Shown: positions 1-64,000 of the stretch, one piece after another
How the letters are laid out: each line of letters starts with the position of its first letter
Position numbering within the stretch: the first letter of the stretch is position 1
Source: a virus
Virus record (IMG/VR): IMGVR_UViG_3300002835_000026
Length of the DNA: 64,000 nt
Direction: 5' to 3' (one strand)
Translations under genes and position numbers: made by a program
Notes under the pieces: model-generated
Seen by the model: only the letters and a program-made list of their open reading frames with translations
Told to the model about the DNA's origin: nothing
Database searches by the model: none

Positions 1-303
1 ATTACCTGAGTCAAAAATATCGTCTACTAAGTAAACATGTTTTCCTTTAATTGGTATCTCTAAATCTTTAGTAATTTTAATATCACCTTGATTATTTTTA
101 GAAACATAACTTTTTACTCTAACAAAATCACATTCAATGTCTGTTGTTAATGCTTTTACTAATTCAGTATAAAACATAAAACCACCATTTAGAACACAAA
201 CCATAACAACTGGTGTTTTATCTCCTCTATGTTCGTCTGAAATGTTTTTTGCTAGTATTCTTGTTCTTATTTCTATTTGTTGTTGTCCAAATAGTTTGAT
301 CAT
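1..303 (-). CDS. hpt: Hypoxanthine/guanine phosphoribosyltransferase (3' end runs off the window)
   Basis: Not in the ORF track. My translation from the ATG at 303 is MIKLFGQQQIEIRTRILAKNISDEHRGDKTPVVMVCVLNGGFMFYTELVK...RVKSY...GKHVYLVDDIFDSGN. It has the HPRT motifs vLNGG, SY loop and the PRPP-binding VDDIFDSG, and an ATGA overlap with the upstream gene. Confidence 0.9.
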   Translation of the reverse strand, partial: MIKLFGQQQIEIRTRILAKNISDEHRGDKTPVVMVCVLNGGFMFYTELVKALTTDIECDFVRVKSYVSKNNQGDIKITKDLEIPIKGKHVYLVDDIFDSGN

Positions 304-581
304 AACAATTTTTTAATTTTTATAGAACCTTCATATTTTTTGTAACCTGTCTCACTTAAAACTACTACTGCAGGTAAGAATTGAACATCAAATAATTCTG
401 AGATAAATTCTGTTTCTTCTTCATCATTATCAATTTCTACTAACTTATGGTCTGGTCTTGCCTTAGCAATTTCGTTTATTGTAGATTTAATTTTAGTGCA
501 ATGATCACACCATTCTGTATAAAAGAAAAATATAGATTTTTCCTTACGTTGGATTGATTCTTTAAGTAATTTCTTATTCAT
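300..581 (-). CDS. Thioredoxin-family protein
   Basis: WCDHC active site; cis-Pro region VQFLPAV; 93 aa. Confidence 0.85.
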   Translation of the reverse strand: MNKKLLKESIQRKEKSIFFFYTEWCDHCTKIKSTINEIAKARPDHKLVEIDNDEEETEFISELFDVQFLPAVVVLSETGYKKYEGSIKIKKLL

Positions 582-594
582 GGTGATAAATATA

Positions 595-1254
595 TTATAA
601 AATAGAAAGTAATTTATCTGTATCTACTACTTGTCCAGCGTAATTAAATATATCATATATCTTTGAATTAAACATTTCGAAATTACTTGGGTAGATATAA
701 TAATCGGATGGTTGGAAAATTTTAGCTAATCGTGAATATACTTTTTGCTCAAAAATTGGCTCTGTTGGTATTGTATCTATAGTAAATAAATATTTAGCTG
801 CTTGTATATTATAAGCTCCATGACCTACAGAAATTGAACCAGGAAATGTTAAATTATATTTTACATCACCCCATTGTGATCCTATTATTTTTACACCATC
901 TTCAAGTAATTTAATCCATTGTTTTTGTTGTTCAAAAATAGTATCATCTACCCAATAATCATAAGCTGTTTTAATTACATACTTAGCTCCTAGATATTCT
1001 AATAGATTTAAACCTATATTAATTTTATCTAAATCACCTTTACCATAATGATTATCATCTTTATTTAATAATTCACAAACATAAAGATCACATAATTTAG
1101 CTATTTCTTCATTTGGAATACTATCAATTAAAACTATATAACTATTAGGGTAATACTTTTTAATTTGTTTAAGATATTTTATTAAGTGATTTGTTTTTTC
1201 AATTGCTAATGAACCTCCAATATAAGAAGTTATTAAGAAATATGTTTTATCCAT
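595..1254 (-). CDS. Hypothetical protein, possibly GT-A-like fold
   Basis: 219-aa ORF tightly packed in the operon. YVIKTAYDYWVD weakly resembles a GT-A DxD region. Confidence 0.5.
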   Translation of the reverse strand: MDKTYFLITSYIGGSLAIEKTNHLIKYLKQIKKYYPNSYIVLIDSIPNEEIAKLCDLYVCELLNKDDNHYGKGDLDKINIGLNLLEYLGAKYVIKTAYDYWVDDTIFEQQKQWIKLLEDGVKIIGSQWGDVKYNLTFPGSISVGHGAYNIQAAKYLFTIDTIPTEPIFEQKVYSRLAKIFQPSDYYIYPSNFEMFNSKIYDIFNYAGQVVDTDKLLSIL

Positions 1255-1435
1255 GTATATGAATTTTTCTAAGTGTAAATTTATGTCCTGAATCTGAGTT
1301 GATTTCTAATAATGCTTTAAAGTCTTCAGCTTTATCTTTAGTTTCAAACTCTAATACTTCTCCATGACCATCTAAGATGATCACAGGTATAGTAGCTTTT
1401 TCTGTTTCAATATGTTTAATAATAACATAACACAT
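1247..1435 (-). CDS. Small hypothetical protein
   Basis: 62-aa ORF overlapping both neighbours by 1-8 nt. Confidence 0.65.
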   Translation of the reverse strand: MCYVIIKHIETEKATIPVIILDGHGEVLEFETKDKAEDFKALLEINSDSGHKFTLRKIHIHG

Positions 1436-2205
1436 TATACACCTCTCTTTTGTCCGTAAGCAATAATATGATCTCTACCAGTCCAATTATAACCTTCTCT
1501 AGTACACATTTCAATTGAAATTGGATACATTCTAGTTAATTCTTCTGCTGTATCACCAGCTGGCATAATCCATGTTTTGTTTTTAGGAATACCTAACTCA
1601 ACTCTAAACGCTTCAATTTCAACTAAGTTTTCTTCTGTTCCATCCCATACTGGTTTTAAATGATAATCAGAATGAAATTCAATCATCTGTTTAATTTCAG
1701 GAATGTTAAGACGGTATTTGTTATGTTGGTCCACAAACTTTTGATCCACTTCTTTACCAAGTGGAGTAAGAATCCCAACCCTAGGAACACTATTGCTAAA
1801 CTTAGGGCTAATAGATAAGAGACCGATAGGAAAATCAGTCTCAATAAAGTGACTACCTTCAGTTTCCATAGTGATAAGAATACCTCTTTCATTTGCAAAA
1901 TGTGTTAATTCGTTTACTAATACTGGATGCATTGTAGGTGCGCCACCTGTTAACATCATTTCTTTAATATGAGGATTTTCATCATATATTTTAACGATGT
2001 CATTGAATGTAAATTTACCTTTTTCAGGGTGAATACTTGTATACCAAGAATCACACCATCCACCTTCACCAAACCAACATCTGTGAGTACAGCCTGTTGT
2101 TCTAACAGCAACTGTAGGTCTTCCTTGTCTACTACCTTCACTTTGAACACAAGGATAAATTTCTATCACTTGTATTTTTTTATTGTAATCTAATATTCTA
2201 TCCAT
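1435..2205 (-). CDS. queE: 7-carboxy-7-deazaguanine synthase (radical SAM QueE)
   Basis: EIYPCVQSEG...G.PTVAVRTTGC N-terminus; Cys cluster CTHRCWFGEGGWCDS; TGGAP, ETEGS and SISPK motifs; adjacent to queD. Confidence 0.92.
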   Translation of the reverse strand: MDRILDYNKKIQVIEIYPCVQSEGSRQGRPTVAVRTTGCTHRCWFGEGGWCDSWYTSIHPEKGKFTFNDIVKIYDENPHIKEMMLTGGAPTMHPVLVNELTHFANERGILITMETEGSHFIETDFPIGLLSISPKFSNSVPRVGILTPLGKEVDQKFVDQHNKYRLNIPEIKQMIEFHSDYHLKPVWDGTEENLVEIEAFRVELGIPKNKTWIMPAGDTAEELTRMYPISIEMCTREGYNWTGRDHIIAYGQKRGV

Positions 2206-2210
2206 AACTA

Positions 2211-2690
2211 TTATTCTGCTTCAAAAATTGATGAATTCTTACCGTGTTCAAAACACTCTACTTTAATTACTTTACATCTAGCACCATCTGTATTAGATAA
2301 TACTTCATTAAACTTATCTGATACTAGCTTGGCTAATGATTCACAACCCATTTTATCCATTAAATGTACTTTAGCTAATCCCATTTGTCCTAATTGTTCA
2401 AATACATCAGCAAACGGATCATCTTTTTCAACTAGTAATGTATGGTCCCACATATGGTCCATCCAATCTTTTAATCCATTTCCTACTGGTTTTGATTTAA
2501 ATCCTCCAAAATCAACAATCCAATTCATTTCATCTAATTGTTTATCTAAATCTGGTTGATTAGATGCAAACCATACTTTAAAGTAAATTCCATAACCGTG
2601 TAGTAATTGACAATGTGAATGTTGCGCTTTCCATTGTCTAATTGCAACTGAATAATTGTCAAATACTTTCGTTGAAATATATCTAGCCAT
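2211..2690 (-). CDS. queD: 6-carboxy-5,6,7,8-tetrahydropterin synthase QueD
   Basis: HSHCQLLHGY Zn/catalytic motif; WIVDFG, WDHTLL and GCESLA motifs. Confidence 0.92.
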   Translation of the reverse strand: MARYISTKVFDNYSVAIRQWKAQHSHCQLLHGYGIYFKVWFASNQPDLDKQLDEMNWIVDFGGFKSKPVGNGLKDWMDHMWDHTLLVEKDDPFADVFEQLGQMGLAKVHLMDKMGCESLAKLVSDKFNEVLSNTDGARCKVIKVECFEHGKNSSIFEAE

Positions 2691-2691
2691 A

Positions 2692-2940
2692 TTAATTATT
2701 ATTGAAAAAATTTACTATATCATTTATTGGTTTTGCTCCTATAAATCGAGCTTTTTCAACTCCATTATCTACTAAAACTACAGTAGGAACACTAGTTACA
2801 TTATATTGTTTAGTTAATGTGACATCATAGTCTACATTTACTTTATTTACTGGAATTTGTTTAGCAACTTGTTCCATAATTGGGCCTAATATTTTACATG
2901 GTTGACACCATTCAGCACTGAAGTATATAAATCCTTTCAT
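2692..2940 (-). CDS. Thioredoxin
   Basis: FSAEWCQPCK and YNVTSVPTVV motifs. Confidence 0.92.
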   Translation of the reverse strand: MKGFIYFSAEWCQPCKILGPIMEQVAKQIPVNKVNVDYDVTLTKQYNVTSVPTVVLVDNGVEKARFIGAKPINDIVNFFNNN

Positions 2941-2941
2941 A

Positions 2942-3139
2942 TTAAAATTGTTTTTCGTCTATTAATTCTATTTCTTTATTTTGTTGTTTTAAATATTTTG
3001 TACTTGAATATAGGAGTGGTTTTGCTTCATCCCAATTAGCTGACCAAACTGATTGACCACCTAATAAACCTACAAATACCTCTCCATCCTTATTCAAAAC
3101 TATATAAAACGGTTGTTTTTCTTCTTTTTGTTTTTTCAT
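2942..3139 (-). CDS. Small hypothetical protein
   Basis: 65-aa ORF abutting both neighbours. Confidence 0.65.
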   Translation of the reverse strand: MKKQKEEKQPFYIVLNKDGEVFVGLLGGQSVWSANWDEAKPLLYSSTKYLKQQNKEIELIDEKQF

Positions 3140-3291
3140 ACTAACTCTTCTACAATACCAATCAACTCACTTAATATAAGTATAACAGCTGCTAAAGCCA
3201 AGTTAAAAGATAAAGTAATATAACCTAATATTCTAATTCCTGATTTAAGGAAACTAACACGTTGATGTAATTTAGGATCTGGTTGTTTCAT
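3136..3291 (-). CDS. Small membrane protein (51 aa)
   Basis: Below the ORF-track cutoff. Translated by hand as MKQPDPKLHQRVSFLKSGIRILGYITLSFNLALAAVILILSELIGIVEELV. It fills the gap exactly, with an ATGA overlap. Confidence 0.7.
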   Translation of the reverse strand: MKQPDPKLHQRVSFLKSGIRILGYITLSFNLALAAVILILSELIGIVEELV

Positions 3292-4192
3292 GTTCTTTTA
3301 ATACTTTAGTTACTTCATTTACTACATGTTCCCATGTTACCGGACCTGTTTCGTCTGCATATTCTGCTGGGTCAGGACGACCTAATTTTAAAAACGCTTC
3401 TACACGTTCAACTGATGATGCTGATTTATAATCTGAATACCATTTACCGCTAAAAGTAATTACTTGCTTAGTGCCAAATAAGTCAATATCTGTTTCAACT
3501 TGATCTTCAATATATATTGGCTTATAAGACGTATTAGTCCGGCTATATACTGCGTTAAAGTCAAGGCCTAATGTATTGCAACACGCTGCGCCATCCTCTA
3601 ATATAGTGTATTTATCGCCGGTTAAGTACGGAGTATAATATGTTACTTTCTCAGCACCCCAATTACCTGCTTTAAACGCTTCATAATCAATATCACGAAA
3701 CTCTTGTCTACAATCTGGATAGATAGCGTGGTCACCTGCATGAATACCCATAGCAATTACACACTCAGTATTCTTTTGTTCAGCAATTGATAATGCAACA
3801 GCCTGAATAATTGAACTAAATATTTTATTGCGATTTGGAACTACAGTTACTTTCATATTTTCTTCAGCATAATGACCTTCAGGTACTTCAGAACCACCGG
3901 ATACTAATGATGAATTTAATAATTGTGCTAAACCATCTAATTTAATTACTTGATGTTTAACTCTAAGAAAATGATGTAAAATAACTTCTGATGTTTCAGA
4001 TTTGTATTTAACTTCATCTGCTTTACTATTTAAATAATCAACTAATTCTTTAGCTCGTTCTAATTCTACATTGTGTTTTTGACCATAGTCAAAGGATAAT
4101 GCTGTTACTTCATAACCATTGGCAAGTAGATGAAGCAGTAAGCTGGAGCTATCCATACCTCCACTTAGTGATAATACTGCTTGTTTTTTCAT
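3272..4192 (-). CDS. queC: 7-cyano-7-deazaguanine synthase QueC (Zn-site cysteines absent)
   Basis: PP-loop SLSGGMDS; FDYGQKH..EL, TVVPNRNKIF and GDHAIYPDCR motifs. Confidence 0.92.
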   Translation of the reverse strand: MKKQAVLSLSGGMDSSSLLLHLLANGYEVTALSFDYGQKHNVELERAKELVDYLNSKADEVKYKSETSEVILHHFLRVKHQVIKLDGLAQLLNSSLVSGGSEVPEGHYAEENMKVTVVPNRNKIFSSIIQAVALSIAEQKNTECVIAMGIHAGDHAIYPDCRQEFRDIDYEAFKAGNWGAEKVTYYTPYLTGDKYTILEDGAACCNTLGLDFNAVYSRTNTSYKPIYIEDQVETDIDLFGTKQVITFSGKWYSDYKSASSVERVEAFLKLGRPDPAEYADETGPVTWEHVVNEVTKVLKEHETTRS

Positions 4193-4193
4193 T

Positions 4194-4550
4194 TTAGAAT
4201 GTTACTGTATAAATTGTTTTAATAGATAAATCTTCAGCTTTATATTTAGCTAAGTCTTTATCTCTAGCTACTTCAAACTCTACTGATTGACCATTTTTAG
4301 TTTGAACCCATAATTCTTTAATGAATTCAGTTGATGTAATTTCGTTTTCGTCATTACGTGTTACTTTGAACACTGTTACTTTATTTTGCATAATTGCGTT
4401 TTGGTTAATTGATGAAATTGTTAAATTTGGGGTTGTTAAATTTGGTACTGTAAAACTAGGAGTATAACTACTAATATATGTACCTGATGATGTTGTTCCA
4501 ATACCTGTTGTAAATGTTTGTGCCATGTTATTGTTGTTTAAATAGTTCAT
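4194..4550 (-). CDS. Hypothetical protein
   Basis: 118-aa ORF with a Thr/Ser-rich N-terminus; start codon uncertain. Confidence 0.6.
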   Translation of the reverse strand: MNYLNNNNMAQTFTTGIGTTSSGTYISSYTPSFTVPNLTTPNLTISSINQNAIMQNKVTVFKVTRNDENEITSTEFIKELWVQTKNGQSVEFEVARDKDLAKYKAEDLSIKTIYTVTF

Positions 4551-4728
4551 AATCTTGTTTCTTTAATTCGTAATCCATACTATCACGTTTGTACTCCATT
4601 TCTTTATATTTAAGATCTTGTTTATAAGATTCTACAAATACTGTTAATAAAACCCAAACAGATAATCCTGCAAGGTAAAACAATATAATGTCTTGTTTTC
4701 TTTTAATCCAATCAATTAATCTTCTCAT
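4528..4728 (-). CDS. Small single-pass membrane protein
   Basis: Hydrophobic stretch IILFYLAGLSVWVLLTVFV; ATGA overlap with the upstream gene. Confidence 0.6.
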   Translation of the reverse strand: MRRLIDWIKRKQDIILFYLAGLSVWVLLTVFVESYKQDLKYKEMEYKRDSMDYELKKQDYELFKQQ

Positions 4729-5519
4729 TTTATAAACGATTTAAATTTGTTAATGTTACTTTGTATAACTTCTATTTCTTTTTTACTAAATTCTCTCTCC
4801 ATAAACTCTTCAATTTTATTTTTTGGTTTAGTTAATAAACCATATTCCTTATAAAACTGACCTAACGCACCTACAATAACTGGATTAGATGTGTCAACAG
4901 ACTTAATAAAAGCATATTTTGGATCATTATAATATAGGAATTCTTGGGGTAACGAGGCTCCTAATAAGTGAACATAATGACTATCTTTAATAATTTTTTC
5001 TTTATATAACCTAGAAATTATATAGATACGATTCATCATTTGATTAACTAATGGATTTAGATGATAACCATCATGTTGATAATATATAGATGAATGATTA
5101 AATGCAAAATGAGTATAACCTAAAGCAATACACTGATTATATAGATTCATAAAATCACCTAATGTATGTCCTTGCATCACTACCATTAATTCCGTTTCTT
5201 TAGGTAGTTGTTCTTTAATAACATTCATCCAATACTTAGCATTTCTATGAGTGAGTGCTGTATCATTCCATTCATCAGGAACAATAAAAATATCTGGTTT
5301 GATTAGATTAATTTTTTCAATTAAATCTTTTTCAGTGTGAGTCACACCTTCAAATAAACCATTATCACAAATTATAAAACGACCATGTCGTCTAGCTCTT
5401 ATAAAATATTCTTTATATGCTGTATGTTTATCAATTAAATGAGGAAGACAATAATCATAGTCGTTCCATAAATAAGATTTGTTTAATAAATTGAGAGGGA
5501 GTTCATGTGATACTTGCAT
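4725..5519 (-). CDS. TGT-fold (DpdA-like) 7-deazaguanine transglycosylase candidate
   Basis: TGT/DpdA-like motifs in the correct order: ICDNGLFE (cf. DSGxF), IVPDEW, VVMQG, VHLLG, SVDTS (cf. SxDS). First gene of the que operon. Confidence 0.7.
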   Translation of the reverse strand: MQVSHELPLNLLNKSYLWNDYDYCLPHLIDKHTAYKEYFIRARRHGRFIICDNGLFEGVTHTEKDLIEKINLIKPDIFIVPDEWNDTALTHRNAKYWMNVIKEQLPKETELMVVMQGHTLGDFMNLYNQCIALGYTHFAFNHSSIYYQHDGYHLNPLVNQMMNRIYIISRLYKEKIIKDSHYVHLLGASLPQEFLYYNDPKYAFIKSVDTSNPVIVGALGQFYKEYGLLTKPKNKIEEFMEREFSKKEIEVIQSNINKFKSFIK

Positions 5520-5533
5520 AACTTTATTTTATA

Positions 5534-5564
5534 TAAATATAAAAGATTTTTTTAATTTGCCAAA
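5534..5564 (-). promoter_or_regulatory. Bacteroidota-type primary-sigma promoter (-33/-7)
   Basis: Minus strand reads TTTG-19 nt-TATATTTA, upstream of the DpdA-like/que operon. Confidence 0.7.
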
Positions 5565-6061
5565 CTTAATTTTCTTTGTTCTAACCATTTTGGATAATGT
5601 GAAGCTATCTCAGTTAAAGTACCTTCTATTTCCTCAACATAATCATTTGCTAAATCTTTAGTACCACCTAAATGATACCTTAATGCTTCTTTAAAATCTT
5701 TAATACGATTAAACTCATCTTTCATCATATCTTCTCTTAAATGTTTTAAACGTTTAGCATATGATACTATGATTTCATCTTCTTTTTCTCGTCTGATGTT
5801 AAATCGTAGATTTTGCTCTCTAATAGCTAAAATTTCTTCAGCCATCCAATAATGCTCATAATCTATATACTTAGCATAAGGAGTATAATCAAAATCTCCG
5901 TTATCTATTTTGTTTTGTAGTGGTTGGTATTTGTGGAGATCTTTATGGATTGGAAATCGTCTCCACCAATAAAATTTATTAGCTCCATTCCATTTAGGTT
6001 TTTGAGGTGCTTTAATCTTATGATTAAATCCTAATTCTTTTAATATATCTTTTACTGTCAT
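5552..6061 (-). CDS. Hypothetical protein
   Basis: 169-aa ORF (KFYWWRRF) preceded by its own promoter. Confidence 0.7.
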   Translation of the reverse strand: MTVKDILKELGFNHKIKAPQKPKWNGANKFYWWRRFPIHKDLHKYQPLQNKIDNGDFDYTPYAKYIDYEHYWMAEEILAIREQNLRFNIRREKEDEIIVSYAKRLKHLREDMMKDEFNRIKDFKEALRYHLGGTKDLANDYVEEIEGTLTEIASHYPKWLEQRKLSLAN

Positions 6062-6065
6062 TGTT

Positions 6066-6097
6066 TAAATGTAATAAGGAATGGCCCGAAGGCCAAA
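6066..6097 (-). promoter_or_regulatory. Bacteroidota-type promoter with a C(UUCG)G hairpin in the spacer
   Basis: TTTG-20 nt-TACATTTA. The spacer region contains TGGCC-TTCG-GGCCA. Confidence 0.65.
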
Positions 6098-6103
6098 CCT
6101 AAT

Positions 6104-7135
6104 TTAAGATAACTCTATGGCTGAGATTCTATGTTTTGACGATTTATCATTAAGTAAATGCTTATTGATATAATCAACTATTAATGCTTTAATAAATGAT
6201 TCAAATTTAGGTGAGTAATATTTATCCATTAATAAACCCATCACATGACTCATTGGCTCTCTTCCTAACTTATACTCGTATTTATATAATTTTAAGAACT
6301 TATTAATATTATTTGTTTTAACAAGTGGAGTTATACCATAATGATTGTTATACAATAATAATGTTACTAACACTCTATTTTCTTCAGGTATTTTTGCGTT
6401 TGCTAAAATTTCTAAAGCTAATAATGTATTTTCTGTATCTGAAGATGCAAACATAGATTTTAACGTTTCATATGTTTCCTCATTTAATTCAATACTATCT
6501 TCATTAAATTGATGTTGTAATGAACTTGCTAAAACAATTTTTTTAGTTGTTGTTAATGAATTAGCAATTTGTTTTAGTTTTGATATAACTAAATTCATTC
6601 CTCTCTCTTCTTCAACAATTATATTAATTGACCTATCTCTATTATACACATATGAATTTACAATTTGATAATAAGATTTTACAATTGGATTTGCAATTGA
6701 TAATTTAGGATTACCATATCTCTTAACATGTTCTGTTGTTCCAAGGCAAACTTCAACATTATTTGTTTTTACAAATGGATCATTACTATGTAATTTAGTT
6801 TTTATATTACAAGGTAAAAATGAATATTCTACTAAGTTCGACTCTTTTATTTTATCATAAAACCAAATATCATCTATTACTAATGTATCAGCTTTAGATT
6901 CATCTGTTACTCGTTTAAATTTAACTCGTTCATTTAAATCTTTTAACTTATCTCTAGTAATATTATCTTTACCAAAACAAACTATATCACCATCTTCAAT
7001 TTTATTGTTTTTAAAATTAAATAAACTAGCTTTAAAACTATTAACATCTGACTCATTTAAGTAACCATATATTGTACTTGAATCTACAATAATGTTTCTG
7101 TTGTCTATCCAACCGCTTTTATAAAAATATATCAT
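6104..7135 (-). CDS. Hypothetical protein of the MoxR-vWA module
   Basis: 343-aa ORF directly downstream of the MoxR ATPase. Shares the LxSMxxSxDxxNxxxAxxILxN motif with 8398..8631. Confidence 0.7.
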   Translation of the reverse strand: MIYFYKSGWIDNRNIIVDSSTIYGYLNESDVNSFKASLFNFKNNKIEDGDIVCFGKDNITRDKLKDLNERVKFKRVTDESKADTLVIDDIWFYDKIKESNLVEYSFLPCNIKTKLHSNDPFVKTNNVEVCLGTTEHVKRYGNPKLSIANPIVKSYYQIVNSYVYNRDRSINIIVEEERGMNLVISKLKQIANSLTTTKKIVLASSLQHQFNEDSIELNEETYETLKSMFASSDTENTLLALEILANAKIPEENRVLVTLLLYNNHYGITPLVKTNNINKFLKLYKYEYKLGREPMSHVMGLLMDKYYSPKFESFIKALIVDYINKHLLNDKSSKHRISAIELS

Positions 7136-7139
7136 GTTC

Positions 7140-8354
7140 TTACTTCATTAAATATGAAACCAACTCTTTCTTTAACATTAAGCTTTTAAACTTATTAGCA
7201 TCACCATTATAGATTGACTTTACAATATGGTACTTTAAATCAACAGCAAATATATCTCCTATGATAATCTCTTTAATTCGATTAATTAAGCTATCATCTA
7301 TTTTATTATCACTTGAATAAAATAAACTATAATTGATTAATCTGGTTGCTAATGTTGATGCAATATCTGCTCTATAATTTTTGTCAGTTCCAATACATCC
7401 TTTTAATTCACCTAAAATATATTTTTCATTGTCATGAAATAACACATCATGTATTTTTACTAATTTATCTAATTTGTTATTGATAAACATTGTGAACATA
7501 CTTGCAAATTCAACACCAACACTACCTTCTCCAATCATTTGAATTAATGGTAATGATTTATCAAACGATTCTAATGATGATATTGAATTAAAAAACATTG
7601 ATGTACTTCTTGGATTGACATTTTTGGTAATTAGTTCAGGATGTAATAACATAAAATTGATACATCTGTTATCTAATTGATTTTGTTCAGCCCATTCCGC
7701 CCAACATGAAACATCATACTTTAAATTAACTGAGATGAATCGTGTTTTTTGAGCAGAGTCAATTGAATTAACAATATAATCATCTGTATCAGGATTACTT
7801 GTTAATATGATGTGCCAGTCTTTAGGTAGTTTCCAGCTAATATATTCTTGTCTATCAATTAACTCCATTACAGCTTGTATGAATCTCATATCAGCTCTAT
7901 TCCAGTCATCTAATAATAGAATACCACCTTTTGTTTTACCACTAATCCATTCAGGTGGACAATAACTCATTCGATTTTTACCTGTAAATTTATACCCTAA
8001 TTTAGTGTACTCATCTACTGCATGTTCATCAATCCAAACACATTTCTCTTCCTCGTTTTGACATACTTCAAATTGTCTGATTGGAAAACCTACTATGTCT
8101 CCTAACTCTTCAATTTGAGCTAAATTTAACTTAACAAAATCCACATTCAACTCTTTTGCTAATTGAATAATTGATGATGTTTTTCCAATACCACTTTCTC
8201 CTACTACTTCGACACTTACTACTGGTTTGCCTTGTTCCTGAAGAAATCGATTGTTACTAACAATGTGATTTAGGAATGATTTTAAATCTTTTGGATTTAG
8301 GGACACTTGATTTGATGATGAAGTCTCCGTACTTTTTTTAGAACCTTTTGCCAT
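7140..8354 (-). CDS. MoxR-type AAA+ ATPase
   Basis: Walker A GESGIGKT; Walker B LLLDDWNRA; sensor TSNP; DSAQKTRF; adjacent vWA gene. Confidence 0.85.
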   Translation of the reverse strand: MAKGSKKSTETSSSNQVSLNPKDLKSFLNHIVSNNRFLQEQGKPVVSVEVVGESGIGKTSSIIQLAKELNVDFVKLNLAQIEELGDIVGFPIRQFEVCQNEEEKCVWIDEHAVDEYTKLGYKFTGKNRMSYCPPEWISGKTKGGILLLDDWNRADMRFIQAVMELIDRQEYISWKLPKDWHIILTSNPDTDDYIVNSIDSAQKTRFISVNLKYDVSCWAEWAEQNQLDNRCINFMLLHPELITKNVNPRSTSMFFNSISSLESFDKSLPLIQMIGEGSVGVEFASMFTMFINNKLDKLVKIHDVLFHDNEKYILGELKGCIGTDKNYRADIASTLATRLINYSLFYSSDNKIDDSLINRIKEIIIGDIFAVDLKYHIVKSIYNGDANKFKSLMLKKELVSYLMK

Positions 8355-8381
8355 AATTTTTATCTTTTATTTCTTTATACC

Positions 8382-8413
8382 TAAATATAACAAAGATTTA
8401 TTGGGAAGCCAAA
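8382..8413 (-). promoter_or_regulatory. Bacteroidota-type promoter
   Basis: TTTG-20 nt-TATATTTA upstream of the ATPase. Confidence 0.7.
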
Positions 8414-8631
8414 CTCTCTGGTTCATATATTTCAATGTTCTTTTTATATAACTCAATAAATTTACCCCAACTATGCACATCAATTACTAATTGATATAAC
8501 TCTGTTTTAGTTGCTTTAATATCAGCTTGTTCATCACTTAAGTTAAATAGAATGGCCATAGCTACTACTAAATTGTCATGGTCGTCTGACTTAATCATGC
8601 TAGTCAGTTGTTTAATTTGTTCTGGTTCCAT
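8398..8631 (-). CDS. Small helical protein of the MoxR-vWA module
   Basis: 77 aa; contains LTSMIKSDDHDNLVVAMAILFN. Confidence 0.7.
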   Translation of the reverse strand: MEPEQIKQLTSMIKSDDHDNLVVAMAILFNLSDEQADIKATKTELYQLVIDVHSWGKFIELYKKNIEIYEPESLASQ

Positions 8632-8632
8632 A

Positions 8633-9805
8633 TTAATTCATGTGTACTACTTTGCCTGGAAATTTTGTTGTTTTAGTTTCACCATCTTTTGTCATTACCC
8701 ATAACATTGGACGTTTAGGAGGTGTAGGAGCAGGTGCATAACCATCTGTAAAAAATACTAATGTGTTATATGTTTGAATATGCTGATTAAAATAATCAAT
8801 TGCTGGTTGAAAATCTGTTCCTCCTCTACCTGTAATAGCAATCTCTTTATCTCCTTTATATTTAAATATATTAGTAATTTTAGCATCACATTCCATTACT
8901 GTCACTTCATGACCTGTTTTATGAATATGTAATAATTGACCTAAAAACTCAACTAAATTATCACTACTAACTGAACCTGAAGTATCAATTGCTACTAATA
9001 TATTTTTCTTATGTTTAATTTTTAAAGCTGGATTACCTGGAAAACGTTTATTGTATTTGTTTCTAGATTTTTTAGTAACTACTTTATCAGATGATGATAT
9101 AAAACGTTTAAAATATGATTTCCAATCAGTAACTGGTACTGGCAATTCAAATAAACTATCAATCCATTCTACTAATGAACCAGGTAATGTACCTCTAAAA
9201 TTAGAACCTTTTTTATCTAAATGTTCAGCAATCTCTTTTACTTGATGTTCTAATTGTTTACCAATTAATTTTTTAGTTGCCTCATCCATATTTGGATCAC
9301 CCCACATATCATGACCATCAGCAAATTCACAACTATCATCTCCTAATCCATCAAGCCATTCTTGAACTTGAGGACAAGTTGATGCTTTATCCTTAATCAT
9401 ATCATAATAAACTCTTGTACCTGCTTTTTCAGGTAAAACTAAATTAGGAACTGAAGTTAAACTTAACCACTCCTTTGATTTGTTTTGTTCGTCTATAAAT
9501 TGATTGATTTCTATATCCGCGGCTATGTTTCTTAGTTTAGCATCCGGATACATTGTTGTGTCTAATAGAAAGTGATGAAACATGATATGTAACAATTCAT
9601 GTTTTAATAATCCTATTCGTTGAAGTTCAGGTAATGAATTCCAATATTCAGGATTAATCTCTAAAGATTGGTTAATACCTTGTAATGATACACAAGCAGT
9701 TGGAATGTTTGTGTTTTCTCGTTTGTTTAATGTTAATAGGAACAAACCATAAAACGGTTCATCTAACATTAATTTCTTGGCTATTTTACTTAAATCTATA
9801 TTCAT
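8633..9805 (-). CDS. Metallopeptidase (HExxH) + vWA domain protein (DUF2201-like)
   Basis: HELLH; NIAADIEINQ; MIDAS motif IDTSGSVS; GRGGTDFQP; FTDGY. Confidence 0.88.
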   Translation of the reverse strand: MNIDLSKIAKKLMLDEPFYGLFLLTLNKRENTNIPTACVSLQGINQSLEINPEYWNSLPELQRIGLLKHELLHIMFHHFLLDTTMYPDAKLRNIAADIEINQFIDEQNKSKEWLSLTSVPNLVLPEKAGTRVYYDMIKDKASTCPQVQEWLDGLGDDSCEFADGHDMWGDPNMDEATKKLIGKQLEHQVKEIAEHLDKKGSNFRGTLPGSLVEWIDSLFELPVPVTDWKSYFKRFISSSDKVVTKKSRNKYNKRFPGNPALKIKHKKNILVAIDTSGSVSSDNLVEFLGQLLHIHKTGHEVTVMECDAKITNIFKYKGDKEIAITGRGGTDFQPAIDYFNQHIQTYNTLVFFTDGYAPAPTPPKRPMLWVMTKDGETKTTKFPGKVVHMN

Positions 9806-9809
9806 ATCC

Positions 9810-9841
9810 TAAACATAATAAAGATATTTAGGGAAGCCAAG
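9810..9841 (-). promoter_or_regulatory. Bacteroidota-type promoter
   Basis: CTTG-20 nt-TATGTTTA. The spacer is similar to that of the 8382 promoter (GCTTCCC...ATCTTT). Confidence 0.65.
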
Positions 9842-9842
9842 C

Positions 9843-10046
9843 CTATTGTAAAGTTTGAGTACCTTTTATATGTTGTGGATGGTAAGGACAATGTCGACAA
9901 CCATTTCCACAACAATAACCACGATTAATAAGAAAATGGGTCGTGAGAACACGATACCCATTTTCTATATAGTAATCTTGAGTGTTATTGGATTTCGCAA
10001 TTTCCTCCGGCACAGGCGAGTTCGTCTTGTCTTGCTGTGTTGTCAT
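9843..10046 (-). CDS. Small Cys-rich protein (DUF5522-like)
   Basis: RGYCCGNGCRHCPY motif. The annotated start overlaps the nrdJ 3' end, so it is uncertain. Confidence 0.75.
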   Translation of the reverse strand: MTTQQDKTNSPVPEEIAKSNNTQDYYIENGYRVLTTHFLINRGYCCGNGCRHCPYHPQHIKGTQTLQ

Positions 10047-11838
10047 TCATTTCTATTACTTTAGATAAGTCAATATTATGTAAACTTTTTACCATTTCAT
10101 TAAATTTGTCCTCATCTATGGTTTCAAATGGTGCTTGAACGTAAGTGTGATCTGAATGTGGTAGAACTGATAACGCAGTGAAATATTCTTTGTTTTCAAA
10201 TAACCATTCTCCAATTGATTCCCACTCATCAGGTTTAAGAGTTACTGTAGCAGAAACATTATGCATGTTAGCTCCTCTTCTATGTCCTGGTTTGATCCAA
10301 TTTTTATTAATTGTTTTAATACGTTCTAATAAATCAATAGCTGATTCTGAACGTGTAATTGCTCCTTGTGGTGCTTTTTGTGGAACTGAAATTACAGCTT
10401 GAATAGTTGGTTTAAAGAAATCATCTTCTAATAATTCTGGATGATAGATACTTAAGTAAGTATATAATGCTTCGTTTTTACCTACTCTAATTCTTCTAGC
10501 ATAAAACTCATCGTGCCAAGCATGAATTCCAGATGAAGTACCTAATACTAAACTTGTAGTACCTGATGGCTTAACTGTTGTAACACGAGCTGCTCTATTA
10601 ATACCAATAATTTTAGCTACACGTTCGTTTTCTTCAACTGCTACTTTAGCTGCTTCTTTCATGTTTAATTTTAAAACAGCTCCTGAAGCAATACCTGTCA
10701 TTCCAATACCTAATAATGCTTCTTTTTCAGTTGTTTTTTTCCAAACATCTCTTAAGTAATGAAAATCAGTATATGATGCTTGTAATGTTCCAATGAACGA
10801 TGCTGCTTTTGCTCTGTTGTTATATTCTTCTTGTGTTTCAATATCCGAAGCATTGATTTCACATAAGTTACAGAATTGATTTGGTTTTAAATTAATTTCA
10901 GCACATGGATTTGTACCTGCATCTTTATCGTTTGAGAATAAGAAGCCAGGTTCACCACTATTACTTAATTCAATTTTTTTCCATAATGCTAAAAATGTAT
11001 CTTTTTCAATTTTAGAACGTAACAACATCGCTGAGTTATTTGCTCTTCCACGTTGTGGATTTTCTTCCCACCAATTTCCAAATTTACAAGTTAACATTTC
11101 TTCATCATCTAAATTAAATAATGAAATTAATGCTGCTCTTCTAATACCACCTGATAATACCGCATCAGCTAAATGACAAATAATATCATGACATTCTAAT
11201 GATGATAATTTTTGACCATCTTGTTTTCTGTCTAAAATAGCTTGTACATGTGTTAAAGCAATTTTTAATGGTTCTGGACCTGGTGCTTTACCTCCTACAG
11301 TAATTAATTCAGCTCCTTTAGGACGAATATCTCTAAAGTCAAAAGCAGGTGCTGCACCTCCTCTTAAGTAAGCTTTCATTAATACTTTAACTGCATCAGC
11401 CCATCCTTCAATTGAATCACCAACTAAATATCTTTTAGATTTTAATGGTTTTCTAATTTCAGGTAATTTTTCAATGTGATGTTGTTGTACTGAATAACCT
11501 ACTCCACATCCTGAAAGTAATAAAAACATAATTTCAGAAAATGCAGCCATGTCATCAATTGGTAAATAAGAACAATTGAATATTCTTGAATTGTTTATTT
11601 GGATTGGTTTACCACCAAATTGTAAACTACGCATTGAAGGTAATACCTTCTTATCATACACAAATTTATACGCCCAATCAATCTCTTCTTTTAATGCCGG
11701 ATACTTTTCAGTATGCATTTCCTTGTTTCGGGTAACTAATTCGTCCCAAGTTTCTCTTCTTTTTGCTTCGGGTAAGTACTTCGCGTACTTAAGGTGGGTA
11801 GTAATCTCACTCAGAATTTGTGATTCTAATGTCAACAT
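9985..11838 (-). CDS. nrdJ: Class II (adenosylcobalamin-dependent) ribonucleotide reductase
   Basis: VLPSMRSLQFGG, RIFNCSY, GTNPCAEI (thiyl Cys), TTVKPSGT, C-terminal ACAGGNCEI. No beta-subunit gene adjacent. Confidence 0.9.
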   Translation of the reverse strand: MLTLESQILSEITTHLKYAKYLPEAKRRETWDELVTRNKEMHTEKYPALKEEIDWAYKFVYDKKVLPSMRSLQFGGKPIQINNSRIFNCSYLPIDDMAAFSEIMFLLLSGCGVGYSVQQHHIEKLPEIRKPLKSKRYLVGDSIEGWADAVKVLMKAYLRGGAAPAFDFRDIRPKGAELITVGGKAPGPEPLKIALTHVQAILDRKQDGQKLSSLECHDIICHLADAVLSGGIRRAALISLFNLDDEEMLTCKFGNWWEENPQRGRANNSAMLLRSKIEKDTFLALWKKIELSNSGEPGFLFSNDKDAGTNPCAEINLKPNQFCNLCEINASDIETQEEYNNRAKAASFIGTLQASYTDFHYLRDVWKKTTEKEALLGIGMTGIASGAVLKLNMKEAAKVAVEENERVAKIIGINRAARVTTVKPSGTTSLVLGTSSGIHAWHDEFYARRIRVGKNEALYTYLSIYHPELLEDDFFKPTIQAVISVPQKAPQGAITRSESAIDLLERIKTINKNWIKPGHRRGANMHNVSATVTLKPDEWESIGEWLFENKEYFTALSVLPHSDHTYVQAPFETIDEDKFNEMVKSLHNIDLSKVIEMNDNTARQDELACAGGNCEIQ

Positions 11839-11861
11839 GTTTAAATAAAATTTTAAATTAA

Positions 11862-12125
11862 CTAATTAAATAATTTGTTGTCTAATTCCGTCATTTGAAG
11901 ATATAAAATGAAATCATTAAATACTTCTTTTTTTGATTCTGTTAGACTAGAAGCATGTGATTTTAATGCTTCAAGAGTAATAACTGGTTTGTTTGATTCT
12001 AAAATCAACTGTTTATACGAGTTTAAGGTCTCGTTAATTAGATCGGGATTTTCATCTCCGAAGGAATAACTATCTTCGATATACTCAGTAATTAGTTTGT
12101 TGATGTGAGTTTGTTCTAATTTCAT
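11862..12125 (-). CDS. Hypothetical protein
   Basis: 87-aa acidic ORF with an ATGA overlap. Confidence 0.65.
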   Translation of the reverse strand: MKLEQTHINKLITEYIEDSYSFGDENPDLINETLNSYKQLILESNKPVITLEALKSHASSLTESKKEVFNDFILYLQMTELDNKLFN

Positions 12126-12601
12126 AGTAAATTAATTTTTTTAACTTCATTAATAATATACCTTGCAAAACTAATTAATTTTTCTTCTAATTTTTGTAAT
12201 AACGCTTTCTTTTGTTGACCAATTCTTAATCCTTCAAATGGTACTTCTGTGTGCTTCATTTCAGGTACTAAATATTGTCGATAAGCATTTCCTGCTAAAA
12301 ATATAAATTTGTCTTTATCTAAACTATAACCTTTTGCTTGAATTTGTTTTAATACTTCATCTGACCATTCTTTACGTTTATCAGATGATAACTCTTTTAA
12401 AGTCACATTATATGGTGGTATAACTTTATCATGTGGTACTAAATGAAATTTTGCAGATAAAATGTAGATATCTTTCTCTTCCGCTAATTTTTTAGCATAT
12501 GCCCAATTCTTTTGAAATAAATCTGATGAGTATAATTCAAAAGCTGGAGCTGGCTTAGGTAATTTTGTTGCGGAACAAGCTATTAATACTACTGTAGACA
12601 T
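12122..12601 (-). CDS. DUF6884/YaaA-like protein
   Basis: VLIACSATK...PAFELYSS...ILSAKFHLV...IPPYNVTL...LAGNAY...GLRIGQQ pattern. Confidence 0.75.
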   Translation of the reverse strand: MSTVVLIACSATKLPKPAPAFELYSSDLFQKNWAYAKKLAEEKDIYILSAKFHLVPHDKVIPPYNVTLKELSSDKRKEWSDEVLKQIQAKGYSLDKDKFIFLAGNAYRQYLVPEMKHTEVPFEGLRIGQQKKALLQKLEEKLISFARYIINEVKKINLL

Positions 12602-12632
12602 ATTTTGTGGTTATGGTGATAAATATTAAATT

Positions 12633-14009
12633 TTATTTTCCTAATTCAAAAAATTTCTGACTTAGTAACTGCTTATCCATAAAATCAAAATTAGTATTTG
12701 GTGATAAACCTGCTGGTTTAAAGCCTTGTTCTGGTTCTGAATCCTCATAATGCATTTCAGCTGTATTAATGTCTATATGACCTGTAGATGTATCAATTTT
12801 AGCGTTAAATGTCATACCATCCATACCATATCTGTTTTTCATAATATGAACTCTACCAGTACCGTTTGTTTTGTCTAAACGTTTTCTTGATAATGACATT
12901 GCAAAATCTGAAATCATCATTTTATCATATGAACCTGCGGCTTTATCACCTTCAATTACATCATCTTTAGCACCTGCGCGATTTACTTGAGACACTGACC
13001 AAACGGGTAAATTTAATTCTCTTGCTAATCCTTTAGTACTTACATATAAATCATCAACTTCATCCTTACGTTCACCTTTTAAACGTTTAGAGCGTAATAA
13101 GTCAATATAGTCAATAATAACTAAGTCTGGTTTAAAATCTAACTCAATACATTTTTTAATATGTGACTCAACCATTGAAATTGTTGCTTTACCCATTGCA
13201 AACTCTTTAATAATCAAATTACCAGGTAATTTTGGTACCATGTCTTCGATTTCTTTTCTATGTTTTGCAATATTTTGTACTGGTTTGTTAGTGAAAAATG
13301 CATCATAACGTCTTCCTACATAATCTTCGCCTAATTCTAGTGTATAATGTATAACATTATATCCTAATTTAACAGCATGACCACCTAATGCAACTAATGA
13401 CCATGATTTACCTCCACCTGGATTACCAAATATAATACCTAAATCACCTCCTCCTAAACCACCTTGTAACAATACATTTAAGTGTTCCCAAGGTGTCGGA
13501 ACAAATGAGCGATTATCTTCTCTATATCGAGATTCAGTATCCTTATTGTATTCGTGGCCTAAATTTTTGTCTTGCCCCGCTTTAAGCGCGTTATTAACCA
13601 ATAACCTAATAGAGTCATAATCTCCGGCGTTAAGTAAATCAACGCTGTTTAACAGAGCTCTCTTCAGCTGTTGGTTTCTACAAAAATTAGCAAATTCATT
13701 TTCTACATATTCTAAATCATCGTCTGATGATGTATATGCTTCTTTTAATTGTTCTTTAATAGATACTTGTAATACTTCGTTAGTTAATTTTTTTAACTCA
13801 ACTTTAAGTACTTCCATACTTGGTGTTGTATGGTATTTGTAATAGTAATCTAGAATTTGTTTAATGATCCACTTGTGACCTTGGTTTGAAAAATATTCGT
13901 CAGTCAATAAATCATGGATATTTACTAAAAATTCTTTACGAGTTAATAAAGCTGATATAACTTTAATTTGAAATCCCGTCCCATACTGATCTATCGTTTG
14001 TAATGTCAT
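12633..14009 (-). CDS. Replicative DnaB/gp41-like helicase
   Basis: Walker A GNPGGGKS; HYTLEL, IIDYIDLL, WSVSQVNR and MKNRYG motifs. Confidence 0.92.
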   Translation of the reverse strand: MTLQTIDQYGTGFQIKVISALLTRKEFLVNIHDLLTDEYFSNQGHKWIIKQILDYYYKYHTTPSMEVLKVELKKLTNEVLQVSIKEQLKEAYTSSDDDLEYVENEFANFCRNQQLKRALLNSVDLLNAGDYDSIRLLVNNALKAGQDKNLGHEYNKDTESRYREDNRSFVPTPWEHLNVLLQGGLGGGDLGIIFGNPGGGKSWSLVALGGHAVKLGYNVIHYTLELGEDYVGRRYDAFFTNKPVQNIAKHRKEIEDMVPKLPGNLIIKEFAMGKATISMVESHIKKCIELDFKPDLVIIDYIDLLRSKRLKGERKDEVDDLYVSTKGLARELNLPVWSVSQVNRAGAKDDVIEGDKAAGSYDKMMISDFAMSLSRKRLDKTNGTGRVHIMKNRYGMDGMTFNAKIDTSTGHIDINTAEMHYEDSEPEQGFKPAGLSPNTNFDFMDKQLLSQKFFELGK

Positions 14010-14016
14010 AACTTAT

Positions 14017-15057
14017 TTATTTGTAACTATTTAGTATATTGAAATTGTTAGGTAACCAGTGTTCTACATTTTTAATTGTAAAACCCATTCCATCCTCATG
14101 GTATAATTTTAAGAAATCACCTGCTCTTAATTCTGGTGAACTTTCTATTATTAGTTCTTCTAAGAACTGTTTCTCATTATCATCTATAATTGGATTAGCT
14201 AGATTCATAATTTTAAAACAATTTCGTATTGAATTTTCTTCAAACACTATTCTAGAATAGATAATATGTTCCTTATATTTTTCAGCACTAATTTTAAAAA
14301 TATCATCTAATGTTAATATTTCAGTTTGTAATTCAGGAAACAATTTAAATATTTTTCCTTTACCTAAACCTTTAACACCAGGTACTTTATCTGAATTGTC
14401 TCCTAATAGTGTTTTATATAAGATAAAATTTTCAGGTAGAGTGCCAAACTTACTCTTTACAGTTTTACTATCATAGAAATCTTTTTCAATTGGAGAGTAA
14501 ACAATAATATTTTTATTTACTAATTGTAAGAAATCTTTATCTGAAGATACTATATAAACTTTAGAGTCATGAGTTGAAGCTAAATGAGTACTTAAATGAG
14601 CTATTAAGTCGTCTGCTTCTGCTTTATCTATTGCTACTGTTTTAACAGGTAAACATTTTAGATAATGAATTAAACGAGAAATTTGATTATACTTAGAAAT
14701 ATTTTCATCTTCTAAATCATCAAACGTATCCCAATTAGTAACTCGTGTTTGATGTCTTCCTGATTTGTATTCGGGTAATAAGTTCTTCCTGTTATTGGAA
14801 GAACCTATACCGTCAAATACTAGATATACAGATGTTGGTTGAATATTGTTAATCAGAAATCCTAATGATCTTAAGAATCCACCTAAACCTCCTATATGCA
14901 CTCCATCTGAATTAATATAATTTAATACAGCAAAGTTTCTTAGAAATAAATTTAATCCATCTACTAGAACTACTCTAGAGTGTTTATTTAAGGTAGGCTC
15001 GTCCTTTACTTCTTGGGTTACATTACCAAGAAGTTTAAATAATTCATCTGTATTCAT
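14017..15057 (-). CDS. 5'-3' exonuclease / flap endonuclease (T4 RNase H-like)
   Basis: VDGLNL, VFDG, EYKSGR, EADD, SSDKDFLQL and GDNSDKVPGVKGLG motifs. Confidence 0.92.
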   Translation of the reverse strand: MNTDELFKLLGNVTQEVKDEPTLNKHSRVVLVDGLNLFLRNFAVLNYINSDGVHIGGLGGFLRSLGFLINNIQPTSVYLVFDGIGSSNNRKNLLPEYKSGRHQTRVTNWDTFDDLEDENISKYNQISRLIHYLKCLPVKTVAIDKAEADDLIAHLSTHLASTHDSKVYIVSSDKDFLQLVNKNIIVYSPIEKDFYDSKTVKSKFGTLPENFILYKTLLGDNSDKVPGVKGLGKGKIFKLFPELQTEILTLDDIFKISAEKYKEHIIYSRIVFEENSIRNCFKIMNLANPIIDDNEKQFLEELIIESSPELRAGDFLKLYHEDGMGFTIKNVEHWLPNNFNILNSYK

Positions 15058-15060
15058 TTT

Positions 15061-16137
15061 CTATTCTGGTTCTTGTGAAAATACATCAGTCCCTTCAAAT
15101 CCCTCTTCTTCTTCAAAGACATCAAAATCTAAACTGCCTAAAATTTTCATCCATTCTTTTGCGTGAGCATCTTTATAAGATTTTAATTCTTTTTCAGTAT
15201 CGTTAATGAATCCATGAGGTGTCATAATAATTTTACCTCTTGATTGAACTCCGTTAATGTGATTTTTATCAATCTGGATGTTTGTGCGTTTAGCAAATTC
15301 TACTTGCTTACCATCTTTAATTGCTTTAATTTTAGATGTTCCAGCATTTGAAATATTACCAAATGTTACTACAAATGTAGCGTCAAACCACATTGCAAAT
15401 CCACCCTTATTCATTAGTTTTGGTTGACCCATAGGCATTTCAGCTTTAGCTGTCCATACTTTATTGATACAAACTAATGTATTAGTGTATTTTGAACTCT
15501 CTTTTCTCGATAATGTAATTCTTTGATTAACACTATTTCCAAATTGAGTACTCATTGCACCTGCATTCCACTCATTATTATTTTTATTTGAACGAATTGA
15601 TAATTCACATGGTATAGAACCAATTGAATCCCATAAGAACAATAAATCATATGGTAAATTACCTTTTTTCTGTTCGTCTAATAAATCTAAAATAAATGCT
15701 GCTACGTCTTCAATTGTATGTAACGTTTCTCTATCTACATAAATAAAATTACCTTCAAAATTTAAAATTTCTCCAGTTGATTCGTCTACAATTGTTTTAA
15801 CATCTAATCCCATCTGAATTGCGTGTTCCCAATTCCACTTCATCTCAGTAATAATGAATACAGGTAATACCTTTTGTTTTTGAGCGGCTACTGCTGCTTC
15901 AATTAACGCTGTTGTTTTACCTGTATCACTATGACCTCTTAGTAGGACTATATGACCCTGAGGAATCCCAGGAACCGAAGTTACATCTTGAAATGCTTTA
16001 GATAATGGTATCCATTTTTGATCTTTGAATTTCACATTTGAACTTAATAATTTCTTTTCCTTGAATTTATTTAAGTCAAAGCTACCTCTCAACTCAGCAG
16101 ATACCGCTGCTGCTAGTGATGTGTCTTTTTTAGCCAT
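15061..16137 (-). CDS. RecA/UvsX-like recombinase
   Basis: GIPQGHIVLLRGHSDTGKTT; LWDSIGS; CINKVW; KGG. Confidence 0.85.
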   Translation of the reverse strand: MAKKDTSLAAAVSAELRGSFDLNKFKEKKLLSSNVKFKDQKWIPLSKAFQDVTSVPGIPQGHIVLLRGHSDTGKTTALIEAAVAAQKQKVLPVFIITEMKWNWEHAIQMGLDVKTIVDESTGEILNFEGNFIYVDRETLHTIEDVAAFILDLLDEQKKGNLPYDLLFLWDSIGSIPCELSIRSNKNNNEWNAGAMSTQFGNSVNQRITLSRKESSKYTNTLVCINKVWTAKAEMPMGQPKLMNKGGFAMWFDATFVVTFGNISNAGTSKIKAIKDGKQVEFAKRTNIQIDKNHINGVQSRGKIIMTPHGFINDTEKELKSYKDAHAKEWMKILGSLDFDVFEEEEGFEGTDVFSQEPE

Positions 16138-16149
16138 TTTGTTTAGTTA

Positions 16150-16974
16150 TTAGTCTTCGTCATCAAATAATGCGTCAAATTTACTTGCTTTAGGTGCTGG
16201 TTTAGCTGTTAAAGTGTAATTTTGAGTTTTAGGAGCTGCTTCCCAAGGTAAGTCATCTGTTTTGTCTTCAGTAGTAACTTCATCATCAATGATTGAACCT
16301 TCTTCTGCTTCTTCAGGTGTTAACCACTCTTGTAAAGATGCTTTCATTTCGTCAAATGAATACTTTTTAAACTCTTCAATTGGATTTGGTTGTTCATCTA
16401 ACCAATTTTGAATTTGATTAGCATCCTCAGACAATGGAGTAACTTTTGTACGAGCCATAATTGTTGATTTATTATACTGTGTACCAGTTACATCTGGTCC
16501 TACTGTATTAATAATAATGTCTCTACCTTCTGCTACGTCTGTAAAGTCTCCTACGTCCTCGTTATCAGCTAAATTTAAGAAGTCCATATATAACTCCTTA
16601 CCAAACTGCCATAACTTAATTCCGTTTGATTCTTCACCTCTAACAATAACAGGAGCAAAAATTCTCATTTTTGGATCTAATTTCTTAGCTAATCTCCAAT
16701 TTTCCTTGTCATTTGTACTACGTAATTGTTTTGCAAATTCAGCAATTGGATCTTTATCACCCCACGATAGAGGAGAGATCATTACTTTTTTGCCAATACC
16801 ATAGTAGAAATATAATTCTGTGAATGGGTTTTTCTTATTATACTTATTAGGTACAATACGAACATTTTGTTTTCCGATTGATGGTTTCCAACCTGAGTTT
16901 TTCTTGTCGGTTTTGTTTGAACCGGGTTTAGCTTGTAGTTTCGTAAGCTTCGATTTGATTTCTGATAAATCCAT
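16150..16974 (-). CDS. Single-stranded DNA-binding protein (gp32-like)
   Basis: WKPSIGKQNVRIVP, DPIAEF, KLWQFGK, DFTDVAEGRDI, acidic tail FDALFDDED; located in the replication cluster. Confidence 0.8.
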   Translation of the reverse strand: MDLSEIKSKLTKLQAKPGSNKTDKKNSGWKPSIGKQNVRIVPNKYNKKNPFTELYFYYGIGKKVMISPLSWGDKDPIAEFAKQLRSTNDKENWRLAKKLDPKMRIFAPVIVRGEESNGIKLWQFGKELYMDFLNLADNEDVGDFTDVAEGRDIIINTVGPDVTGTQYNKSTIMARTKVTPLSEDANQIQNWLDEQPNPIEEFKKYSFDEMKASLQEWLTPEEAEEGSIIDDEVTTEDKTDDLPWEAAPKTQNYTLTAKPAPKASKFDALFDDED

Positions 16975-17012
16975 AACTGTATATTTGTTTAATTTAAAAC
17001 TATTATTATTCT

Positions 17013-17044
17013 ATAATATAATGAACACATTATGTGAGGCCAAA
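17013..17044 (-). promoter_or_regulatory. Bacteroidota-type promoter for the replication operon
   Basis: TTTG-20 nt-TATATTAT. Confidence 0.65.
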
Positions 17045-17100
17045 CTAAGGCCCAAAAATTGGACCTTAGATGATTTTGTGTGGTATGTTGGGGTGATTTT

Positions 17101-17271
17101 TTATTTTATTTTGTTTTGATCATTAAATTTTGATTTTAACCATTCTTCTTTAGTAAGAGGTGCTCCACATTTATACAAAATAGCAGCACATCTTTCACTA
17201 GTTTTTTTAATTTCATCTACACCTTCCCAATATTTTTTTACAAAAATATCATATTTTTCATCTATTGTCAT
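17101..17271 (-). CDS. Small hypothetical protein (56 aa)
   Basis: Below the track cutoff: MTIDEKYDIFVKKYWEGVDEIKKTSERCAAILYKCGAPLTKEEWLKSKFNDQNKIK. Fills an otherwise empty gap. Confidence 0.55.
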   Translation of the reverse strand: MTIDEKYDIFVKKYWEGVDEIKKTSERCAAILYKCGAPLTKEEWLKSKFNDQNKIK

Positions 17272-17290
17272 AAACTTTATATTTTAATTA

Positions 17291-17692
17291 TTATCCTACA
17301 ATCCAATCACCATTTATTTGATTTATAGCTACATCTTGATCTTGGTAATTATCATCATATATATGAATACCTGCGGCATCTGTTTCAAAATCCATACCTG
17401 CTGCTTTAGCGGCATATATAAAATTTTGTCTATCTAAATTCAATACCTGTAGTACTTTATCTAATTTATCATATCCATATGGTTTATTAATTAAAGCTTT
17501 AATTACTCTTACAGCATTTTTACCTTGTATAGTATTAACAAATGTTTTAGCCTTTTTTATATCTTGAGCTTCTTCATCTGCTAATTCTTTATCTACATCA
17601 TCCCATGTTTTTTCTTCATTAATTTGGTTTTCAGTAATAATACCTGCTAATTTTTGCATGCGGATAAATTGTTCGTTTAATGGTTGTTTCAT
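17291..17692 (-). CDS. Putative internal head (cargo) protein with RMQKLAGI leader
   Basis: N-terminus MKQPLNEQFIRMQKLAGIITENQINE matches 17705..18271 and the scaffold C-terminus. Confidence 0.65.
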   Translation of the reverse strand: MKQPLNEQFIRMQKLAGIITENQINEEKTWDDVDKELADEEAQDIKKAKTFVNTIQGKNAVRVIKALINKPYGYDKLDKVLQVLNLDRQNFIYAAKAAGMDFETDAAGIHIYDDNYQDQDVAINQINGDWIVG

Positions 17693-18271
17693 TATAGTGT
17701 TGTATTATAATTTTTCCGCAGCGTCTTTTAGATAATCACTTATTACTTCTCTTGGACTTGTATCATAATCCATATTCCAAATATCCCATATAATACCATA
17801 AGATGTAGGTCTAAATGTATCTGAATATCCAAATGAATTATCTATTTTACTTAAATAAGATTGAGGAATTGTCCATTCATCTTCCTCTTTATCAAATGTA
17901 AATCCTGCAGCTATTAAATTTTTAGCTAATTGAGGAGCAAAAGCTTGCATAATTTCATAATCAATACCATCTTGAACATAACCTCCAAAACTTTCTAAAG
18001 CATCCTCATCTTCATCTTCAGCTGTTAATTTATAAGCCCAATCAAAAGCTTCTTGTTTAACTTTTGGATTATTAACTACTGCGTCTAATCCTTTATAGAT
18101 AGGATCAGTACCTACTAAGTCTAAATATTCTTGTGAATGTCCTTTCCATTGTTTATCAAATTGAGACATTAATGCCTCTTTGTCCATTTCAACTTCGTTA
18201 ATTTGGTTTTCAGTAATTATACCCGCTAATTTTTGCATGCGGGTAAATTGTTCGTTTAATTGTTTTTTCAT
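17621..18271 (-). repeat. ~72-nt near-identical direct repeat (17621-17692 and 18200-18271) encoding a shared leader peptide
   Basis: Both copies read aatttggttttcagtaat.atacc.gctaatttttgcatgcgg.taaattgttcgtttaat on the plus strand. Confidence 0.9.
17705..18271 (-). CDS. Putative internal head (cargo) protein with RMQKLAGI leader
   Basis: N-terminus MKKQLNEQFTRMQKLAGIITENQINE followed by an acidic body unrelated to the neighbouring paralog. Confidence 0.65.
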   Translation of the reverse strand: MKKQLNEQFTRMQKLAGIITENQINEVEMDKEALMSQFDKQWKGHSQEYLDLVGTDPIYKGLDAVVNNPKVKQEAFDWAYKLTAEDEDEDALESFGGYVQDGIDYEIMQAFAPQLAKNLIAAGFTFDKEEDEWTIPQSYLSKIDNSFGYSDTFRPTSYGIIWDIWNMDYDTSPREVISDYLKDAAEKL

Positions 18272-18289
18272 TTTAATATTGTTTTATAT

Positions 18290-19312
18290 TTATACATCAT
18301 AAGACCAACCTAACTCTGTATTTTTTAAATTTGGATAATCTTTAAATATTGCTTTTTCTATTTTTCTTACTTGTTCACCATAAATATCTATATATTTTTG
18401 AATAAATGGAGTATTATCTAATTCTAATTGGTCTGGTTGTAAACTTTTAGGAAGAGAAGTAATTTTTGTATTAGTTAAATTAAGATAATCTGTTACATTA
18501 AAACCCTCAGGTAATGAAGTTATAGGAAGATTATATAAATCTAAATCACCTTTTATATTTAAATCTTTATCAGTTAATGATTTAAAATCATATAATAATT
18601 TATACTTAAATGGAGTATCATATTTAGGATATTTTTCTTTAATAAATTTAAATAATTCATAAATGTAAGATTCATTTCCTATAGGATTATCATCTTTATC
18701 CATAAACGCATCTTCTTCATAAGAAAATTGATATTTTTCTTTACTATTTGGCTTAATAAAAATAAATAAAGGACCTTTAGATATATAATTATCAAAATGT
18801 TCTCTTGTTTTACCTGTAGCTGTACACCATTCAGTCCCTGAACCTAACTCACATGATACTCCATATAAATCCTTTTTACCCTTTGGTAACATATAAACAT
18901 CAAATCCATTAGTAGAGCCAATATAAAATTCTTTATACTTATCTGATTTTACTACTCCTTTTTGTTGAGATGCATCTTTTGATTCCTTATCTAATATATC
19001 AACTGATGTTTTTATAAAATTAGATATATCTTGAGATGATTTATACTGATTAATATCAGCATATGGGTATTCTTTTTTACGCCTATCAAAAACCATAAAA
19101 TATTTTTTATATTTATATGCGTCTTCTAATTTAATAGTTTTATCTATTACTTTTTTAAGTAACCAAGTGATATAAGCTGATTTAGGTGTAGTATTAACTA
19201 TATCATCAAATGATTTCTGGTTAATTTTACCAGAATCTACAAATTGAGTTTTTAGCTGTTCTATTGAAGCTTCAGTTATTAATATTTGTAAAAGTGAAGA
19301 TAATTTTATCAT
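18290..19312 (-). CDS. Protein with GxGTxWC domain and C-terminal leucine-rich repeats
   Basis: ELGSGTEWCTA; LRR units GDLDLYNLPITSLPEGF and LNLTNTKITSLPKSL. Confidence 0.7.
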   Translation of the reverse strand: MIKLSSLLQILITEASIEQLKTQFVDSGKINQKSFDDIVNTTPKSAYITWLLKKVIDKTIKLEDAYKYKKYFMVFDRRKKEYPYADINQYKSSQDISNFIKTSVDILDKESKDASQQKGVVKSDKYKEFYIGSTNGFDVYMLPKGKKDLYGVSCELGSGTEWCTATGKTREHFDNYISKGPLFIFIKPNSKEKYQFSYEEDAFMDKDDNPIGNESYIYELFKFIKEKYPKYDTPFKYKLLYDFKSLTDKDLNIKGDLDLYNLPITSLPEGFNVTDYLNLTNTKITSLPKSLQPDQLELDNTPFIQKYIDIYGEQVRKIEKAIFKDYPNLKNTELGWSYDV

Positions 19313-19323
19313 GATAATAAATA

Positions 19324-19788
19324 TTACACTAAGTCTACTATTTTATGAATTTTAGTATTAAGTGTTTTTAGTTCATTATGCTGAGTTAATAAAATACTAT
19401 TTTTATAGTGTTGCCAATCAATTCTAAATGATGGGTCAACTACACCTCTATTTAATGATTTAATTAGTTCATTAAGAGCATTAATTGTATATAGTGTGTT
19501 TGATTCTTTTTTACGATGTACTAATATTGTATTTGTTGGTATCGTGTTCACGTTACCTTGATCAATATTGTAAGTAATAACATACTCACCTGTATTTTGA
19601 ACATGTAAAACAAAAATCTTGTTGTACATTATATCATATGTTTTAGAAACCTCATTTATTAGCCCGTCTAATCCCTCTAAAGCAATGAAGGTACATAGTA
19701 ACCTATTATTCACGTCGAATGTATTAAAAATGTGTTGGAAGTCATAATTTATCGAATTATACATATCGCTGTTTTTATTTAAAGTCAT
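19324..19788 (-). CDS. Hypothetical protein coupled to the PolA-like gene
   Basis: Overlaps the polymerase stop; NTILVHRKKESNTLYTINALN. Confidence 0.75.
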   Translation of the reverse strand: MTLNKNSDMYNSINYDFQHIFNTFDVNNRLLCTFIALEGLDGLINEVSKTYDIMYNKIFVLHVQNTGEYVITYNIDQGNVNTIPTNTILVHRKKESNTLYTINALNELIKSLNRGVVDPSFRIDWQHYKNSILLTQHNELKTLNTKIHKIVDLV

Positions 19789-21052
19789 AACTGTTACCTG
19801 TATTGGTTTTAATTTGTAATTTGTATTTTATAAAAATTTCACTAATTTTAGGTAAAATATCATCCTCACTTTTATCATAATCTAATAAAAATGAATCATA
19901 AGTGTAAAGTACAATTTTTGTATTTTTACCCCTTAATACCTTATGTATATCCATCAATATATTCATATTGTTAGATGTTTCCATATTTTGTAATATATAA
20001 TTAAACAACTTGTTTGGATTCATGTTATCCAGCTTACTTAACTCATATCTGTACTTAGATATAGGACAATCATAATATCCTCCATATTGCAACATATCCC
20101 AAGCCTTATCTATAAACATTTGAATTTTTTTAAAATACTCTAAGTGAGCATATTCCTTAAATACTCCTCCGTATAGTTGTTTAAATGTTAATTCCTTAGC
20201 TGTTTTATAATCTACACCATACATTTCTGCAAACGAGGCGTGTATGTCTTTGTCTCCAAAATCATATCCAATTAATTGAGCAGCAAGTGTTGGATGGTAA
20301 GCTGATATATCCATTTCTACAAATATATCATTACTTGGAACAAAACTTGATCGTGTTTCTTTTTTTAGTGCTGCAAAGTTAATACCATTATAGGAATTAG
20401 CGGGTCTGCGAGTTGTAGTATAGATATTATATTGCGTGAATATTTTATCATTGTCAATTGAATAGTAGTCATTATTTGTTTCATAGTATTTTTCAAATAT
20501 TGGTTTGTTAAATGTTATACCGTTTTTTTCAATCCCAAATAAAGCCAAAGTAACCCGGTTATTATAAAATTCGAACCACTCGGGCAAACGGTGTGGTATT
20601 AATGGTTTGATTTGGTTATACACGGTTTCACACAGTTCATAGTGTTTTGATACTGGTATTATACGATTAGTATCTTGTTTTTGTGGAAAACGTTGATAAA
20701 AATGTTGGTGTGTAAAAGTAGGTTGTATATCCGTAGGAGATATTAGTGATATATCGCAACATGCTTTTATCTGAAAGTAATATAAAAATTGTTTCTTATT
20801 GCGTACCCACAATTCTGGAATATCTTTTAAAACACTTTCGACATGATTTTTACTTATGTATAATGTTTCACTGTGGTTAACACATATTAGATATCCTTTA
20901 GTGTCATCAAGTGGCCTAATATAGACTAATGATACTTTATTTAAGGCAGGATGGATATTAGAATTGAATGGAATTACCTCAACAAATGCTTTTTGTGTCT
21001 TAAGATTGTATAAGACTTTTAGTTGATTTAATGTTTCAATAATATAATACAT
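19775..21052 (-). CDS. Short, divergent family A DNA polymerase
   Basis: TTRRPAN...INFAAL (cf. TGRLSS..PNLQN); motif A FVEMDISAYHPTL; motif B AKELTFKQLYGG; motif C YTYDSFLLD. Confidence 0.8.
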   Translation of the reverse strand: MYYIIETLNQLKVLYNLKTQKAFVEVIPFNSNIHPALNKVSLVYIRPLDDTKGYLICVNHSETLYISKNHVESVLKDIPELWVRNKKQFLYYFQIKACCDISLISPTDIQPTFTHQHFYQRFPQKQDTNRIIPVSKHYELCETVYNQIKPLIPHRLPEWFEFYNNRVTLALFGIEKNGITFNKPIFEKYYETNNDYYSIDNDKIFTQYNIYTTTRRPANSYNGINFAALKKETRSSFVPSNDIFVEMDISAYHPTLAAQLIGYDFGDKDIHASFAEMYGVDYKTAKELTFKQLYGGVFKEYAHLEYFKKIQMFIDKAWDMLQYGGYYDCPISKYRYELSKLDNMNPNKLFNYILQNMETSNNMNILMDIHKVLRGKNTKIVLYTYDSFLLDYDKSEDDILPKISEIFIKYKLQIKTNTGNSYDFK

Positions 21053-21067
21053 AACCTATTTTAGGCT

Positions 21068-21099
21068 ATAATATACTAAACAAAAATTAGATTGCCAAA
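21068..21099 (-). promoter_or_regulatory. Bacteroidota-type promoter
   Basis: TTTG-20 nt-TATATTAT upstream of the PolA-like gene. Confidence 0.65.
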
Positions 21100-21100
21100 T

Positions 21101-21694
21101 TTAAACGTAATACTTTGTAAAGTCGAACTTTAAGTAAGCGTCAAATTGAGGTAATAATAAATTTTTCATAGTTAATAAAACTATGTTACGATTTACTGTT
21201 GCAACTTGTTCTTCAATACCTGTTAAGTTCCAAGGAAGGAAAAACGGTAAATAATATTGCCAAAGTATAGTTGGTGCTTGAGATGATAATTTATCAAATG
21301 TGTTTTGATCTATTTCTAAATAGATAATTTCATTTGTTTTTTTACAAAAATAACGTCTGTATTCTCCTATTTGATAATCTTGTTGTGTTGGAATGTTAGG
21401 ATTATAAACAGGGTTAAATACTTGATTAGTACCAATAGGTTTTATACTATTATAAATTGGACTACGTAATGTTGTTACTTCTGGTAATATTGTTTGAGTA
21501 TTATCAGTAGTAAATGATGCATTATAAGGAATTATTTCTATTACTGGGTTATCATTTTGATTACGTCCTGTAAAATATTGTCCTGTAGAGGTTTTAAAAT
21601 AATAACCAGTATAAGGAGTCCCAGTGGATTTGATTTGAAATTCTCCTCCATTAGCATATAAATTAGGTGTTATTTGAGATAAGGGATAATACAT
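21101..21694 (-). CDS. Putative baseplate/tail protein
   Basis: Last gene of the tail operon (TAATG overlap); Tyr/Gly/Thr-rich. Confidence 0.55.
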   Translation of the reverse strand: MYYPLSQITPNLYANGGEFQIKSTGTPYTGYYFKTSTGQYFTGRNQNDNPVIEIIPYNASFTTDNTQTILPEVTTLRSPIYNSIKPIGTNQVFNPVYNPNIPTQQDYQIGEYRRYFCKKTNEIIYLEIDQNTFDKLSSQAPTILWQYYLPFFLPWNLTGIEEQVATVNRNIVLLTMKNLLLPQFDAYLKFDFTKYYV

Positions 21695-24501
21695 TAGTTA
21701 TAAACTCCTTCTCCTATTTTTAGGTAAATATCTAAAGCATAACCAATTCGTTGAGCTAGTCCTTGAACGTTAGATCGTTCATATTTTGCTTCAACTACTT
21801 TTGCTGCTTGTACAACACCTGGGATACCAGTAGTTGTTACTTTTTTAAGTTCTCTTTTAGCTGCTCCTTCTACACCATTTAATTCATAAAGAACAAAGTA
21901 TAATTGAGTATTTAATCTTGTATAATCTTTTCCATTAATAGAAAGTGGTACTAATTCAAAATTTTCTAATTGTTCTTTTCTATATCCTAACCATTGAGCT
22001 ATACCAAGTGTATCTCCACCTCTAGTAGCTAATGGTTTCATTCCTGATTCTAATATAAAATTACCTATTAAACCTGCTATTTGTTCATTTGTATAACCGG
22101 CTATTCTAAAAACTTGATATGCTCGTTTAATAGCTACTTGATCAAAATCTTGTGTTTCTAAAATTATAGGAATTCCTCCAGCATTAAATGGTAATGGTTT
22201 ATTTGTTATTTTAGGTAATGATAAAGATTCAATAGTTGTTTTCCATTTATTATTTTGAATAGTATGATTTATTCCTTTAATAAGGAATGTCATTTCTCTA
22301 TCATAATTTGAAGGTAAATATTTAGTATCAACTGTAAATTCTTGATAAATTTTCATACCAGACATACCAGTCATTTCTAATGATACATTAATAGGGATAA
22401 ATCCTGTTGATGTTGAAGCCGAACTTGTAAATTCAGCCATTACATTTTGTTGGTAATTTATAAATGAGTTTAATGTTGATTGATAAGTGCTAAAATTATC
22501 TTCATTCCATTGTGGTGGATTATTATTATCCGCCATATTCATACTTTGTACAAATTCAACATATCTTTGAGATGCAAGTTTATATTGATCAAGAAATGAA
22601 GAAGTAGCAGTTGTAGGTACAATTTTAGGATCTTCATATTTTTCAATATAACTACTAGTTAAACCAGAGTTTATTCTAGATAAAGCGGTAGCATCTTCTC
22701 CTACTACTTTAGCTCTTGCTGCTGCTCCAATAGTAATCATACTAGCAAACTGAGGTGTTAATTCAGTTTTCATTGTCATATCTGTTATAAAACCTGCTGA
22801 ACCTGATCCATTTGGATTATATCCATATATTTCAAATTTACCAGGAGTTGTACTAGTTTGAGTTTTATAACGTTCATTAAATTTATCTATAACTGAGTTC
22901 TTTTTATATAATAAATTTTGATCTATAAATTTAATAACATTTGTTTCTTCATCTATAATAGGAACTATATTATTAATACCACCTAAACTATCACTAATAG
23001 TTTTACCTAATGCTTGTAAGAAATCAATTAATAATACTTTAGATCCTGGAGTTATTCGTAATTCATCTAATTTAGTTTCTATAAATGTATAATTTAAGTA
23101 AACATTCATAAGTTTACCATATTCACTAACACCATCAATAGATTCTATAAAATCAGCACATTTTTCATCTAATACTTGAACATCTAAATCAGGTATTTCT
23201 TTTTTAATTAGTACATATTTAGGATTTGTACTTATTTGATAATCTAAATAATTTATTAAATTAGAATCAACATCATAATCAATTTTAATTGCTTTAATAT
23301 CATTAATAGTAGGTATAACATCTCCTTGTATTATTCTTAAAAGTGCTCCAAAACGAACATAATAATTAGGTGTACTGTCTTTCCAATTAACTTTAACTAT
23401 ATCTCGTAATTTATTATCACTTAAATAAGTAGGAATACTATAAACATTATCTGTGTTACGTTGAATATCTTTAGTTACTCTATTATTTAATTCATTTTTT
23501 AATGAATATAATCTAAAATTAATATTACTTTTAAAAGCTTCAGGCTGTAATGTATTTGCTTCAATATTTTCACCTACTATAGCTTCTCCTGCCGCGTATT
23601 CAATAGCAAGTAATCCAGGATTAGTTATAGCTTTTATATTTCTAAATAAACCATCTATAAATGTACTTGTTTCTTTTTTATAAGCTTCAACAGCTGAGTC
23701 AGTAGGTACTGTTGCGTCAGTATCAGAAGTAAAAACATTCACTTTAAGTGATTCTATAATATCACCCACACTTCTAATTGTTATGACTATATCATAACTT
23801 CCGTCATTATTAAAATTCCAACTAAAATTAACTACTTTACCAAATAAAGCATCATAATTACCAAAACCTTCAAGACGTTTTTTTACTATTAAAGATAACA
23901 TACTATCTATGCTATTTTTTTTATTAAAAAACTCACTTTCTAAAGATATTGGATCTTTTATTACATCTCCTTTATTATTAGCATAAAATGTATGACCCCA
24001 CTCTAATAAAACATAAAATCCTAAACGTAAATATAAAGTTTCAATTATTTCAAATTGAGCTCTATCCCAACATTTAATATTAACCGTAGCTGTTTTTAAT
24101 GAACCTATGTTTTCAGTTTTAATATTAGCAGTTGTTATACCAGGCATTGGTCTTAAACCAAACTCTCCTGCTCCCCAACCATAAGCATAATTATTAAACA
24201 CAGTAGGTTTACCTGTTGGAATACCACTTTTTAATCCTTTAACACCACCAAATAATATTGCTTTTTTTGCTAAATTTTGTCCAGTTTCATTTAAAGTAGC
24301 TACAAATGGACTATTTAATTTTTTTGGATCCGCTATTTCAACAGATGACATTAATTGTACAAATGATGTATCAGAAGTAGCGTAGGTTATAAGTTCAGGA
24401 GTTCTTGGATTGTTAGAATTGTATCCAGCCGCGTAAAGTTTTTGGCGGACACCTATTTGATCTAATATAACTTGATTAAAACCTTCACCTAATATATCCA
24501 T
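21694..24501 (-). CDS. Baseplate hub-like protein with C-terminal phage tail lysozyme domain
   Basis: Located after the tape measure and LysM genes. C-terminus AGLIGNFILESG...GIAQWLGYR...QLYFVLYEL...YER is the Phage_lysozyme2 pattern. Confidence 0.75.
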   Translation of the reverse strand: MDILGEGFNQVILDQIGVRQKLYAAGYNSNNPRTPELITYATSDTSFVQLMSSVEIADPKKLNSPFVATLNETGQNLAKKAILFGGVKGLKSGIPTGKPTVFNNYAYGWGAGEFGLRPMPGITTANIKTENIGSLKTATVNIKCWDRAQFEIIETLYLRLGFYVLLEWGHTFYANNKGDVIKDPISLESEFFNKKNSIDSMLSLIVKKRLEGFGNYDALFGKVVNFSWNFNNDGSYDIVITIRSVGDIIESLKVNVFTSDTDATVPTDSAVEAYKKETSTFIDGLFRNIKAITNPGLLAIEYAAGEAIVGENIEANTLQPEAFKSNINFRLYSLKNELNNRVTKDIQRNTDNVYSIPTYLSDNKLRDIVKVNWKDSTPNYYVRFGALLRIIQGDVIPTINDIKAIKIDYDVDSNLINYLDYQISTNPKYVLIKKEIPDLDVQVLDEKCADFIESIDGVSEYGKLMNVYLNYTFIETKLDELRITPGSKVLLIDFLQALGKTISDSLGGINNIVPIIDEETNVIKFIDQNLLYKKNSVIDKFNERYKTQTSTTPGKFEIYGYNPNGSGSAGFITDMTMKTELTPQFASMITIGAAARAKVVGEDATALSRINSGLTSSYIEKYEDPKIVPTTATSSFLDQYKLASQRYVEFVQSMNMADNNNPPQWNEDNFSTYQSTLNSFINYQQNVMAEFTSSASTSTGFIPINVSLEMTGMSGMKIYQEFTVDTKYLPSNYDREMTFLIKGINHTIQNNKWKTTIESLSLPKITNKPLPFNAGGIPIILETQDFDQVAIKRAYQVFRIAGYTNEQIAGLIGNFILESGMKPLATRGGDTLGIAQWLGYRKEQLENFELVPLSINGKDYTRLNTQLYFVLYELNGVEGAAKRELKKVTTTGIPGVVQAAKVVEAKYERSNVQGLAQRIGYALDIYLKIGEGVYN

Positions 24502-24502
24502 A

Positions 24503-24799
24503 TTAACTATTTATAACGTTGTACGCATCAACTACACTTGATGGGTTTGCTGGTATTCTTAATTGTATTCCTGATGGTATTAATAAACTACCTAAAGTAA
24601 CTTGTGGGTTACCAATTGCTATTATCCACCATAAAGAACTATCTTGATAAAAATCTTGTGCTAATACATCAAAACGATCTCCTTGCTGAGTATAAACATA
24701 TATATCATCAGCTGATAAAGGAATTTCTGGGTAGCGTACTGTTACATATACTACTTTTCCATTAATTTTTGTTTGAGGTATTCTAGCGTATCTATTCAT
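24503..24799 (-). CDS. LysM-like baseplate protein (gp53/gpX-like)
   Basis: GDRFDVLAQDFYQDSSLWWIIAIGN...GIQLRIP. Confidence 0.85.
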   Translation of the reverse strand: MNRYARIPQTKINGKVVYVTVRYPEIPLSADDIYVYTQQGDRFDVLAQDFYQDSSLWWIIAIGNPQVTLGSLLIPSGIQLRIPANPSSVVDAYNVINS

Positions 24800-24800
24800 T

Positions 24801-26606
24801 TTATAATCCTTGTAATTCTGTTAAATCATCTTCCTCACCAGGATCTCCTAGTAAAGGAGCAGAATCATAATTATTATTATCTCCAGTTGACAAAGCTATA
24901 AATCTTTGATCACCAAATGTTGTAACATTATTAGCGTAATAATTTACACCTTTAATAGTATTTAATAATTCACCTGGATTTCCTTTAATTCCATAATCAT
25001 TATCTTGTTTTTGTGGAGCAAAAGTATGTATTGGAGTGAAGTTAAATCCTGATACTCTAATCATATGGGGTAATTCTTTAACAGATGGATCACTTCCTCC
25101 AAAATCATTAATTCCTATTTCCCAAGGTGATTCTGACGGTACATCATAAGTTAAACTGGTTATAAAACCTGGTTGAGAATATAAATATCCTCCTACAGTA
25201 AGCCTAACTAAAGTACCAGACATGTATCCTTTTTCATTATATGTAGGGGCTAAAGATGAAGCTAAATAATTTAATTTTTGATACATTGGAATAAGTTCAT
25301 CTTTTGATTGAGCAGCTACAGTCCAAGACATATTTATTGTTCTATCAAAATTATTATACGTGTAAAATTTTTCACCTCTACCTATGTATTGAGTATCAGA
25401 CCAATTAGCTGTATAATTATCTGAAAATGAATCTATAAATGCTCTAAAATGTATAAATGTACCAAATGCTGGCGCATTATTATCTATAACTTCAATTCTA
25501 AATTTACATAAATCATTAGTTCCAGCAGGATCTACAAATTGAGAACGATATAATGGTTTAGCATTGATTTTATCTAAAGCACCTAATTTATTTTGAGTTA
25601 TAGGATCAAGAGCTCCAGCAGTATATGAAATAATATTTTTATCTCGTCTTCCTGGATTACCTAAAAATACTCTATTTTCTATACTTTCATCAGTATAATC
25701 AGGAGATATAGATAATATATTTGAGTTTTTAATTCCTTTTCTTAAGTGTTTTCTAAAATCAACTAATCTAGTGACTGTTTTAGTTTGGTATGTTTGTTGT
25801 GATTCAAGTGCTAATGCTGGATCAGCAACTATAACTTTAGGGCCCCCACCAGGTAATATACCATAAAATTGATTACGATTATCAATATATAAAGGATTAT
25901 TAATACCTGTTCTAAATCTACCAGCTGATGCAAACTTTATAGATGTAGATCCTATACCTAAAGTAGATCCAGGTCCTCCTCTATAATTTAATATTTCTGT
26001 TCCAAAGGGTGATATTCCGGTTGATGGATTAACAGAAATTGAATTTGTTATTTTTGAATCTTTTAATAAAATTAATCTATTTGTACTTTTTGCTGTAATT
26101 CCTATTATAACTTCATTATCATTATATTGAGGAGAAAAATAACCATCGGGCAATAAACCTTGTTTATTAAAATGAGCACCAGCTACTGATAGTCCTACCT
26201 GTGCTAATGTATTAGTAGGCAAATATGGACCATTATTTGGTTGTATTTGAGGAGTAGGAATATTTGATGCTTGTGTTCTAACATTTGTTTGAGATAAAAC
26301 ATTTTGTTTAGCTATAAAAAGTAAACCTGGTGTAGTTGTAAAAAATTTAGCTAAACGTTCTACATCTGTTGCAGAACGAGCTATAACTAAACCATTAGTA
26401 TTAAAAGTAGCTGAGGCTCCTGGGATTGGAGTAACTATAAATGGTTGTCTACTTGCTCCACCACCAGGAGAATCTTTACCGTATTTAAGAGTTAGCAGAG
26501 GCTCTACCCCATTTACACCACCTGTATAAACGTTTGGTGTAGGATAACCTGCCCCTCCGTAGAATTTAAATCTCTCAGGGTTAATAAAGATATCTTTTAA
26601 GCCCAT
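24801..26606 (-). CDS. Baseplate / tail tube initiator-like protein
   Basis: FRAFIDSFSDNYTANWS...GRGEKFYTYNNFDRTI...GFITSLTY...PWE segment; lies between tape measure and LysM. Confidence 0.65.
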   Translation of the reverse strand: MGLKDIFINPERFKFYGGAGYPTPNVYTGGVNGVEPLLTLKYGKDSPGGGASRQPFIVTPIPGASATFNTNGLVIARSATDVERLAKFFTTTPGLLFIAKQNVLSQTNVRTQASNIPTPQIQPNNGPYLPTNTLAQVGLSVAGAHFNKQGLLPDGYFSPQYNDNEVIIGITAKSTNRLILLKDSKITNSISVNPSTGISPFGTEILNYRGGPGSTLGIGSTSIKFASAGRFRTGINNPLYIDNRNQFYGILPGGGPKVIVADPALALESQQTYQTKTVTRLVDFRKHLRKGIKNSNILSISPDYTDESIENRVFLGNPGRRDKNIISYTAGALDPITQNKLGALDKINAKPLYRSQFVDPAGTNDLCKFRIEVIDNNAPAFGTFIHFRAFIDSFSDNYTANWSDTQYIGRGEKFYTYNNFDRTINMSWTVAAQSKDELIPMYQKLNYLASSLAPTYNEKGYMSGTLVRLTVGGYLYSQPGFITSLTYDVPSESPWEIGINDFGGSDPSVKELPHMIRVSGFNFTPIHTFAPQKQDNDYGIKGNPGELLNTIKGVNYYANNVTTFGDQRFIALSTGDNNNYDSAPLLGDPGEEDDLTELQGL

Positions 26607-26875
26607 TACGCTGGTTTAACGTCTACGTATTTTTGTGCTGGAGTTTTGATGTCAAGGTTTGATGGTTGAGGTAATGTATTTAATACTCCGTCATCGTACT
26701 TATTGTAATCACGTGTTACAGTTGAGTTAAAAGCACCATTTAATGAGTAGCCTGGAGCTTCTCCAAATGCATGCATTTTTGATTCTTTAGTTGCTAATGG
26801 ATTAACAGGTGGTGTATTACCTCCATATTTACTTTGGTTTGAACCTTGTTTTCTTAATCTATCTAATAAGCTCAT
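26606..26875 (-). CDS. Small tail protein
   Basis: 89-aa ORF with its own late motif and a TAATG overlap. Confidence 0.65.
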   Translation of the reverse strand: MSLLDRLRKQGSNQSKYGGNTPPVNPLATKESKMHAFGEAPGYSLNGAFNSTVTRDYNKYDDGVLNTLPQPSNLDIKTPAQKYVDVKPA

Positions 26876-26898
26876 AGTTTTATGTTTTTAATTTTGTT

Positions 26899-26906
26899 AT
26901 AAATAT
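26899..26906 (-). promoter_or_regulatory. Representative putative late-promoter motif ATATTTAT
   Basis: The same octamer sits just upstream of many genes: 586, 12619, 19317, 26899, 29242, 30304, 30895, 32948, 34185, 57710. Confidence 0.65.
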
Positions 26907-26911
26907 TAATA

Positions 26912-29227
26912 TTATGTTACTTTATATGTACCCATACCAAATGCAGTGCCTCCTCTAGTAGTGTCAAATAATGCGACTCCTTCTTTATTTAATATAGCAT
27001 TTAATGTAGCATTCATTTTTTCCATATGGTTTAACATAGGAATATCAGTTGATGATGAAGATGAACTTCCTCCTAAATTAGTACCTGCTATAACAGTATC
27101 ATTGCGATCTAAACTATATGTACCTTTTCTACCTGATACCATTAAACCACCGTCTGGAGATATTTGACCATCATCTATTTTAACAGATGATTTAGCTGAA
27201 TTCATAGCCATTACACCAGCTGCTATACCTCCAGCAATTGCTAATGCTCCTACACCTACAGTCATAGCACTACTTAAGCTTATTGCAGCTAACGCGTTGC
27301 CTATCATTGGTCCAAGTAAAGCTAATGCTGATCCAGTTGCTCTAAGTAATCCAGGTACTAAAGATAAAGTCACTGCTGTTCCTGCTATTGTTAATGCAGT
27401 TGCTATACCTGATACTAAAGGACCCATTTCTGCGAATACATCTGAAAATTTTTTAGCAGGATCAAAAAGAGCATGCATAATTTCTTTTACACCTTGAAGC
27501 GTTTTAGCTATTGGAATTAAAATATTACTTAATAAATCAGCAAGAGGTGATACTATTAATAATATAGGTTCAGCTAATGCTACAAATAATTCTTTTAATT
27601 TTTCTATTGTTTGACTAAAACGATCGGCAGCTGATTGTTGAGCAAATTGGTTTGCTAATTGTTCACTACCTAACTGTGCTTTAGCTTCTTCTAAACTTGT
27701 TTGTTTAACTAAATTATTAAATTTTTCTTGAGCTGTTTTACCATCAACTTCTGATAGTTTAGCTAGTGCTTCTCTATCCATTAAAGATTGAGCTAATTCA
27801 TCTTTAGTTAACCCAGCTGCATCAGCGATCGCTTGCTGTTGAATTCTATTCATATTAGCGAAATCAGCAGATGTACCTACTTGTTTTGCTATTTCTTCAG
27901 CTGCTCCTGCTATATCATTATTTAAAGCTAAAAATCTTGCTCTTTCAAAGTTAAGATTTTTACCTGTTAATAATTCAGCTTCTAACTCACTAGATATTGA
28001 ACTTTCAAAATTTAATAACCCTGAAGCTATTTTATCAGCTTGTTCTAAATTTAAACCATATTGCTTAGCTTTTACTACAGCTTCAGCTAATGCCGCTGTT
28101 CCTCCTTTTAATGATACTTTAATAGAAGCTGATGTTTTAGATACTTCTCTTAAAACATCCTTTTCATTAATCACTAATTTATTTTGAGCCGCGTAAGCTT
28201 CTGCTGCTCCTAATAGTTCAGATGTATTATCTTCTAATGTTTTACCATTAACTAAAGATATTTTTTGAATACCTATTAACTCATCATTAGTATAACCTGC
28301 TTGTTCTCTTAATTTAGTAAAGGTAATTAAATCTTCTTCATTTAACATTGCGTTAGTACCTAAAGATTTACCTACAGCTATTAAGCTTTCTTGTAATCTA
28401 TTAGTATTAACAGCTGATTCTCCTGATAGAGCAGCTACACTAGTTAATTCATCTCGTATATGTAATGCTTCGTAATAACTAACATTAAATGATTTAGCTA
28501 AAATTCCTGACTCTTTGTCTACTTCTTTAAGAGCATGAAGTAATTGTTCAATACCTATAGCTAATAAAGCAGCAGGATCAAGAGATTTAGCTAAATTTTT
28601 TCCTAGTTCTTTTGCTAAATGTTTAGAAGCTTCAAGATTAGTTACATTACCTTTACTTGCTCCTACCATTGCTTTAGTAGAAGCTAAAGCTTTATCTATA
28701 CCTAAATGAGTACTTAAAGCACCTAAACCTGCTTTTTGCAATCCTTTACTAAGACCTTCAGCGGCAGCTCCTAAGCTACCCATTGATTTTTGTATTTTAT
28801 CTGCTATTACAGCTTGTTCTTCAAGTTCTTTATATACTTCAGCTTCAACTAATTTAGCTGCGTTTAAGTCTTTTAATAATGCTTCTTTATTTATTGAAGT
28901 ACTACGAGAAGCTATTTCAATTTGTCTTTCAATAGATAAAATTTTAAGTTGTCTAGCTTCAATTTGTTTAGTGATATCAGCTCTAGTTAAATCTCCTTTA
29001 TTTAATTTAGCTTGGTTTTTTTCAATTATATCAGTAGTTCGAGCTAATGCATTTACACCACCTTTTATATCATTAAATAATGTTTTACTGTATGAACTAG
29101 TTCTATCAATAGCATTTTTAAAAATCTCACCCATTTGATCAGCAATAGATCGTAACGCGTCTTCAACTATAATTGAAGTTTCGTTAAGTGTACTTTTTAT
29201 TTCTGCCTCTGCTTTATTCTTAGCCAT
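26912..29227 (-). CDS. Tape measure protein
   Basis: 771-aa Ala/Leu-rich helical protein with hydrophobic C-terminal segments; follows the tube and chaperone genes. Confidence 0.8.
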   Translation of the reverse strand: MAKNKAEAEIKSTLNETSIIVEDALRSIADQMGEIFKNAIDRTSSYSKTLFNDIKGGVNALARTTDIIEKNQAKLNKGDLTRADITKQIEARQLKILSIERQIEIASRSTSINKEALLKDLNAAKLVEAEVYKELEEQAVIADKIQKSMGSLGAAAEGLSKGLQKAGLGALSTHLGIDKALASTKAMVGASKGNVTNLEASKHLAKELGKNLAKSLDPAALLAIGIEQLLHALKEVDKESGILAKSFNVSYYEALHIRDELTSVAALSGESAVNTNRLQESLIAVGKSLGTNAMLNEEDLITFTKLREQAGYTNDELIGIQKISLVNGKTLEDNTSELLGAAEAYAAQNKLVINEKDVLREVSKTSASIKVSLKGGTAALAEAVVKAKQYGLNLEQADKIASGLLNFESSISSELEAELLTGKNLNFERARFLALNNDIAGAAEEIAKQVGTSADFANMNRIQQQAIADAAGLTKDELAQSLMDREALAKLSEVDGKTAQEKFNNLVKQTSLEEAKAQLGSEQLANQFAQQSAADRFSQTIEKLKELFVALAEPILLIVSPLADLLSNILIPIAKTLQGVKEIMHALFDPAKKFSDVFAEMGPLVSGIATALTIAGTAVTLSLVPGLLRATGSALALLGPMIGNALAAISLSSAMTVGVGALAIAGGIAAGVMAMNSAKSSVKIDDGQISPDGGLMVSGRKGTYSLDRNDTVIAGTNLGGSSSSSSTDIPMLNHMEKMNATLNAILNKEGVALFDTTRGGTAFGMGTYKVT

Positions 29228-29258
29228 TTAGATATTTTGTTATAAATATTAAAGGCAC

Positions 29259-29547
29259 CTATTTTCTAGATGCCTTTGTACTATAAGTTGGTTGATTTGA
29301 TGCTTGTAATTTTTGTTTAGCTGATTTAGGGTCAGCAAAATCAATATTATTTTTATTTTTTGATGTATTATTATAAGCGTCTGATTCTTTTTGTCTTTGA
29401 TCTGCTATAAAGTTAAATGTTAATTTTCTTAACCAAATAGGCATATCATATACTGTGTGATAATCATATCCACCGTTACCATAATAACATATATCATGGA
29501 TAACTTTAAATAATTGAAATCTGTATTCGTTACTCAGGCCAAAAAAA
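29259..29547 (-). CDS. Tail assembly chaperone frameshift extension (gpT/gp51-like)
   Basis: Frame is open through the T7 run and continues FFGLSNEYRFQLF...VYDMPIWLRKL. The annotated ATG at 29588 lies inside the upstream gene. Confidence 0.7.
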
Positions 29548-30270
29548 CGTAATAGTGATAGGAATGTTGATGACCTCCGATTCACCATCTGAATTAATGT
29601 AATTTGCTGTTAATTCAATATCGGGTTGTGTTTTTTTAAGATGTTCTCTAAAATCTTTAGAATCTCTAGCTAATAAATAATTATCAACAAATTCTCTAAT
29701 TGTTTTTTTATCTGTATTTCCACCAACTGATAAAATCATATATTTTAATCTAGTTGATAATTCAGCAGATGAATTTTTATCAATTTTTTTCAATCCATCT
29801 AATTCAGCTTGAACTTCTTTTTCATCTTTACCTGTTAATAACTTATATGTTATTTCAGTTTTTGAATGAGGAAATGTATAACTAAAATTATTTGTACCTG
29901 GAGTGTGTGTTAATTCATCTAAATAACGAGTTGGGCATTCAGTTAAGTCTACTGTTACTGTTTCTTCACCCATTTTAAAACTATAATCTTTACCGTATCC
30001 TAAAATACGAGAAGCAATCATAATAGCATTTTTATCACCTACAATTAACTCATCATAATTAATCTTAGATACAATTAATGATTGTAATAATTTGTCTAAA
30101 ACTACACCTTGTTTGATATAATTCTGGTTAGTTAATATATCCTCTTCTTTCGCCGTCATATATTTCATTTCGACTTTACCGCTTGATAACGGATTATCTG
30201 CGGGGTATATTAAACCTTTTGATGGTAAATCCACCATCTCTGTTGGGAATTTGAACTTGTTGTCTTCCAT
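29530..30270 (-). CDS. Tail assembly chaperone / gp26-like baseplate hub assembly protein
   Basis: VDLPSKG..Y...MTAKEEDILT...GDKNAIMIASRILGYG; ends ITFFWPE; lies between tube and tape measure. Confidence 0.8.
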   Translation of the reverse strand: MEDNKFKFPTEMVDLPSKGLIYPADNPLSSGKVEMKYMTAKEEDILTNQNYIKQGVVLDKLLQSLIVSKINYDELIVGDKNAIMIASRILGYGKDYSFKMGEETVTVDLTECPTRYLDELTHTPGTNNFSYTFPHSKTEITYKLLTGKDEKEVQAELDGLKKIDKNSSAELSTRLKYMILSVGGNTDKKTIREFVDNYLLARDSKDFREHLKKTQPDIELTANYINSDGESEVINIPITITFFWPE

Positions 30271-30316
30271 AAATTTGATTTGTTTATAACTATGTTTATA
30301 TATATAAATATATGAG

Positions 30317-30344
30317 AAAAAAAGAAGCTCGCTAAAAGGCGAGC
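30317..30344 (-). terminator. Intrinsic terminator after the tail tube gene
   Basis: Minus strand GCTCGC-CTTTTA-GCGAGC followed by TTCTTTTTTT. Confidence 0.8.
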
Positions 30345-30376
30345 CATCTTAATCCTGTATTTCGGGAGGGGGAGGT

Positions 30377-30865
30377 TTAGAAATTTAAAATACAATAATC
30401 TGGTTGTATAGTTAATGCAATATTTTGTGCTGTTGAATCTGTATCCCAGTTGTAATCACCAAAGTTAGCTGATGTAATTAAAGCACCTTTGATAATCCAT
30501 TCTGAAACAATATCACCTACTGGTCCTAATACGTCTAATGTTAAGTCTTTCTTATAAAAATCACTATAACCATCTCTACCAGTTACTGATTCGTGATGTA
30601 AACGTACCCATTCCATTACCGCCTGAGCTCCTGAAGGAGTGATTGGGTCAAATAATGTCATTTGAATTTCACCCCATTTGCTTTTACCTTTTACAAAACG
30701 TTGAACGTTAATGTGATTTAAAGCTACTGCGTCTTGGGTTAAATTTACACCTGCAACTCCTTTAATAATATACGCTGGAATACCATCCATGTATAAAATG
30801 AAACGGTTCTGTTGTTTCGGTTCGAACGCTGTGAAAAATATTTCGTTTGGATCTAATACTGCCAT
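30377..30865 (-). CDS. Tail tube protein (gp19-like)
   Basis: FEPKQQNRF...KGKSKW..I.MTLFD...VMEW...LGPVGDIVSEW.IKGA; follows the sheath gene. Confidence 0.88.
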   Translation of the reverse strand: MAVLDPNEIFFTAFEPKQQNRFILYMDGIPAYIIKGVAGVNLTQDAVALNHINVQRFVKGKSKWGEIQMTLFDPITPSGAQAVMEWVRLHHESVTGRDGYSDFYKKDLTLDVLGPVGDIVSEWIIKGALITSANFGDYNWDTDSTAQNIALTIQPDYCILNF

Positions 30866-30917
30866 GTTTATTTTTTTGTTATTTATTCTTTATTATAAAT
30901 ATTATTTAATTTAATCC

Positions 30918-32918
30918 TTACGCTGGGAATGTTGCTCCTGTAGGTAAGATGTTGAAATCTAAGTAAATAAATTCAGCTGTTCTTGTAGGTTGGATATAAA
31001 TTTGTCCGATCAACTCATTTCTATCAATTACGTCTGCTGTATTATTTGTTTCATTCATAATTACTCTAAACGCGTATAAACCTTGTTTTTGTTGAACTGA
31101 TTCTAAGTATGGATTTACTTGTGATAAGAATACATTTCTTGTTGCTGTTGAATTTTGTTCGAATACTAATGTATTAGCAATTTGTGAAATATAGTTCTTA
31201 AGAGCAATTAACAATCTTCTAACATTTACTCTATCTAAAGCTGATGCTTGAGTTTGTAATGTTTTCTGACCATATACTACTGTACCTGTTCCAGGGAATG
31301 TAGCAATAGGATTTACTTTGTTTGTATATAAAGTATCTCTACTTGTTTGTGGTAATTTTTGTTCTGCTCTAATTACTTGTAATCCACCTCTGTTAATACC
31401 TGCTGGTGCAAACCAAGGCTCAGCTACTGTATCATTAAATGCAAACACACCTGCCATTACTGTTGATGCTGGAACCCAAACGTTCTTTCCTGTAGCAGGA
31501 TCAATCATTTGAACCCAAGGCCAGTATGAAGCAGCGTATGAAGTATTTCTTGAATTAGCTTGTGTTGTTACAGCAGATAATGTTTGAGTCCCATAAGGCA
31601 CTAAATCTAATATAAATAAACTATCTCCTCTTGTTTGAGTATTATTAATCATTGATGTACATTGTGATGTATATCCTGAGTTGTATAATCCTGGAGCAAA
31701 TAAGATATTAAATTTGTATTCATCTTGGTTTGATAATAAGTCAATCATGTCATCATAATCTGCACCTACTAAACCTTGTGTATTTGTACCATTAATAGTC
31801 TCGTAAAAATTAGCTCCTGCTGCTACTGTACCTACACCACCTGTAAATGAACCACTTGAGTTAACTGGAATTGATGATGTATATTGTGGTTTAGCTACTC
31901 CTGTATTATCAAAATAATACGGAGTTGGAGTATTTACTGCTGAAACTCTTACATAACGTGAAGCGTTAAAGTAAGAACCAGATACTTCAATTTGGTTTGT
32001 TGTTGAGTTATAATTTTGATCTTGATCTCCAAGTACTTTAGCTACATAGTTAACAGCAAACGGATCTAATGATAATCCAGTCCAAGTTTCTAATACAATT
32101 GGATTATTTGTATTATCATTACCTTGACGAATTAATAAACTAAATGTTCCCGATGCTGTATCTGCGTTTGAGATTTGATATCTAATGTTATCTGCTGAAC
32201 CTGAAGCTAATGAACCACTTACATCTATTGATGAAGAACTGTTCATAATAATACCTTCAGATAATGTTTTTAAAACAAATGCTGGAGTAGTTGAATTTAC
32301 AATATCAGTAGCAGCTAATGTAGCAACTACGTTACCAACTGTTCCGATTGAACCTGATAAGAATGTAAATGTATCACCAATATTATATCCTGTACCTGCT
32401 GTTGTAGCTGTAATACTAGTTACTAATGAACCACTAGTTTTAACAATACTAAATACTGCTCCTGCTCCTGTTGTACCTGAGTAAATGTAACTACCTGTAG
32501 CTAAACTACCTGTTGTACCTGAAACTGATGCTGTTGAGTTAGTAGAAATGTTACTTAAAGCAGAACCTGTTTCTAATACTCCACTTTCTACATTATTTAA
32601 AATTGCTGTACTAGTTGCTGGTGTCCAAGTGTTACTTGCACTTACTACTCTAGCTACTAATAATGATGTACCACCATTGTTAAAGTAGTTATAAGCAGCA
32701 ATTGAAGTAAAGAATGATACATTATCACTACCACTTTGGAATCCTGCACCAAATTTATTTACGTAATCGCTGTATGAGGTAACAACAGTTGGAATTTCAA
32801 CGGGACCTAAAACTGTAGGACCGATAATTGCTGCACCTACGTTAACTGGTTGTTGTCTGATAAACGATGAATCGTTTTCTCTTGCTAATACACCAGGGGA
32901 AATTAATGTTTCTGCCAT
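30918..32918 (-). CDS. Contractile tail sheath protein (gp18-like)
   Basis: ISPGVLARE; YAASYWPWV, PWFAPAGINRG, YGQKTLQ, DRVNVRRL and QPTRTAEFIYLDF motifs. Confidence 0.95.
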   Translation of the reverse strand: MAETLISPGVLARENDSSFIRQQPVNVGAAIIGPTVLGPVEIPTVVTSYSDYVNKFGAGFQSGSDNVSFFTSIAAYNYFNNGGTSLLVARVVSASNTWTPATSTAILNNVESGVLETGSALSNISTNSTASVSGTTGSLATGSYIYSGTTGAGAVFSIVKTSGSLVTSITATTAGTGYNIGDTFTFLSGSIGTVGNVVATLAATDIVNSTTPAFVLKTLSEGIIMNSSSSIDVSGSLASGSADNIRYQISNADTASGTFSLLIRQGNDNTNNPIVLETWTGLSLDPFAVNYVAKVLGDQDQNYNSTTNQIEVSGSYFNASRYVRVSAVNTPTPYYFDNTGVAKPQYTSSIPVNSSGSFTGGVGTVAAGANFYETINGTNTQGLVGADYDDMIDLLSNQDEYKFNILFAPGLYNSGYTSQCTSMINNTQTRGDSLFILDLVPYGTQTLSAVTTQANSRNTSYAASYWPWVQMIDPATGKNVWVPASTVMAGVFAFNDTVAEPWFAPAGINRGGLQVIRAEQKLPQTSRDTLYTNKVNPIATFPGTGTVVYGQKTLQTQASALDRVNVRRLLIALKNYISQIANTLVFEQNSTATRNVFLSQVNPYLESVQQKQGLYAFRVIMNETNNTADVIDRNELIGQIYIQPTRTAEFIYLDFNILPTGATFPA

Positions 32919-32972
32919 GTTATTTGTTAATAAGTTTAATGTTTATTATAAATATATTAAGGAATCTTAAAA

Positions 32973-33224
32973 TCATTCGTTTCCGATGAATTCTCCACTA
33001 TCTATATTAATAGTTCCTACACCGTATTTTGATTGAAGTTCTTGACTTAATTTTAATTCTGTTATTTTAATTTCTTTAAGTTCTTCAGTTACTTCTTGCT
33101 TTTGTAATTTTAAATCTTGGATTGACATTTCAATTAATCCGTATTTATCAATTAATTCAGCTCTTAATTTTTGAATTTCTTTTACTGATAAAACTTCAGA
33201 TTCTGTTAATTTTTCTATTTTCAT
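32973..33224 (-). CDS. Small coiled-coil protein
   Basis: Heptad pattern ending KYGVGTINIDSGEF. Confidence 0.7.
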   Translation of the reverse strand: MKIEKLTESEVLSVKEIQKLRAELIDKYGLIEMSIQDLKLQKQEVTEELKEIKITELKLSQELQSKYGVGTINIDSGEFIGNE

Positions 33225-33243
33225 GACTTTTATATTATTTTAA

Positions 33244-34170
33244 TTATGATGGGTTAGCGTTACTTAATGTTGTACTTATTGAGTATATTATACCTTGTAC
33301 TTCTGTATTAAACCAAATAGTGGCGGTGCCCGGGGTGTTTGGATTAGTTAATCGTATAGCAAATTTACCACTTGAATCTGTTACAGCATGATTAATTGAA
33401 CCTGAGTTTGCTATAGGTACAATATTACTACCTGAAACTACTAAATAAGTAACAGTTCCTGATGCTTGTTGGGCGGATCCAGTTTCTACAGTACTAGTCC
33501 ACCAATGTATTAATTGTTGTGGTTGTGTTAATGGTGAACTATCTGGGTTTGAAAATGTAGCTGTAATTGCTCTTTGAGCTGTTGTTGAACCACTTACTGC
33601 TAAACTACAACTTACAAGTGCTGATAAACCTGATATACCTGAAAGACCTGAAAGACCTGATAAACCTGAGCGACCTGAGGTACCGGATAAACCTGATATT
33701 CCTGATAAGCCTGAAATACCTGAACGACCGGAGATGCCTGATCCCGCTACTAATGCCCATGAACTTGGTGATTCAGATGGAGAAGCATCTGAATTATTGT
33801 TTAATGCTATATAAGAATTACCGCCTGATGAAACTATATCATTAATTTGATAATTTGTAACACTACTCCAAGCACCTTCCCAAATTAATCCTATACCTGA
33901 TAAGCCTGAGCGACCTGAAATACCACTTATACCAGATACAGTTGGAGTAGCAGCAAATGATGCTGTTAAAGCATATGAAGCTGAAACTGCGTTAGAAGAA
34001 GTAGCATTCAATGTACCATTCATATTTAATGAACCTGTGACAGTTAATGAACCACTTATTGTTATATCATAAGCTACTGTACCTGTTAAGGCATCAATAG
34101 ATTGAGTTATTTGAGCTGCTTGTACAGTTGCGCCAGTTGCTATACTCGCACTAGATAAAGTTAATGCCAT
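33244..34170 (-). CDS. Short fibre/structural protein with Gly-X-Ser repeats and one aromatic CBM5/12-like module
   Basis: [14 protein letters not shown] tracts flank GLIWEGAWSSVTNYQINDIVSSGGNSYIAL...W, the same module found in the giant fibre. Confidence 0.75.
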   Translation of the reverse strand: MALTLSSASIATGATVQAAQITQSIDALTGTVAYDITISGSLTVTGSLNMNGTLNATSSNAVSASYALTASFAATPTVSGISGISGRSGLSGIGLIWEGAWSSVTNYQINDIVSSGGNSYIALNNNSDASPSESPSSWALVAGSGISGRSGISGLSGISGLSGTSGRSGLSGLSGLSGISGLSALVSCSLAVSGSTTAQRAITATFSNPDSSPLTQPQQLIHWWTSTVETGSAQQASGTVTYLVVSGSNIVPIANSGSINHAVTDSSGKFAIRLTNPNTPGTATIWFNTEVQGIIYSISTTLSNANPS

Positions 34171-34205
34171 TTAATAGTTTTATTATAAATATGGAAAGAT
34201 AAGAG

Positions 34206-34229
34206 AAAAACCGCTACTGCTAGCGGTTT
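34206..34229 (-). terminator. Intrinsic terminator
   Basis: Minus strand AAACCGCTA-GCAG-TAGCGGTTT followed by TTCTCTT. Confidence 0.75.
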
Positions 34230-34259
34230 ATAAATATCATATTATAAGTAAATAATATA

Positions 34260-34694
34260 TTAATCTATTTGAATTAATTTGTAAAATATAATATAATTAT
34301 CTGATGTTTTAACATCATTAAATTCTTTTAATTTAAATTCATGATATTCAATTTCTTTTACTTCTTGTAATAAACCATTAAATTCTTCTTGAAATTGTAT
34401 ATATAATGGATTAAAATTTGTTTTAGTCTCATCAGTCCATACAGGAATTTCAAAATTATCATTTTTATCTTTAGTACCATACTTTACAATTAAATCTTCT
34501 TTTAATTGATTAATAATAGATTTTTCAGATGATGTTTTTTTAGCTAAATTAGTTAACCAATATTTAGTAGGTAAACTTAAATTTTCACTTAATAATCCTA
34601 ATGATAAAATTTCACCTGTTTCTTGATTTACAAAACCGTTAAGTTCTGAATCAAGTTTATAGATTTCTTGTAATGATAACTGAATATGAGCCAT
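34260..34694 (-). CDS. Hypothetical helical protein (possible fibre chaperone)
   Basis: 144 aa; LPTKYWL...LIVKYG...FQEEFNGLL. Confidence 0.6.
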   Translation of the reverse strand: MAHIQLSLQEIYKLDSELNGFVNQETGEILSLGLLSENLSLPTKYWLTNLAKKTSSEKSIINQLKEDLIVKYGTKDKNDNFEIPVWTDETKTNFNPLYIQFQEEFNGLLQEVKEIEYHEFKLKEFNDVKTSDNYIIFYKLIQID

Positions 34695-34960
34695 TATTGA
34701 TTAGCTTTAACTTGTTTTGGTTTTTTAGTTGATTTTGTTTTATTACTATAGTAATATTTTTTCTTTTTAGCTGGTTTTTCAGCTTCATTAAATGGTTTTT
34801 CTACTGCTACTGGAGCATCTTCAAAGTGAGGATAGTCTTCAACAGGAAATAAAGAATTTGGTTTTTCGTTTGTAGGTGTATTTTCTTTTCCTACAAATGC
34901 AGATACAATAATAATTGCTACTAATAATATAGTTACAATAAAAATTAAAAGTGATGACAT
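34694..34960 (-). CDS. Small membrane-anchored protein with basic tail
   Basis: N-terminal TM segment LLIFIVTILLVAIIIVSAFV; Lys-rich C-terminus. Confidence 0.7.
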   Translation of the reverse strand: MSSLLIFIVTILLVAIIIVSAFVGKENTPTNEKPNSLFPVEDYPHFEDAPVAVEKPFNEAEKPAKKKKYYYSNKTKSTKKPKQVKANQ

Positions 34961-34998
34961 AATTTTTTAATGGATTTTATGGGTTAAGTTTATATATA

Positions 34999-35029
34999 TA
35001 AATATACAAAGATATTTTAAAGATCCAAA
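34999..35029 (-). promoter_or_regulatory. Bacteroidota-type promoter
   Basis: TTTG-19 nt-TATATTTA. Confidence 0.65.
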
Positions 35030-38000
35030 TTAAAATTTATTTTTTCTTAATTCTATCAACTCTTCTAATTTATATTCATTTTCTTCTACTGGCCAATCAT
35101 ATAGTGTACTATCTATACCTTTATGTAACACACCACCAGGTACACATAATATAAAATTTTGTTTTCCTTGAGCACCTGGTGATTTAGGATTCCAATATGT
35201 TAATTCCCAATCTAAACCTGCGTTCCAAGATGAATTAACTTGTGGATTATTATGTTGACTATCTAAATGAATAGGCATCATATCTTTAATATCTTTAGCT
35301 CGCATAACCATATGTCCTGCTCTACATGATCCTTTTACACATAAATTTCCAAATTGAGTTTCAAGCCATCCTAATTCACCATGTTCTTTACTCATATAAC
35401 CTGTAGCTACATATCTATCAGGATAAGTATTTAATATATCACAATATGTACTTATTGGTTCATTAAATAAATTGTCTTGATCTGTAAACTGAATAAAATC
35501 ATAATCATCAATATTCATGTTATCAAACATTTGAAGCATAGCTCCTCGTTGACCCATATTAAATTCTGAACTATACACTGTAAAATTATTATTTATATTT
35601 TCATTAATAACTTTTAATATTTCTTCTTTATTCTCTGGATTTGAGTTATCAACAATATAAATGTCATTTATAATACCTGGTTCTTGGATATCTTTTAATG
35701 AATTAATAATATTTTTAATATGGTGAGATCTATTAAATGATGTTAATAAAGTAAGTACTTTAGTTGGTTTAAGTAATTTAGGTAAAATATTAATTTCAAA
35801 ATCATTAGCTATTTTTTCCCAAGAATAATTTTCTCTAACATAGTCTGAATTTTCTTTTAGTACTCCACTTTTAACAATTGAATCATAATTATCATAAATA
35901 TGTTTCATATGTTTTATTAAATCTTTAACATTTGGCTCACCCCATTCTCCTTTAAACCATGGATGATTTTTAACTGATACTGATTTAGTAGAAACATTAT
36001 AGTATCTATCTTTAATTAATTCAGTTGAACCTGGTTCTGATGTAGCTATAGTTGGTAAACCACAAGCTATAGCTTCTAATATAGTCATTCCAAATGAATC
36101 ACCCCTAGATGGATAAACATAAGCATGACAACTTCTATATAAGTCCATTACTTTATCATGTCCATCATTACTAATATGCCAAAATATATTTTTATGATCT
36201 TTTATAATATTTTTTACTTCTTGACTATTGTAAAATAACATAGAGTCATTTGACTTAATGTGTAATTCTACATTATTATTATTTTTAAATAAATCAATAA
36301 AAGCTTCTAAAGTATGAAATATACCTTTTCTGTCTGAACATTCTCCTACATATAAGAACTTAAATTTGTCTTCTTTAATTTTAGGAGTATAAGTGAATAC
36401 TTTAGGATCAATACCATGAGGTACTACAAATATAGGTTTAGTAACACCCATATTTTGTATTCTTGTTTTTGATATATTAGATGGTGTTAATAAAAAATCA
36501 GCTTTATTCCCATTAACTACAAAATTACCAGCTTCATCTGTTGTGTCAACACCAGTATAAACTACTTTAGTTTTAAATTCATCTAAATGACCTATTGAAT
36601 CCGGATAAGCAAACATAATACCTAAATCAGTATTTAATGGCTTTTTTAATAAATTATGAACTAATTGATTTTTTGTTTCTGTTACTCCAATAATAGGTTT
36701 ACAAGCTAAATTTATGTTATTATCTAATTGTTCTAATAAACGTTGAGATAAAATTCCCATTGATGCATAATCATCATATTTAGCTAACCAAGTTAATTTA
36801 GGTTTATTATTAGCAATAATATTAGCTGTTTTATTATTAGTTAATGATTTAATTAAAGTATCAATATTCATACTTGGTGTACATTCATATACATGAGCTA
36901 CTTTAATTATTTCTTCATCAAATCTAATTTTTTCAAATTCATCTCCTGAATGGTTAACTATAATAATTACTTCATCTAAGTTTAAGTGCTTTTGAATATC
37001 TTTATAAGGTAAATCTTTTAATACTTTTACTTGAGTAGAATCCATTAACTTTTTACATTTACTTAAATTATATTTTACTATACCTGATGTTTTGTCTGGT
37101 TCTAATAATTTAAATGACTCTCCTTGTTTATGGATTAAAGGAAATGTAACTCCTGGATTCCATTGGTTATTATCCATATAACAAATATATCCTAAATTAT
37201 AGCCATTATTTTGTACTCTGTAAGATATTTCAACATCATCTGAGTAGCCTAATCCAAATCCTTCATCTAATAAGCCTATTTTATTTATCACTGATTTTCT
37301 AATTACTGAGCAGCAACCTAAAATATAATCACCTACTTTAACAGGACCTATAAGACCATTACTTTTATCTTTAAGTAAAGGTAATAATAATTCTTCCCAA
37401 TTTGAATGTAAATTAGCATCACTATTTAAACACATTATGTTTTCATTTTTAGCTAATTTAAAAGCTTCATTTACTGCTTTTACAAAACCTAATGCTTCTT
37501 TTTTAATATATAATTCAATTATAGGATTAGTAGCAGCAAATGCTTCTAATTTTTTATTTCCTTCTTCTTCAGTTCCGTTAGAATAAAGAATTACTTGGTT
37601 AATTATAGTTGATGTACCTAAAGTAATATTAACATTATTAATAGTATCATCTACATTATTATAAATAGGTACTACTAAAGTTAAATCAGGTTTATCTTCT
37701 TTTTTTTTTGAATAATCAATATAACCTATACCAGCAAATCCTCCTTTATTATATGTAAATTCATAAAAGAAAGGTAATGATTTTTGATCTAAAAATTGAG
37801 TATAAATAAATTCTACAAATCCGTATTTTTCTTTTAATTCTTCCCAGAATGTAGAAACAAAACAATTTGCTTCTCTATGGAAGTAACTATTGATAATATC
37901 ATGAAATCCTACTAATGCCGTAGGTGCTAAGAATTTTTCATATAATTCAAAATCACCTTTAACTCCTTCATAAGTATGATCACCATCAATAAATAAGAAA

Positions 38001-39178
38001 TCTATTTTTTGACCATTTAGTAATTCTTCTACTCTATCAATTAAATAAGAATCTTTTGAATTACCATTAACTGCGTAGAATTTTTTATTATATAAATTAG
38101 CTTGTTCTAAAGCGTCTGATATTACATATGTTCTTTCTTCAAAACCTTGACCACCATGAATTCCAATTGGATAATCAACACTAATAACAGTTTCAACTGA
38201 TGGTAATTCTAACCATCTAGATAATGTACCTCCATTAGCTGTACCAATTTCTACTACTACTTTAGGTTCATGTCTTGCGACAGTTAATTGTAAATTTTCA
38301 ATTTCTAAAGCAATTTGCATTGAACCTTCTTTTCTTAATTTAGATTGAAGCTTTAATGGTAATCTATTAAATGTATTTCTAAAGAAAATTTCATGTCTAT
38401 AAAATTCTATAGGAAACTCATCTGATATTTCTTTATAGTGTTTAGTAGGACACTCTGGTCTTTCAAAAATATCAGTACCATTGTATATACGTTGTTTAAT
38501 TTTTTCTAAATTAGAATATTCAGGTGTGTTATATTCTCTATGAGAAAAATTTAAAATTTTAGTTTGTATTTTTTCTGGTGTCATAAAAAATGATAAATGA
38601 TATCCTCCATTTTCTATATTAGGGCAATTAAAAGCATATTGTCTTAAATCATTAAACATGTTAACTTCTTTTAAAGTACTATTATTTATCCCTACAGAAG
38701 CAAAACAATCTATTAATAATTCAGTTAATGGAGAATAATAAAAAGTTTTCATTTTAAATGAGACCGCTTCTAATGTTTTATCTTTTACAATATTCCAAGC
38801 GTTATCAAATAATTCTTTTTTAGGAAATTCGTCAACTCCTGAAAGAAGAATAAAGCAATCATCATCTGATATTTCTAATGCTTTTTTTCGTAGACATTCT
38901 ATTTGTTGTATTTCTAAATGCCATTTGTCTTCTATACTTTTATTTAAATCATCTTCTGTTGGTTCATACACAACATAATGAATTTTATCTTTATACTCAT
39001 CAAATAGATAACTATTTGAAGAATATGTTAATTCTTTAAGATTACCTGTTGTTGTTCTTGTACTTTCAGCTATAACAAAATATTCAACTGAGTCATTTAG
39101 ATAATCTAATCTCATTTTTAACATTTCTAATTCATCATTGAAAAGAAAAGTATCAATTACTTTATAATTTTTATTCAT
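35030..39178 (-). CDS. Five-domain glycan-modifying enzyme: GT17-like + SAM methyltransferase + GT2 + GT4 + GT-A-like
   Basis: GT17-like: DTFLFNDELEMLKMRL...FVIAES...GGYHLSFF. Methyltransferase: VEIGTANGGT...FLFIDGDHTYEGVKGDF. GT2: LVVPIYNN...LNSDA...LDEGFGLGYSDD. GT4: VPHGID...RKG...YPSRGDSFGMTILEAIACGLP. Final GT-A-like: LLTSFNRS...IVDNS...FTDQD. Confidence 0.88.
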   Translation of the reverse strand: MNKNYKVIDTFLFNDELEMLKMRLDYLNDSVEYFVIAESTRTTTGNLKELTYSSNSYLFDEYKDKIHYVVYEPTEDDLNKSIEDKWHLEIQQIECLRKKALEISDDDCFILLSGVDEFPKKELFDNAWNIVKDKTLEAVSFKMKTFYYSPLTELLIDCFASVGINNSTLKEVNMFNDLRQYAFNCPNIENGGYHLSFFMTPEKIQTKILNFSHREYNTPEYSNLEKIKQRIYNGTDIFERPECPTKHYKEISDEFPIEFYRHEIFFRNTFNRLPLKLQSKLRKEGSMQIALEIENLQLTVARHEPKVVVEIGTANGGTLSRWLELPSVETVISVDYPIGIHGGQGFEERTYVISDALEQANLYNKKFYAVNGNSKDSYLIDRVEELLNGQKIDFLFIDGDHTYEGVKGDFELYEKFLAPTALVGFHDIINSYFHREANCFVSTFWEELKEKYGFVEFIYTQFLDQKSLPFFYEFTYNKGGFAGIGYIDYSKKKEDKPDLTLVVPIYNNVDDTINNVNITLGTSTIINQVILYSNGTEEEGNKKLEAFAATNPIIELYIKKEALGFVKAVNEAFKLAKNENIMCLNSDANLHSNWEELLLPLLKDKSNGLIGPVKVGDYILGCCSVIRKSVINKIGLLDEGFGLGYSDDVEISYRVQNNGYNLGYICYMDNNQWNPGVTFPLIHKQGESFKLLEPDKTSGIVKYNLSKCKKLMDSTQVKVLKDLPYKDIQKHLNLDEVIIIVNHSGDEFEKIRFDEEIIKVAHVYECTPSMNIDTLIKSLTNNKTANIIANNKPKLTWLAKYDDYASMGILSQRLLEQLDNNINLACKPIIGVTETKNQLVHNLLKKPLNTDLGIMFAYPDSIGHLDEFKTKVVYTGVDTTDEAGNFVVNGNKADFLLTPSNISKTRIQNMGVTKPIFVVPHGIDPKVFTYTPKIKEDKFKFLYVGECSDRKGIFHTLEAFIDLFKNNNNVELHIKSNDSMLFYNSQEVKNIIKDHKNIFWHISNDGHDKVMDLYRSCHAYVYPSRGDSFGMTILEAIACGLPTIATSEPGSTELIKDRYYNVSTKSVSVKNHPWFKGEWGEPNVKDLIKHMKHIYDNYDSIVKSGVLKENSDYVRENYSWEKIANDFEINILPKLLKPTKVLTLLTSFNRSHHIKNIINSLKDIQEPGIINDIYIVDNSNPENKEEILKVINENINNNFTVYSSEFNMGQRGAMLQMFDNMNIDDYDFIQFTDQDNLFNEPISTYCDILNTYPDRYVATGYMSKEHGELGWLETQFGNLCVKGSCRAGHMVMRAKDIKDMMPIHLDSQHNNPQVNSSWNAGLDWELTYWNPKSPGAQGKQNFILCVPGGVLHKGIDSTLYDWPVEENEYKLEELIELRKNKF

Positions 39179-39187
39179 TTTATATTT

Positions 39188-40036
39188 TTAATTATCATGG
39201 ATATTATTTAATTCTATTACACTATTATTTAAATGGTATTTTTTAATAGATTCACTTGTTGATAAAAATCTTTCAGAAAATCTATCTCCTCGTCTAGGTT
39301 CTATTATAATTTTTTCTCTATTTGGATATAAATCATTAGCTACATCTATCATACTTCTACTATGTCCTGAATTAACTATAAATCGTGATTTATTAGGATA
39401 ATTCATAGTATATATAATTAAACCTATAGCTTCTCCTAATGATATAAAATGTCTTTGGCATGTAGGAGCTACTTTAATTGGAGAATCTAGAGATAATGAA
39501 TTCCATATTTCAAATACATTTCCTGATGATTCAACAACATTAAAAAATCGAGCTATACTTCCTCCATTATTTAATACCATTCGTTCCGCTATTAATTTTG
39601 AAGCTCCGTATACAATTTCAGGATTACAAGATTTACAAGTAGAAGTTAATATAATTTTACAATTAAGAGGCATACAATCTATTAAATTTTTTGTTCCTAT
39701 AGTATTAATAGATAAAGTTTCCCAAGTTTCATGTTCACCTTTAGGAGCATGTTTCGCTCCAGCAATATTAATAATAATATTAGGTTGAAATTTATTTAAT
39801 ATTGTTTTGACTTGATTAAAATCAGTTATATCCATATACTCCATATCTCCTTCTATATCAGTAGCTAAATAAGATACTTTATCTTTATCAAATTTTTTAC
39901 AAAGTGCAGTTCCTATACTTCCATTAGCTCCTGTAATAAGAATTTTTTGTTTTTTATTTTTTAATTTAATATTAAGTAAATCAATATATTGATTTCGTCC
40001 TAATACTTTTTCTACATCATTATAACTTATTTTCAT
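39188..40036 (-). CDS. NDP-sugar 4,6-dehydratase/epimerase (CapD/PglF-like SDR)
   Basis: ITGANGSIG, AGAKHA, YGASK, RFFNV..SSG.V and PRRGDRFSE motifs. Confidence 0.85.
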   Translation of the reverse strand: MKISYNDVEKVLGRNQYIDLLNIKLKNKKQKILITGANGSIGTALCKKFDKDKVSYLATDIEGDMEYMDITDFNQVKTILNKFQPNIIINIAGAKHAPKGEHETWETLSINTIGTKNLIDCMPLNCKIILTSTCKSCNPEIVYGASKLIAERMVLNNGGSIARFFNVVESSGNVFEIWNSLSLDSPIKVAPTCQRHFISLGEAIGLIIYTMNYPNKSRFIVNSGHSRSMIDVANDLYPNREKIIIEPRRGDRFSERFLSTSESIKKYHLNNSVIELNNIHDN

Positions 40037-40646
40037 CTGTTAAAAAATTAAATTTAATTATTAAATTATTTAAATATTCTTTATTTATATTATTTCTTTC
40101 TAAACCTATAGTATTTTCTTTTAAAAATCTAGATGGAGATCCTATGTAAATATTTCCAGGTTCAATTTTAGAATTTTTAGTTACAATTGTTCCCATTCCT
40201 ATCATAGAATAAGCTCCTATTATTTTAAATTGATGACATATACTTCCTAATCCCATATTTACTCCTTCCATTATGTAACTATGCCCTCCTATTAATACAT
40301 TACAAGATAAATTAACTTTATTTTCTATAATAGAATCATGACCAATATGACTATTTCTTAATATAATAGTATTATTTTTTAATATTGTATTTCTTATTGT
40401 GCCTGCGTTTATAGTTACAAATTCTCTAACTATATTATTATTACCTATAATAACATTAAACGCACTATTAGTAAAATAATCTCTATGTTCTGGTGGTGTA
40501 CCTATAGAACAATAGGCTTCAAATCTATTATTATCTCCTATTATAGTATCTCCTGTAATGTAACAATAAGGACCAATATAATTATTTTCTCCTAAAGTAA
40601 CATTTTCTCCTATAATAGCTGTAGGATGTATTAAATTATTTTTCAT
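40020..40646 (-). CDS. LpxA-like left-handed beta-helix acyl/acetyltransferase
   Basis: Hexapeptide repeats; IHPTAII, IREFVTINAGT-like, SHIGHDS, GGHS and HQF motifs. Confidence 0.85.
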   Translation of the reverse strand: MKNNLIHPTAIIGENVTLGENNYIGPYCYITGDTIIGDNNRFEAYCSIGTPPEHRDYFTNSAFNVIIGNNNIVREFVTINAGTIRNTILKNNTIILRNSHIGHDSIIENKVNLSCNVLIGGHSYIMEGVNMGLGSICHQFKIIGAYSMIGMGTIVTKNSKIEPGNIYIGSPSRFLKENTIGLERNNINKEYLNNLIIKFNFLTDENKL

Positions 40647-41943
40647 TTATAATTTTTAAAACGTTTTCTAATTTAATTAAATTCATACATTCTTTTCTTT
40701 CTGGTTGTTGTAGGTCCATCCACCATCTTCTATTGTAATAATTTTTACCACAATTTTTTTCAATATATTTCACTCCAGGATGTTTAGCATGGTTATTATA
40801 GAATGGGGTTAAACAAATACCTACATTTGGTTTAACAGAAGAAGCAAAATGATGAAAAAATGTATCTACACTTAACCATAAACTTGATTCATCTATTAAT
40901 CCTGCTAACTCTGCTATTGATTTATCTAAAAATTTACTATCTACTCCACCAGGAGAAAATGACATTGGGAATTGATTATCATTACTTGAACCTACTTGTA
41001 TAACATGATATCCTAATTTTTTTAACTCAAATATTAAATTAAACCACCTAACTTCAACCCAGTCTTTATTTGAATCTTGATTTTGGATTCTAGCTGCTGA
41101 AGGGCAGATTAATACTAATGGTTTACCGGTTGTGTTTTCAAATTTAATTTTAGGACCTGTATAATTTAATATATCTTGAGATTCTCGATTTTCTCTATAC
41201 ATTTTAAAAAATGCTTCTATAATTGTAGGAGAATTATGAGCTGATCCATAAGAATAAACAAATTTTTTATATCCTCCAAATAATTCATCATTCCAAGATA
41301 TAAAACCTTTAATATTAATATGTTCTAAAGCAAATGGATAAATACAAGATACATAACAATCTTTACCTATTTTTTCTAATAATGGGTACGCCATAACATG
41401 ATCTCCTAATCCACCATCAACATGTATTATTCTTTCATAAAATAATGGATTAATTATTTTTTTATTATATCTTTCTGAGTCTGGTGTATTATCAGATGTA
41501 AAAGGGTATTTAGTTTTTTGAGTAATTAAATCTGCTATAAACCACCTTATAGATTGATATTTGGTATCATGATTAAGGTATAATAAATCACTAGTTTTTG
41601 CTAATAAATAAGTATTATTCAATGTATCCCACTCTTTAACGCCAAAATAACCATCATTTTCATCTATCAATAAACAATACTCTGTTTCAATGTTATATAT
41701 AAGTTCTATAGTAGATTGAAGTATATTACTTAAAGTAGGGTTAATAAAATAACTATGATAAGCTAAAGTTGTTAATTTATTTAGTAAATTTTGATTAGTC
41801 CAAGGAGTATATCCCTTACAATTAATTTGTAAAGTTTTAATTTGGGATTTAATTGGATCATTATGTAATTTATCTAATAAAGATATTAGTTTTTCTTCAT
41901 TTTCTGTATGAATTATAACTGTTATTTCTTTTTGTAACTCCAT
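40636..41943 (-). CDS. GT9 (heptosyltransferase-like) glycosyltransferase, paralog 2
   Basis: GGLGDHVMAYP...NKDW..RW..LI...IQVG...LAGLI...SVDTFFHHFA. Confidence 0.8.
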   Translation of the reverse strand: MELQKEITVIIHTENEEKLISLLDKLHNDPIKSQIKTLQINCKGYTPWTNQNLLNKLTTLAYHSYFINPTLSNILQSTIELIYNIETEYCLLIDENDGYFGVKEWDTLNNTYLLAKTSDLLYLNHDTKYQSIRWFIADLITQKTKYPFTSDNTPDSERYNKKIINPLFYERIIHVDGGLGDHVMAYPLLEKIGKDCYVSCIYPFALEHINIKGFISWNDELFGGYKKFVYSYGSAHNSPTIIEAFFKMYRENRESQDILNYTGPKIKFENTTGKPLVLICPSAARIQNQDSNKDWVEVRWFNLIFELKKLGYHVIQVGSSNDNQFPMSFSPGGVDSKFLDKSIAELAGLIDESSLWLSVDTFFHHFASSVKPNVGICLTPFYNNHAKHPGVKYIEKNCGKNYYNRRWWMDLQQPERKECMNLIKLENVLKIINEK

Positions 41944-41944
41944 T

Positions 41945-43279
41945 TTAGCTATTAGTTTTTAGTTTTATAGCTTTTAATATATCATCTACTTGGATTAGTT
42001 CTAAACTTTCTTTTCTTTCTGGTTGTTTAAAGTCAAATAACCATCTTCTATTATGATAGTTTTTACCACAATCTTTTTCTATATAAGTTACTTTAGGATG
42101 TTTTACATAATCATTATAAAAAGGAATTAAACAAATTCCTGTCTCTGGTTTTATTGAAGCTGCAAATGGATGTAAAAAAGTATCTACTGTTATCCATAAA
42201 CTGGCTTCTTCAATTAATCCTGCTAATTCAGGAATAGATTTATCTAAAAATTTTTCATCTACACCAGCTTGACAATAAGGAGAATTAGAATCAAATGATA
42301 ATGGGATTTGGTCATCTTTATGTGAACCGGTTTGAATAACATGATAACCTAATTTTTTTAATTCAAATATTAAATTAAACCATCTAACATCAACCCAATT
42401 TTTATTAGATTCAAATCCTTGTACTCGTGCTGCTGTGTTGCCTACTAAAACTATAGGTTTGCCTGATATATTATTGTATTTAATTTTTGGGCCGTTATAT
42501 TTCATAACGTCTGTTTTTTCTTTTGGTATATTATACATTTCAAATAATGCATTTACTAAATTGGGTAAATCATTTACTAAACCATAATCATAAATAAATC
42601 TATGATATCCTCCAAATAAATCATCATTCCAATCAATTAAACCCTTAGTGTCAATATGATCTAAAACAAATGGGTATATACTACTAACAAAACACTTTTT
42701 TCCTATTTTTTCTAATAGTGGATATGCCATAACATGGTCACCTAATCCACCATGTACATGAATTATTCGTTCATAAAATAAAGGATGATCTATTTTTTTA
42801 AAATATCGTTCTGAATCTGAGGTGTTATCTAGATTAAATTTATGCCTTGTTTTTTGACTAATTAAATCTGCTATAAACCATGTTATATGTTGGTAATTAG
42901 TGTCTTGATTACAGTGTAATAAATCCGTAGTTTTCGCTAATAAATAGGTATTATTAAGTATATCCCATTCTTTAACGTTAAAACATGTATTAGATTCATC
43001 TATTATTAAAACATAATTAGTTTTAATTTTATAAATAAGATCTATAAGAGATAATACAGGTGATGATGAGGTTGGTTGTATACTATAAAAAGAACTAGTA
43101 AGTGTTGATATTTTATCTAGTATAGTTGGATTAGTCCAAGGAGTAATACCTTTACAATTAACTTGTAAAGTATTAAATTGAGACTTTAAGGGATGTTGAT
43201 GTAATTGATTTAATAAAGTTAATAACTTAGTTTCATTCTCTGTATGAATGATAACTGTTATTTTATCATTTTTGGTCAT
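41945..43279 (-). CDS. GT9 (heptosyltransferase-like) glycosyltransferase, paralog 1
   Basis: GGLGDHVMAYP...NKNW..RW...LAGLI...TVDTFLHPFA; colinear with paralog 2. Confidence 0.8.
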   Translation of the reverse strand: MTKNDKITVIIHTENETKLLTLLNQLHQHPLKSQFNTLQVNCKGITPWTNPTILDKISTLTSSFYSIQPTSSSPVLSLIDLIYKIKTNYVLIIDESNTCFNVKEWDILNNTYLLAKTTDLLHCNQDTNYQHITWFIADLISQKTRHKFNLDNTSDSERYFKKIDHPLFYERIIHVHGGLGDHVMAYPLLEKIGKKCFVSSIYPFVLDHIDTKGLIDWNDDLFGGYHRFIYDYGLVNDLPNLVNALFEMYNIPKEKTDVMKYNGPKIKYNNISGKPIVLVGNTAARVQGFESNKNWVDVRWFNLIFELKKLGYHVIQTGSHKDDQIPLSFDSNSPYCQAGVDEKFLDKSIPELAGLIEEASLWITVDTFLHPFAASIKPETGICLIPFYNDYVKHPKVTYIEKDCGKNYHNRRWLFDFKQPERKESLELIQVDDILKAIKLKTNS

Positions 43280-43299
43280 AACTTAATTGTATTTACTAA

Positions 43300-43331
43300 T
43301 AAATATAATAACTTGGTTTTAGATATCCAAA
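43300..43331 (-). promoter_or_regulatory. Bacteroidota-type promoter for the glycosyltransferase operon
   Basis: TTTG-20 nt-TATATTTA. Confidence 0.7.
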
Positions 43332-43337
43332 TTTAAA

Positions 43338-44057
43338 TTAATTAAATTCAAATCTCCATTTAAATCCACCACCAGTTGATCCTGTAAATGAAGCAGTTGG
43401 TTCAGGACCTTGGGCCGCGTAATTAAGATTATAAGTAGTACCGTCGAGGATTGGGTTTATATTAAATATAGTTTGTTCTCCATTACCATCATTTGCATCA
43501 CAGAGTCCACGCATACTTCCAGTTAATACACTTCTATAATCACAATAAAAATCTAAAGTCCAATAACAATTTTGAACATTAGGTGTTTGATCTGTAGATA
43601 ATAATAGTGGACCAATAATATTAAGTCCTGGACCATTAAGATCTGCTTGGTAATCTGAAACTAAAGTAGTTGTTGTAAGTGAATCTGTAATTTTAAAAGT
43701 TACATCAGTTATAGTATCTGATCCTCCAAATAATACATCAATATCATATTGTACACTGTAATTAGGGAAAACACCTGGATCATTACCTTCACAGGTTCCT
43801 AGTAAATCATAAAATTTTCCAAGAGATTGAGTAGTATTTTGTTGTCTAGTACCACATAATCTATTAGCATAATTATAAGATCCACTAGAACCCCAACCTG
43901 TATAAGGATATGTATTATTACCATATGGTCCTTTAGGCCATGATTCTTTCATAAAAACACTAGCTGACACGTTAGTACCAGGAGTTAATCCTAAATTTGC
44001 TGAGTCAAGTACATCATTATATGAAATTGTACTTCCTGAAGATGGCGTTACTCCCAT
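43338..44057 (-). CDS. Fibre-associated protein (possible tip/adhesin)
   Basis: Starts 2 nt after the fibre stop; beta-rich composition; N-terminus MGVTPSSGSTISYNDV. Confidence 0.55.
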   Translation of the reverse strand: MGVTPSSGSTISYNDVLDSANLGLTPGTNVSASVFMKESWPKGPYGNNTYPYTGWGSSGSYNYANRLCGTRQQNTTQSLGKFYDLLGTCEGNDPGVFPNYSVQYDIDVLFGGSDTITDVTFKITDSLTTTTLVSDYQADLNGPGLNIIGPLLLSTDQTPNVQNCYWTLDFYCDYRSVLTGSMRGLCDANDGNGEQTIFNINPILDGTTYNLNYAAQGPEPTASFTGSTGGGFKWRFEFN

Positions 44058-44059
44058 AA

Positions 44060-47000
44060 CTATTTATTTTTAAGTTGTTCTTCTAAATTATTTACTTTAT
44101 CATTTAATTCTTGAATAGCTGCTACTAATAATGGTACTATTTTTTCGTATTGTACTGTTAAGTAATTTTCACCTGATTTACTAGTTGTATTTCCGTCATT
44201 ATCTAAAATATTAATATCAAAAGGAGCTGGTTTTACTACTTCAGGTAATACTTTTTGTAAATCCTGAGCTATAACACCAACTTGTCTTTCTGGGTGTTTA
44301 ATTTGCATTAAATTATCAGCTAATTCATTTTGGTAATAAGTTACTGCTCTTAATGAATTAACTTTACTTAAAGCATTATTAATTGGTTCTAGTCCTTTTT
44401 TAAGTCTTTCATCTGAATAGTAAGCTACTACATCACCTGCCGCGTAAAGAGCTCCAGATGAATATATATAATATCCACCTGACGTTTCAATATATCCTGA
44501 TACACTTAATGTTGTACCATTAAATGTCATGTTTTGTTCAGCATTTATTGTAGAAGAATTTACTGATGTTATAACACGGTTATCAGCAGCACCAGTATAA
44601 GATGTTATACCAGCACTTGCTCCTGATGTACCTGAAGCACCTGATGCACCACTTGTTCCTGAAGCACCTGAAGTTCCTGATGTACCTGATGCACCACTTG
44701 TTCCTGAAGCACCTGAAGTTCCTGATAAACCTGAAGTACCGCTTGCACCTGAAGCACCTGATGTACCTGATGCACCACTTGTTCCTGAAGCACCTGAAGT
44801 TCCTGATGTACCTGATGCACCACTTGTTCCTGAAGCACCTGAAGTTCCTGATAAACCTGAAGTACCGCTTGCACCTGAAGCACCTGATGTACCTGATGCA
44901 CCACTTGTTCCTGAAGCACCTGAAGTTCCTGATGTACCTGATGCACCACTTGTTCCTGAAGCACCTGAAGTTCCTGATAAACCTGAAGTACCGCTTGCAC
45001 CTGAAGCACCTGATGTACCTGATGTACCGCTTGCTCCTGATGTTCCTGAAGCACCTGATAAACCTGAAGTACCGCTTGCACCTGAAGCACCTGATGTACC
45101 TGATGTACCGCTTGCTCCTGATGTTCCTGAAGCACCTGATAAACCTGAAGTACCACTAGCTCCTGAAGCTCCACTTGTACCTGACGCACCTGATGTACCT
45201 GACGCACCTGATGTACCTGATGTTCCTGAAGCACCTGATGTTCCGCTTGCTCCTGATATACCTGATCCGGCTACTAAACTCCAATATGTTCCGTTTGTAG
45301 GGACTATGTTTTCACTTCCTAATATGTTTATATAAGAACTTCCATTGTATGAAACAACATTGTTTGGAATGTATGAAGTTCCAGCATTGTAAGCACCTAA
45401 CCAAATTAAACCTATACCTGAACGACCTGATGTACCTGAGGCACCTGATGCACCACTTGTACCTGAAGCACCTGATGTACCTGATGTACCTGAAGCACCA
45501 CTTGTTCCTGAAGCACCTGATGTACCACTTAAACCTGATGTTCCGCTTGCGCCTGAAGCTCCTGATGTACCTGATGCTCCTGATGTTCCTGATGCTCCTG
45601 AAGTTCCACTTAAACCTGAAATTCCTGATGTACCTGATGTTCCACTAGCACCTGAAGTTCCTGAAGCACCACTTGCCCCTGATGTTCCTGAAGCACCACT
45701 TGTACCTGAAGCACCTGAAGTTCCTGATAAACCTGAAATACCTGATGTACCTGAAGTTCCACTAGCACCTGAAGTACCACTTGTTCCTGATGCGCCACTT
45801 GTACCTGAAGCTCCTGAAGTACCGCTTGCACCTGATATACCAGACCCAGCTACTAATTGCCAATATGTTCCATTTGTAGGGACAACTCCTTCGCTTTGTA
45901 ATATGTTTATATAAGAACTTCCATTGTATGAAACAACATTGTTTGGAATATAAGTTGTAGCGCCATTATAAGCACCTAACCAAATTAAACCTATACCTGA
46001 GCGACCTGATGTTCCTGAGGCGCCTGAAGCACCTGATGTACCTGAAGCACCACTTGTACCTGAAGCACCGCTTGTACCTGAAGCACCTGATAAACCTGAG
46101 ATACCTGAGCGACCTGATGTTCCTGAAGCACCACTTGCACCTGAAGTTCCTGAAGCACCTGATGTACCTGATAAACCTGAAGTGCCACTTGCACCTGAAG
46201 CCCCTGATGTACCGCTTGCACCTGATGTTCCTGAAGCACCTGATAAACCTGATGTTCCTGAGGCGCCACTAGCTCCACTTGTTCCTGAAGCACCTGATGT
46301 ACCTGAAGCACCTGATAAACCTGATGTTCCTGAGGCGCCACTAGCTCCACTTGTTCCTGAAGCACCTGATGTACCTGAAGCACCTGATAAACCTGATGTT
46401 CCTGAGGCGCCTGATGCACCACTAGTTCCTGAAGCTCCACTTGTTCCTGAAGCACCTGATAAACCTGATGTTCCTGAGGCGCCACTAGCTCCACTTGTTC
46501 CTGATGCACCACTTGTTCCTGATGCGCCTGATGTACCTGAAGCACCTGATGTTCCGCTTGCTCCTGATATACCGGACCCAGCTACTAACTGCCAATATGT
46601 TGGGTTTGTAGGGACTATGTTTTCACTTCCTAATATGTTTATATAAGAACTTCCATTGTATGAAACAACATTGTTTGGAATGTATGAAGTTCCAGCATTG
46701 TAAGCACCTAACCAAATTAAGCCAATGCCTGAACGACCTGATGTTCCTGAAGCACCTGAAGCTCCACTTGTACCTGAAGCACCTGATGTACCTGATGCTC
46801 CTGATGTACCACTTAAACCTGATGTTCCGCTTGCGCCTGAAGCTCCTGATGTACCTGATGCTCCTGATGTTCCTGATGCTCCTGAAGTTCCTGATGCTCC
46901 TGAAGTTCCACTTAAACCTGAAATTCCTGATGTACCTGATGTTCCACTAGCACCTGAAGTTCCTGAAGCACCTGATGTACCACTTGCACCTGATAAACCT

Positions 47001-50000
47001 GAAATACCTGAACGACCTGATGTTCCTGAAGCTCCTGAAGCACCACTTAAACCTGAAGTTCCTGAAGCACCACTTGCACCTGATGTTCCTGATGCTCCAC
47101 TTGTACCTGAAGCTCCTGATGTACCTGATAAACCTGAAATACCTGATGTACCTGAAGTTCCACTTGCTCCAGAAGCACCACTTGTTCCTGATGCGCCACT
47201 TGTACCTGAAGCTCCTGAAGTACCGCTTGCACCTGATATACCGGACCCAGCTACTAAACTCCAATATGTTGGGTTTGTAGGAACAGTTGCTTCACTTTGT
47301 AATATGTTTATATAAGTACTTCCATTATATGAAACAACATTATTAGGAATATAAGTTGTAGCACCACTATAAGCACCTAACCAAATTAAACCTATACCTG
47401 AGCGACCTGATGTACCTGAAGCACCTGAAGCACCACTTGTTCCTGAAGCACCTGAAGTTCCTGATGCACCTGATGTACCACTTGCACCTGAAGTTCCACT
47501 TAAACCTGAAATTCCTGATGTACCTGATGTTCCACTAGCACCTGAAGCACCACTTGTACCTGAAGCACCTGATGTACCTGATGCGCCACTTAGTCCTGAG
47601 ATACCTGAGTTTCCTGATGTACCGCTTGCGCCTGAAGCACCTGAAGTACCGCTTGCGCCTGAAGTACCTGAAGCACCACTTAGGCCTGAAATGCCTGAGT
47701 TTCCTGATGTACCGCTTGCGCCTGAAGCTCCACTTGTACCTGAAGCACCTGAAATACCTGATAAACCACTTATACCTGAACGTCCTGAAATACCTGATCC
47801 TGCCACTAATGACCATGAACTTGGTGTATCTGATGGAGCTGCATCATTATTATTATTTAAAGCTATATAAGAACTTCCAAGGTATGATACTAAGTCATTT
47901 GTTTGATAATTTGTAGCACTACTCCAAGAACCTTCCCAAATTAGACCTATACCTGAAAGACCAGATATACCACTTAGACCTGAGATACCTGAGTTGCCGC
48001 TTAAGCCTGAAATACCTGAGTTACCTGATGTACCTGAAGCACCACTTAAACCTGATATACCTGAGTTACCTGATGTACCTGAGGCGCCACTTAGACCTGA
48101 GATACCTGAGTTGCCGCTTAAGCCTGAAATACCTGAGTTACCTGAAGCGCCTGATGTACCACTTAGACCTGAAATGCCACTTAAACCTGAGATGCCTGAG
48201 TTACCTGATGTACCTGAAATGCCTGATAAACCTGAAATACCGCTTAAACCTGATATACCTGAGCGACCTGAGATGCCTGATCCTGCTACTAAACTCCAAT
48301 ATGTTGGTGATTCGTTAGGTGATTGGTCTAAACTATTTTGTATCGCTATATATGTGTTTCCAAGGTATGATACTAAATCATTAGTTTGATAGTTTGTAGC
48401 ACTACTCCAAGAACCTTTCCAAATTAGACCTATACCTGAAAGACCTGAAATTCCGCTTAAACCTGATATACCACTTAGACCTGAAATGCCTGAGCGACCT
48501 GAAATACCGCTTAGACCTGAAATTCCTGAAATACCAGAAATACCACTTAAACCAGATATACCTAAAATTCCTGATAAACCTGAAATACCTGAGCGACCTG
48601 AGATGCCTGAAGCCGCTACTAGTTCCCAATATGTTGCATTTGTAGGTAAATTATTTAAGTTGCTATTTGTAATTGATATATAAGAACTTCCATTATATGA
48701 AACTAAATCATTAATGTTATAAGTTACTTCAAAATCCCATCCTCCTGCTTTCCAATATAAACCTATACCTGATAAACCTGAGCGACCTGAAGTACCAGAT
48801 AAACCTGATATTCCTGATAAGCCTGATATACCACTTAGGCCTGAGGTACCTGATAAACCTGAAATACCTGAGTTACCTGATAAACCTGAGATGCCACTTA
48901 GGCCTGAGATGCCTGAATTACCACTTAAGCCTGATATACCTGAAAAACCTGAAAGACCACTAACTGCTATAATAGACCAATATGTTGGTTGAGCTGATGG
49001 AGTAGCGCTAATATTACTATCTTGTAAAGAAATATAAGAACTTCCTTGATAATAAACTATATCATTTATATTATATAAAGTAAATGCATCCCAAGTACCT
49101 TCCCAAATTAAACCTATACCTGATAAACCTGAAATACCTGAGCGACCTGATGTTCCTGAAGCACCTGAAATGCCTGAAATGCCACTTAAACCTGATAAAC
49201 CTGATATACCACTTAGACCAGAAATACCTGATATGCCACTTAATCCTGAAATACCTGAGCGACCTGAATCTCCACTTATACCTGAAAGTCCTGAATTACC
49301 ACTTAGTCCTGATATACCTGAGATGCCTGAAAGACCAGATATACCTGAACGACCTGAGTTTCCATCAGTACCACTTAATCCTGAAATACCTGAGTTACCA
49401 CTTAAACCTGAAATACCTGATAAGCCTGATATGCCACTTATACCTGATAAACCAGATAAACCTGAAATTCCACTTATACCTGATAAACCTGAAATACCTG
49501 ATAAGCCACTTATACCTGAAATTCCTGATAATCCACTTATACCTGAAATACCGGATATACCACTTAATCCTGAAATGCCGCTTAAACCTGATATTCCTGA
49601 AATACCACTTAAACCTGAAATTCCTGATATACCACTTAAACCACTTACACCTGAAATACCTGATAAACCTGATTCACCGCTTAAACCTGATATTCCTGAA
49701 ATACCACTTAAACCTGAAATACCGCTTATACCTGATAAACCTGATAGACCAGATGTACCGCTTAAACCAGATGTGCCTGAGAGTCCTGAAATACCAGAAA
49801 GACCTGATATACCTGATATACCTGATATACCACTTAGACCTGAGGTACCTGAAATACCTGATAAACCACTTTCACCACTTAATCCTGAAATGCCACTTAT
49901 ACCTGATAAACCAGATAGACCTGAATCGCCACTTAAACCTGAAATGCCACTTAATCCGCTTATACCTGAAAGTCCTGATAAACCTGATTCACCACTTAAT

Positions 50001-53000
50001 CCACTTATACCTGATAAACCAGATGTACCTGAAAGACCTGATGTACCTGATAAACCACTGATACCTGATGTACCACTTAAGCCTGAGGTACCACTTAAAC
50101 CTGAAAGACCAGATTCACCACTTAAGCCTGAGGTACCACTTAAACCACTTATACCTAAATTACCTGATAAGCCTGAAATACCACTTAAACCTGAAATTCC
50201 TGATAAACCTGATAAACCTGATTCACCACTTAAGCCTGATATTCCTGAAAGTCCTGAGATGCCACTTAGTCCTGAAATACCGCTTATACCTAATAATCCT
50301 GAAATGCCTGATGTACCTAAAAGTCCTGATATTCCTGACTCACCGCTTAATCCTGAGATGCCACTTAATCCACTTATGCCTGAAGTACCTGATAAACCTG
50401 AAATACCTGATGTACCGCTTAAACCACTTATACCTGATAAACCTGATAAACCACTTTCCCCTGATAATCCTGAGATGCCACTTGTACCTGACAAGCCTGA
50501 AATTCCGCTTAATCCTGATAAGCCACTTTCGCCTGATAAACCTGAAATACCTGAAGTGCCACTTAAACCTGATGTACCTGATAAGCCTGAAAGTCCTGAG
50601 ATGCCTGAAGTACCACTTAAACCTAAAATACCACTTATGCCTGATATGCCACTTAATCCACTTATACCTGATGTACCGCTAAGGCCTGATAAGCCACTTT
50701 CGCCTGAAAGACCTGATAAGCCTGAAAGTCCTGATATACCTGATGTACCTGATAAACCTGAAATTCCGCTTGTACCTAAAAGTCCTGATAAGCCACTTTC
50801 GCCTGATAATCCTGAAATACCTGATGTACCACTTAATCCACTTATGCCGCTTAAACCTGAAATACCTGATGTACCACTTAATCCACTTATGCCGCTTAAA
50901 CCTGAAATACCTGAGTCACCGTTTAGACCTGAAGTACCTGATAAACCACTAATTCCACTTAAACCTGATGTACCACTTAATCCTGAAATGCCACTTATAC
51001 CTGATAAACCTGAAATACCTGAAAGTCCTAAGGTACCACTTAATCCACTTATACCTGAAGTTCCTAATAAACCTGAAATTCCTAATATACCGCTAAGACC
51101 TGATAATCCACTTTCGCCTGATAATCCTAAAATACCACTTATACCTGAAATACCTGATACACCACTTAAACCTGAAATACCGGAATCACCATTTAAACCT
51201 GATATACCGCTTAAACCACTTATACCTGAGATGCCACTTAGGCCTGAAATTCCTGAAAGACCTAATATTCCTGATTCACCACTTAATCCTGAGATGCCTG
51301 ATAAACCAGAAACACCTGATAGACCTGATAAACCGCTTATACCTGATAGACCTGAAGTACCACTTAAACCTGAAAGTCCTGAGTCACCGTTTAAACCTGA
51401 TATGCCTGAAAGACCAGATACACCATTTAATCCGCTTACACCTGATATTCCTGATAAGCCTGATATACCGCTTGTACCTGATAAGCCAGAAATGCCTGAA
51501 GTACCTTCTAAACCTGATATGCCTGAAAAACCTGAAATACCGCTTAATCCTAAAATACCTGAGATGCCTGAGATGCCTGATAAACCACTTAATCCAGATA
51601 AGCCACTTTCACCATTTAAACCTGAAATACCACTTAAACCTAAAAGTCCTGAAATACCTGATGTACCGCTTAAACCTGATAAACCTGATTCACCACTTAA
51701 GCCTGAAATACCACTTAAACCTGAAAATCCTGATGTACCGCTAAGACCTGATATACCTAAAAGTCCTGAAATACCTGATGTACCGCTTAAACCTGATAAA
51801 CCTGATTCACCACTTAAGCCTGAAATACCGCTTGTGCCTGATAAACCTAAAATACCTGATAAACCACTTTCACCACTTAAACCTGATAAACCTAAGATAC
51901 CTGAAATACCATTTAAACCAGAAATACCGCTTGTTCCTAACAATCCTGAAACCCCACTTAAACCTGAAAGACCTGATGTTCCTGAAAGACCTGATATACC
52001 ATCTATACCAGAAAATCCTGATAAACCGCTTAAACCTGAGGTACCTGACATACCTGAAAGTCCTGATATACCTGATGTACTTATACCACTTAAACCAGAT
52101 AAACCGGAAAGTCCTGAAGTTCCATCTATGCCTGAAAGACCTGATATACCGCTTAAACCTGATGTACCTAATAAACCTGAAAGTCCTGATGAGCCGCTTA
52201 ATCCTGAAAGACCTGAGTCTCCATTTAATCCTAAAATACCACTTATACCACTTAAACCTGAAATTCCTGAGTCACCGTTTAGACCTAAAATTCCTGATAA
52301 ACCTGAAATACCAGACAATCCTAAAATACCAGATAGGCCTGAAGTACCACTTAGACCAGAAATACCTGAATCTCCAATATTACCATTTGTACCACTTAAT
52401 CCTGAAATACCTGATGTGCCATTTAAACCTGAAATACCTGAATTTCCAATTAAACCAGATATACCTGAAACTCCTTCTAAACCTGAAATACCTGAAGTAC
52501 CATTTGTACCTGATAAGCCACTTATACCTGACTGACCTAATAAACCTGAAGTGCCTTCTAAACCTGAAATTCCTGAAGTACCGTTTGTACCATTAGTACC
52601 ACTTAAACCAGAAATTCCTGAATTACCTAAAAGTCCTGAAATACCTGAAGCTCCTTCTAAACCTGAGATGCCTGAAATACCATTTATACCTGAAATACCT
52701 TCTAAACCTGATATTCCTGAAGTTCCATTTGTACCATTTGTACCTGAAAGTCCTGAAATACCACTTAATCCTGAAGTACCTAAGATACCACTTAATCCTG
52801 AGATGCCTGAGTCACCATTTAGACCTAACAAACCTGATAAACCACTTATACCTGAAGTTCCTAATGTACCTGATAAACCTGAAAGTCCTGATGTACCTTC
52901 AAGACCTGAAAGACCGGATGTACCATTTGTTCCATTTGTTCCTGATAAACCAGATAAACCTGAAGTTCCTAATGTACCTGATAAACCTGATAAACCTGAT

Positions 53001-54628
53001 GTACCATTTAATCCACTTAAACCTGATGTACCTTCAAGACCTGAAAGACCTGAAGTTCCGTTTGTACCGGATAAACCACTTAGACCTGAAGTTCCAGTGC
53101 CACTTAAGCCTGATAAACCACTTGTGCCTTCTAAACCACTTAGACCTGAAGTACCATTTGTACCACTTGTTCCTGATAAACCTGAGAGACCTGATGTACC
53201 AGTACCACTTAATCCACTTAGACCAGATATACCTTCTAAACCTGAAAGTCCTGAGGTACCATTTGTTCCTGATAAACCTGAAAGTCCTGAGGTACCATTT
53301 GTACCATTAGTTCCTGAGAAACCACTTATACCAGATAAACCACTTATACCTTCTAAGCCACTTATACCTGATGTACCAATTGTACCACTTAATCCACTTA
53401 TACCTGAAGTTCCAGTTCCACTAAGACCTGAAAGACCAGATGTACCTTCTAAACCAGATAAACCTGATAAGCCTGATAAGCCTGATAAGCCTGATAAACC
53501 AGTTCCTGAAAGACCAGATAAACCTGAGGTTCCAGTACCACTAAGACCTGAAAGTCCTGAAAGTCCTGTTCCACTAAGACCAGAAATTCCTGATGTACCT
53601 TCTAAACCTGATAAACCTGAAATTCCGTTTATACCTGATAAACCGCTTAAACCAGAAGTGCCAGTACCACTTAAACCTGAAAGTCCTGATGTACCTAATA
53701 TGCCACTTAGACCTGATGTACCTTCAAGACCTGAAAGACCGGATGTACCATTTGTTCCTGATAAACCTGAAAGTCCTGAAGTACTAGTACCACTAAGACC
53801 TGAAAGACCAGATGTACCTTCTAAGCCTGAAAGACCAGATGTACCATTAGTACCATTAGTACCTGAAAGACCTGAAAGTCCTGATATACCTGTACCACTT
53901 AGGCCTGATAAACCACTTAAGCCTTCTAAACCTGAGAGTCCTGAGGTACCATTTGTACCATTAGTTCCTGATAAACCACTTAGACCTGATGTACCAGCTC
54001 CTGACAAACCAGATAAACCTGAAGTTCCAGTACCACTAAGACCTGAAAGTCCTGATAAACCTTCTAAACCAGAAAGACCTGAAGTTCCATTAGTTCCTGA
54101 AAGACCGCTCAAACCAGAAGTTCCTGTTCCACTTAAACCACTTAGACCTGAAGTTCCTGTACCACTTAAACCAGATAAACCACTTATACCTTCTAAACCT
54201 GATAAACCTGAGGTACCATTAGTTCCTGATAAACCGCTTAATCCTGAGGTGCCAGTTCCACTTAATCCTGATAAACCTGAAGTGCCAGTACCACTTAAAC
54301 CTGATAAACCTTCTAAACCTGAAAGTCCTGATGTACCATTTATTCCTGATAAACCACTTATACCAGATGTTCCAGCGCCACTTAGTCCTGAAATACCTGA
54401 TGTACCTGTTCCTGATAAACCTGAAATACCTGAGGTGCCAGTACCACTTAAGCCTGAAATACCTGAGGTGCCAGTACCACTTAAACCTGAAAGACCTGAT
54501 AAACCTGAAAGTCCAGATGTACCAATTCCACTACTACCTCCTGAAGTAGGTACTTCAAAAGAAGCTATAGATACTTGATCTAAAAATCGTACATTGTTTC
54601 TTGGTATGGAGTTATTGATTCTGGCCAT
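44060..54628 (-). CDS. Giant Gly-X-Ser repeat fibre with 8 aromatic modules and a C-terminal peptidase S74 chaperone
   Basis: 3522-aa ORF, mostly (G-X-S)n with X = L/I/T/A. Eight GIGLxWxG...Y..N..V.Y.G..YI...P...W modules. C-terminus YYSDERLK...GVIAQD...PEVV...[19 protein letters not shown]. Confidence 0.88.
44610..54540. repeat. Coding 9-nt-period tandem repeat tract
   Basis: Plus-strand units such as acctgaagc, acctgatgt and accacttaa repeat for about 10 kb, with larger near-perfect blocks at the 44.6-45.2 kb end. Confidence 0.95.
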
Positions 54629-55484
54629 ATTGTATTTCGTTTGTTGGGTTTGTTATTGTTGATTCTAAATTTATAATTATTTTACTCTTACTTGAAAATT
54701 TCTTGATAGAGTTTAAATCTTTTTGTAATACTTCTGGAACTATATAACCATATACTTTAATATTAAAAGTACTTCTAACTAATCGTTCAGCGTCATTTTG
54801 TAATTCTGTTACTGTATTAAATGTATCAATACGAGTTTGGAATTGAAATTGTTCTGGGTTACCCCAATACGCATCTGAAGCATATTCAATTGCTTCTACT
54901 ATTTTATTTAATTGTTCTACATAGTAAGTAAATACTACACAACTATAAGTTAATGTTAAGTAATCAGGTACTACTGAAGCATAATATGTAGTAGTTGGTA
55001 TTCTGTTAGTTAAAACATTAAAATTACTATATATATTACTTGGAGAGTATTGTTTTTCTGTTACTGTATAGTTGTTAGGTCTATTAGCATCTAATTTATT
55101 AGCTACAGTCCTATTTTTTTCTATACTATCTCTTTTAAACATAATAAGTGGAGCCATAATAGCACCGTTTACATCTCTATAATAACCATCCTTTTGATAT
55201 GATTTCCATTTTTCAGGTGAACCATATATAACAGGAACTTCTATTCTTTCTTCATTTTGCACTACAAAAGGTTTAATAACATTTTGAAAATAATACATAA
55301 TAGCTCCATCAATATCTTGAAGACTAATACTAAATGGTTTAGTATTATCATTTCTAAAAGAAGTTTGTGTAGCTCTATTAGGATTATTAGACTTATTAGG
55401 GTTACCTCTTTCAACATCAAAAGGTACTTGTTGATCTACAAGTATCTCTTTTTGTGTTTTAGGTATAGGTATTCTTCCAGCCAT
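54612..55484 (-). CDS. Tail terminator/completion protein (gp15-like)
   Basis: [13 protein letters not shown]...PLIMF.R...VPDY.TLTY...QLNKIVEAI; follows the neck genes. Confidence 0.7.
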
Positions 55485-56032
55485 TATAATCTTGCTTTAG
55501 TTATGTTTACTCTATCTTGTGGTACATAATGACAATCACAAACAATTGATTGATCCCAACCAAAGTTTTGTAATCCTGGATTTAAAGGATTTACATCATA
55601 TGGGTAATCAGGATCTTTGCCTACAAATTGTTGGTTTGAAATTACATTATCTACTTCAAAATATCCATTTTGATATAAAATAATATCTCCTACTTGTGGT
55701 ACTAAATTAGCTCCATAAAACTCAGTATCAATATTGTAGTCATAATTTTTATTTAATAAATCATCTTTTAAAAATGCTACTTTTATACCCCAAACTAAAT
55801 CAACACCTAAATCACTTGTAGGGAATGCTTGATCATTTCTTTCAAGTAAACAATCTAATAGAACTGGGCCAATATAAAATTTACCCTCTACATTTTCACC
55901 ATACATATTAACTCTAGTTTGACCTAGATTATATTTGTAATAAGCAACTTGTTGGGTAATAACATTACCCATTAATTCTCTATTAATAAATCTTAAAGCT
56001 GAAACATCTCTTATACTTCCAAATAATGCCAT
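55484..56032 (-). CDS. Neck/head-closure protein (gp14-like)
   Basis: NMYGE...PQVGDIILY.NGYFEV; located after the gp13-like gene. Confidence 0.7.
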   Translation of the reverse strand: MALFGSIRDVSALRFINRELMGNVITQQVAYYKYNLGQTRVNMYGENVEGKFYIGPVLLDCLLERNDQAFPTSDLGVDLVWGIKVAFLKDDLLNKNYDYNIDTEFYGANLVPQVGDIILYQNGYFEVDNVISNQQFVGKDPDYPYDVNPLNPGLQNFGWDQSIVCDCHYVPQDRVNITKARL

Positions 56033-56033
56033 T

Positions 56034-57254
56034 TTATGCTATATAAATTACCATTGGTACTTGATTTATTTCTGTTACACGTGCTGCTGATTCAGCTGCT
56101 CTTCTTTCAAGCAATGCTTGACGTGAAGTTTGATCAAAATATTCTCTTAATCTTAAAATTAAAGCATCTTTAGTAGCTGTAGCTGAAGATAATAAATCTT
56201 GTTGATTTAAAGTTACTTCAGCATTAGGAATAGGAACAGTACTATATTTTCCTCTAACATATCCTAATATTTCTTTAGTTAATGCTAAAGTGTATTCATA
56301 TATCCAACTTCTACCTACTGAATTTAAAGCATTATAATTTGGATTAGTATAAGGTACATTTGATGTGTTAGTAATTTTATTTGTACCATCTCCAAACGCT
56401 GAATCTAATCTTTCTTGTAATGAAACATATTCAAAATTTAAATACATTCCGTAATCTAAATTATTATCCATTTCTTCATTAAAAAATCCAGTTCCAGGAA
56501 CTGGAAACACTGAGATTACATTATTTGTAATTTCAAAAGTATAATTAGATAAGGTTATAGTGTTTTGCATCTCAATAGCTTGAATAGTTTGAGCTGTAAA
56601 ACTTGTAGGCATCATTAAATAATTTGTATAACCCATACCTAAACCATAAGCACCAGCCGCTGGGACTCCGCCTAAACCTCCTGCCATTGTTCCTAAGAAA
56701 GGAGCAAACATTTGAGATACAGCTGGAGGTGGTTGGTAAAATACTCTTTTAATTTCAATTCCACCTACAATACCTTGAGACTCAGCCCAAGCTTTTAAAT
56801 CATATCTTTGTACTCCTGGAATTAAAGTTAATCTACCTTTTCTCCAAGTAACGTTACCTCCTGAACCTGCTTCTTCTCCATATTGTTCAGATAATCTAAC
56901 AATATTAGCCATTGAAGGAGTAATTAATGCATTATCAGCATCAATAGAAGTTGAAGCTCCTTCAAATGTAAGATAATTATCTCTAGTTAAAAAAGCATAT
57001 AATTCATTTCCATATGTAGTAACTGCTTCTTCAAAAGCAGCATATATGTTAATATCTTGAAGTTCAATATCCATAATAGGATATCCTAATCTACGAGTAA
57101 CAAACATAGCTACACTATCAGCGTCTGTTTTAAATTGAGTCTCATTATCATAAAATCCAAACGGAGTAGGAGGAATTCCTGATGAAGGAGTATTATAATA
57201 AGATGCTGATACTTGAGCAAATGAACTAGAACCAGGCCAAATAGGTATATTCAT
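56034..57254 (-). CDS. Neck protein (gp13-like)
   Basis: RRLGYPIMDIEL; WIYEYTLALTKEILGYVRGKY...PNAEVTLN; C-terminal PMVIYIA. Confidence 0.8.
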   Translation of the reverse strand: MNIPIWPGSSSFAQVSASYYNTPSSGIPPTPFGFYDNETQFKTDADSVAMFVTRRLGYPIMDIELQDINIYAAFEEAVTTYGNELYAFLTRDNYLTFEGASTSIDADNALITPSMANIVRLSEQYGEEAGSGGNVTWRKGRLTLIPGVQRYDLKAWAESQGIVGGIEIKRVFYQPPPAVSQMFAPFLGTMAGGLGGVPAAGAYGLGMGYTNYLMMPTSFTAQTIQAIEMQNTITLSNYTFEITNNVISVFPVPGTGFFNEEMDNNLDYGMYLNFEYVSLQERLDSAFGDGTNKITNTSNVPYTNPNYNALNSVGRSWIYEYTLALTKEILGYVRGKYSTVPIPNAEVTLNQQDLLSSATATKDALILRLREYFDQTSRQALLERRAAESAARVTEINQVPMVIYIA

Positions 57255-57263
57255 ATTATTTTA

Positions 57264-57698
57264 TTAAATAGTTACAATGTAATATTCTATTGAAGCTGCG
57301 CTTGATGAAGGTTGTGCTTTAACTGACTGAATATCACTAAAATTAAAACTACCAGTACCAACACTTACACTTCCTGTCATTTTACTTGTAGATATCATAT
57401 ATGAACTACCTGTAGCAATTAAATAACTCATAGCTTCTGTTGAAGAAGATACAATTAATTTAATTGGTGTAACAGTTGAATTGTTAGTTACTCTAACATA
57501 CTGAACACTACTTGTTACAAATGTTCCAGCACCTGGTACTGAATCCATTGAAAATAATGTAGTAACTGAGCTAGTAGGGATACTAAGGATTCTGTTATCT
57601 ACAAAATTAACATTGTTAATGGTGTTAGTAACAGAAGATCCTACGTTATCTCCATTTAATGTTAAAATTTCAAATATTTGGGAAGTGAAAGTTGCCAT
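57264..57698 (-). CDS. Putative structural protein
   Basis: Ser/Thr-rich beta-type ORF with a late motif upstream. Confidence 0.65.
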   Translation of the reverse strand: MATFTSQIFEILTLNGDNVGSSVTNTINNVNFVDNRILSIPTSSVTTLFSMDSVPGAGTFVTSSVQYVRVTNNSTVTPIKLIVSSSTEAMSYLIATGSSYMISTSKMTGSVSVGTGSFNFSDIQSVKAQPSSSAASIEYYIVTI

Positions 57699-57734
57699 GC
57701 CTTTTAATTATAAATATCAAAAAAATATGGTTCC

Positions 57735-58448
57735 TTACTTAACTTTAACATTGGTCATGCCTCTTTCGTAAGCATCATTATATAATTCAATTAAGTCTTC
57801 AACTATTGGATTTCTATGGTTAGTAGTTAATTTAATTCCAATCAAGTTTTTAATTTTTGACGCAGCTGTGTATAAAAATTTAAATCCAGAGTCACGTTTA
57901 TTTTTTAAATCTACTTGATTATCATCACCACATACTATCATTTTAGAATCAATACCAATACGAGTAACAATCATTTCCATTTGTTCATGGGTTACGTTTT
58001 GAGCTTCATCTACAATAACAATTGAGTTAACAAATGTTCTACCACGCATAAATGATACAGGTACAATTTCTATATTACCTTCGGCTATATGTTTTTCTAT
58101 AGCAACTTTATCATATAGTAAAAACATATTTTGATAAATTGGTTGAACCCAAGGATCCATTTTTTCTCTTAAATCACCAGGTAAAAAACCAATTTCTTCT
58201 TTTGACACTGTAGGTCTAGTAATAATTACTTTTTCTACTTCTTTCATAAATAGCTTTTCTAATGCTATCTGACATGCTAATAAGGTTTTACCTGAACCTG
58301 CTGAACCAGCTAATAATGTAACTGTATTATTTAAAATTTTTTCTTTTGCTTGCTTCTGTTCTTCGTTTAATTGAATTTTAAATTTAATAGGAGTTTTAGG
58401 TTTACGTTTTTCTTTGAAGATCTCGTCCTCATGATGATTTGAACTCAT
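57735..58448 (-). CDS. phoH: PhoH-family ATPase
   Basis: GSAGSGKT; ITRP, IGFLPG, FMRGRTF, DEAQN, GDDNQVD and HRNPIV motifs. Confidence 0.95.
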   Translation of the reverse strand: MSSNHHEDEIFKEKRKPKTPIKFKIQLNEEQKQAKEKILNNTVTLLAGSAGSGKTLLACQIALEKLFMKEVEKVIITRPTVSKEEIGFLPGDLREKMDPWVQPIYQNMFLLYDKVAIEKHIAEGNIEIVPVSFMRGRTFVNSIVIVDEAQNVTHEQMEMIVTRIGIDSKMIVCGDDNQVDLKNKRDSGFKFLYTAASKIKNLIGIKLTTNHRNPIVEDLIELYNDAYERGMTNVKVK

Positions 58449-58617
58449 AATACAGTCGTTTAGTGAATAAAATTGTTGATTTGTTGATTAGCCCGTCTAA
58501 TACAGCGGGTAAATATGAGATAATATAGTTGTGTATATTAATATTCAAATTGATAATAAGCGGTATTTTAGCAATATTTCCACTCATAAAACTTATTAGT
58601 TTTCAATACATATAGAC

Positions 58618-58643
58618 AAAAAAAGGACTCGCAATGCGAGTCC
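58618..58643 (-). terminator. Intrinsic terminator after the major capsid gene
   Basis: Minus strand GGACTCGC-ATT-GCGAGTCC followed by T7. Confidence 0.9.
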
Positions 58644-58669
58644 CTTCTTTTTATTCTATTAATTTAGAA

Positions 58670-60346
58670 TTAAATAGTATTTAATCCTTGGATATAGATC
58701 TTACCATAAAATTCTGGTCTTAACATTTTCTTAGCGTAACGAGTTAATAAACCTTTACGTGGAGTAAATGTATCTGGATCGTACACAAGTGGAGTCATAA
58801 TTAATGGAACATATGGAGCAAATACAGCACCAGCTTCTAAGAATTGTGAACCTCTGTAACCTAATAACATGATATTTTCAGTCATGTAAGGGTTTTTGTA
58901 AACTGTGTAACGGCCATTTAATTGACCTGCTTTTTGTACACCGAAAGCGTATTCCATTTGAGCAGCATCACCATTGTTGTTAGAAGCAAATCCTGGGATT
59001 GATTCTAATACTGTAGCTACAGTTGGAGATGTAACGATGAAGTTAGCACCACCTCTTAAAGTTAATTGGTGAATTTTGTTGCTTAATTTTTGGATTTTAG
59101 TTCCTAAAGTTTGGAACCATTGGCCTTGTGTGTTGTAGAACGCTGAACCAGCTGTTGAGAAAGTAGCTGTAGCTGGGTTGTAAACGTTGTTGTTAACTGT
59201 TGACCAGTACTCAGTACCCGCAGCAGCATCTTCGATCAACATATCTAAGATTTCAAGATCAATTTCCATTGAAATGTACTCAGACATGATGTTTGTTACT
59301 TCAGCTTCAGCATCAATGTTTTGGTAAGCAGCTAAATCTTGTGAGAATTCAGGTGTCCATACTGCTTTCAATTTTTTAGTTTTAGCAGTGATGGCTTGTG
59401 ATTGCATTTTAACATTAATCTCAGGAATAACGATAGATGAGTTATCTTGAGCATTTGGAACTGCGAATGATGACGAATCTTCAAAATCACCTACGTTATA
59501 CGGGCTCATTTGAGTAGCTTTGTTATACAAAATTGTATAAGCACCTGAGTTAGCAATTGTAGCTGAAGAAGCACTCACAAAGAATGTAATAGTGTTGTTT
59601 GTGTAATCAAATGTAGTAAACTGTTGTAAGTTATTAGCAGCAGTAATAGCTGAACCTGATAAAATTAAGAAACCTCTAACAGCATCCATATCAAATGAAG
59701 GGATGTTTGTAGAAGCAGTTACTAATGTGATTGCTTTGATTTGACCTGCAGCAACTGAAGCTGAGTAATCTGAATCAAAGTTAGTTGTAGCTAACGTACC
59801 TGAAACGATAAGTGAACCAGTTGCAATTGTGATTGCCGATGATGAGAATTGGTTGGTAGAGTAAGTGAAACGACCTGTTCCGTATAAACCACCTGATGGT
59901 GCTGGAGTTGCAAACGGGAATTCACCTGTTGCATTTCTGTTACCATACAATGAACTACCTACTGCAAATGGATCTTTAGCTGTTCCGTATTGGAAGTCTA
60001 AGAAGAACACAAGACCTGAAGGCATTGACATTGGTTGAACTGAAACAAATTCTTTTGCTGCAATTTGAGCAAATACTTTACGTACTAAAGGTAAAGCAAT
60101 ACCAGCCCAGTTTTCTGATTGACCAACAGAGAATGAACCTGCTGATGAACCTCCACCTGTATCTGATTGTTCCATAACTAATTGCTTAGCTTGGTTTTCT
60201 AATAATAAAGACATGTTGTTTGCCTCTACATTTGTTAAGCCTTCTAATAGACCCGTTTTGTTCCATTTAGAAGACAATTTAGCTGCATCGCTTTGGAGTG
60301 ATTTCCAAGGACTAGCTGATTCTAATAATGATTGAATTGTGCTCAT
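58670..60346 (-). CDS. gp23: Major capsid protein (T4 gp23-like)
   Basis: KWNKTGLLEG..LLENQ; PLVRKVF...VSVQPM.MPSGLVF; AKTKKLKAVWTPE..QDL; APYVPL...DPDTFTPRKGLLTRY. Confidence 0.95.
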   Translation of the reverse strand: MSTIQSLLESASPWKSLQSDAAKLSSKWNKTGLLEGLTNVEANNMSLLLENQAKQLVMEQSDTGGGSSAGSFSVGQSENWAGIALPLVRKVFAQIAAKEFVSVQPMSMPSGLVFFLDFQYGTAKDPFAVGSSLYGNRNATGEFPFATPAPSGGLYGTGRFTYSTNQFSSSAITIATGSLIVSGTLATTNFDSDYSASVAAGQIKAITLVTASTNIPSFDMDAVRGFLILSGSAITAANNLQQFTTFDYTNNTITFFVSASSATIANSGAYTILYNKATQMSPYNVGDFEDSSSFAVPNAQDNSSIVIPEINVKMQSQAITAKTKKLKAVWTPEFSQDLAAYQNIDAEAEVTNIMSEYISMEIDLEILDMLIEDAAAGTEYWSTVNNNVYNPATATFSTAGSAFYNTQGQWFQTLGTKIQKLSNKIHQLTLRGGANFIVTSPTVATVLESIPGFASNNNGDAAQMEYAFGVQKAGQLNGRYTVYKNPYMTENIMLLGYRGSQFLEAGAVFAPYVPLIMTPLVYDPDTFTPRKGLLTRYAKKMLRPEFYGKIYIQGLNTI

Positions 60347-60374
60347 TTTTTTTAAAATTTTTTTTTAAATTGTT

Positions 60375-61433
60375 TTATTTAATAATTCCTGCTATTTTTT
60401 GCATTCTTTTGAATGTGTCATTAACTTCTACAATAGGTTTTCTTGCCGATGGCATGATACCTGTTGTTTTAGATGCTAAACTAGTTTTCAATGATTCATT
60501 AACATGTGATTTAGAAGTTTCTTTTAAACCTTCTGATAATGTTTCGAATACTAATTTAGTTTCTTTTACTGTTGATGCTTTATCAAATGCATTTAAAACC
60601 TTTACTTTTTGTGACTCGGTTAAGTTTTTAGCTTTGAAAATTTTGTTAGTGTAAAGTAATTTCGCATTTAACAAATTAACTTCATTGATGTCAGTTCTCA
60701 TAGTAGCAATAGTTGACATAGCTTCTTCTAACTCTTTTTTAAGTTTAGTCATTTCTTCTTTGTCTTTCTTGTCTTCTTTGTCACCTTTTTTCTTAGCTTC
60801 GTCTAATGCGATTTCAGCTAAAATTTCATCAATTGAAACTTCTTCTTCTTCACTTTCCATTTCTTCGCCTTCTTCACCTTCCATGCCTTCACCAGCTTCT
60901 AATTCGCCAGATTCAACCATGTCTTTAATTACGTCTTCAATGAATGATTTTAACTCTTCTTCAGTCATGTCTTCAATGTTGATTTCTTCTTCAGTTTCAA
61001 CTTCTTCTTCACCTTCTGCTTCGTTTAATTCTTCTTTTTTCATTTCGTCGTCTTCAGCATGCATGTTTTCGTCTTTCATGTCTGCTTCTAATTCAGCTAA
61101 TAATTCGTCAAGATTAAGTTCATCTAATTCTTCTTCAGCTACATTACCATGTGCTGTTGGACCTTTTGGGTTGTTGATTAGATCTTCTTCTTCTTTAACT
61201 TCTTTGTAGCCCATTAAGTTTTCTTCTTTTTTAGAATACATTTCTTCCATATCATCCATCTCTGCTTCTTCAACATCCATTTCTTCCATTTCTGCAAGTT
61301 TAGCTGATAGCATAGATTTTAATTGTGGAGTAAAGTGTTCTTCAAGTGCTGCTTTTGCGCTTGCTATTGCTGTTTCTTTAACAACTTTAGCGTCTTCGAT
61401 TGCTTCTTTAAGCAAATCTCTGTTTTTACTCAT
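60375..61433 (-). CDS. Prohead scaffold/core protein
   Basis: Very acidic coiled coil between the protease and capsid genes; NEVNLLNAKLLY. The start MSKNRDLLKEAI (61433) is preferred over the track's 61463. Confidence 0.8.
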   Translation of the reverse strand: MSKNRDLLKEAIEDAKVVKETAIASAKAALEEHFTPQLKSMLSAKLAEMEEMDVEEAEMDDMEEMYSKKEENLMGYKEVKEEEDLINNPKGPTAHGNVAEEELDELNLDELLAELEADMKDENMHAEDDEMKKEELNEAEGEEEVETEEEINIEDMTEEELKSFIEDVIKDMVESGELEAGEGMEGEEGEEMESEEEEVSIDEILAEIALDEAKKKGDKEDKKDKEEMTKLKKELEEAMSTIATMRTDINEVNLLNAKLLYTNKIFKAKNLTESQKVKVLNAFDKASTVKETKLVFETLSEGLKETSKSHVNESLKTSLASKTTGIMPSARKPIVEVNDTFKRMQKIAGIIK

Positions 61434-61570
61434 TTGTCCTAAAATTTTGTTTGGGAAATACACTTATTTAAAGTGTAATAGAATTGTTATTTATAGATAC
61501 TGCAAATGCGATTGCGGGCAGTATATTCTAATATACATATGTCCAGATTATCTAAAACACACAGAAGTGT

Positions 61571-61598
61571 AAAGAGAAAGCTCTTCTTTTGGAAGAGC
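61571..61598 (-). terminator. Intrinsic terminator after the nuclease gene
   Basis: Minus strand GCTCTTC-CAAAA-GAAGAGC followed by TTTCTCTTT. Confidence 0.7.
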
Positions 61599-61604
61599 CA
61601 TGTT

Positions 61605-62198
61605 TTATTTACAATTACACTTAAACGTGTTTAAGTCTTTTGATGTAGGGGCAATGTTAAGAAAATAATAACAATACTTAGTGTTACCTACTTTTAATTC
61701 TTTATAGAATCCTTTAGGTATTGCCGCGTTTGTAGGTACACGTTTAGGTACTTTATCGTAATCTAATCTAACATATACTGATACAGTAGTTGTTTTTGCT
61801 TGTTCACGTTCCCATATTTCTAATGCTTTCCAAGGACCACGATTAAGTGATTGTTGTTGCATTGCTGAATTAATATAGGTAAATGTTGAGTATAACATTT
61901 CTTTAGTACAGTTAAATGAAGCAGCAGGAGCAATATGTCCTTTGTCCCACTCATTATTAACATAATCTTCGTTATCAGATGTTTTAATGTTTTTGTCTGT
62001 GTAGAATTCCATACCTGCTCTAGAAGCGGTACCTGTAGGACATTTAACAGTATAAGTAACCCATTTAGGTTGTTCTAAAATTTCAGAATATACAATACGA
62101 AAGTTAGGAGTTTGATAGTTAACACTATCTCTTAATTTAGTTTGTCCAAAAACTACTGTTGATAGGCAAACTAATATTACTAGAAATAAATTTTTCAT
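61605..62198 (-). CDS. DNA/RNA non-specific endonuclease (NucA/EndoG family) with signal peptide
   Basis: WDKGHIAPA, TFTYIN, LNRGPWKALE and IPKGFYK motifs. The start MKNLFLVILVCLSTVVFG-Q (62198) looks like a Sec signal. Confidence 0.88.
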   Translation of the reverse strand: MKNLFLVILVCLSTVVFGQTKLRDSVNYQTPNFRIVYSEILEQPKWVTYTVKCPTGTASRAGMEFYTDKNIKTSDNEDYVNNEWDKGHIAPAASFNCTKEMLYSTFTYINSAMQQQSLNRGPWKALEIWEREQAKTTTVSVYVRLDYDKVPKRVPTNAAIPKGFYKELKVGNTKYCYYFLNIAPTSKDLNTFKCNCK

Positions 62199-62199
62199 G

Positions 62200-62805
62200 T
62201 TAGAATAACGGACATGATCCATTAGCACATAGAATATCAGTAATAATTGAATTAATTTTACCGTATTGATTTGTACCTGGAGTATATGATTCGTTTAAGT
62301 TGGTTGGTTGCATCCATGAACCAGGATTAGAAGGTGTTGAAACAAAATCCCAACATAGTAATTCAAAGTCATCTTGTACTTCCATTACATTACCTTTTTG
62401 TTCTAACGAACCCATTCCTCTTGATGATACACCTACTGTAATACCACTTTCAATTAATGCTTTTAAGATGTTACCAGATGGAGTAGGTAAAATTTCAATT
62501 AAACCCATTACATTATCTCCATTCCACCAGCATTTTTTAATATTATGTGAAACATTTTTTAAGTTAATAATTGAAGAATCTGGGTGGTCTAATTCACCTA
62601 ATGCTCTGTTTTCTCGAACTGATTCCATGTAGCGATCCATTTCACGTTCCCATAATTCTTTAGCGTAATATCTACCATTACCGTTTTTTACTTCGACAGT
62701 AGCTAACACACCTTCTACTAATATGTTACCTCCAGGATTAGTTCCTTCAGTTAACCTAACAGCTTTAGGAGAAAATAATTGTGTTTCAATTAATACTTGT
62801 CTCAT
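62200..62805 (-). CDS. gp21: Prohead maturation protease (T4 gp21-like)
   Basis: KNGNGRYY, ALGELDHP, GVSSRGMGS and DFVSTPS motifs. Confidence 0.93.
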   Translation of the reverse strand: MRQVLIETQLFSPKAVRLTEGTNPGGNILVEGVLATVEVKNGNGRYYAKELWEREMDRYMESVRENRALGELDHPDSSIINLKNVSHNIKKCWWNGDNVMGLIEILPTPSGNILKALIESGITVGVSSRGMGSLEQKGNVMEVQDDFELLCWDFVSTPSNPGSWMQPTNLNESYTPGTNQYGKINSIITDILCANGSCPLF

Positions 62806-62811
62806 ATTACG

Positions 62812-64000
62812 TTAATTTGTATTTCTATTACTTATAATTTTTTCAATTGCATTTTTTCTTCCTCCAAATCCCTTAACACCTTGACCACTTAATATATCTC
62901 TTAATTCATCATCTGTTATATTACGATCATTAATTTGCTTTTGGTATTTCATTAACAACATGTTTTCAGATCTATTATCTGCCTCTTTACCTAACTCTTC
63001 AGGTGATCGCTTTAATGGTGTTACATCTGGGTTTGAAGAAGGTCTTGATAATATATCTCGGTCATGAATACCTTCTTTAATAGTTTTAGCTTTAGGTAAA
63101 TCACCATATCCGCTTGACTTATATTTACCTTTAGGTGCAATTGTTAATTTTTCAGTTTTAAATCCTACTCCTTTAGTTCCAAACATAGCATTTTTAGCAT
63201 AATAGTTTATGTCTTTAACCATGTTTTTAAGTACAATTTGTTTTAACTCATCAACTGTTTTAGTTTTGTTTTTAGGATCTTTCATTTCAGCATAGTAGCC
63301 ATTTAAGAAAGATGTACCATAAACATTATCAATATTTTTCTTATCTTCAGTATTATATTGATCAGCTAAATCTTTTTTAACTTGTTTAGATGGTTTTTTA
63401 AACTCATCATAATCACCATATAGTTTTCTATTTGGAACACCAATGACTTCTGATAATGTTTCTTCTTTAACTGGTCTTAACAACATTGGTTTAGTTACAA
63501 ATAACTCTCTACCATCTTCTGTCTTGCCTTTAATTTGTTTAATTTTGCCATCTACTTTATCTACTAAAGTAATTTCTACTTTATCATCACCAATCATAGC
63601 TTTATCACCAACTTTAACTTTAGAGCCAAATGATAAATCACTATGTGAAGTACCTAATACATCACCTTCATTTGTATTTAAAAGAGGTTTTATATCTTGT
63701 GTAAATATTTCAGTTTCAGTGAATTTCTTTCCATCAGCCATTATAATCATATCAAGATCTTCTTTTTTAAGTTCTCCTGATTTAAGAGCATTAAATAAAT
63801 CAATAGCTCTAGTGATGTTTTTATCATTTAATAATTTAGCACCTCCATTACGCTTTATCATACCTACAGCCTGCCCAAAGGGACCATCAGAAGCTGAAGT
63901 CATATCTACTGCCTCATTACTTGTATTTTCTCTAAAAATTTCTAACCAAGATGATGATGGTTTGTGACTAATTACACCACCAATACCTTCACTTAAAATA
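62812..64000 (-). CDS. Putative prohead core/internal protein (5' end off the window)
   Basis: The frame stays open from 63999 (ILSEGIGGVISHKP...) into the 363-aa ORF. Charged composition; adjacent to gp21. Confidence 0.6.
   Translation of the reverse strand, partial: ILSEGIGGVISHKPSSSWLEIFRENTSNEAVDMTSASDGPFGQAVGMIKRNGGAKLLNDKNITRAIDLFNALKSGELKKEDLDMIIMADGKKFTETEIFTQDIKPLLNTNEGDVLGTSHSDLSFGSKVKVGDKAMIGDDKVEITLVDKVDGKIKQIKGKTEDGRELFVTKPMLLRPVKEETLSEVIGVPNRKLYGDYDEFKKPSKQVKKDLADQYNTEDKKNIDNVYGTSFLNGYYAEMKDPKNKTKTVDELKQIVLKNMVKDINYYAKNAMFGTKGVGFKTEKLTIAPKGKYKSSGYGDLPKAKTIKEGIHDRDILSRPSSNPDVTPLKRSPEELGKEADNRSENMLLMKYQKQINDRNITDDELRDILSGQGVKGFGGRKNAIEKIISNRNTN

What the first reader, a model, noticed from the sequence alone, without database searches (positions are those of the whole stretch)
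33244..54628. Candidate phage-encoded glyco-collagen system: a proline-free Gly-X-Ser fibre with its own glycosylation operon
Seen: a 3522-aa (G-X-S)n protein and a 308-aa protein with the same repeats bracket an operon of two GT9-like enzymes, an LpxA-like acyltransferase, an NDP-sugar dehydratase and a five-domain GT/methyltransferase. The repeats have Gly every third residue, Ser in nearly every Y position and no Pro. Established: S74 chaperone domains drive trimerisation of phage fibres. Y-position glycosylated Thr stabilises the triple helix of Riftia cuticle collagen. Streptococcal serine-rich repeat adhesins are O-glycosylated by GTs encoded beside them. Inference: the phage makes an acylated/methylated glycan and attaches it to many hundreds of Y-position serines. 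This would give a stabilised, mucin-like trimeric filament for adhesion, host capture or shielding.
Basis: partly seen in the sequence, partly recalled or inferred. Interest (0 to 1): 0.9.

Follow-up and report, generated by a model that had tools for sequence, protein, structure and literature searches.

The report
Phage serine-collagen fibres with own glycosyltransferases
An uncultured T4-like aquatic phage encodes a giant proline-free Gly-X-Ser collagen-like fibre and a short one. They flank a block of sugar-transferase genes, and comparison with many other phages suggests the enzymes sugar-coat the fibres, though nothing has been tested at the bench.

Summary
44060-54628(-) encodes a 3522-aa protein with 2808 residues in Gly-X-Y register. 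Ser fills 89% of Y positions and the repeats hold no Pro. It also has eight CBM5/12 beads and a C-terminal S74 chaperone. 33244-34170(-) is a short fibre of the same kind.

Between them lie two GT9-fold paralogs, an LpxA-like acyltransferase, a PglF/PseB-like dehydratase and a five-domain GT/methyltransferase.

- The order fibre, GT9-like, GT4/GT2 enzyme, fibre, sheath is kept in about ten relatives.
- The GT pair also sits beside Gly-X-Ser proteins in six of nine contexts on unrelated or unanchored backbones.
- Sister phages carry a true TibC/Aah protein O-heptosyltransferase in the same slot.
- Enzyme type tracks repeat type without overlap: this family goes with hydrophobic X, TibC-type with Ser/Thr X.
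- In a sample chosen only by a (GXS)6 DNA pattern, all 5 complete fibre-bearing genomes have a GT9 gene. It lies within 6.5 kb of the repeats in the 4 I could place.

Not shown: glycosylation itself, the glycan, or any effect on the triple helix. The GT operon has an early/middle-type promoter, so action on the host envelope remains a live rival.

This scan has reported the TibC-type pairing on other DNA at least eight times. New here is a second, apparently phage-only GT9 family.

The parts
44060..54628 (-). Fibre 1, 3522 aa. It has a conserved 28-aa N-terminus, about 1800 aa of almost continuous Gly-X-Ser, then eight CBM5/12 beads separated by Gly-X-Ser spacers, then the S74 chaperone domain.
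   Evidence: The N-terminus is 93% identical and the C-terminus 66-74% identical to fibres in L006-L015.
45263..49111 (-). Zone of eight CBM5/12-like modules of 49-51 aa (residues 1840-3122), each flanked by Gly-X-Ser.
   Evidence: Pfam CBM_5_12 86.9 bits; module boundaries.
44231..44416 (-). Peptidase_S74 intramolecular chaperone core (residues 3405-3466).
   Evidence: Pfam PF13884, 50.3 bits against a cut-off of 22.
43338..44057 (-). 239-aa Ser/Thr/Gly/Asn-rich protein. It starts 2 nt after the fibre stop and its function is unknown. A protein of 190-240 aa follows the S74 fibre in relatives too.
   Evidence: No family match. Weak N-terminal similarity to L027:4634-5296 (28% over 75 aa).
41945..43279 (-). 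GT9a, 444 aa: GT-A-like N-domain (1-167) plus GT9-fold GT-B domain (169-444). This is the divergent paralog; it departs from the family at 16 of 139 highly conserved columns.
   Evidence: AF2 model pLDDT 91. Z 16.5-18.7 to four GT9-fold structures, including WaaF and TibC..
40636..41943 (-). GT9b, 435 aa: the orthodox copy, with 0 departures at the conserved columns. It is the copy closest to all relatives.
   Evidence: PF01075 24.5 bits against a cut-off of 22.
40020..40646 (-). LpxA-like left-handed beta-helix acyltransferase, 208 aa. Found only in this window among the relatives sampled.
   Evidence: NF003657 149 bits (cut-off 226); PDB 8e62 E 6e-38.
39188..40036 (-). SDR of the UDP-GlcNAc 4,6-dehydratase type (PglF/WlaL, PseB/FlaA1-like), 282 aa. 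Found only in this window among the relatives sampled.
   Evidence: Polysacc_synt_2 112 bits; PDB 5bjy E 8e-17, 2gn4 E 4e-15.
35030..39178 (-). 1382-aa five-domain enzyme: GT17-like (4-240), CmcI/Methyltransf_24 (288-430), GT2 (500-660), GT4 (865-1130), GT2 (about 1146-1240). The C-terminal 600 aa is the part kept in every relative.
43297..43331 (-). Promoter-like site heading the GT operon: TTTGG, 20 nt, then TATATTTATTA. Replication genes carry the same type.
34694..34960 (-). 88-aa ORF with a hydrophobic N-terminal segment, preceded by a second TTTGG-type promoter at 35000-35029.
34260..34694 (-). 144-aa protein (phrog_1401), kept between the GT block and fibre 2 in all close relatives. A terminator-like hairpin follows at 34208-34229.
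33244..34170 (-). Fibre 2, 308 aa: conserved N-terminus (1-73), short Gly-X-Ser stretch with one CBM5/12 module, and a conserved C-terminal domain (185-304). Relatives have 753-1600 aa versions. Two late-type ATATTTATAA boxes lie upstream.
32973..33224 (-). 83-aa protein that always lies between fibre 2 (or the TibC-type enzyme in sister phages) and the sheath gene.
30918..32918 (-). Tail sheath, the anchor used for the comparison.

Best explanation
This is a phage-encoded protein glycosylation module whose substrates are the phage's own proline-free collagen-like fibres.

Proposed mechanism:
1. In the infected cytoplasm, the GT9-fold enzymes put a first sugar on the Ser hydroxyl at Y positions of the Gly-X-Ser repeats. 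GT9b is the orthodox copy and GT9a a diverged duplicate. The sugar is probably a heptose, or another sugar from a nucleotide donor.
2. The five-domain enzyme extends and O-methylates the glycan.
3. In this phage, the PglF/PseB-like dehydratase and the LpxA-like acyltransferase supply an extra modified HexNAc-type donor.
4. The C-terminal S74 domain trimerises the chains and is then cut off.

The product would be a filament of up to about 0.8 micrometre if it is triple-helical. It would be densely glycosylated and carry eight rings of CBM5/12 carbohydrate-binding beads. Its likely role is adhesion to polysaccharide particles or host surfaces.

Shown: the gene content, the folds and the comparative associations. 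Inferred: acceptor, donor, order of steps and function.
For: 1. Conserved order. S74 Gly-X-Ser fibre, small proteins, GT9-like, GT4/GT2 enzyme, 144-aa protein, second Gly-X-Ser fibre, 83-aa protein, sheath: this order holds in L006-L015. The nearest isolate, Flavobacterium phage immuto, lacks both fibres and GTs.

2. Mobility with the fibre.
- In L002, L004 and L016-L019 the only proteins similar to any of the window's 55 are the two GTs (51-64% identity) and a 36-41% sheath domain.
- L004, L017, L018 and L019 nevertheless have a Pro-free Gly-X-Ser fibre within a few kb.
- L219 and L221 do too. In L221 the trio sits among replication genes.

3. Same slot, known enzyme. Sister phages (sheath 56-70% identical) carry a true TibC/Aah O-heptosyltransferase plus GT4s between the S74 collagen fibre and the 83-aa/sheath genes. 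TIGR04414 scores 302-325 bits against a cut-off of 200. For sheath-anchored loci with at least 7 kb upstream the table is 9/1/1/9, Fisher p = 0.001.

4. Enzyme-repeat covariation. The 15 loci with this GT9 family have hydrophobic X in 49-83% of triplets. The 11 loci with TibC-type have 2-34%. There is no overlap (U = 0, p = 2e-5).

5. Unbiased sample chosen by a (GXS)6 DNA pattern.
- PF01075 occurs in 21 of 39 contigs with a real fibre, against 1 of 9 where the pattern was not a fibre.
- Among near-complete genomes the counts are 5/5 against 0/4.
- The GT9 gene lies 0.5-6.5 kb from the repeats in four genomes of 160-300 kb.
- Four of the five are true TibC-type.
- TibC-type occurs in only 4 of 50,697 GenBank phage records, and this family in none.

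6. Donor. RfaE-like kinase, adenylyltransferase and a HAD phosphatase lie between fibre and GT9 gene in L018 (ORFs of the same sizes and order in L019); rfaE_dom_II (193 bits) lies near it in L002.

7. No flippase, polymerase or initiating phosphoglycosyl transferase is in the block. That fits cytoplasmic protein glycosylation.

8. Ser at Y is kept across both codon families.
Against: - There is no direct evidence of glycosylation.
- The window's GT9-like proteins are not TibC family members. They give no TIGR04414 hit. hhalign against the sister phages' TibC-type gives only E 0.013. Remote relatives match LPS heptosyltransferases and TibC equally weakly. The fold match cannot separate TibC (Z 17.2) from WaaF/WaaC (Z 18.0/16.5).
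- The operon's promoter has the TTTGG element seen before the ATPase, SSB and polymerase-like genes, so it looks early/middle.
- Three contexts of this GT9 family show no collagen-like fibre in view: L002/L003, L016 and L220. One (L222) has Pro-containing collagen. Some TibC-type loci have Pro-rich collagen with few Ser.
- The association tests are not corrected for shared ancestry. Fibre type and enzyme type could both track host clade.
- No heptose-pathway gene was seen in the 64-kb window.
Confidence: 0.6

Rival explanations
1. The enzymes modify the host cell envelope (LPS core, O-chain or capsule) during infection. The purpose might be to block superinfection or to stop progeny sticking to infected cells and debris. 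They sit beside fibre genes only because both belong to the host-recognition region.
For: - The best family matches of three genes are LPS or polysaccharide enzymes: GT9 heptosyltransferases, LpxA, Polysacc_synt_2.
- The operon has a host-type promoter like the replication genes.
- A published study of pelagimyophages noted glycosyltransferases inside the tail-fibre cluster and read them this way (PMC7029224).
- Fibre type and enzyme type could both follow the host.
Against: - The two bacterial-genome scan patterns found no relative of this GT9 family, and 50,697 GenBank phage records hold no match.
- The equivalent slot in sister phages holds a TibC/Aah-type enzyme, a family known to glycosylate protein Ser, not LPS (PMC4358343).
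- No flippase, polymerase or initiating transferase is present.
- Enzyme subtype tracks the X residue of the fibre shaft, not a receptor-binding tip.
- In L221 the trio lies outside any fibre or host-recognition cluster.
Confidence: 0.17
2. The enzymes glycosylate another virion protein, such as capsid, sheath or the small Ser/Thr-rich proteins next to the fibres, as in mycobacteriophages. The fibres are not the acceptor, or not the main one.
For: - The block sits in the structural module.
- The fibre-less contexts have other Ser/Thr/Gly-rich proteins directly upstream: three 300-aa paralogs in L002 and Gly-rich proteins in L016.
- A Ser/Thr-rich protein of 190-240 aa always follows the S74 fibre.
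- Virion glycosylation of capsid and tail tube is known in mycobacteriophages (Freeman et al. 2023, as cited in PMC12619734).
Against: - The strongest and most general correlate of the enzymes is the Gly-X-Ser repeat itself.
- With 832 Y-position Ser per chain, the fibre is by far the largest pool of candidate acceptors.
Confidence: 0.12
3. There is no functional link. Fibres and transferases simply accumulate in the same plastic, insertion-tolerant region. Alternatively, the transferases modify DNA.
For: - The region is variable between relatives in GT domain content, fibre length and extra genes.
- Aquatic myophages have hypervariable islands of this kind (PMC7029224).
Against: - Adjacency recurs on unrelated backbones and in four complete genomes, within 6.5 kb out of 160-300 kb.
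- Enzyme subtype covaries with repeat subtype.
- The window has its own DNA-modification genes of another kind, QueC and a radical-SAM enzyme.
- I saw no hydroxymethylase in the proteins I scanned.
Confidence: 0.08

Closest known systems
TibC-TibA and Aah-AIDA-I of E. coli (bacterial autotransporter heptosyltransferases, BAHT; TIGR04414; PDB 4RAP/4RB4; PMC4358343)
   Same: - A GT9-fold GT-B enzyme with an extra N-terminal domain, encoded next to a highly repetitive Ser-rich protein that it would hyper-glycosylate in the cytoplasm.
- True family members occupy the same genomic slot in sister phages.
- Heptose-nucleotide genes accompany the window's family in distant relatives.
   Different: - The window's enzymes are not family members by sequence.
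- The N-terminal domain is alpha/beta and GT-A-like with a D-E-(D/N/S) motif, not a beta-barrel.
- Three conserved Cys plus His stand in place of the four-Cys iron finger.
- The presumed acceptor is a collagen-like repeat, not a beta-helix.
BclA-type collagen-like spore glycoproteins of Bacillus and Clostridioides with adjacent glycosyltransferases (for example SgtA-BclA3; PMC7157674, PMC8968730)
   Same: Prokaryotic Gly-X-Y repeats with a hydroxy amino acid at Y are O-glycosylated by enzymes encoded nearby, giving a hair-like surface filament.
   Different: - There the repeats are Pro-containing with Thr at Y (PMC8968730, gives bacterial X about 19-31% Pro and Y about 32-48% Thr). Here there is no Pro, and Ser is at Y.
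- The enzymes are unrelated.
- The context is a phage virion, and the length is up to 3522 aa.
Mycobacteriophage virion glycosylation (Freeman et al. 2023, as cited in PMC12619734)
   Same: Phage-encoded glycosyltransferases next to structural genes modify virion proteins.
   Different: There the acceptors are C-terminal extensions of capsid and tail-tube subunits. Here the candidate acceptor is a collagen-like fibre, and the enzyme families differ.
Giant-virus glycosylated fibrils and multi-domain GT/methyltransferase enzymes (Mimivirus collagen-like proteins; chlorovirus A064R; review PMC9614988)
   Same: A virus-encoded, host-independent glycosylation machinery, with fused GT and methyltransferase domains and sugar-nucleotide enzymes, decorates virion surface proteins. 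Mimivirus glycosylates its own collagen (PMC8968730).
   Different: - Those are eukaryotic viruses.
- The Mimivirus collagen chemistry goes through hydroxylysine (from my own knowledge; not checked here).
- I tested no sequence relationship.

Membership tests
Collagen-like triple-helix repeat proteins (Pfam PF01391) | Gly at every third residue over long runs | tested here: met
   2808 residues in Gly-X-Y runs, the longest 987 residues; Pfam Collagen 1131 bits.
Collagen-like triple-helix repeat proteins (Pfam PF01391) | The chains actually form a trimeric triple helix | not testable with these tools
Peptidase_S74 intramolecular chaperone fibres (PF13884) | C-terminal S74 domain above the Pfam cut-off | tested here: met
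   50.3 bits against a cut-off of 22, residues 3405-3466.
Peptidase_S74 intramolecular chaperone fibres (PF13884) | Autoproteolytic release after trimerisation | not testable with these tools
   Needs protein chemistry.
CBM5/12 carbohydrate-binding modules (PF02839) | Domain match above the cut-off | tested here: met
   Large fibre: 86.9 bits against 26.2, with eight modules by sequence. The single module of the 308-aa fibre scores only 19.7 bits, below the cut-off.
GT9 glycosyltransferases (PF01075; ADP-heptose-dependent GT-B) | Family HMM above the cut-off | tested here: inconclusive
   GT9b scores 24.5 bits against a cut-off of 22. GT9a has no Pfam hit, only NF007742 at E 4e-5.
GT9 glycosyltransferases (PF01075; ADP-heptose-dependent GT-B) | GT-B fold closest to solved GT9 structures | tested here: met
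   Model pLDDT 91. 3tov Z 18.7, WaaF Z 18.0, TibC Z 17.2, WaaC Z 16.5, well above the next unrelated rows at about 11.
GT9 glycosyltransferases (PF01075; ADP-heptose-dependent GT-B) | Uses ADP-heptose as donor | not testable with these tools
   Only indirect evidence: RfaE-like genes lie beside family members in L018 and L002. None was seen in the window.
BAHT (TibC/Aah protein O-heptosyltransferases, TIGR04414) | Family HMM above the cut-off (200 bits) | tested here: not met
   Neither paralog gives a TIGR04414 hit at E <= 0.01. The sister phages' enzymes score 302-325 bits.
BAHT (TibC/Aah protein O-heptosyltransferases, TIGR04414) | N-terminal flattened beta-barrel domain | tested here: not met
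   Residues 1-167 are predicted as alternating strand and helix, and align to GT-A domains at Z 9.5-11.
BAHT (TibC/Aah protein O-heptosyltransferases, TIGR04414) | Four-Cys iron finger | tested here: inconclusive
   The family keeps C383, C404, C425 and H394 in the region that hhalign aligns to the TibC-type Cys cluster. No coordinates were available to check the geometry. GT9a has Ser at 425.
BAHT (TibC/Aah protein O-heptosyltransferases, TIGR04414) | Encoded next to its Ser-rich repeat substrate | tested here: met
   Adjacent to Gly-X-Ser fibres in 15 of 19 distinct contexts.
LpxA (acyl-ACP:UDP-GlcNAc O-acyltransferase) | Equivalog HMM above the cut-off | tested here: not met
   NF003657 149 bits against 226; TIGR01852 136 against 231. 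The protein is 208 aa and the match ends at model position 224 of 264. Best PDB hit is a 189-aa LpxA-like chain, 8e62.
UDP-GlcNAc 4,6-dehydratases (PseB/PglF/CapD type) | Polysacc_synt_2 domain and equivalog HMM | tested here: inconclusive
   Pfam 112 bits against 20.2 is met. TIGR03589 PseB gives 69 bits against 408, so the equivalog is not met.
Accessory-Sec serine-rich-repeat glycosylation (GtfA/GtfB) | GtfA equivalog | tested here: not met
   TIGR02918 gives 28 bits against a cut-off of 575, and only within the GT4 domain.

The most novel reading that the evidence does not exclude
Aquatic phages have evolved a proline-free collagen in which O-glycosylated Ser (probably heptosylated) takes over the stabilising role of hydroxyproline. 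Two separate GT9 lineages would each have co-evolved with their own repeat dialect: TibC-type with G-(S/T)-S, and the phage-only family described here with G-(L/I/A/T)-S. The products would be sub-micrometre to micrometre glyco-filaments studded with carbohydrate-binding beads, which tether virions to polysaccharide particles or host surfaces.
Probability: 0.3. Interest if true: 0.85.

Novelty: new variant of a known kind. Interest (0 to 1): 0.72.

Why it matters
If true, this is a widespread and undescribed post-translational system of environmental phages. The virus would build and attach its own glycan to hundreds of serines on a collagen-like filament.

- It would give a new answer to how a triple helix can be stable without proline.
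- It would enlarge the known role of GT9/TibC-type enzymes beyond bacterial adhesins.
- It would change how 'LPS-like' glycosyltransferases in phage tail-fibre clusters are annotated; they are currently read as host-surface modifiers.
- It is directly testable. A cultured phage, Microcystis phage Mel-JY01, carries the TibC-type version of the pairing, and its fibre gene is mis-annotated on the wrong strand.
- The repeats plus enzymes could also serve as a recombinant glyco-collagen material.

Tried and rejected
- No whole genome is held for the window, and the window has no tRNA genes.
- A single-protein scan of viral contigs with GT9a found nothing. The alignment-based scan worked.
- The scan of 185,579 bacterial and archaeal species genomes for this GT9 family found no relative. 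Only two peptide patterns were used, so absence is not proven.
- Sequence searches of the PDB with either paralog or with the family profile found no relative. Only the fold search identified GT9.
- Foldseek and VIA-align could not separate TibC from the LPS heptosyltransferases.
- The generic sigma-70 scan was uninformative, with 91 sites against 91.1 expected.
- Literature searches found no paper describing glycosylation of phage collagen-like fibres. No paper on Mel-JY01 is in the held library.
- I considered DNA glycosylation and rated it low. I saw no hydroxymethylase in the proteins I scanned, and the phage has 7-deazaguanine-type genes instead.
- I considered that the repeats are a recent slippage artefact and rejected it. 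The DNA copies are 60-88% alike and Ser uses both codon families.

Full report
WHAT IS THERE

The window is an AT-rich (about 30% GC) phage contig with every gene on the minus strand.
- It carries a T4-type capsid gene, prohead protease, PhoH, tail sheath, tube and a tape-measure-like gene. Further on are replication and nucleotide-metabolism genes.
- The nearest cultured relative is Flavobacterium phage immuto, with a sheath 48% identical.
- No whole genome is held for the window.

The large fibre is 44060-54628, 3522 aa.
- 2808 residues lie in Gly-X-Y register. Ser is at 832 of 936 Y positions.
- X is mostly Leu, Thr, Ile or Ala, and the repeats contain no Pro.
- Eight modules of 49-51 aa match CBM5/12.
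- A Peptidase_S74 chaperone sits at residues 3405-3466.
- Ser at Y is encoded by both TCN (608) and AGY (224) codons, and the DNA repeats are only 60-88% alike. The array is therefore old and kept by selection on the protein.

The short fibre, 33244-34170, has the same repeats and one CBM5/12 module.

The genes between them are:
- a 239-aa protein of unknown function;
- two GT9-like paralogs, 63% identical;
- an LpxA-like acyltransferase;
- a PglF/PseB-like dehydratase;
- a 1382-aa protein with GT17-like, methyltransferase, GT2, GT4 and GT2 domains;
- an 88-aa membrane ORF;
- a 144-aa protein.

THE GT9-LIKE ENZYMES

- An AlphaFold model built on 28 relatives has pLDDT 91.
- Residues 169-444 adopt the GT9 GT-B fold. 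Z-scores are 3tov 18.7, WaaF 18.0, TibC 17.2 and WaaC 16.5. These are tied, so the fold does not say whether the acceptor is protein or LPS.
- Residues 1-167 form a GT-A-like domain (Z about 11) with a conserved D-E-(D/N/S) motif.
- By sequence the family is not TibC/Aah. There is no TIGR04414 match. hhalign against the TibC-type enzymes of sister phages gives E 0.013. Remote relatives hit LPS heptosyltransferases and TibC equally weakly.
- The family has 233 representatives at E < 1e-3 in 1.8 billion proteins. The two bacterial-genome scan patterns found no relative, and 50,697 GenBank phage records hold no match.
- GT9b matches the family consensus at all 139 highly conserved columns. GT9a departs at 16, so GT9a is the derived duplicate.

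IS THE GT BLOCK TIED TO THE FIBRES? FIVE TESTS

1. Synteny. Ten IMG/VR loci (L006-L015; about eight distinct) show the order S74 Gly-X-Ser fibre, two small proteins, GT9-like, an enzyme matching the C-terminal 600 aa of the 1382-aa protein, the 144-aa protein, a second Gly-X-Ser fibre whose ends match the 308-aa protein, the 83-aa protein, sheath, tube. Phage immuto has neither fibres nor GTs.

2. Mobility.
- In L002, L004 and L016-L019 nothing resembles the window's 55 proteins except the two GTs (51-64% identity) and a 36-41% sheath domain.
- Four of these six still have a Pro-free Gly-X-Ser fibre within a few kb.
- L219 and L221 add two more. In L221 the trio lies among thymidylate synthase, dCMP deaminase and DnaB genes.
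- Exceptions: L002/L003 have three Ser/Thr-rich 300-aa paralogs instead. L016 has Gly-rich proteins, L220 has nothing, and L222 has Pro-containing collagen with S74.

3. Same slot, known enzyme.
- A sheath-anchored scan found sister phages in which a Pro-free G-(S/T)-S fibre with S74 is followed by two GT4 enzymes and a true TibC/Aah O-heptosyltransferase, directly before the 83-aa and sheath genes. TIGR04414 scores 302-325 bits against a cut-off of 200.
- TibC is experimentally a cytoplasmic Ser O-heptosyltransferase of a repeat protein (PMC4358343).
- For loci with at least 7 kb upstream, GT and fibre presence give 9/1/1/9, Fisher p = 0.001. This is not corrected for ancestry.

4. Covariation. 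Fibres next to the window's GT9 family have hydrophobic X in 49-83% of triplets (15 loci). Fibres next to TibC-type enzymes have 2-34% (11 loci). There is no overlap, p = 2e-5.

5. An unbiased sample chosen by a (GXS)6 DNA pattern.
- PF01075 occurs in 21 of 39 contigs with a real fibre, against 1 of 9 where the pattern was not a fibre.
- Among near-complete genomes the counts are 5/5 against 0/4.
- In four genomes of 160-300 kb the GT9 gene lies 0.5-6.5 kb from the repeats.
- Four of the five are true TibC-type. That type is present in only 4 of 50,697 GenBank phage records.

DONOR AND GLYCAN

- L018 carries RfaE-I-like kinase, RfaE-II-like adenylyltransferase, a HAD phosphatase and a cupin between fibre and GT9 gene. 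L019 has ORFs of the same sizes and order but I did not scan them. L002 has rfaE_dom_II above cut-off nearby. This points to a nucleotide-heptose donor for the family.
- No such gene was seen in the window.
- The dehydratase and LpxA-like genes are unique to this window among the sampled relatives. So an 'acylated' glycan is at most a local elaboration.
- The methyltransferase domain is common in relatives.

TIMING

- Sheath, tube, the short fibre and other structural genes are preceded by ATATTTATAA.
- The GT operon has TTTGG, 20 nt, then TATATTTATTA (43297-43331). Its TTTGG element is shared with the ATPase, SSB and polymerase-like genes.
- No terminator separates the fibre and 239-aa genes from the operon, so late read-through is also possible.
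- This fits enzymes made ahead of their substrate. It fits a host-directed early function equally well, and it is the main point in favour of the rival.

VERDICT

- The most likely reading is a phage-encoded protein glycosylation module acting on its own Gly-X-Ser fibres (0.6).
- The rivals are host-envelope modification (0.17), another virion acceptor (0.12), and no link or DNA modification (0.08).
- The held literature describes phage GTs beside fibres only as host modifiers (PMC7029224). It describes virion glycosylation only in mycobacteriophages, and collagen-like glycosylation only in spore proteins and Mimivirus.
- Earlier follow-ups in this scan reported the TibC-type pairing on at least eight other genomes. 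I re-tested that claim on independent loci.
- What this window adds is a second, apparently phage-only GT9 family paired with a distinct repeat dialect.
- A cultured carrier of the TibC-type version exists, Microcystis phage Mel-JY01. Its collagen-like gene is annotated on the wrong strand.

Noticed in passing
window 1435-4192 (-): QueC (126 bits) and a radical-SAM protein lie close together. This suggests 7-deazaguanine-type DNA modification in this phage.
   Followed up: no
L223 (Microcystis phage Mel-JY01, PP395634.1) 1-3052: GenBank annotates two minus-strand 'hypothetical proteins' rich in Pro/Val/Glu. These are shadow frames of a plus-strand G-(S/T)-S collagen-like ORF of at least 1016 aa, about 1.7 kb upstream of a 1226-aa 'methyltransferase FkbM' whose C-terminus is TibC-type.
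   Followed up: partly
window 44602-54578 (+): Long plus-strand ORFs of up to 1121 aa are antisense shadows of the fibre repeats, not genes.
   Followed up: partly
window: late-type boxes 26897-26906, 29240-29249, 30893-30902, 32946-32955, 34183-34192, 34228-34237, 57708-57717; TTTGG-type sites 5535-5564, 8383-8413, 17014-17044, 21069-21099, 35000-35029, 43301-43331 (all -): There are two promoter-like classes. ATATTTATAA about 20-30 nt before structural genes, and TTTGG-N20-TATATT before replication genes and the GT operon. The second resembles the Bacteroidota -33/-7 type, which would fit a flavobacterial host.
   Followed up: partly
L142:4083-4511, L150:2203-2631, L106:8254-8715; P0143 and many about 155-aa proteins: A family of proteins of about 150 aa matches only positions 270-368 of the GT9-like profile (the C-lobe). 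It occurs near Gly-X-Ser fibres and relatives of the 1382-aa enzyme. Its function is unknown.
   Followed up: no
L002:133-2877 and L016:489-2483: Where the GT9-like gene has no collagen fibre nearby, it is preceded by three paralogous Ser/Thr-rich 300-aa proteins (L002) or by extremely Gly-rich 325-334-aa proteins (L016). These may be alternative acceptors.
   Followed up: no
L004:3718-9264: An 1848-aa fibre combines a Gly-X-Ser zone with about 900 aa of a second Ser/Gly/Asn-rich repeat of roughly 15-16 residues, which looks like a beta-solenoid. A Laminin_G_3 protein follows, then the GT9-like gene.
   Followed up: no
window 62812-63903 (-): A 363-aa protein gives a weak, sub-threshold match to the GT-D fold (PF08759, E 0.007). 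That family is known from serine-rich-repeat adhesin glycosylation.
   Followed up: no
L066, L091, L092, L033: Some sister phages have proline-rich collagen-like fibres (GPI/GPQ type). In L066, L091 and L092 these lie beside TibC-type enzymes. So the enzyme-fibre pairing is not limited to Ser-rich repeats, or else the acceptor there is different.
   Followed up: partly
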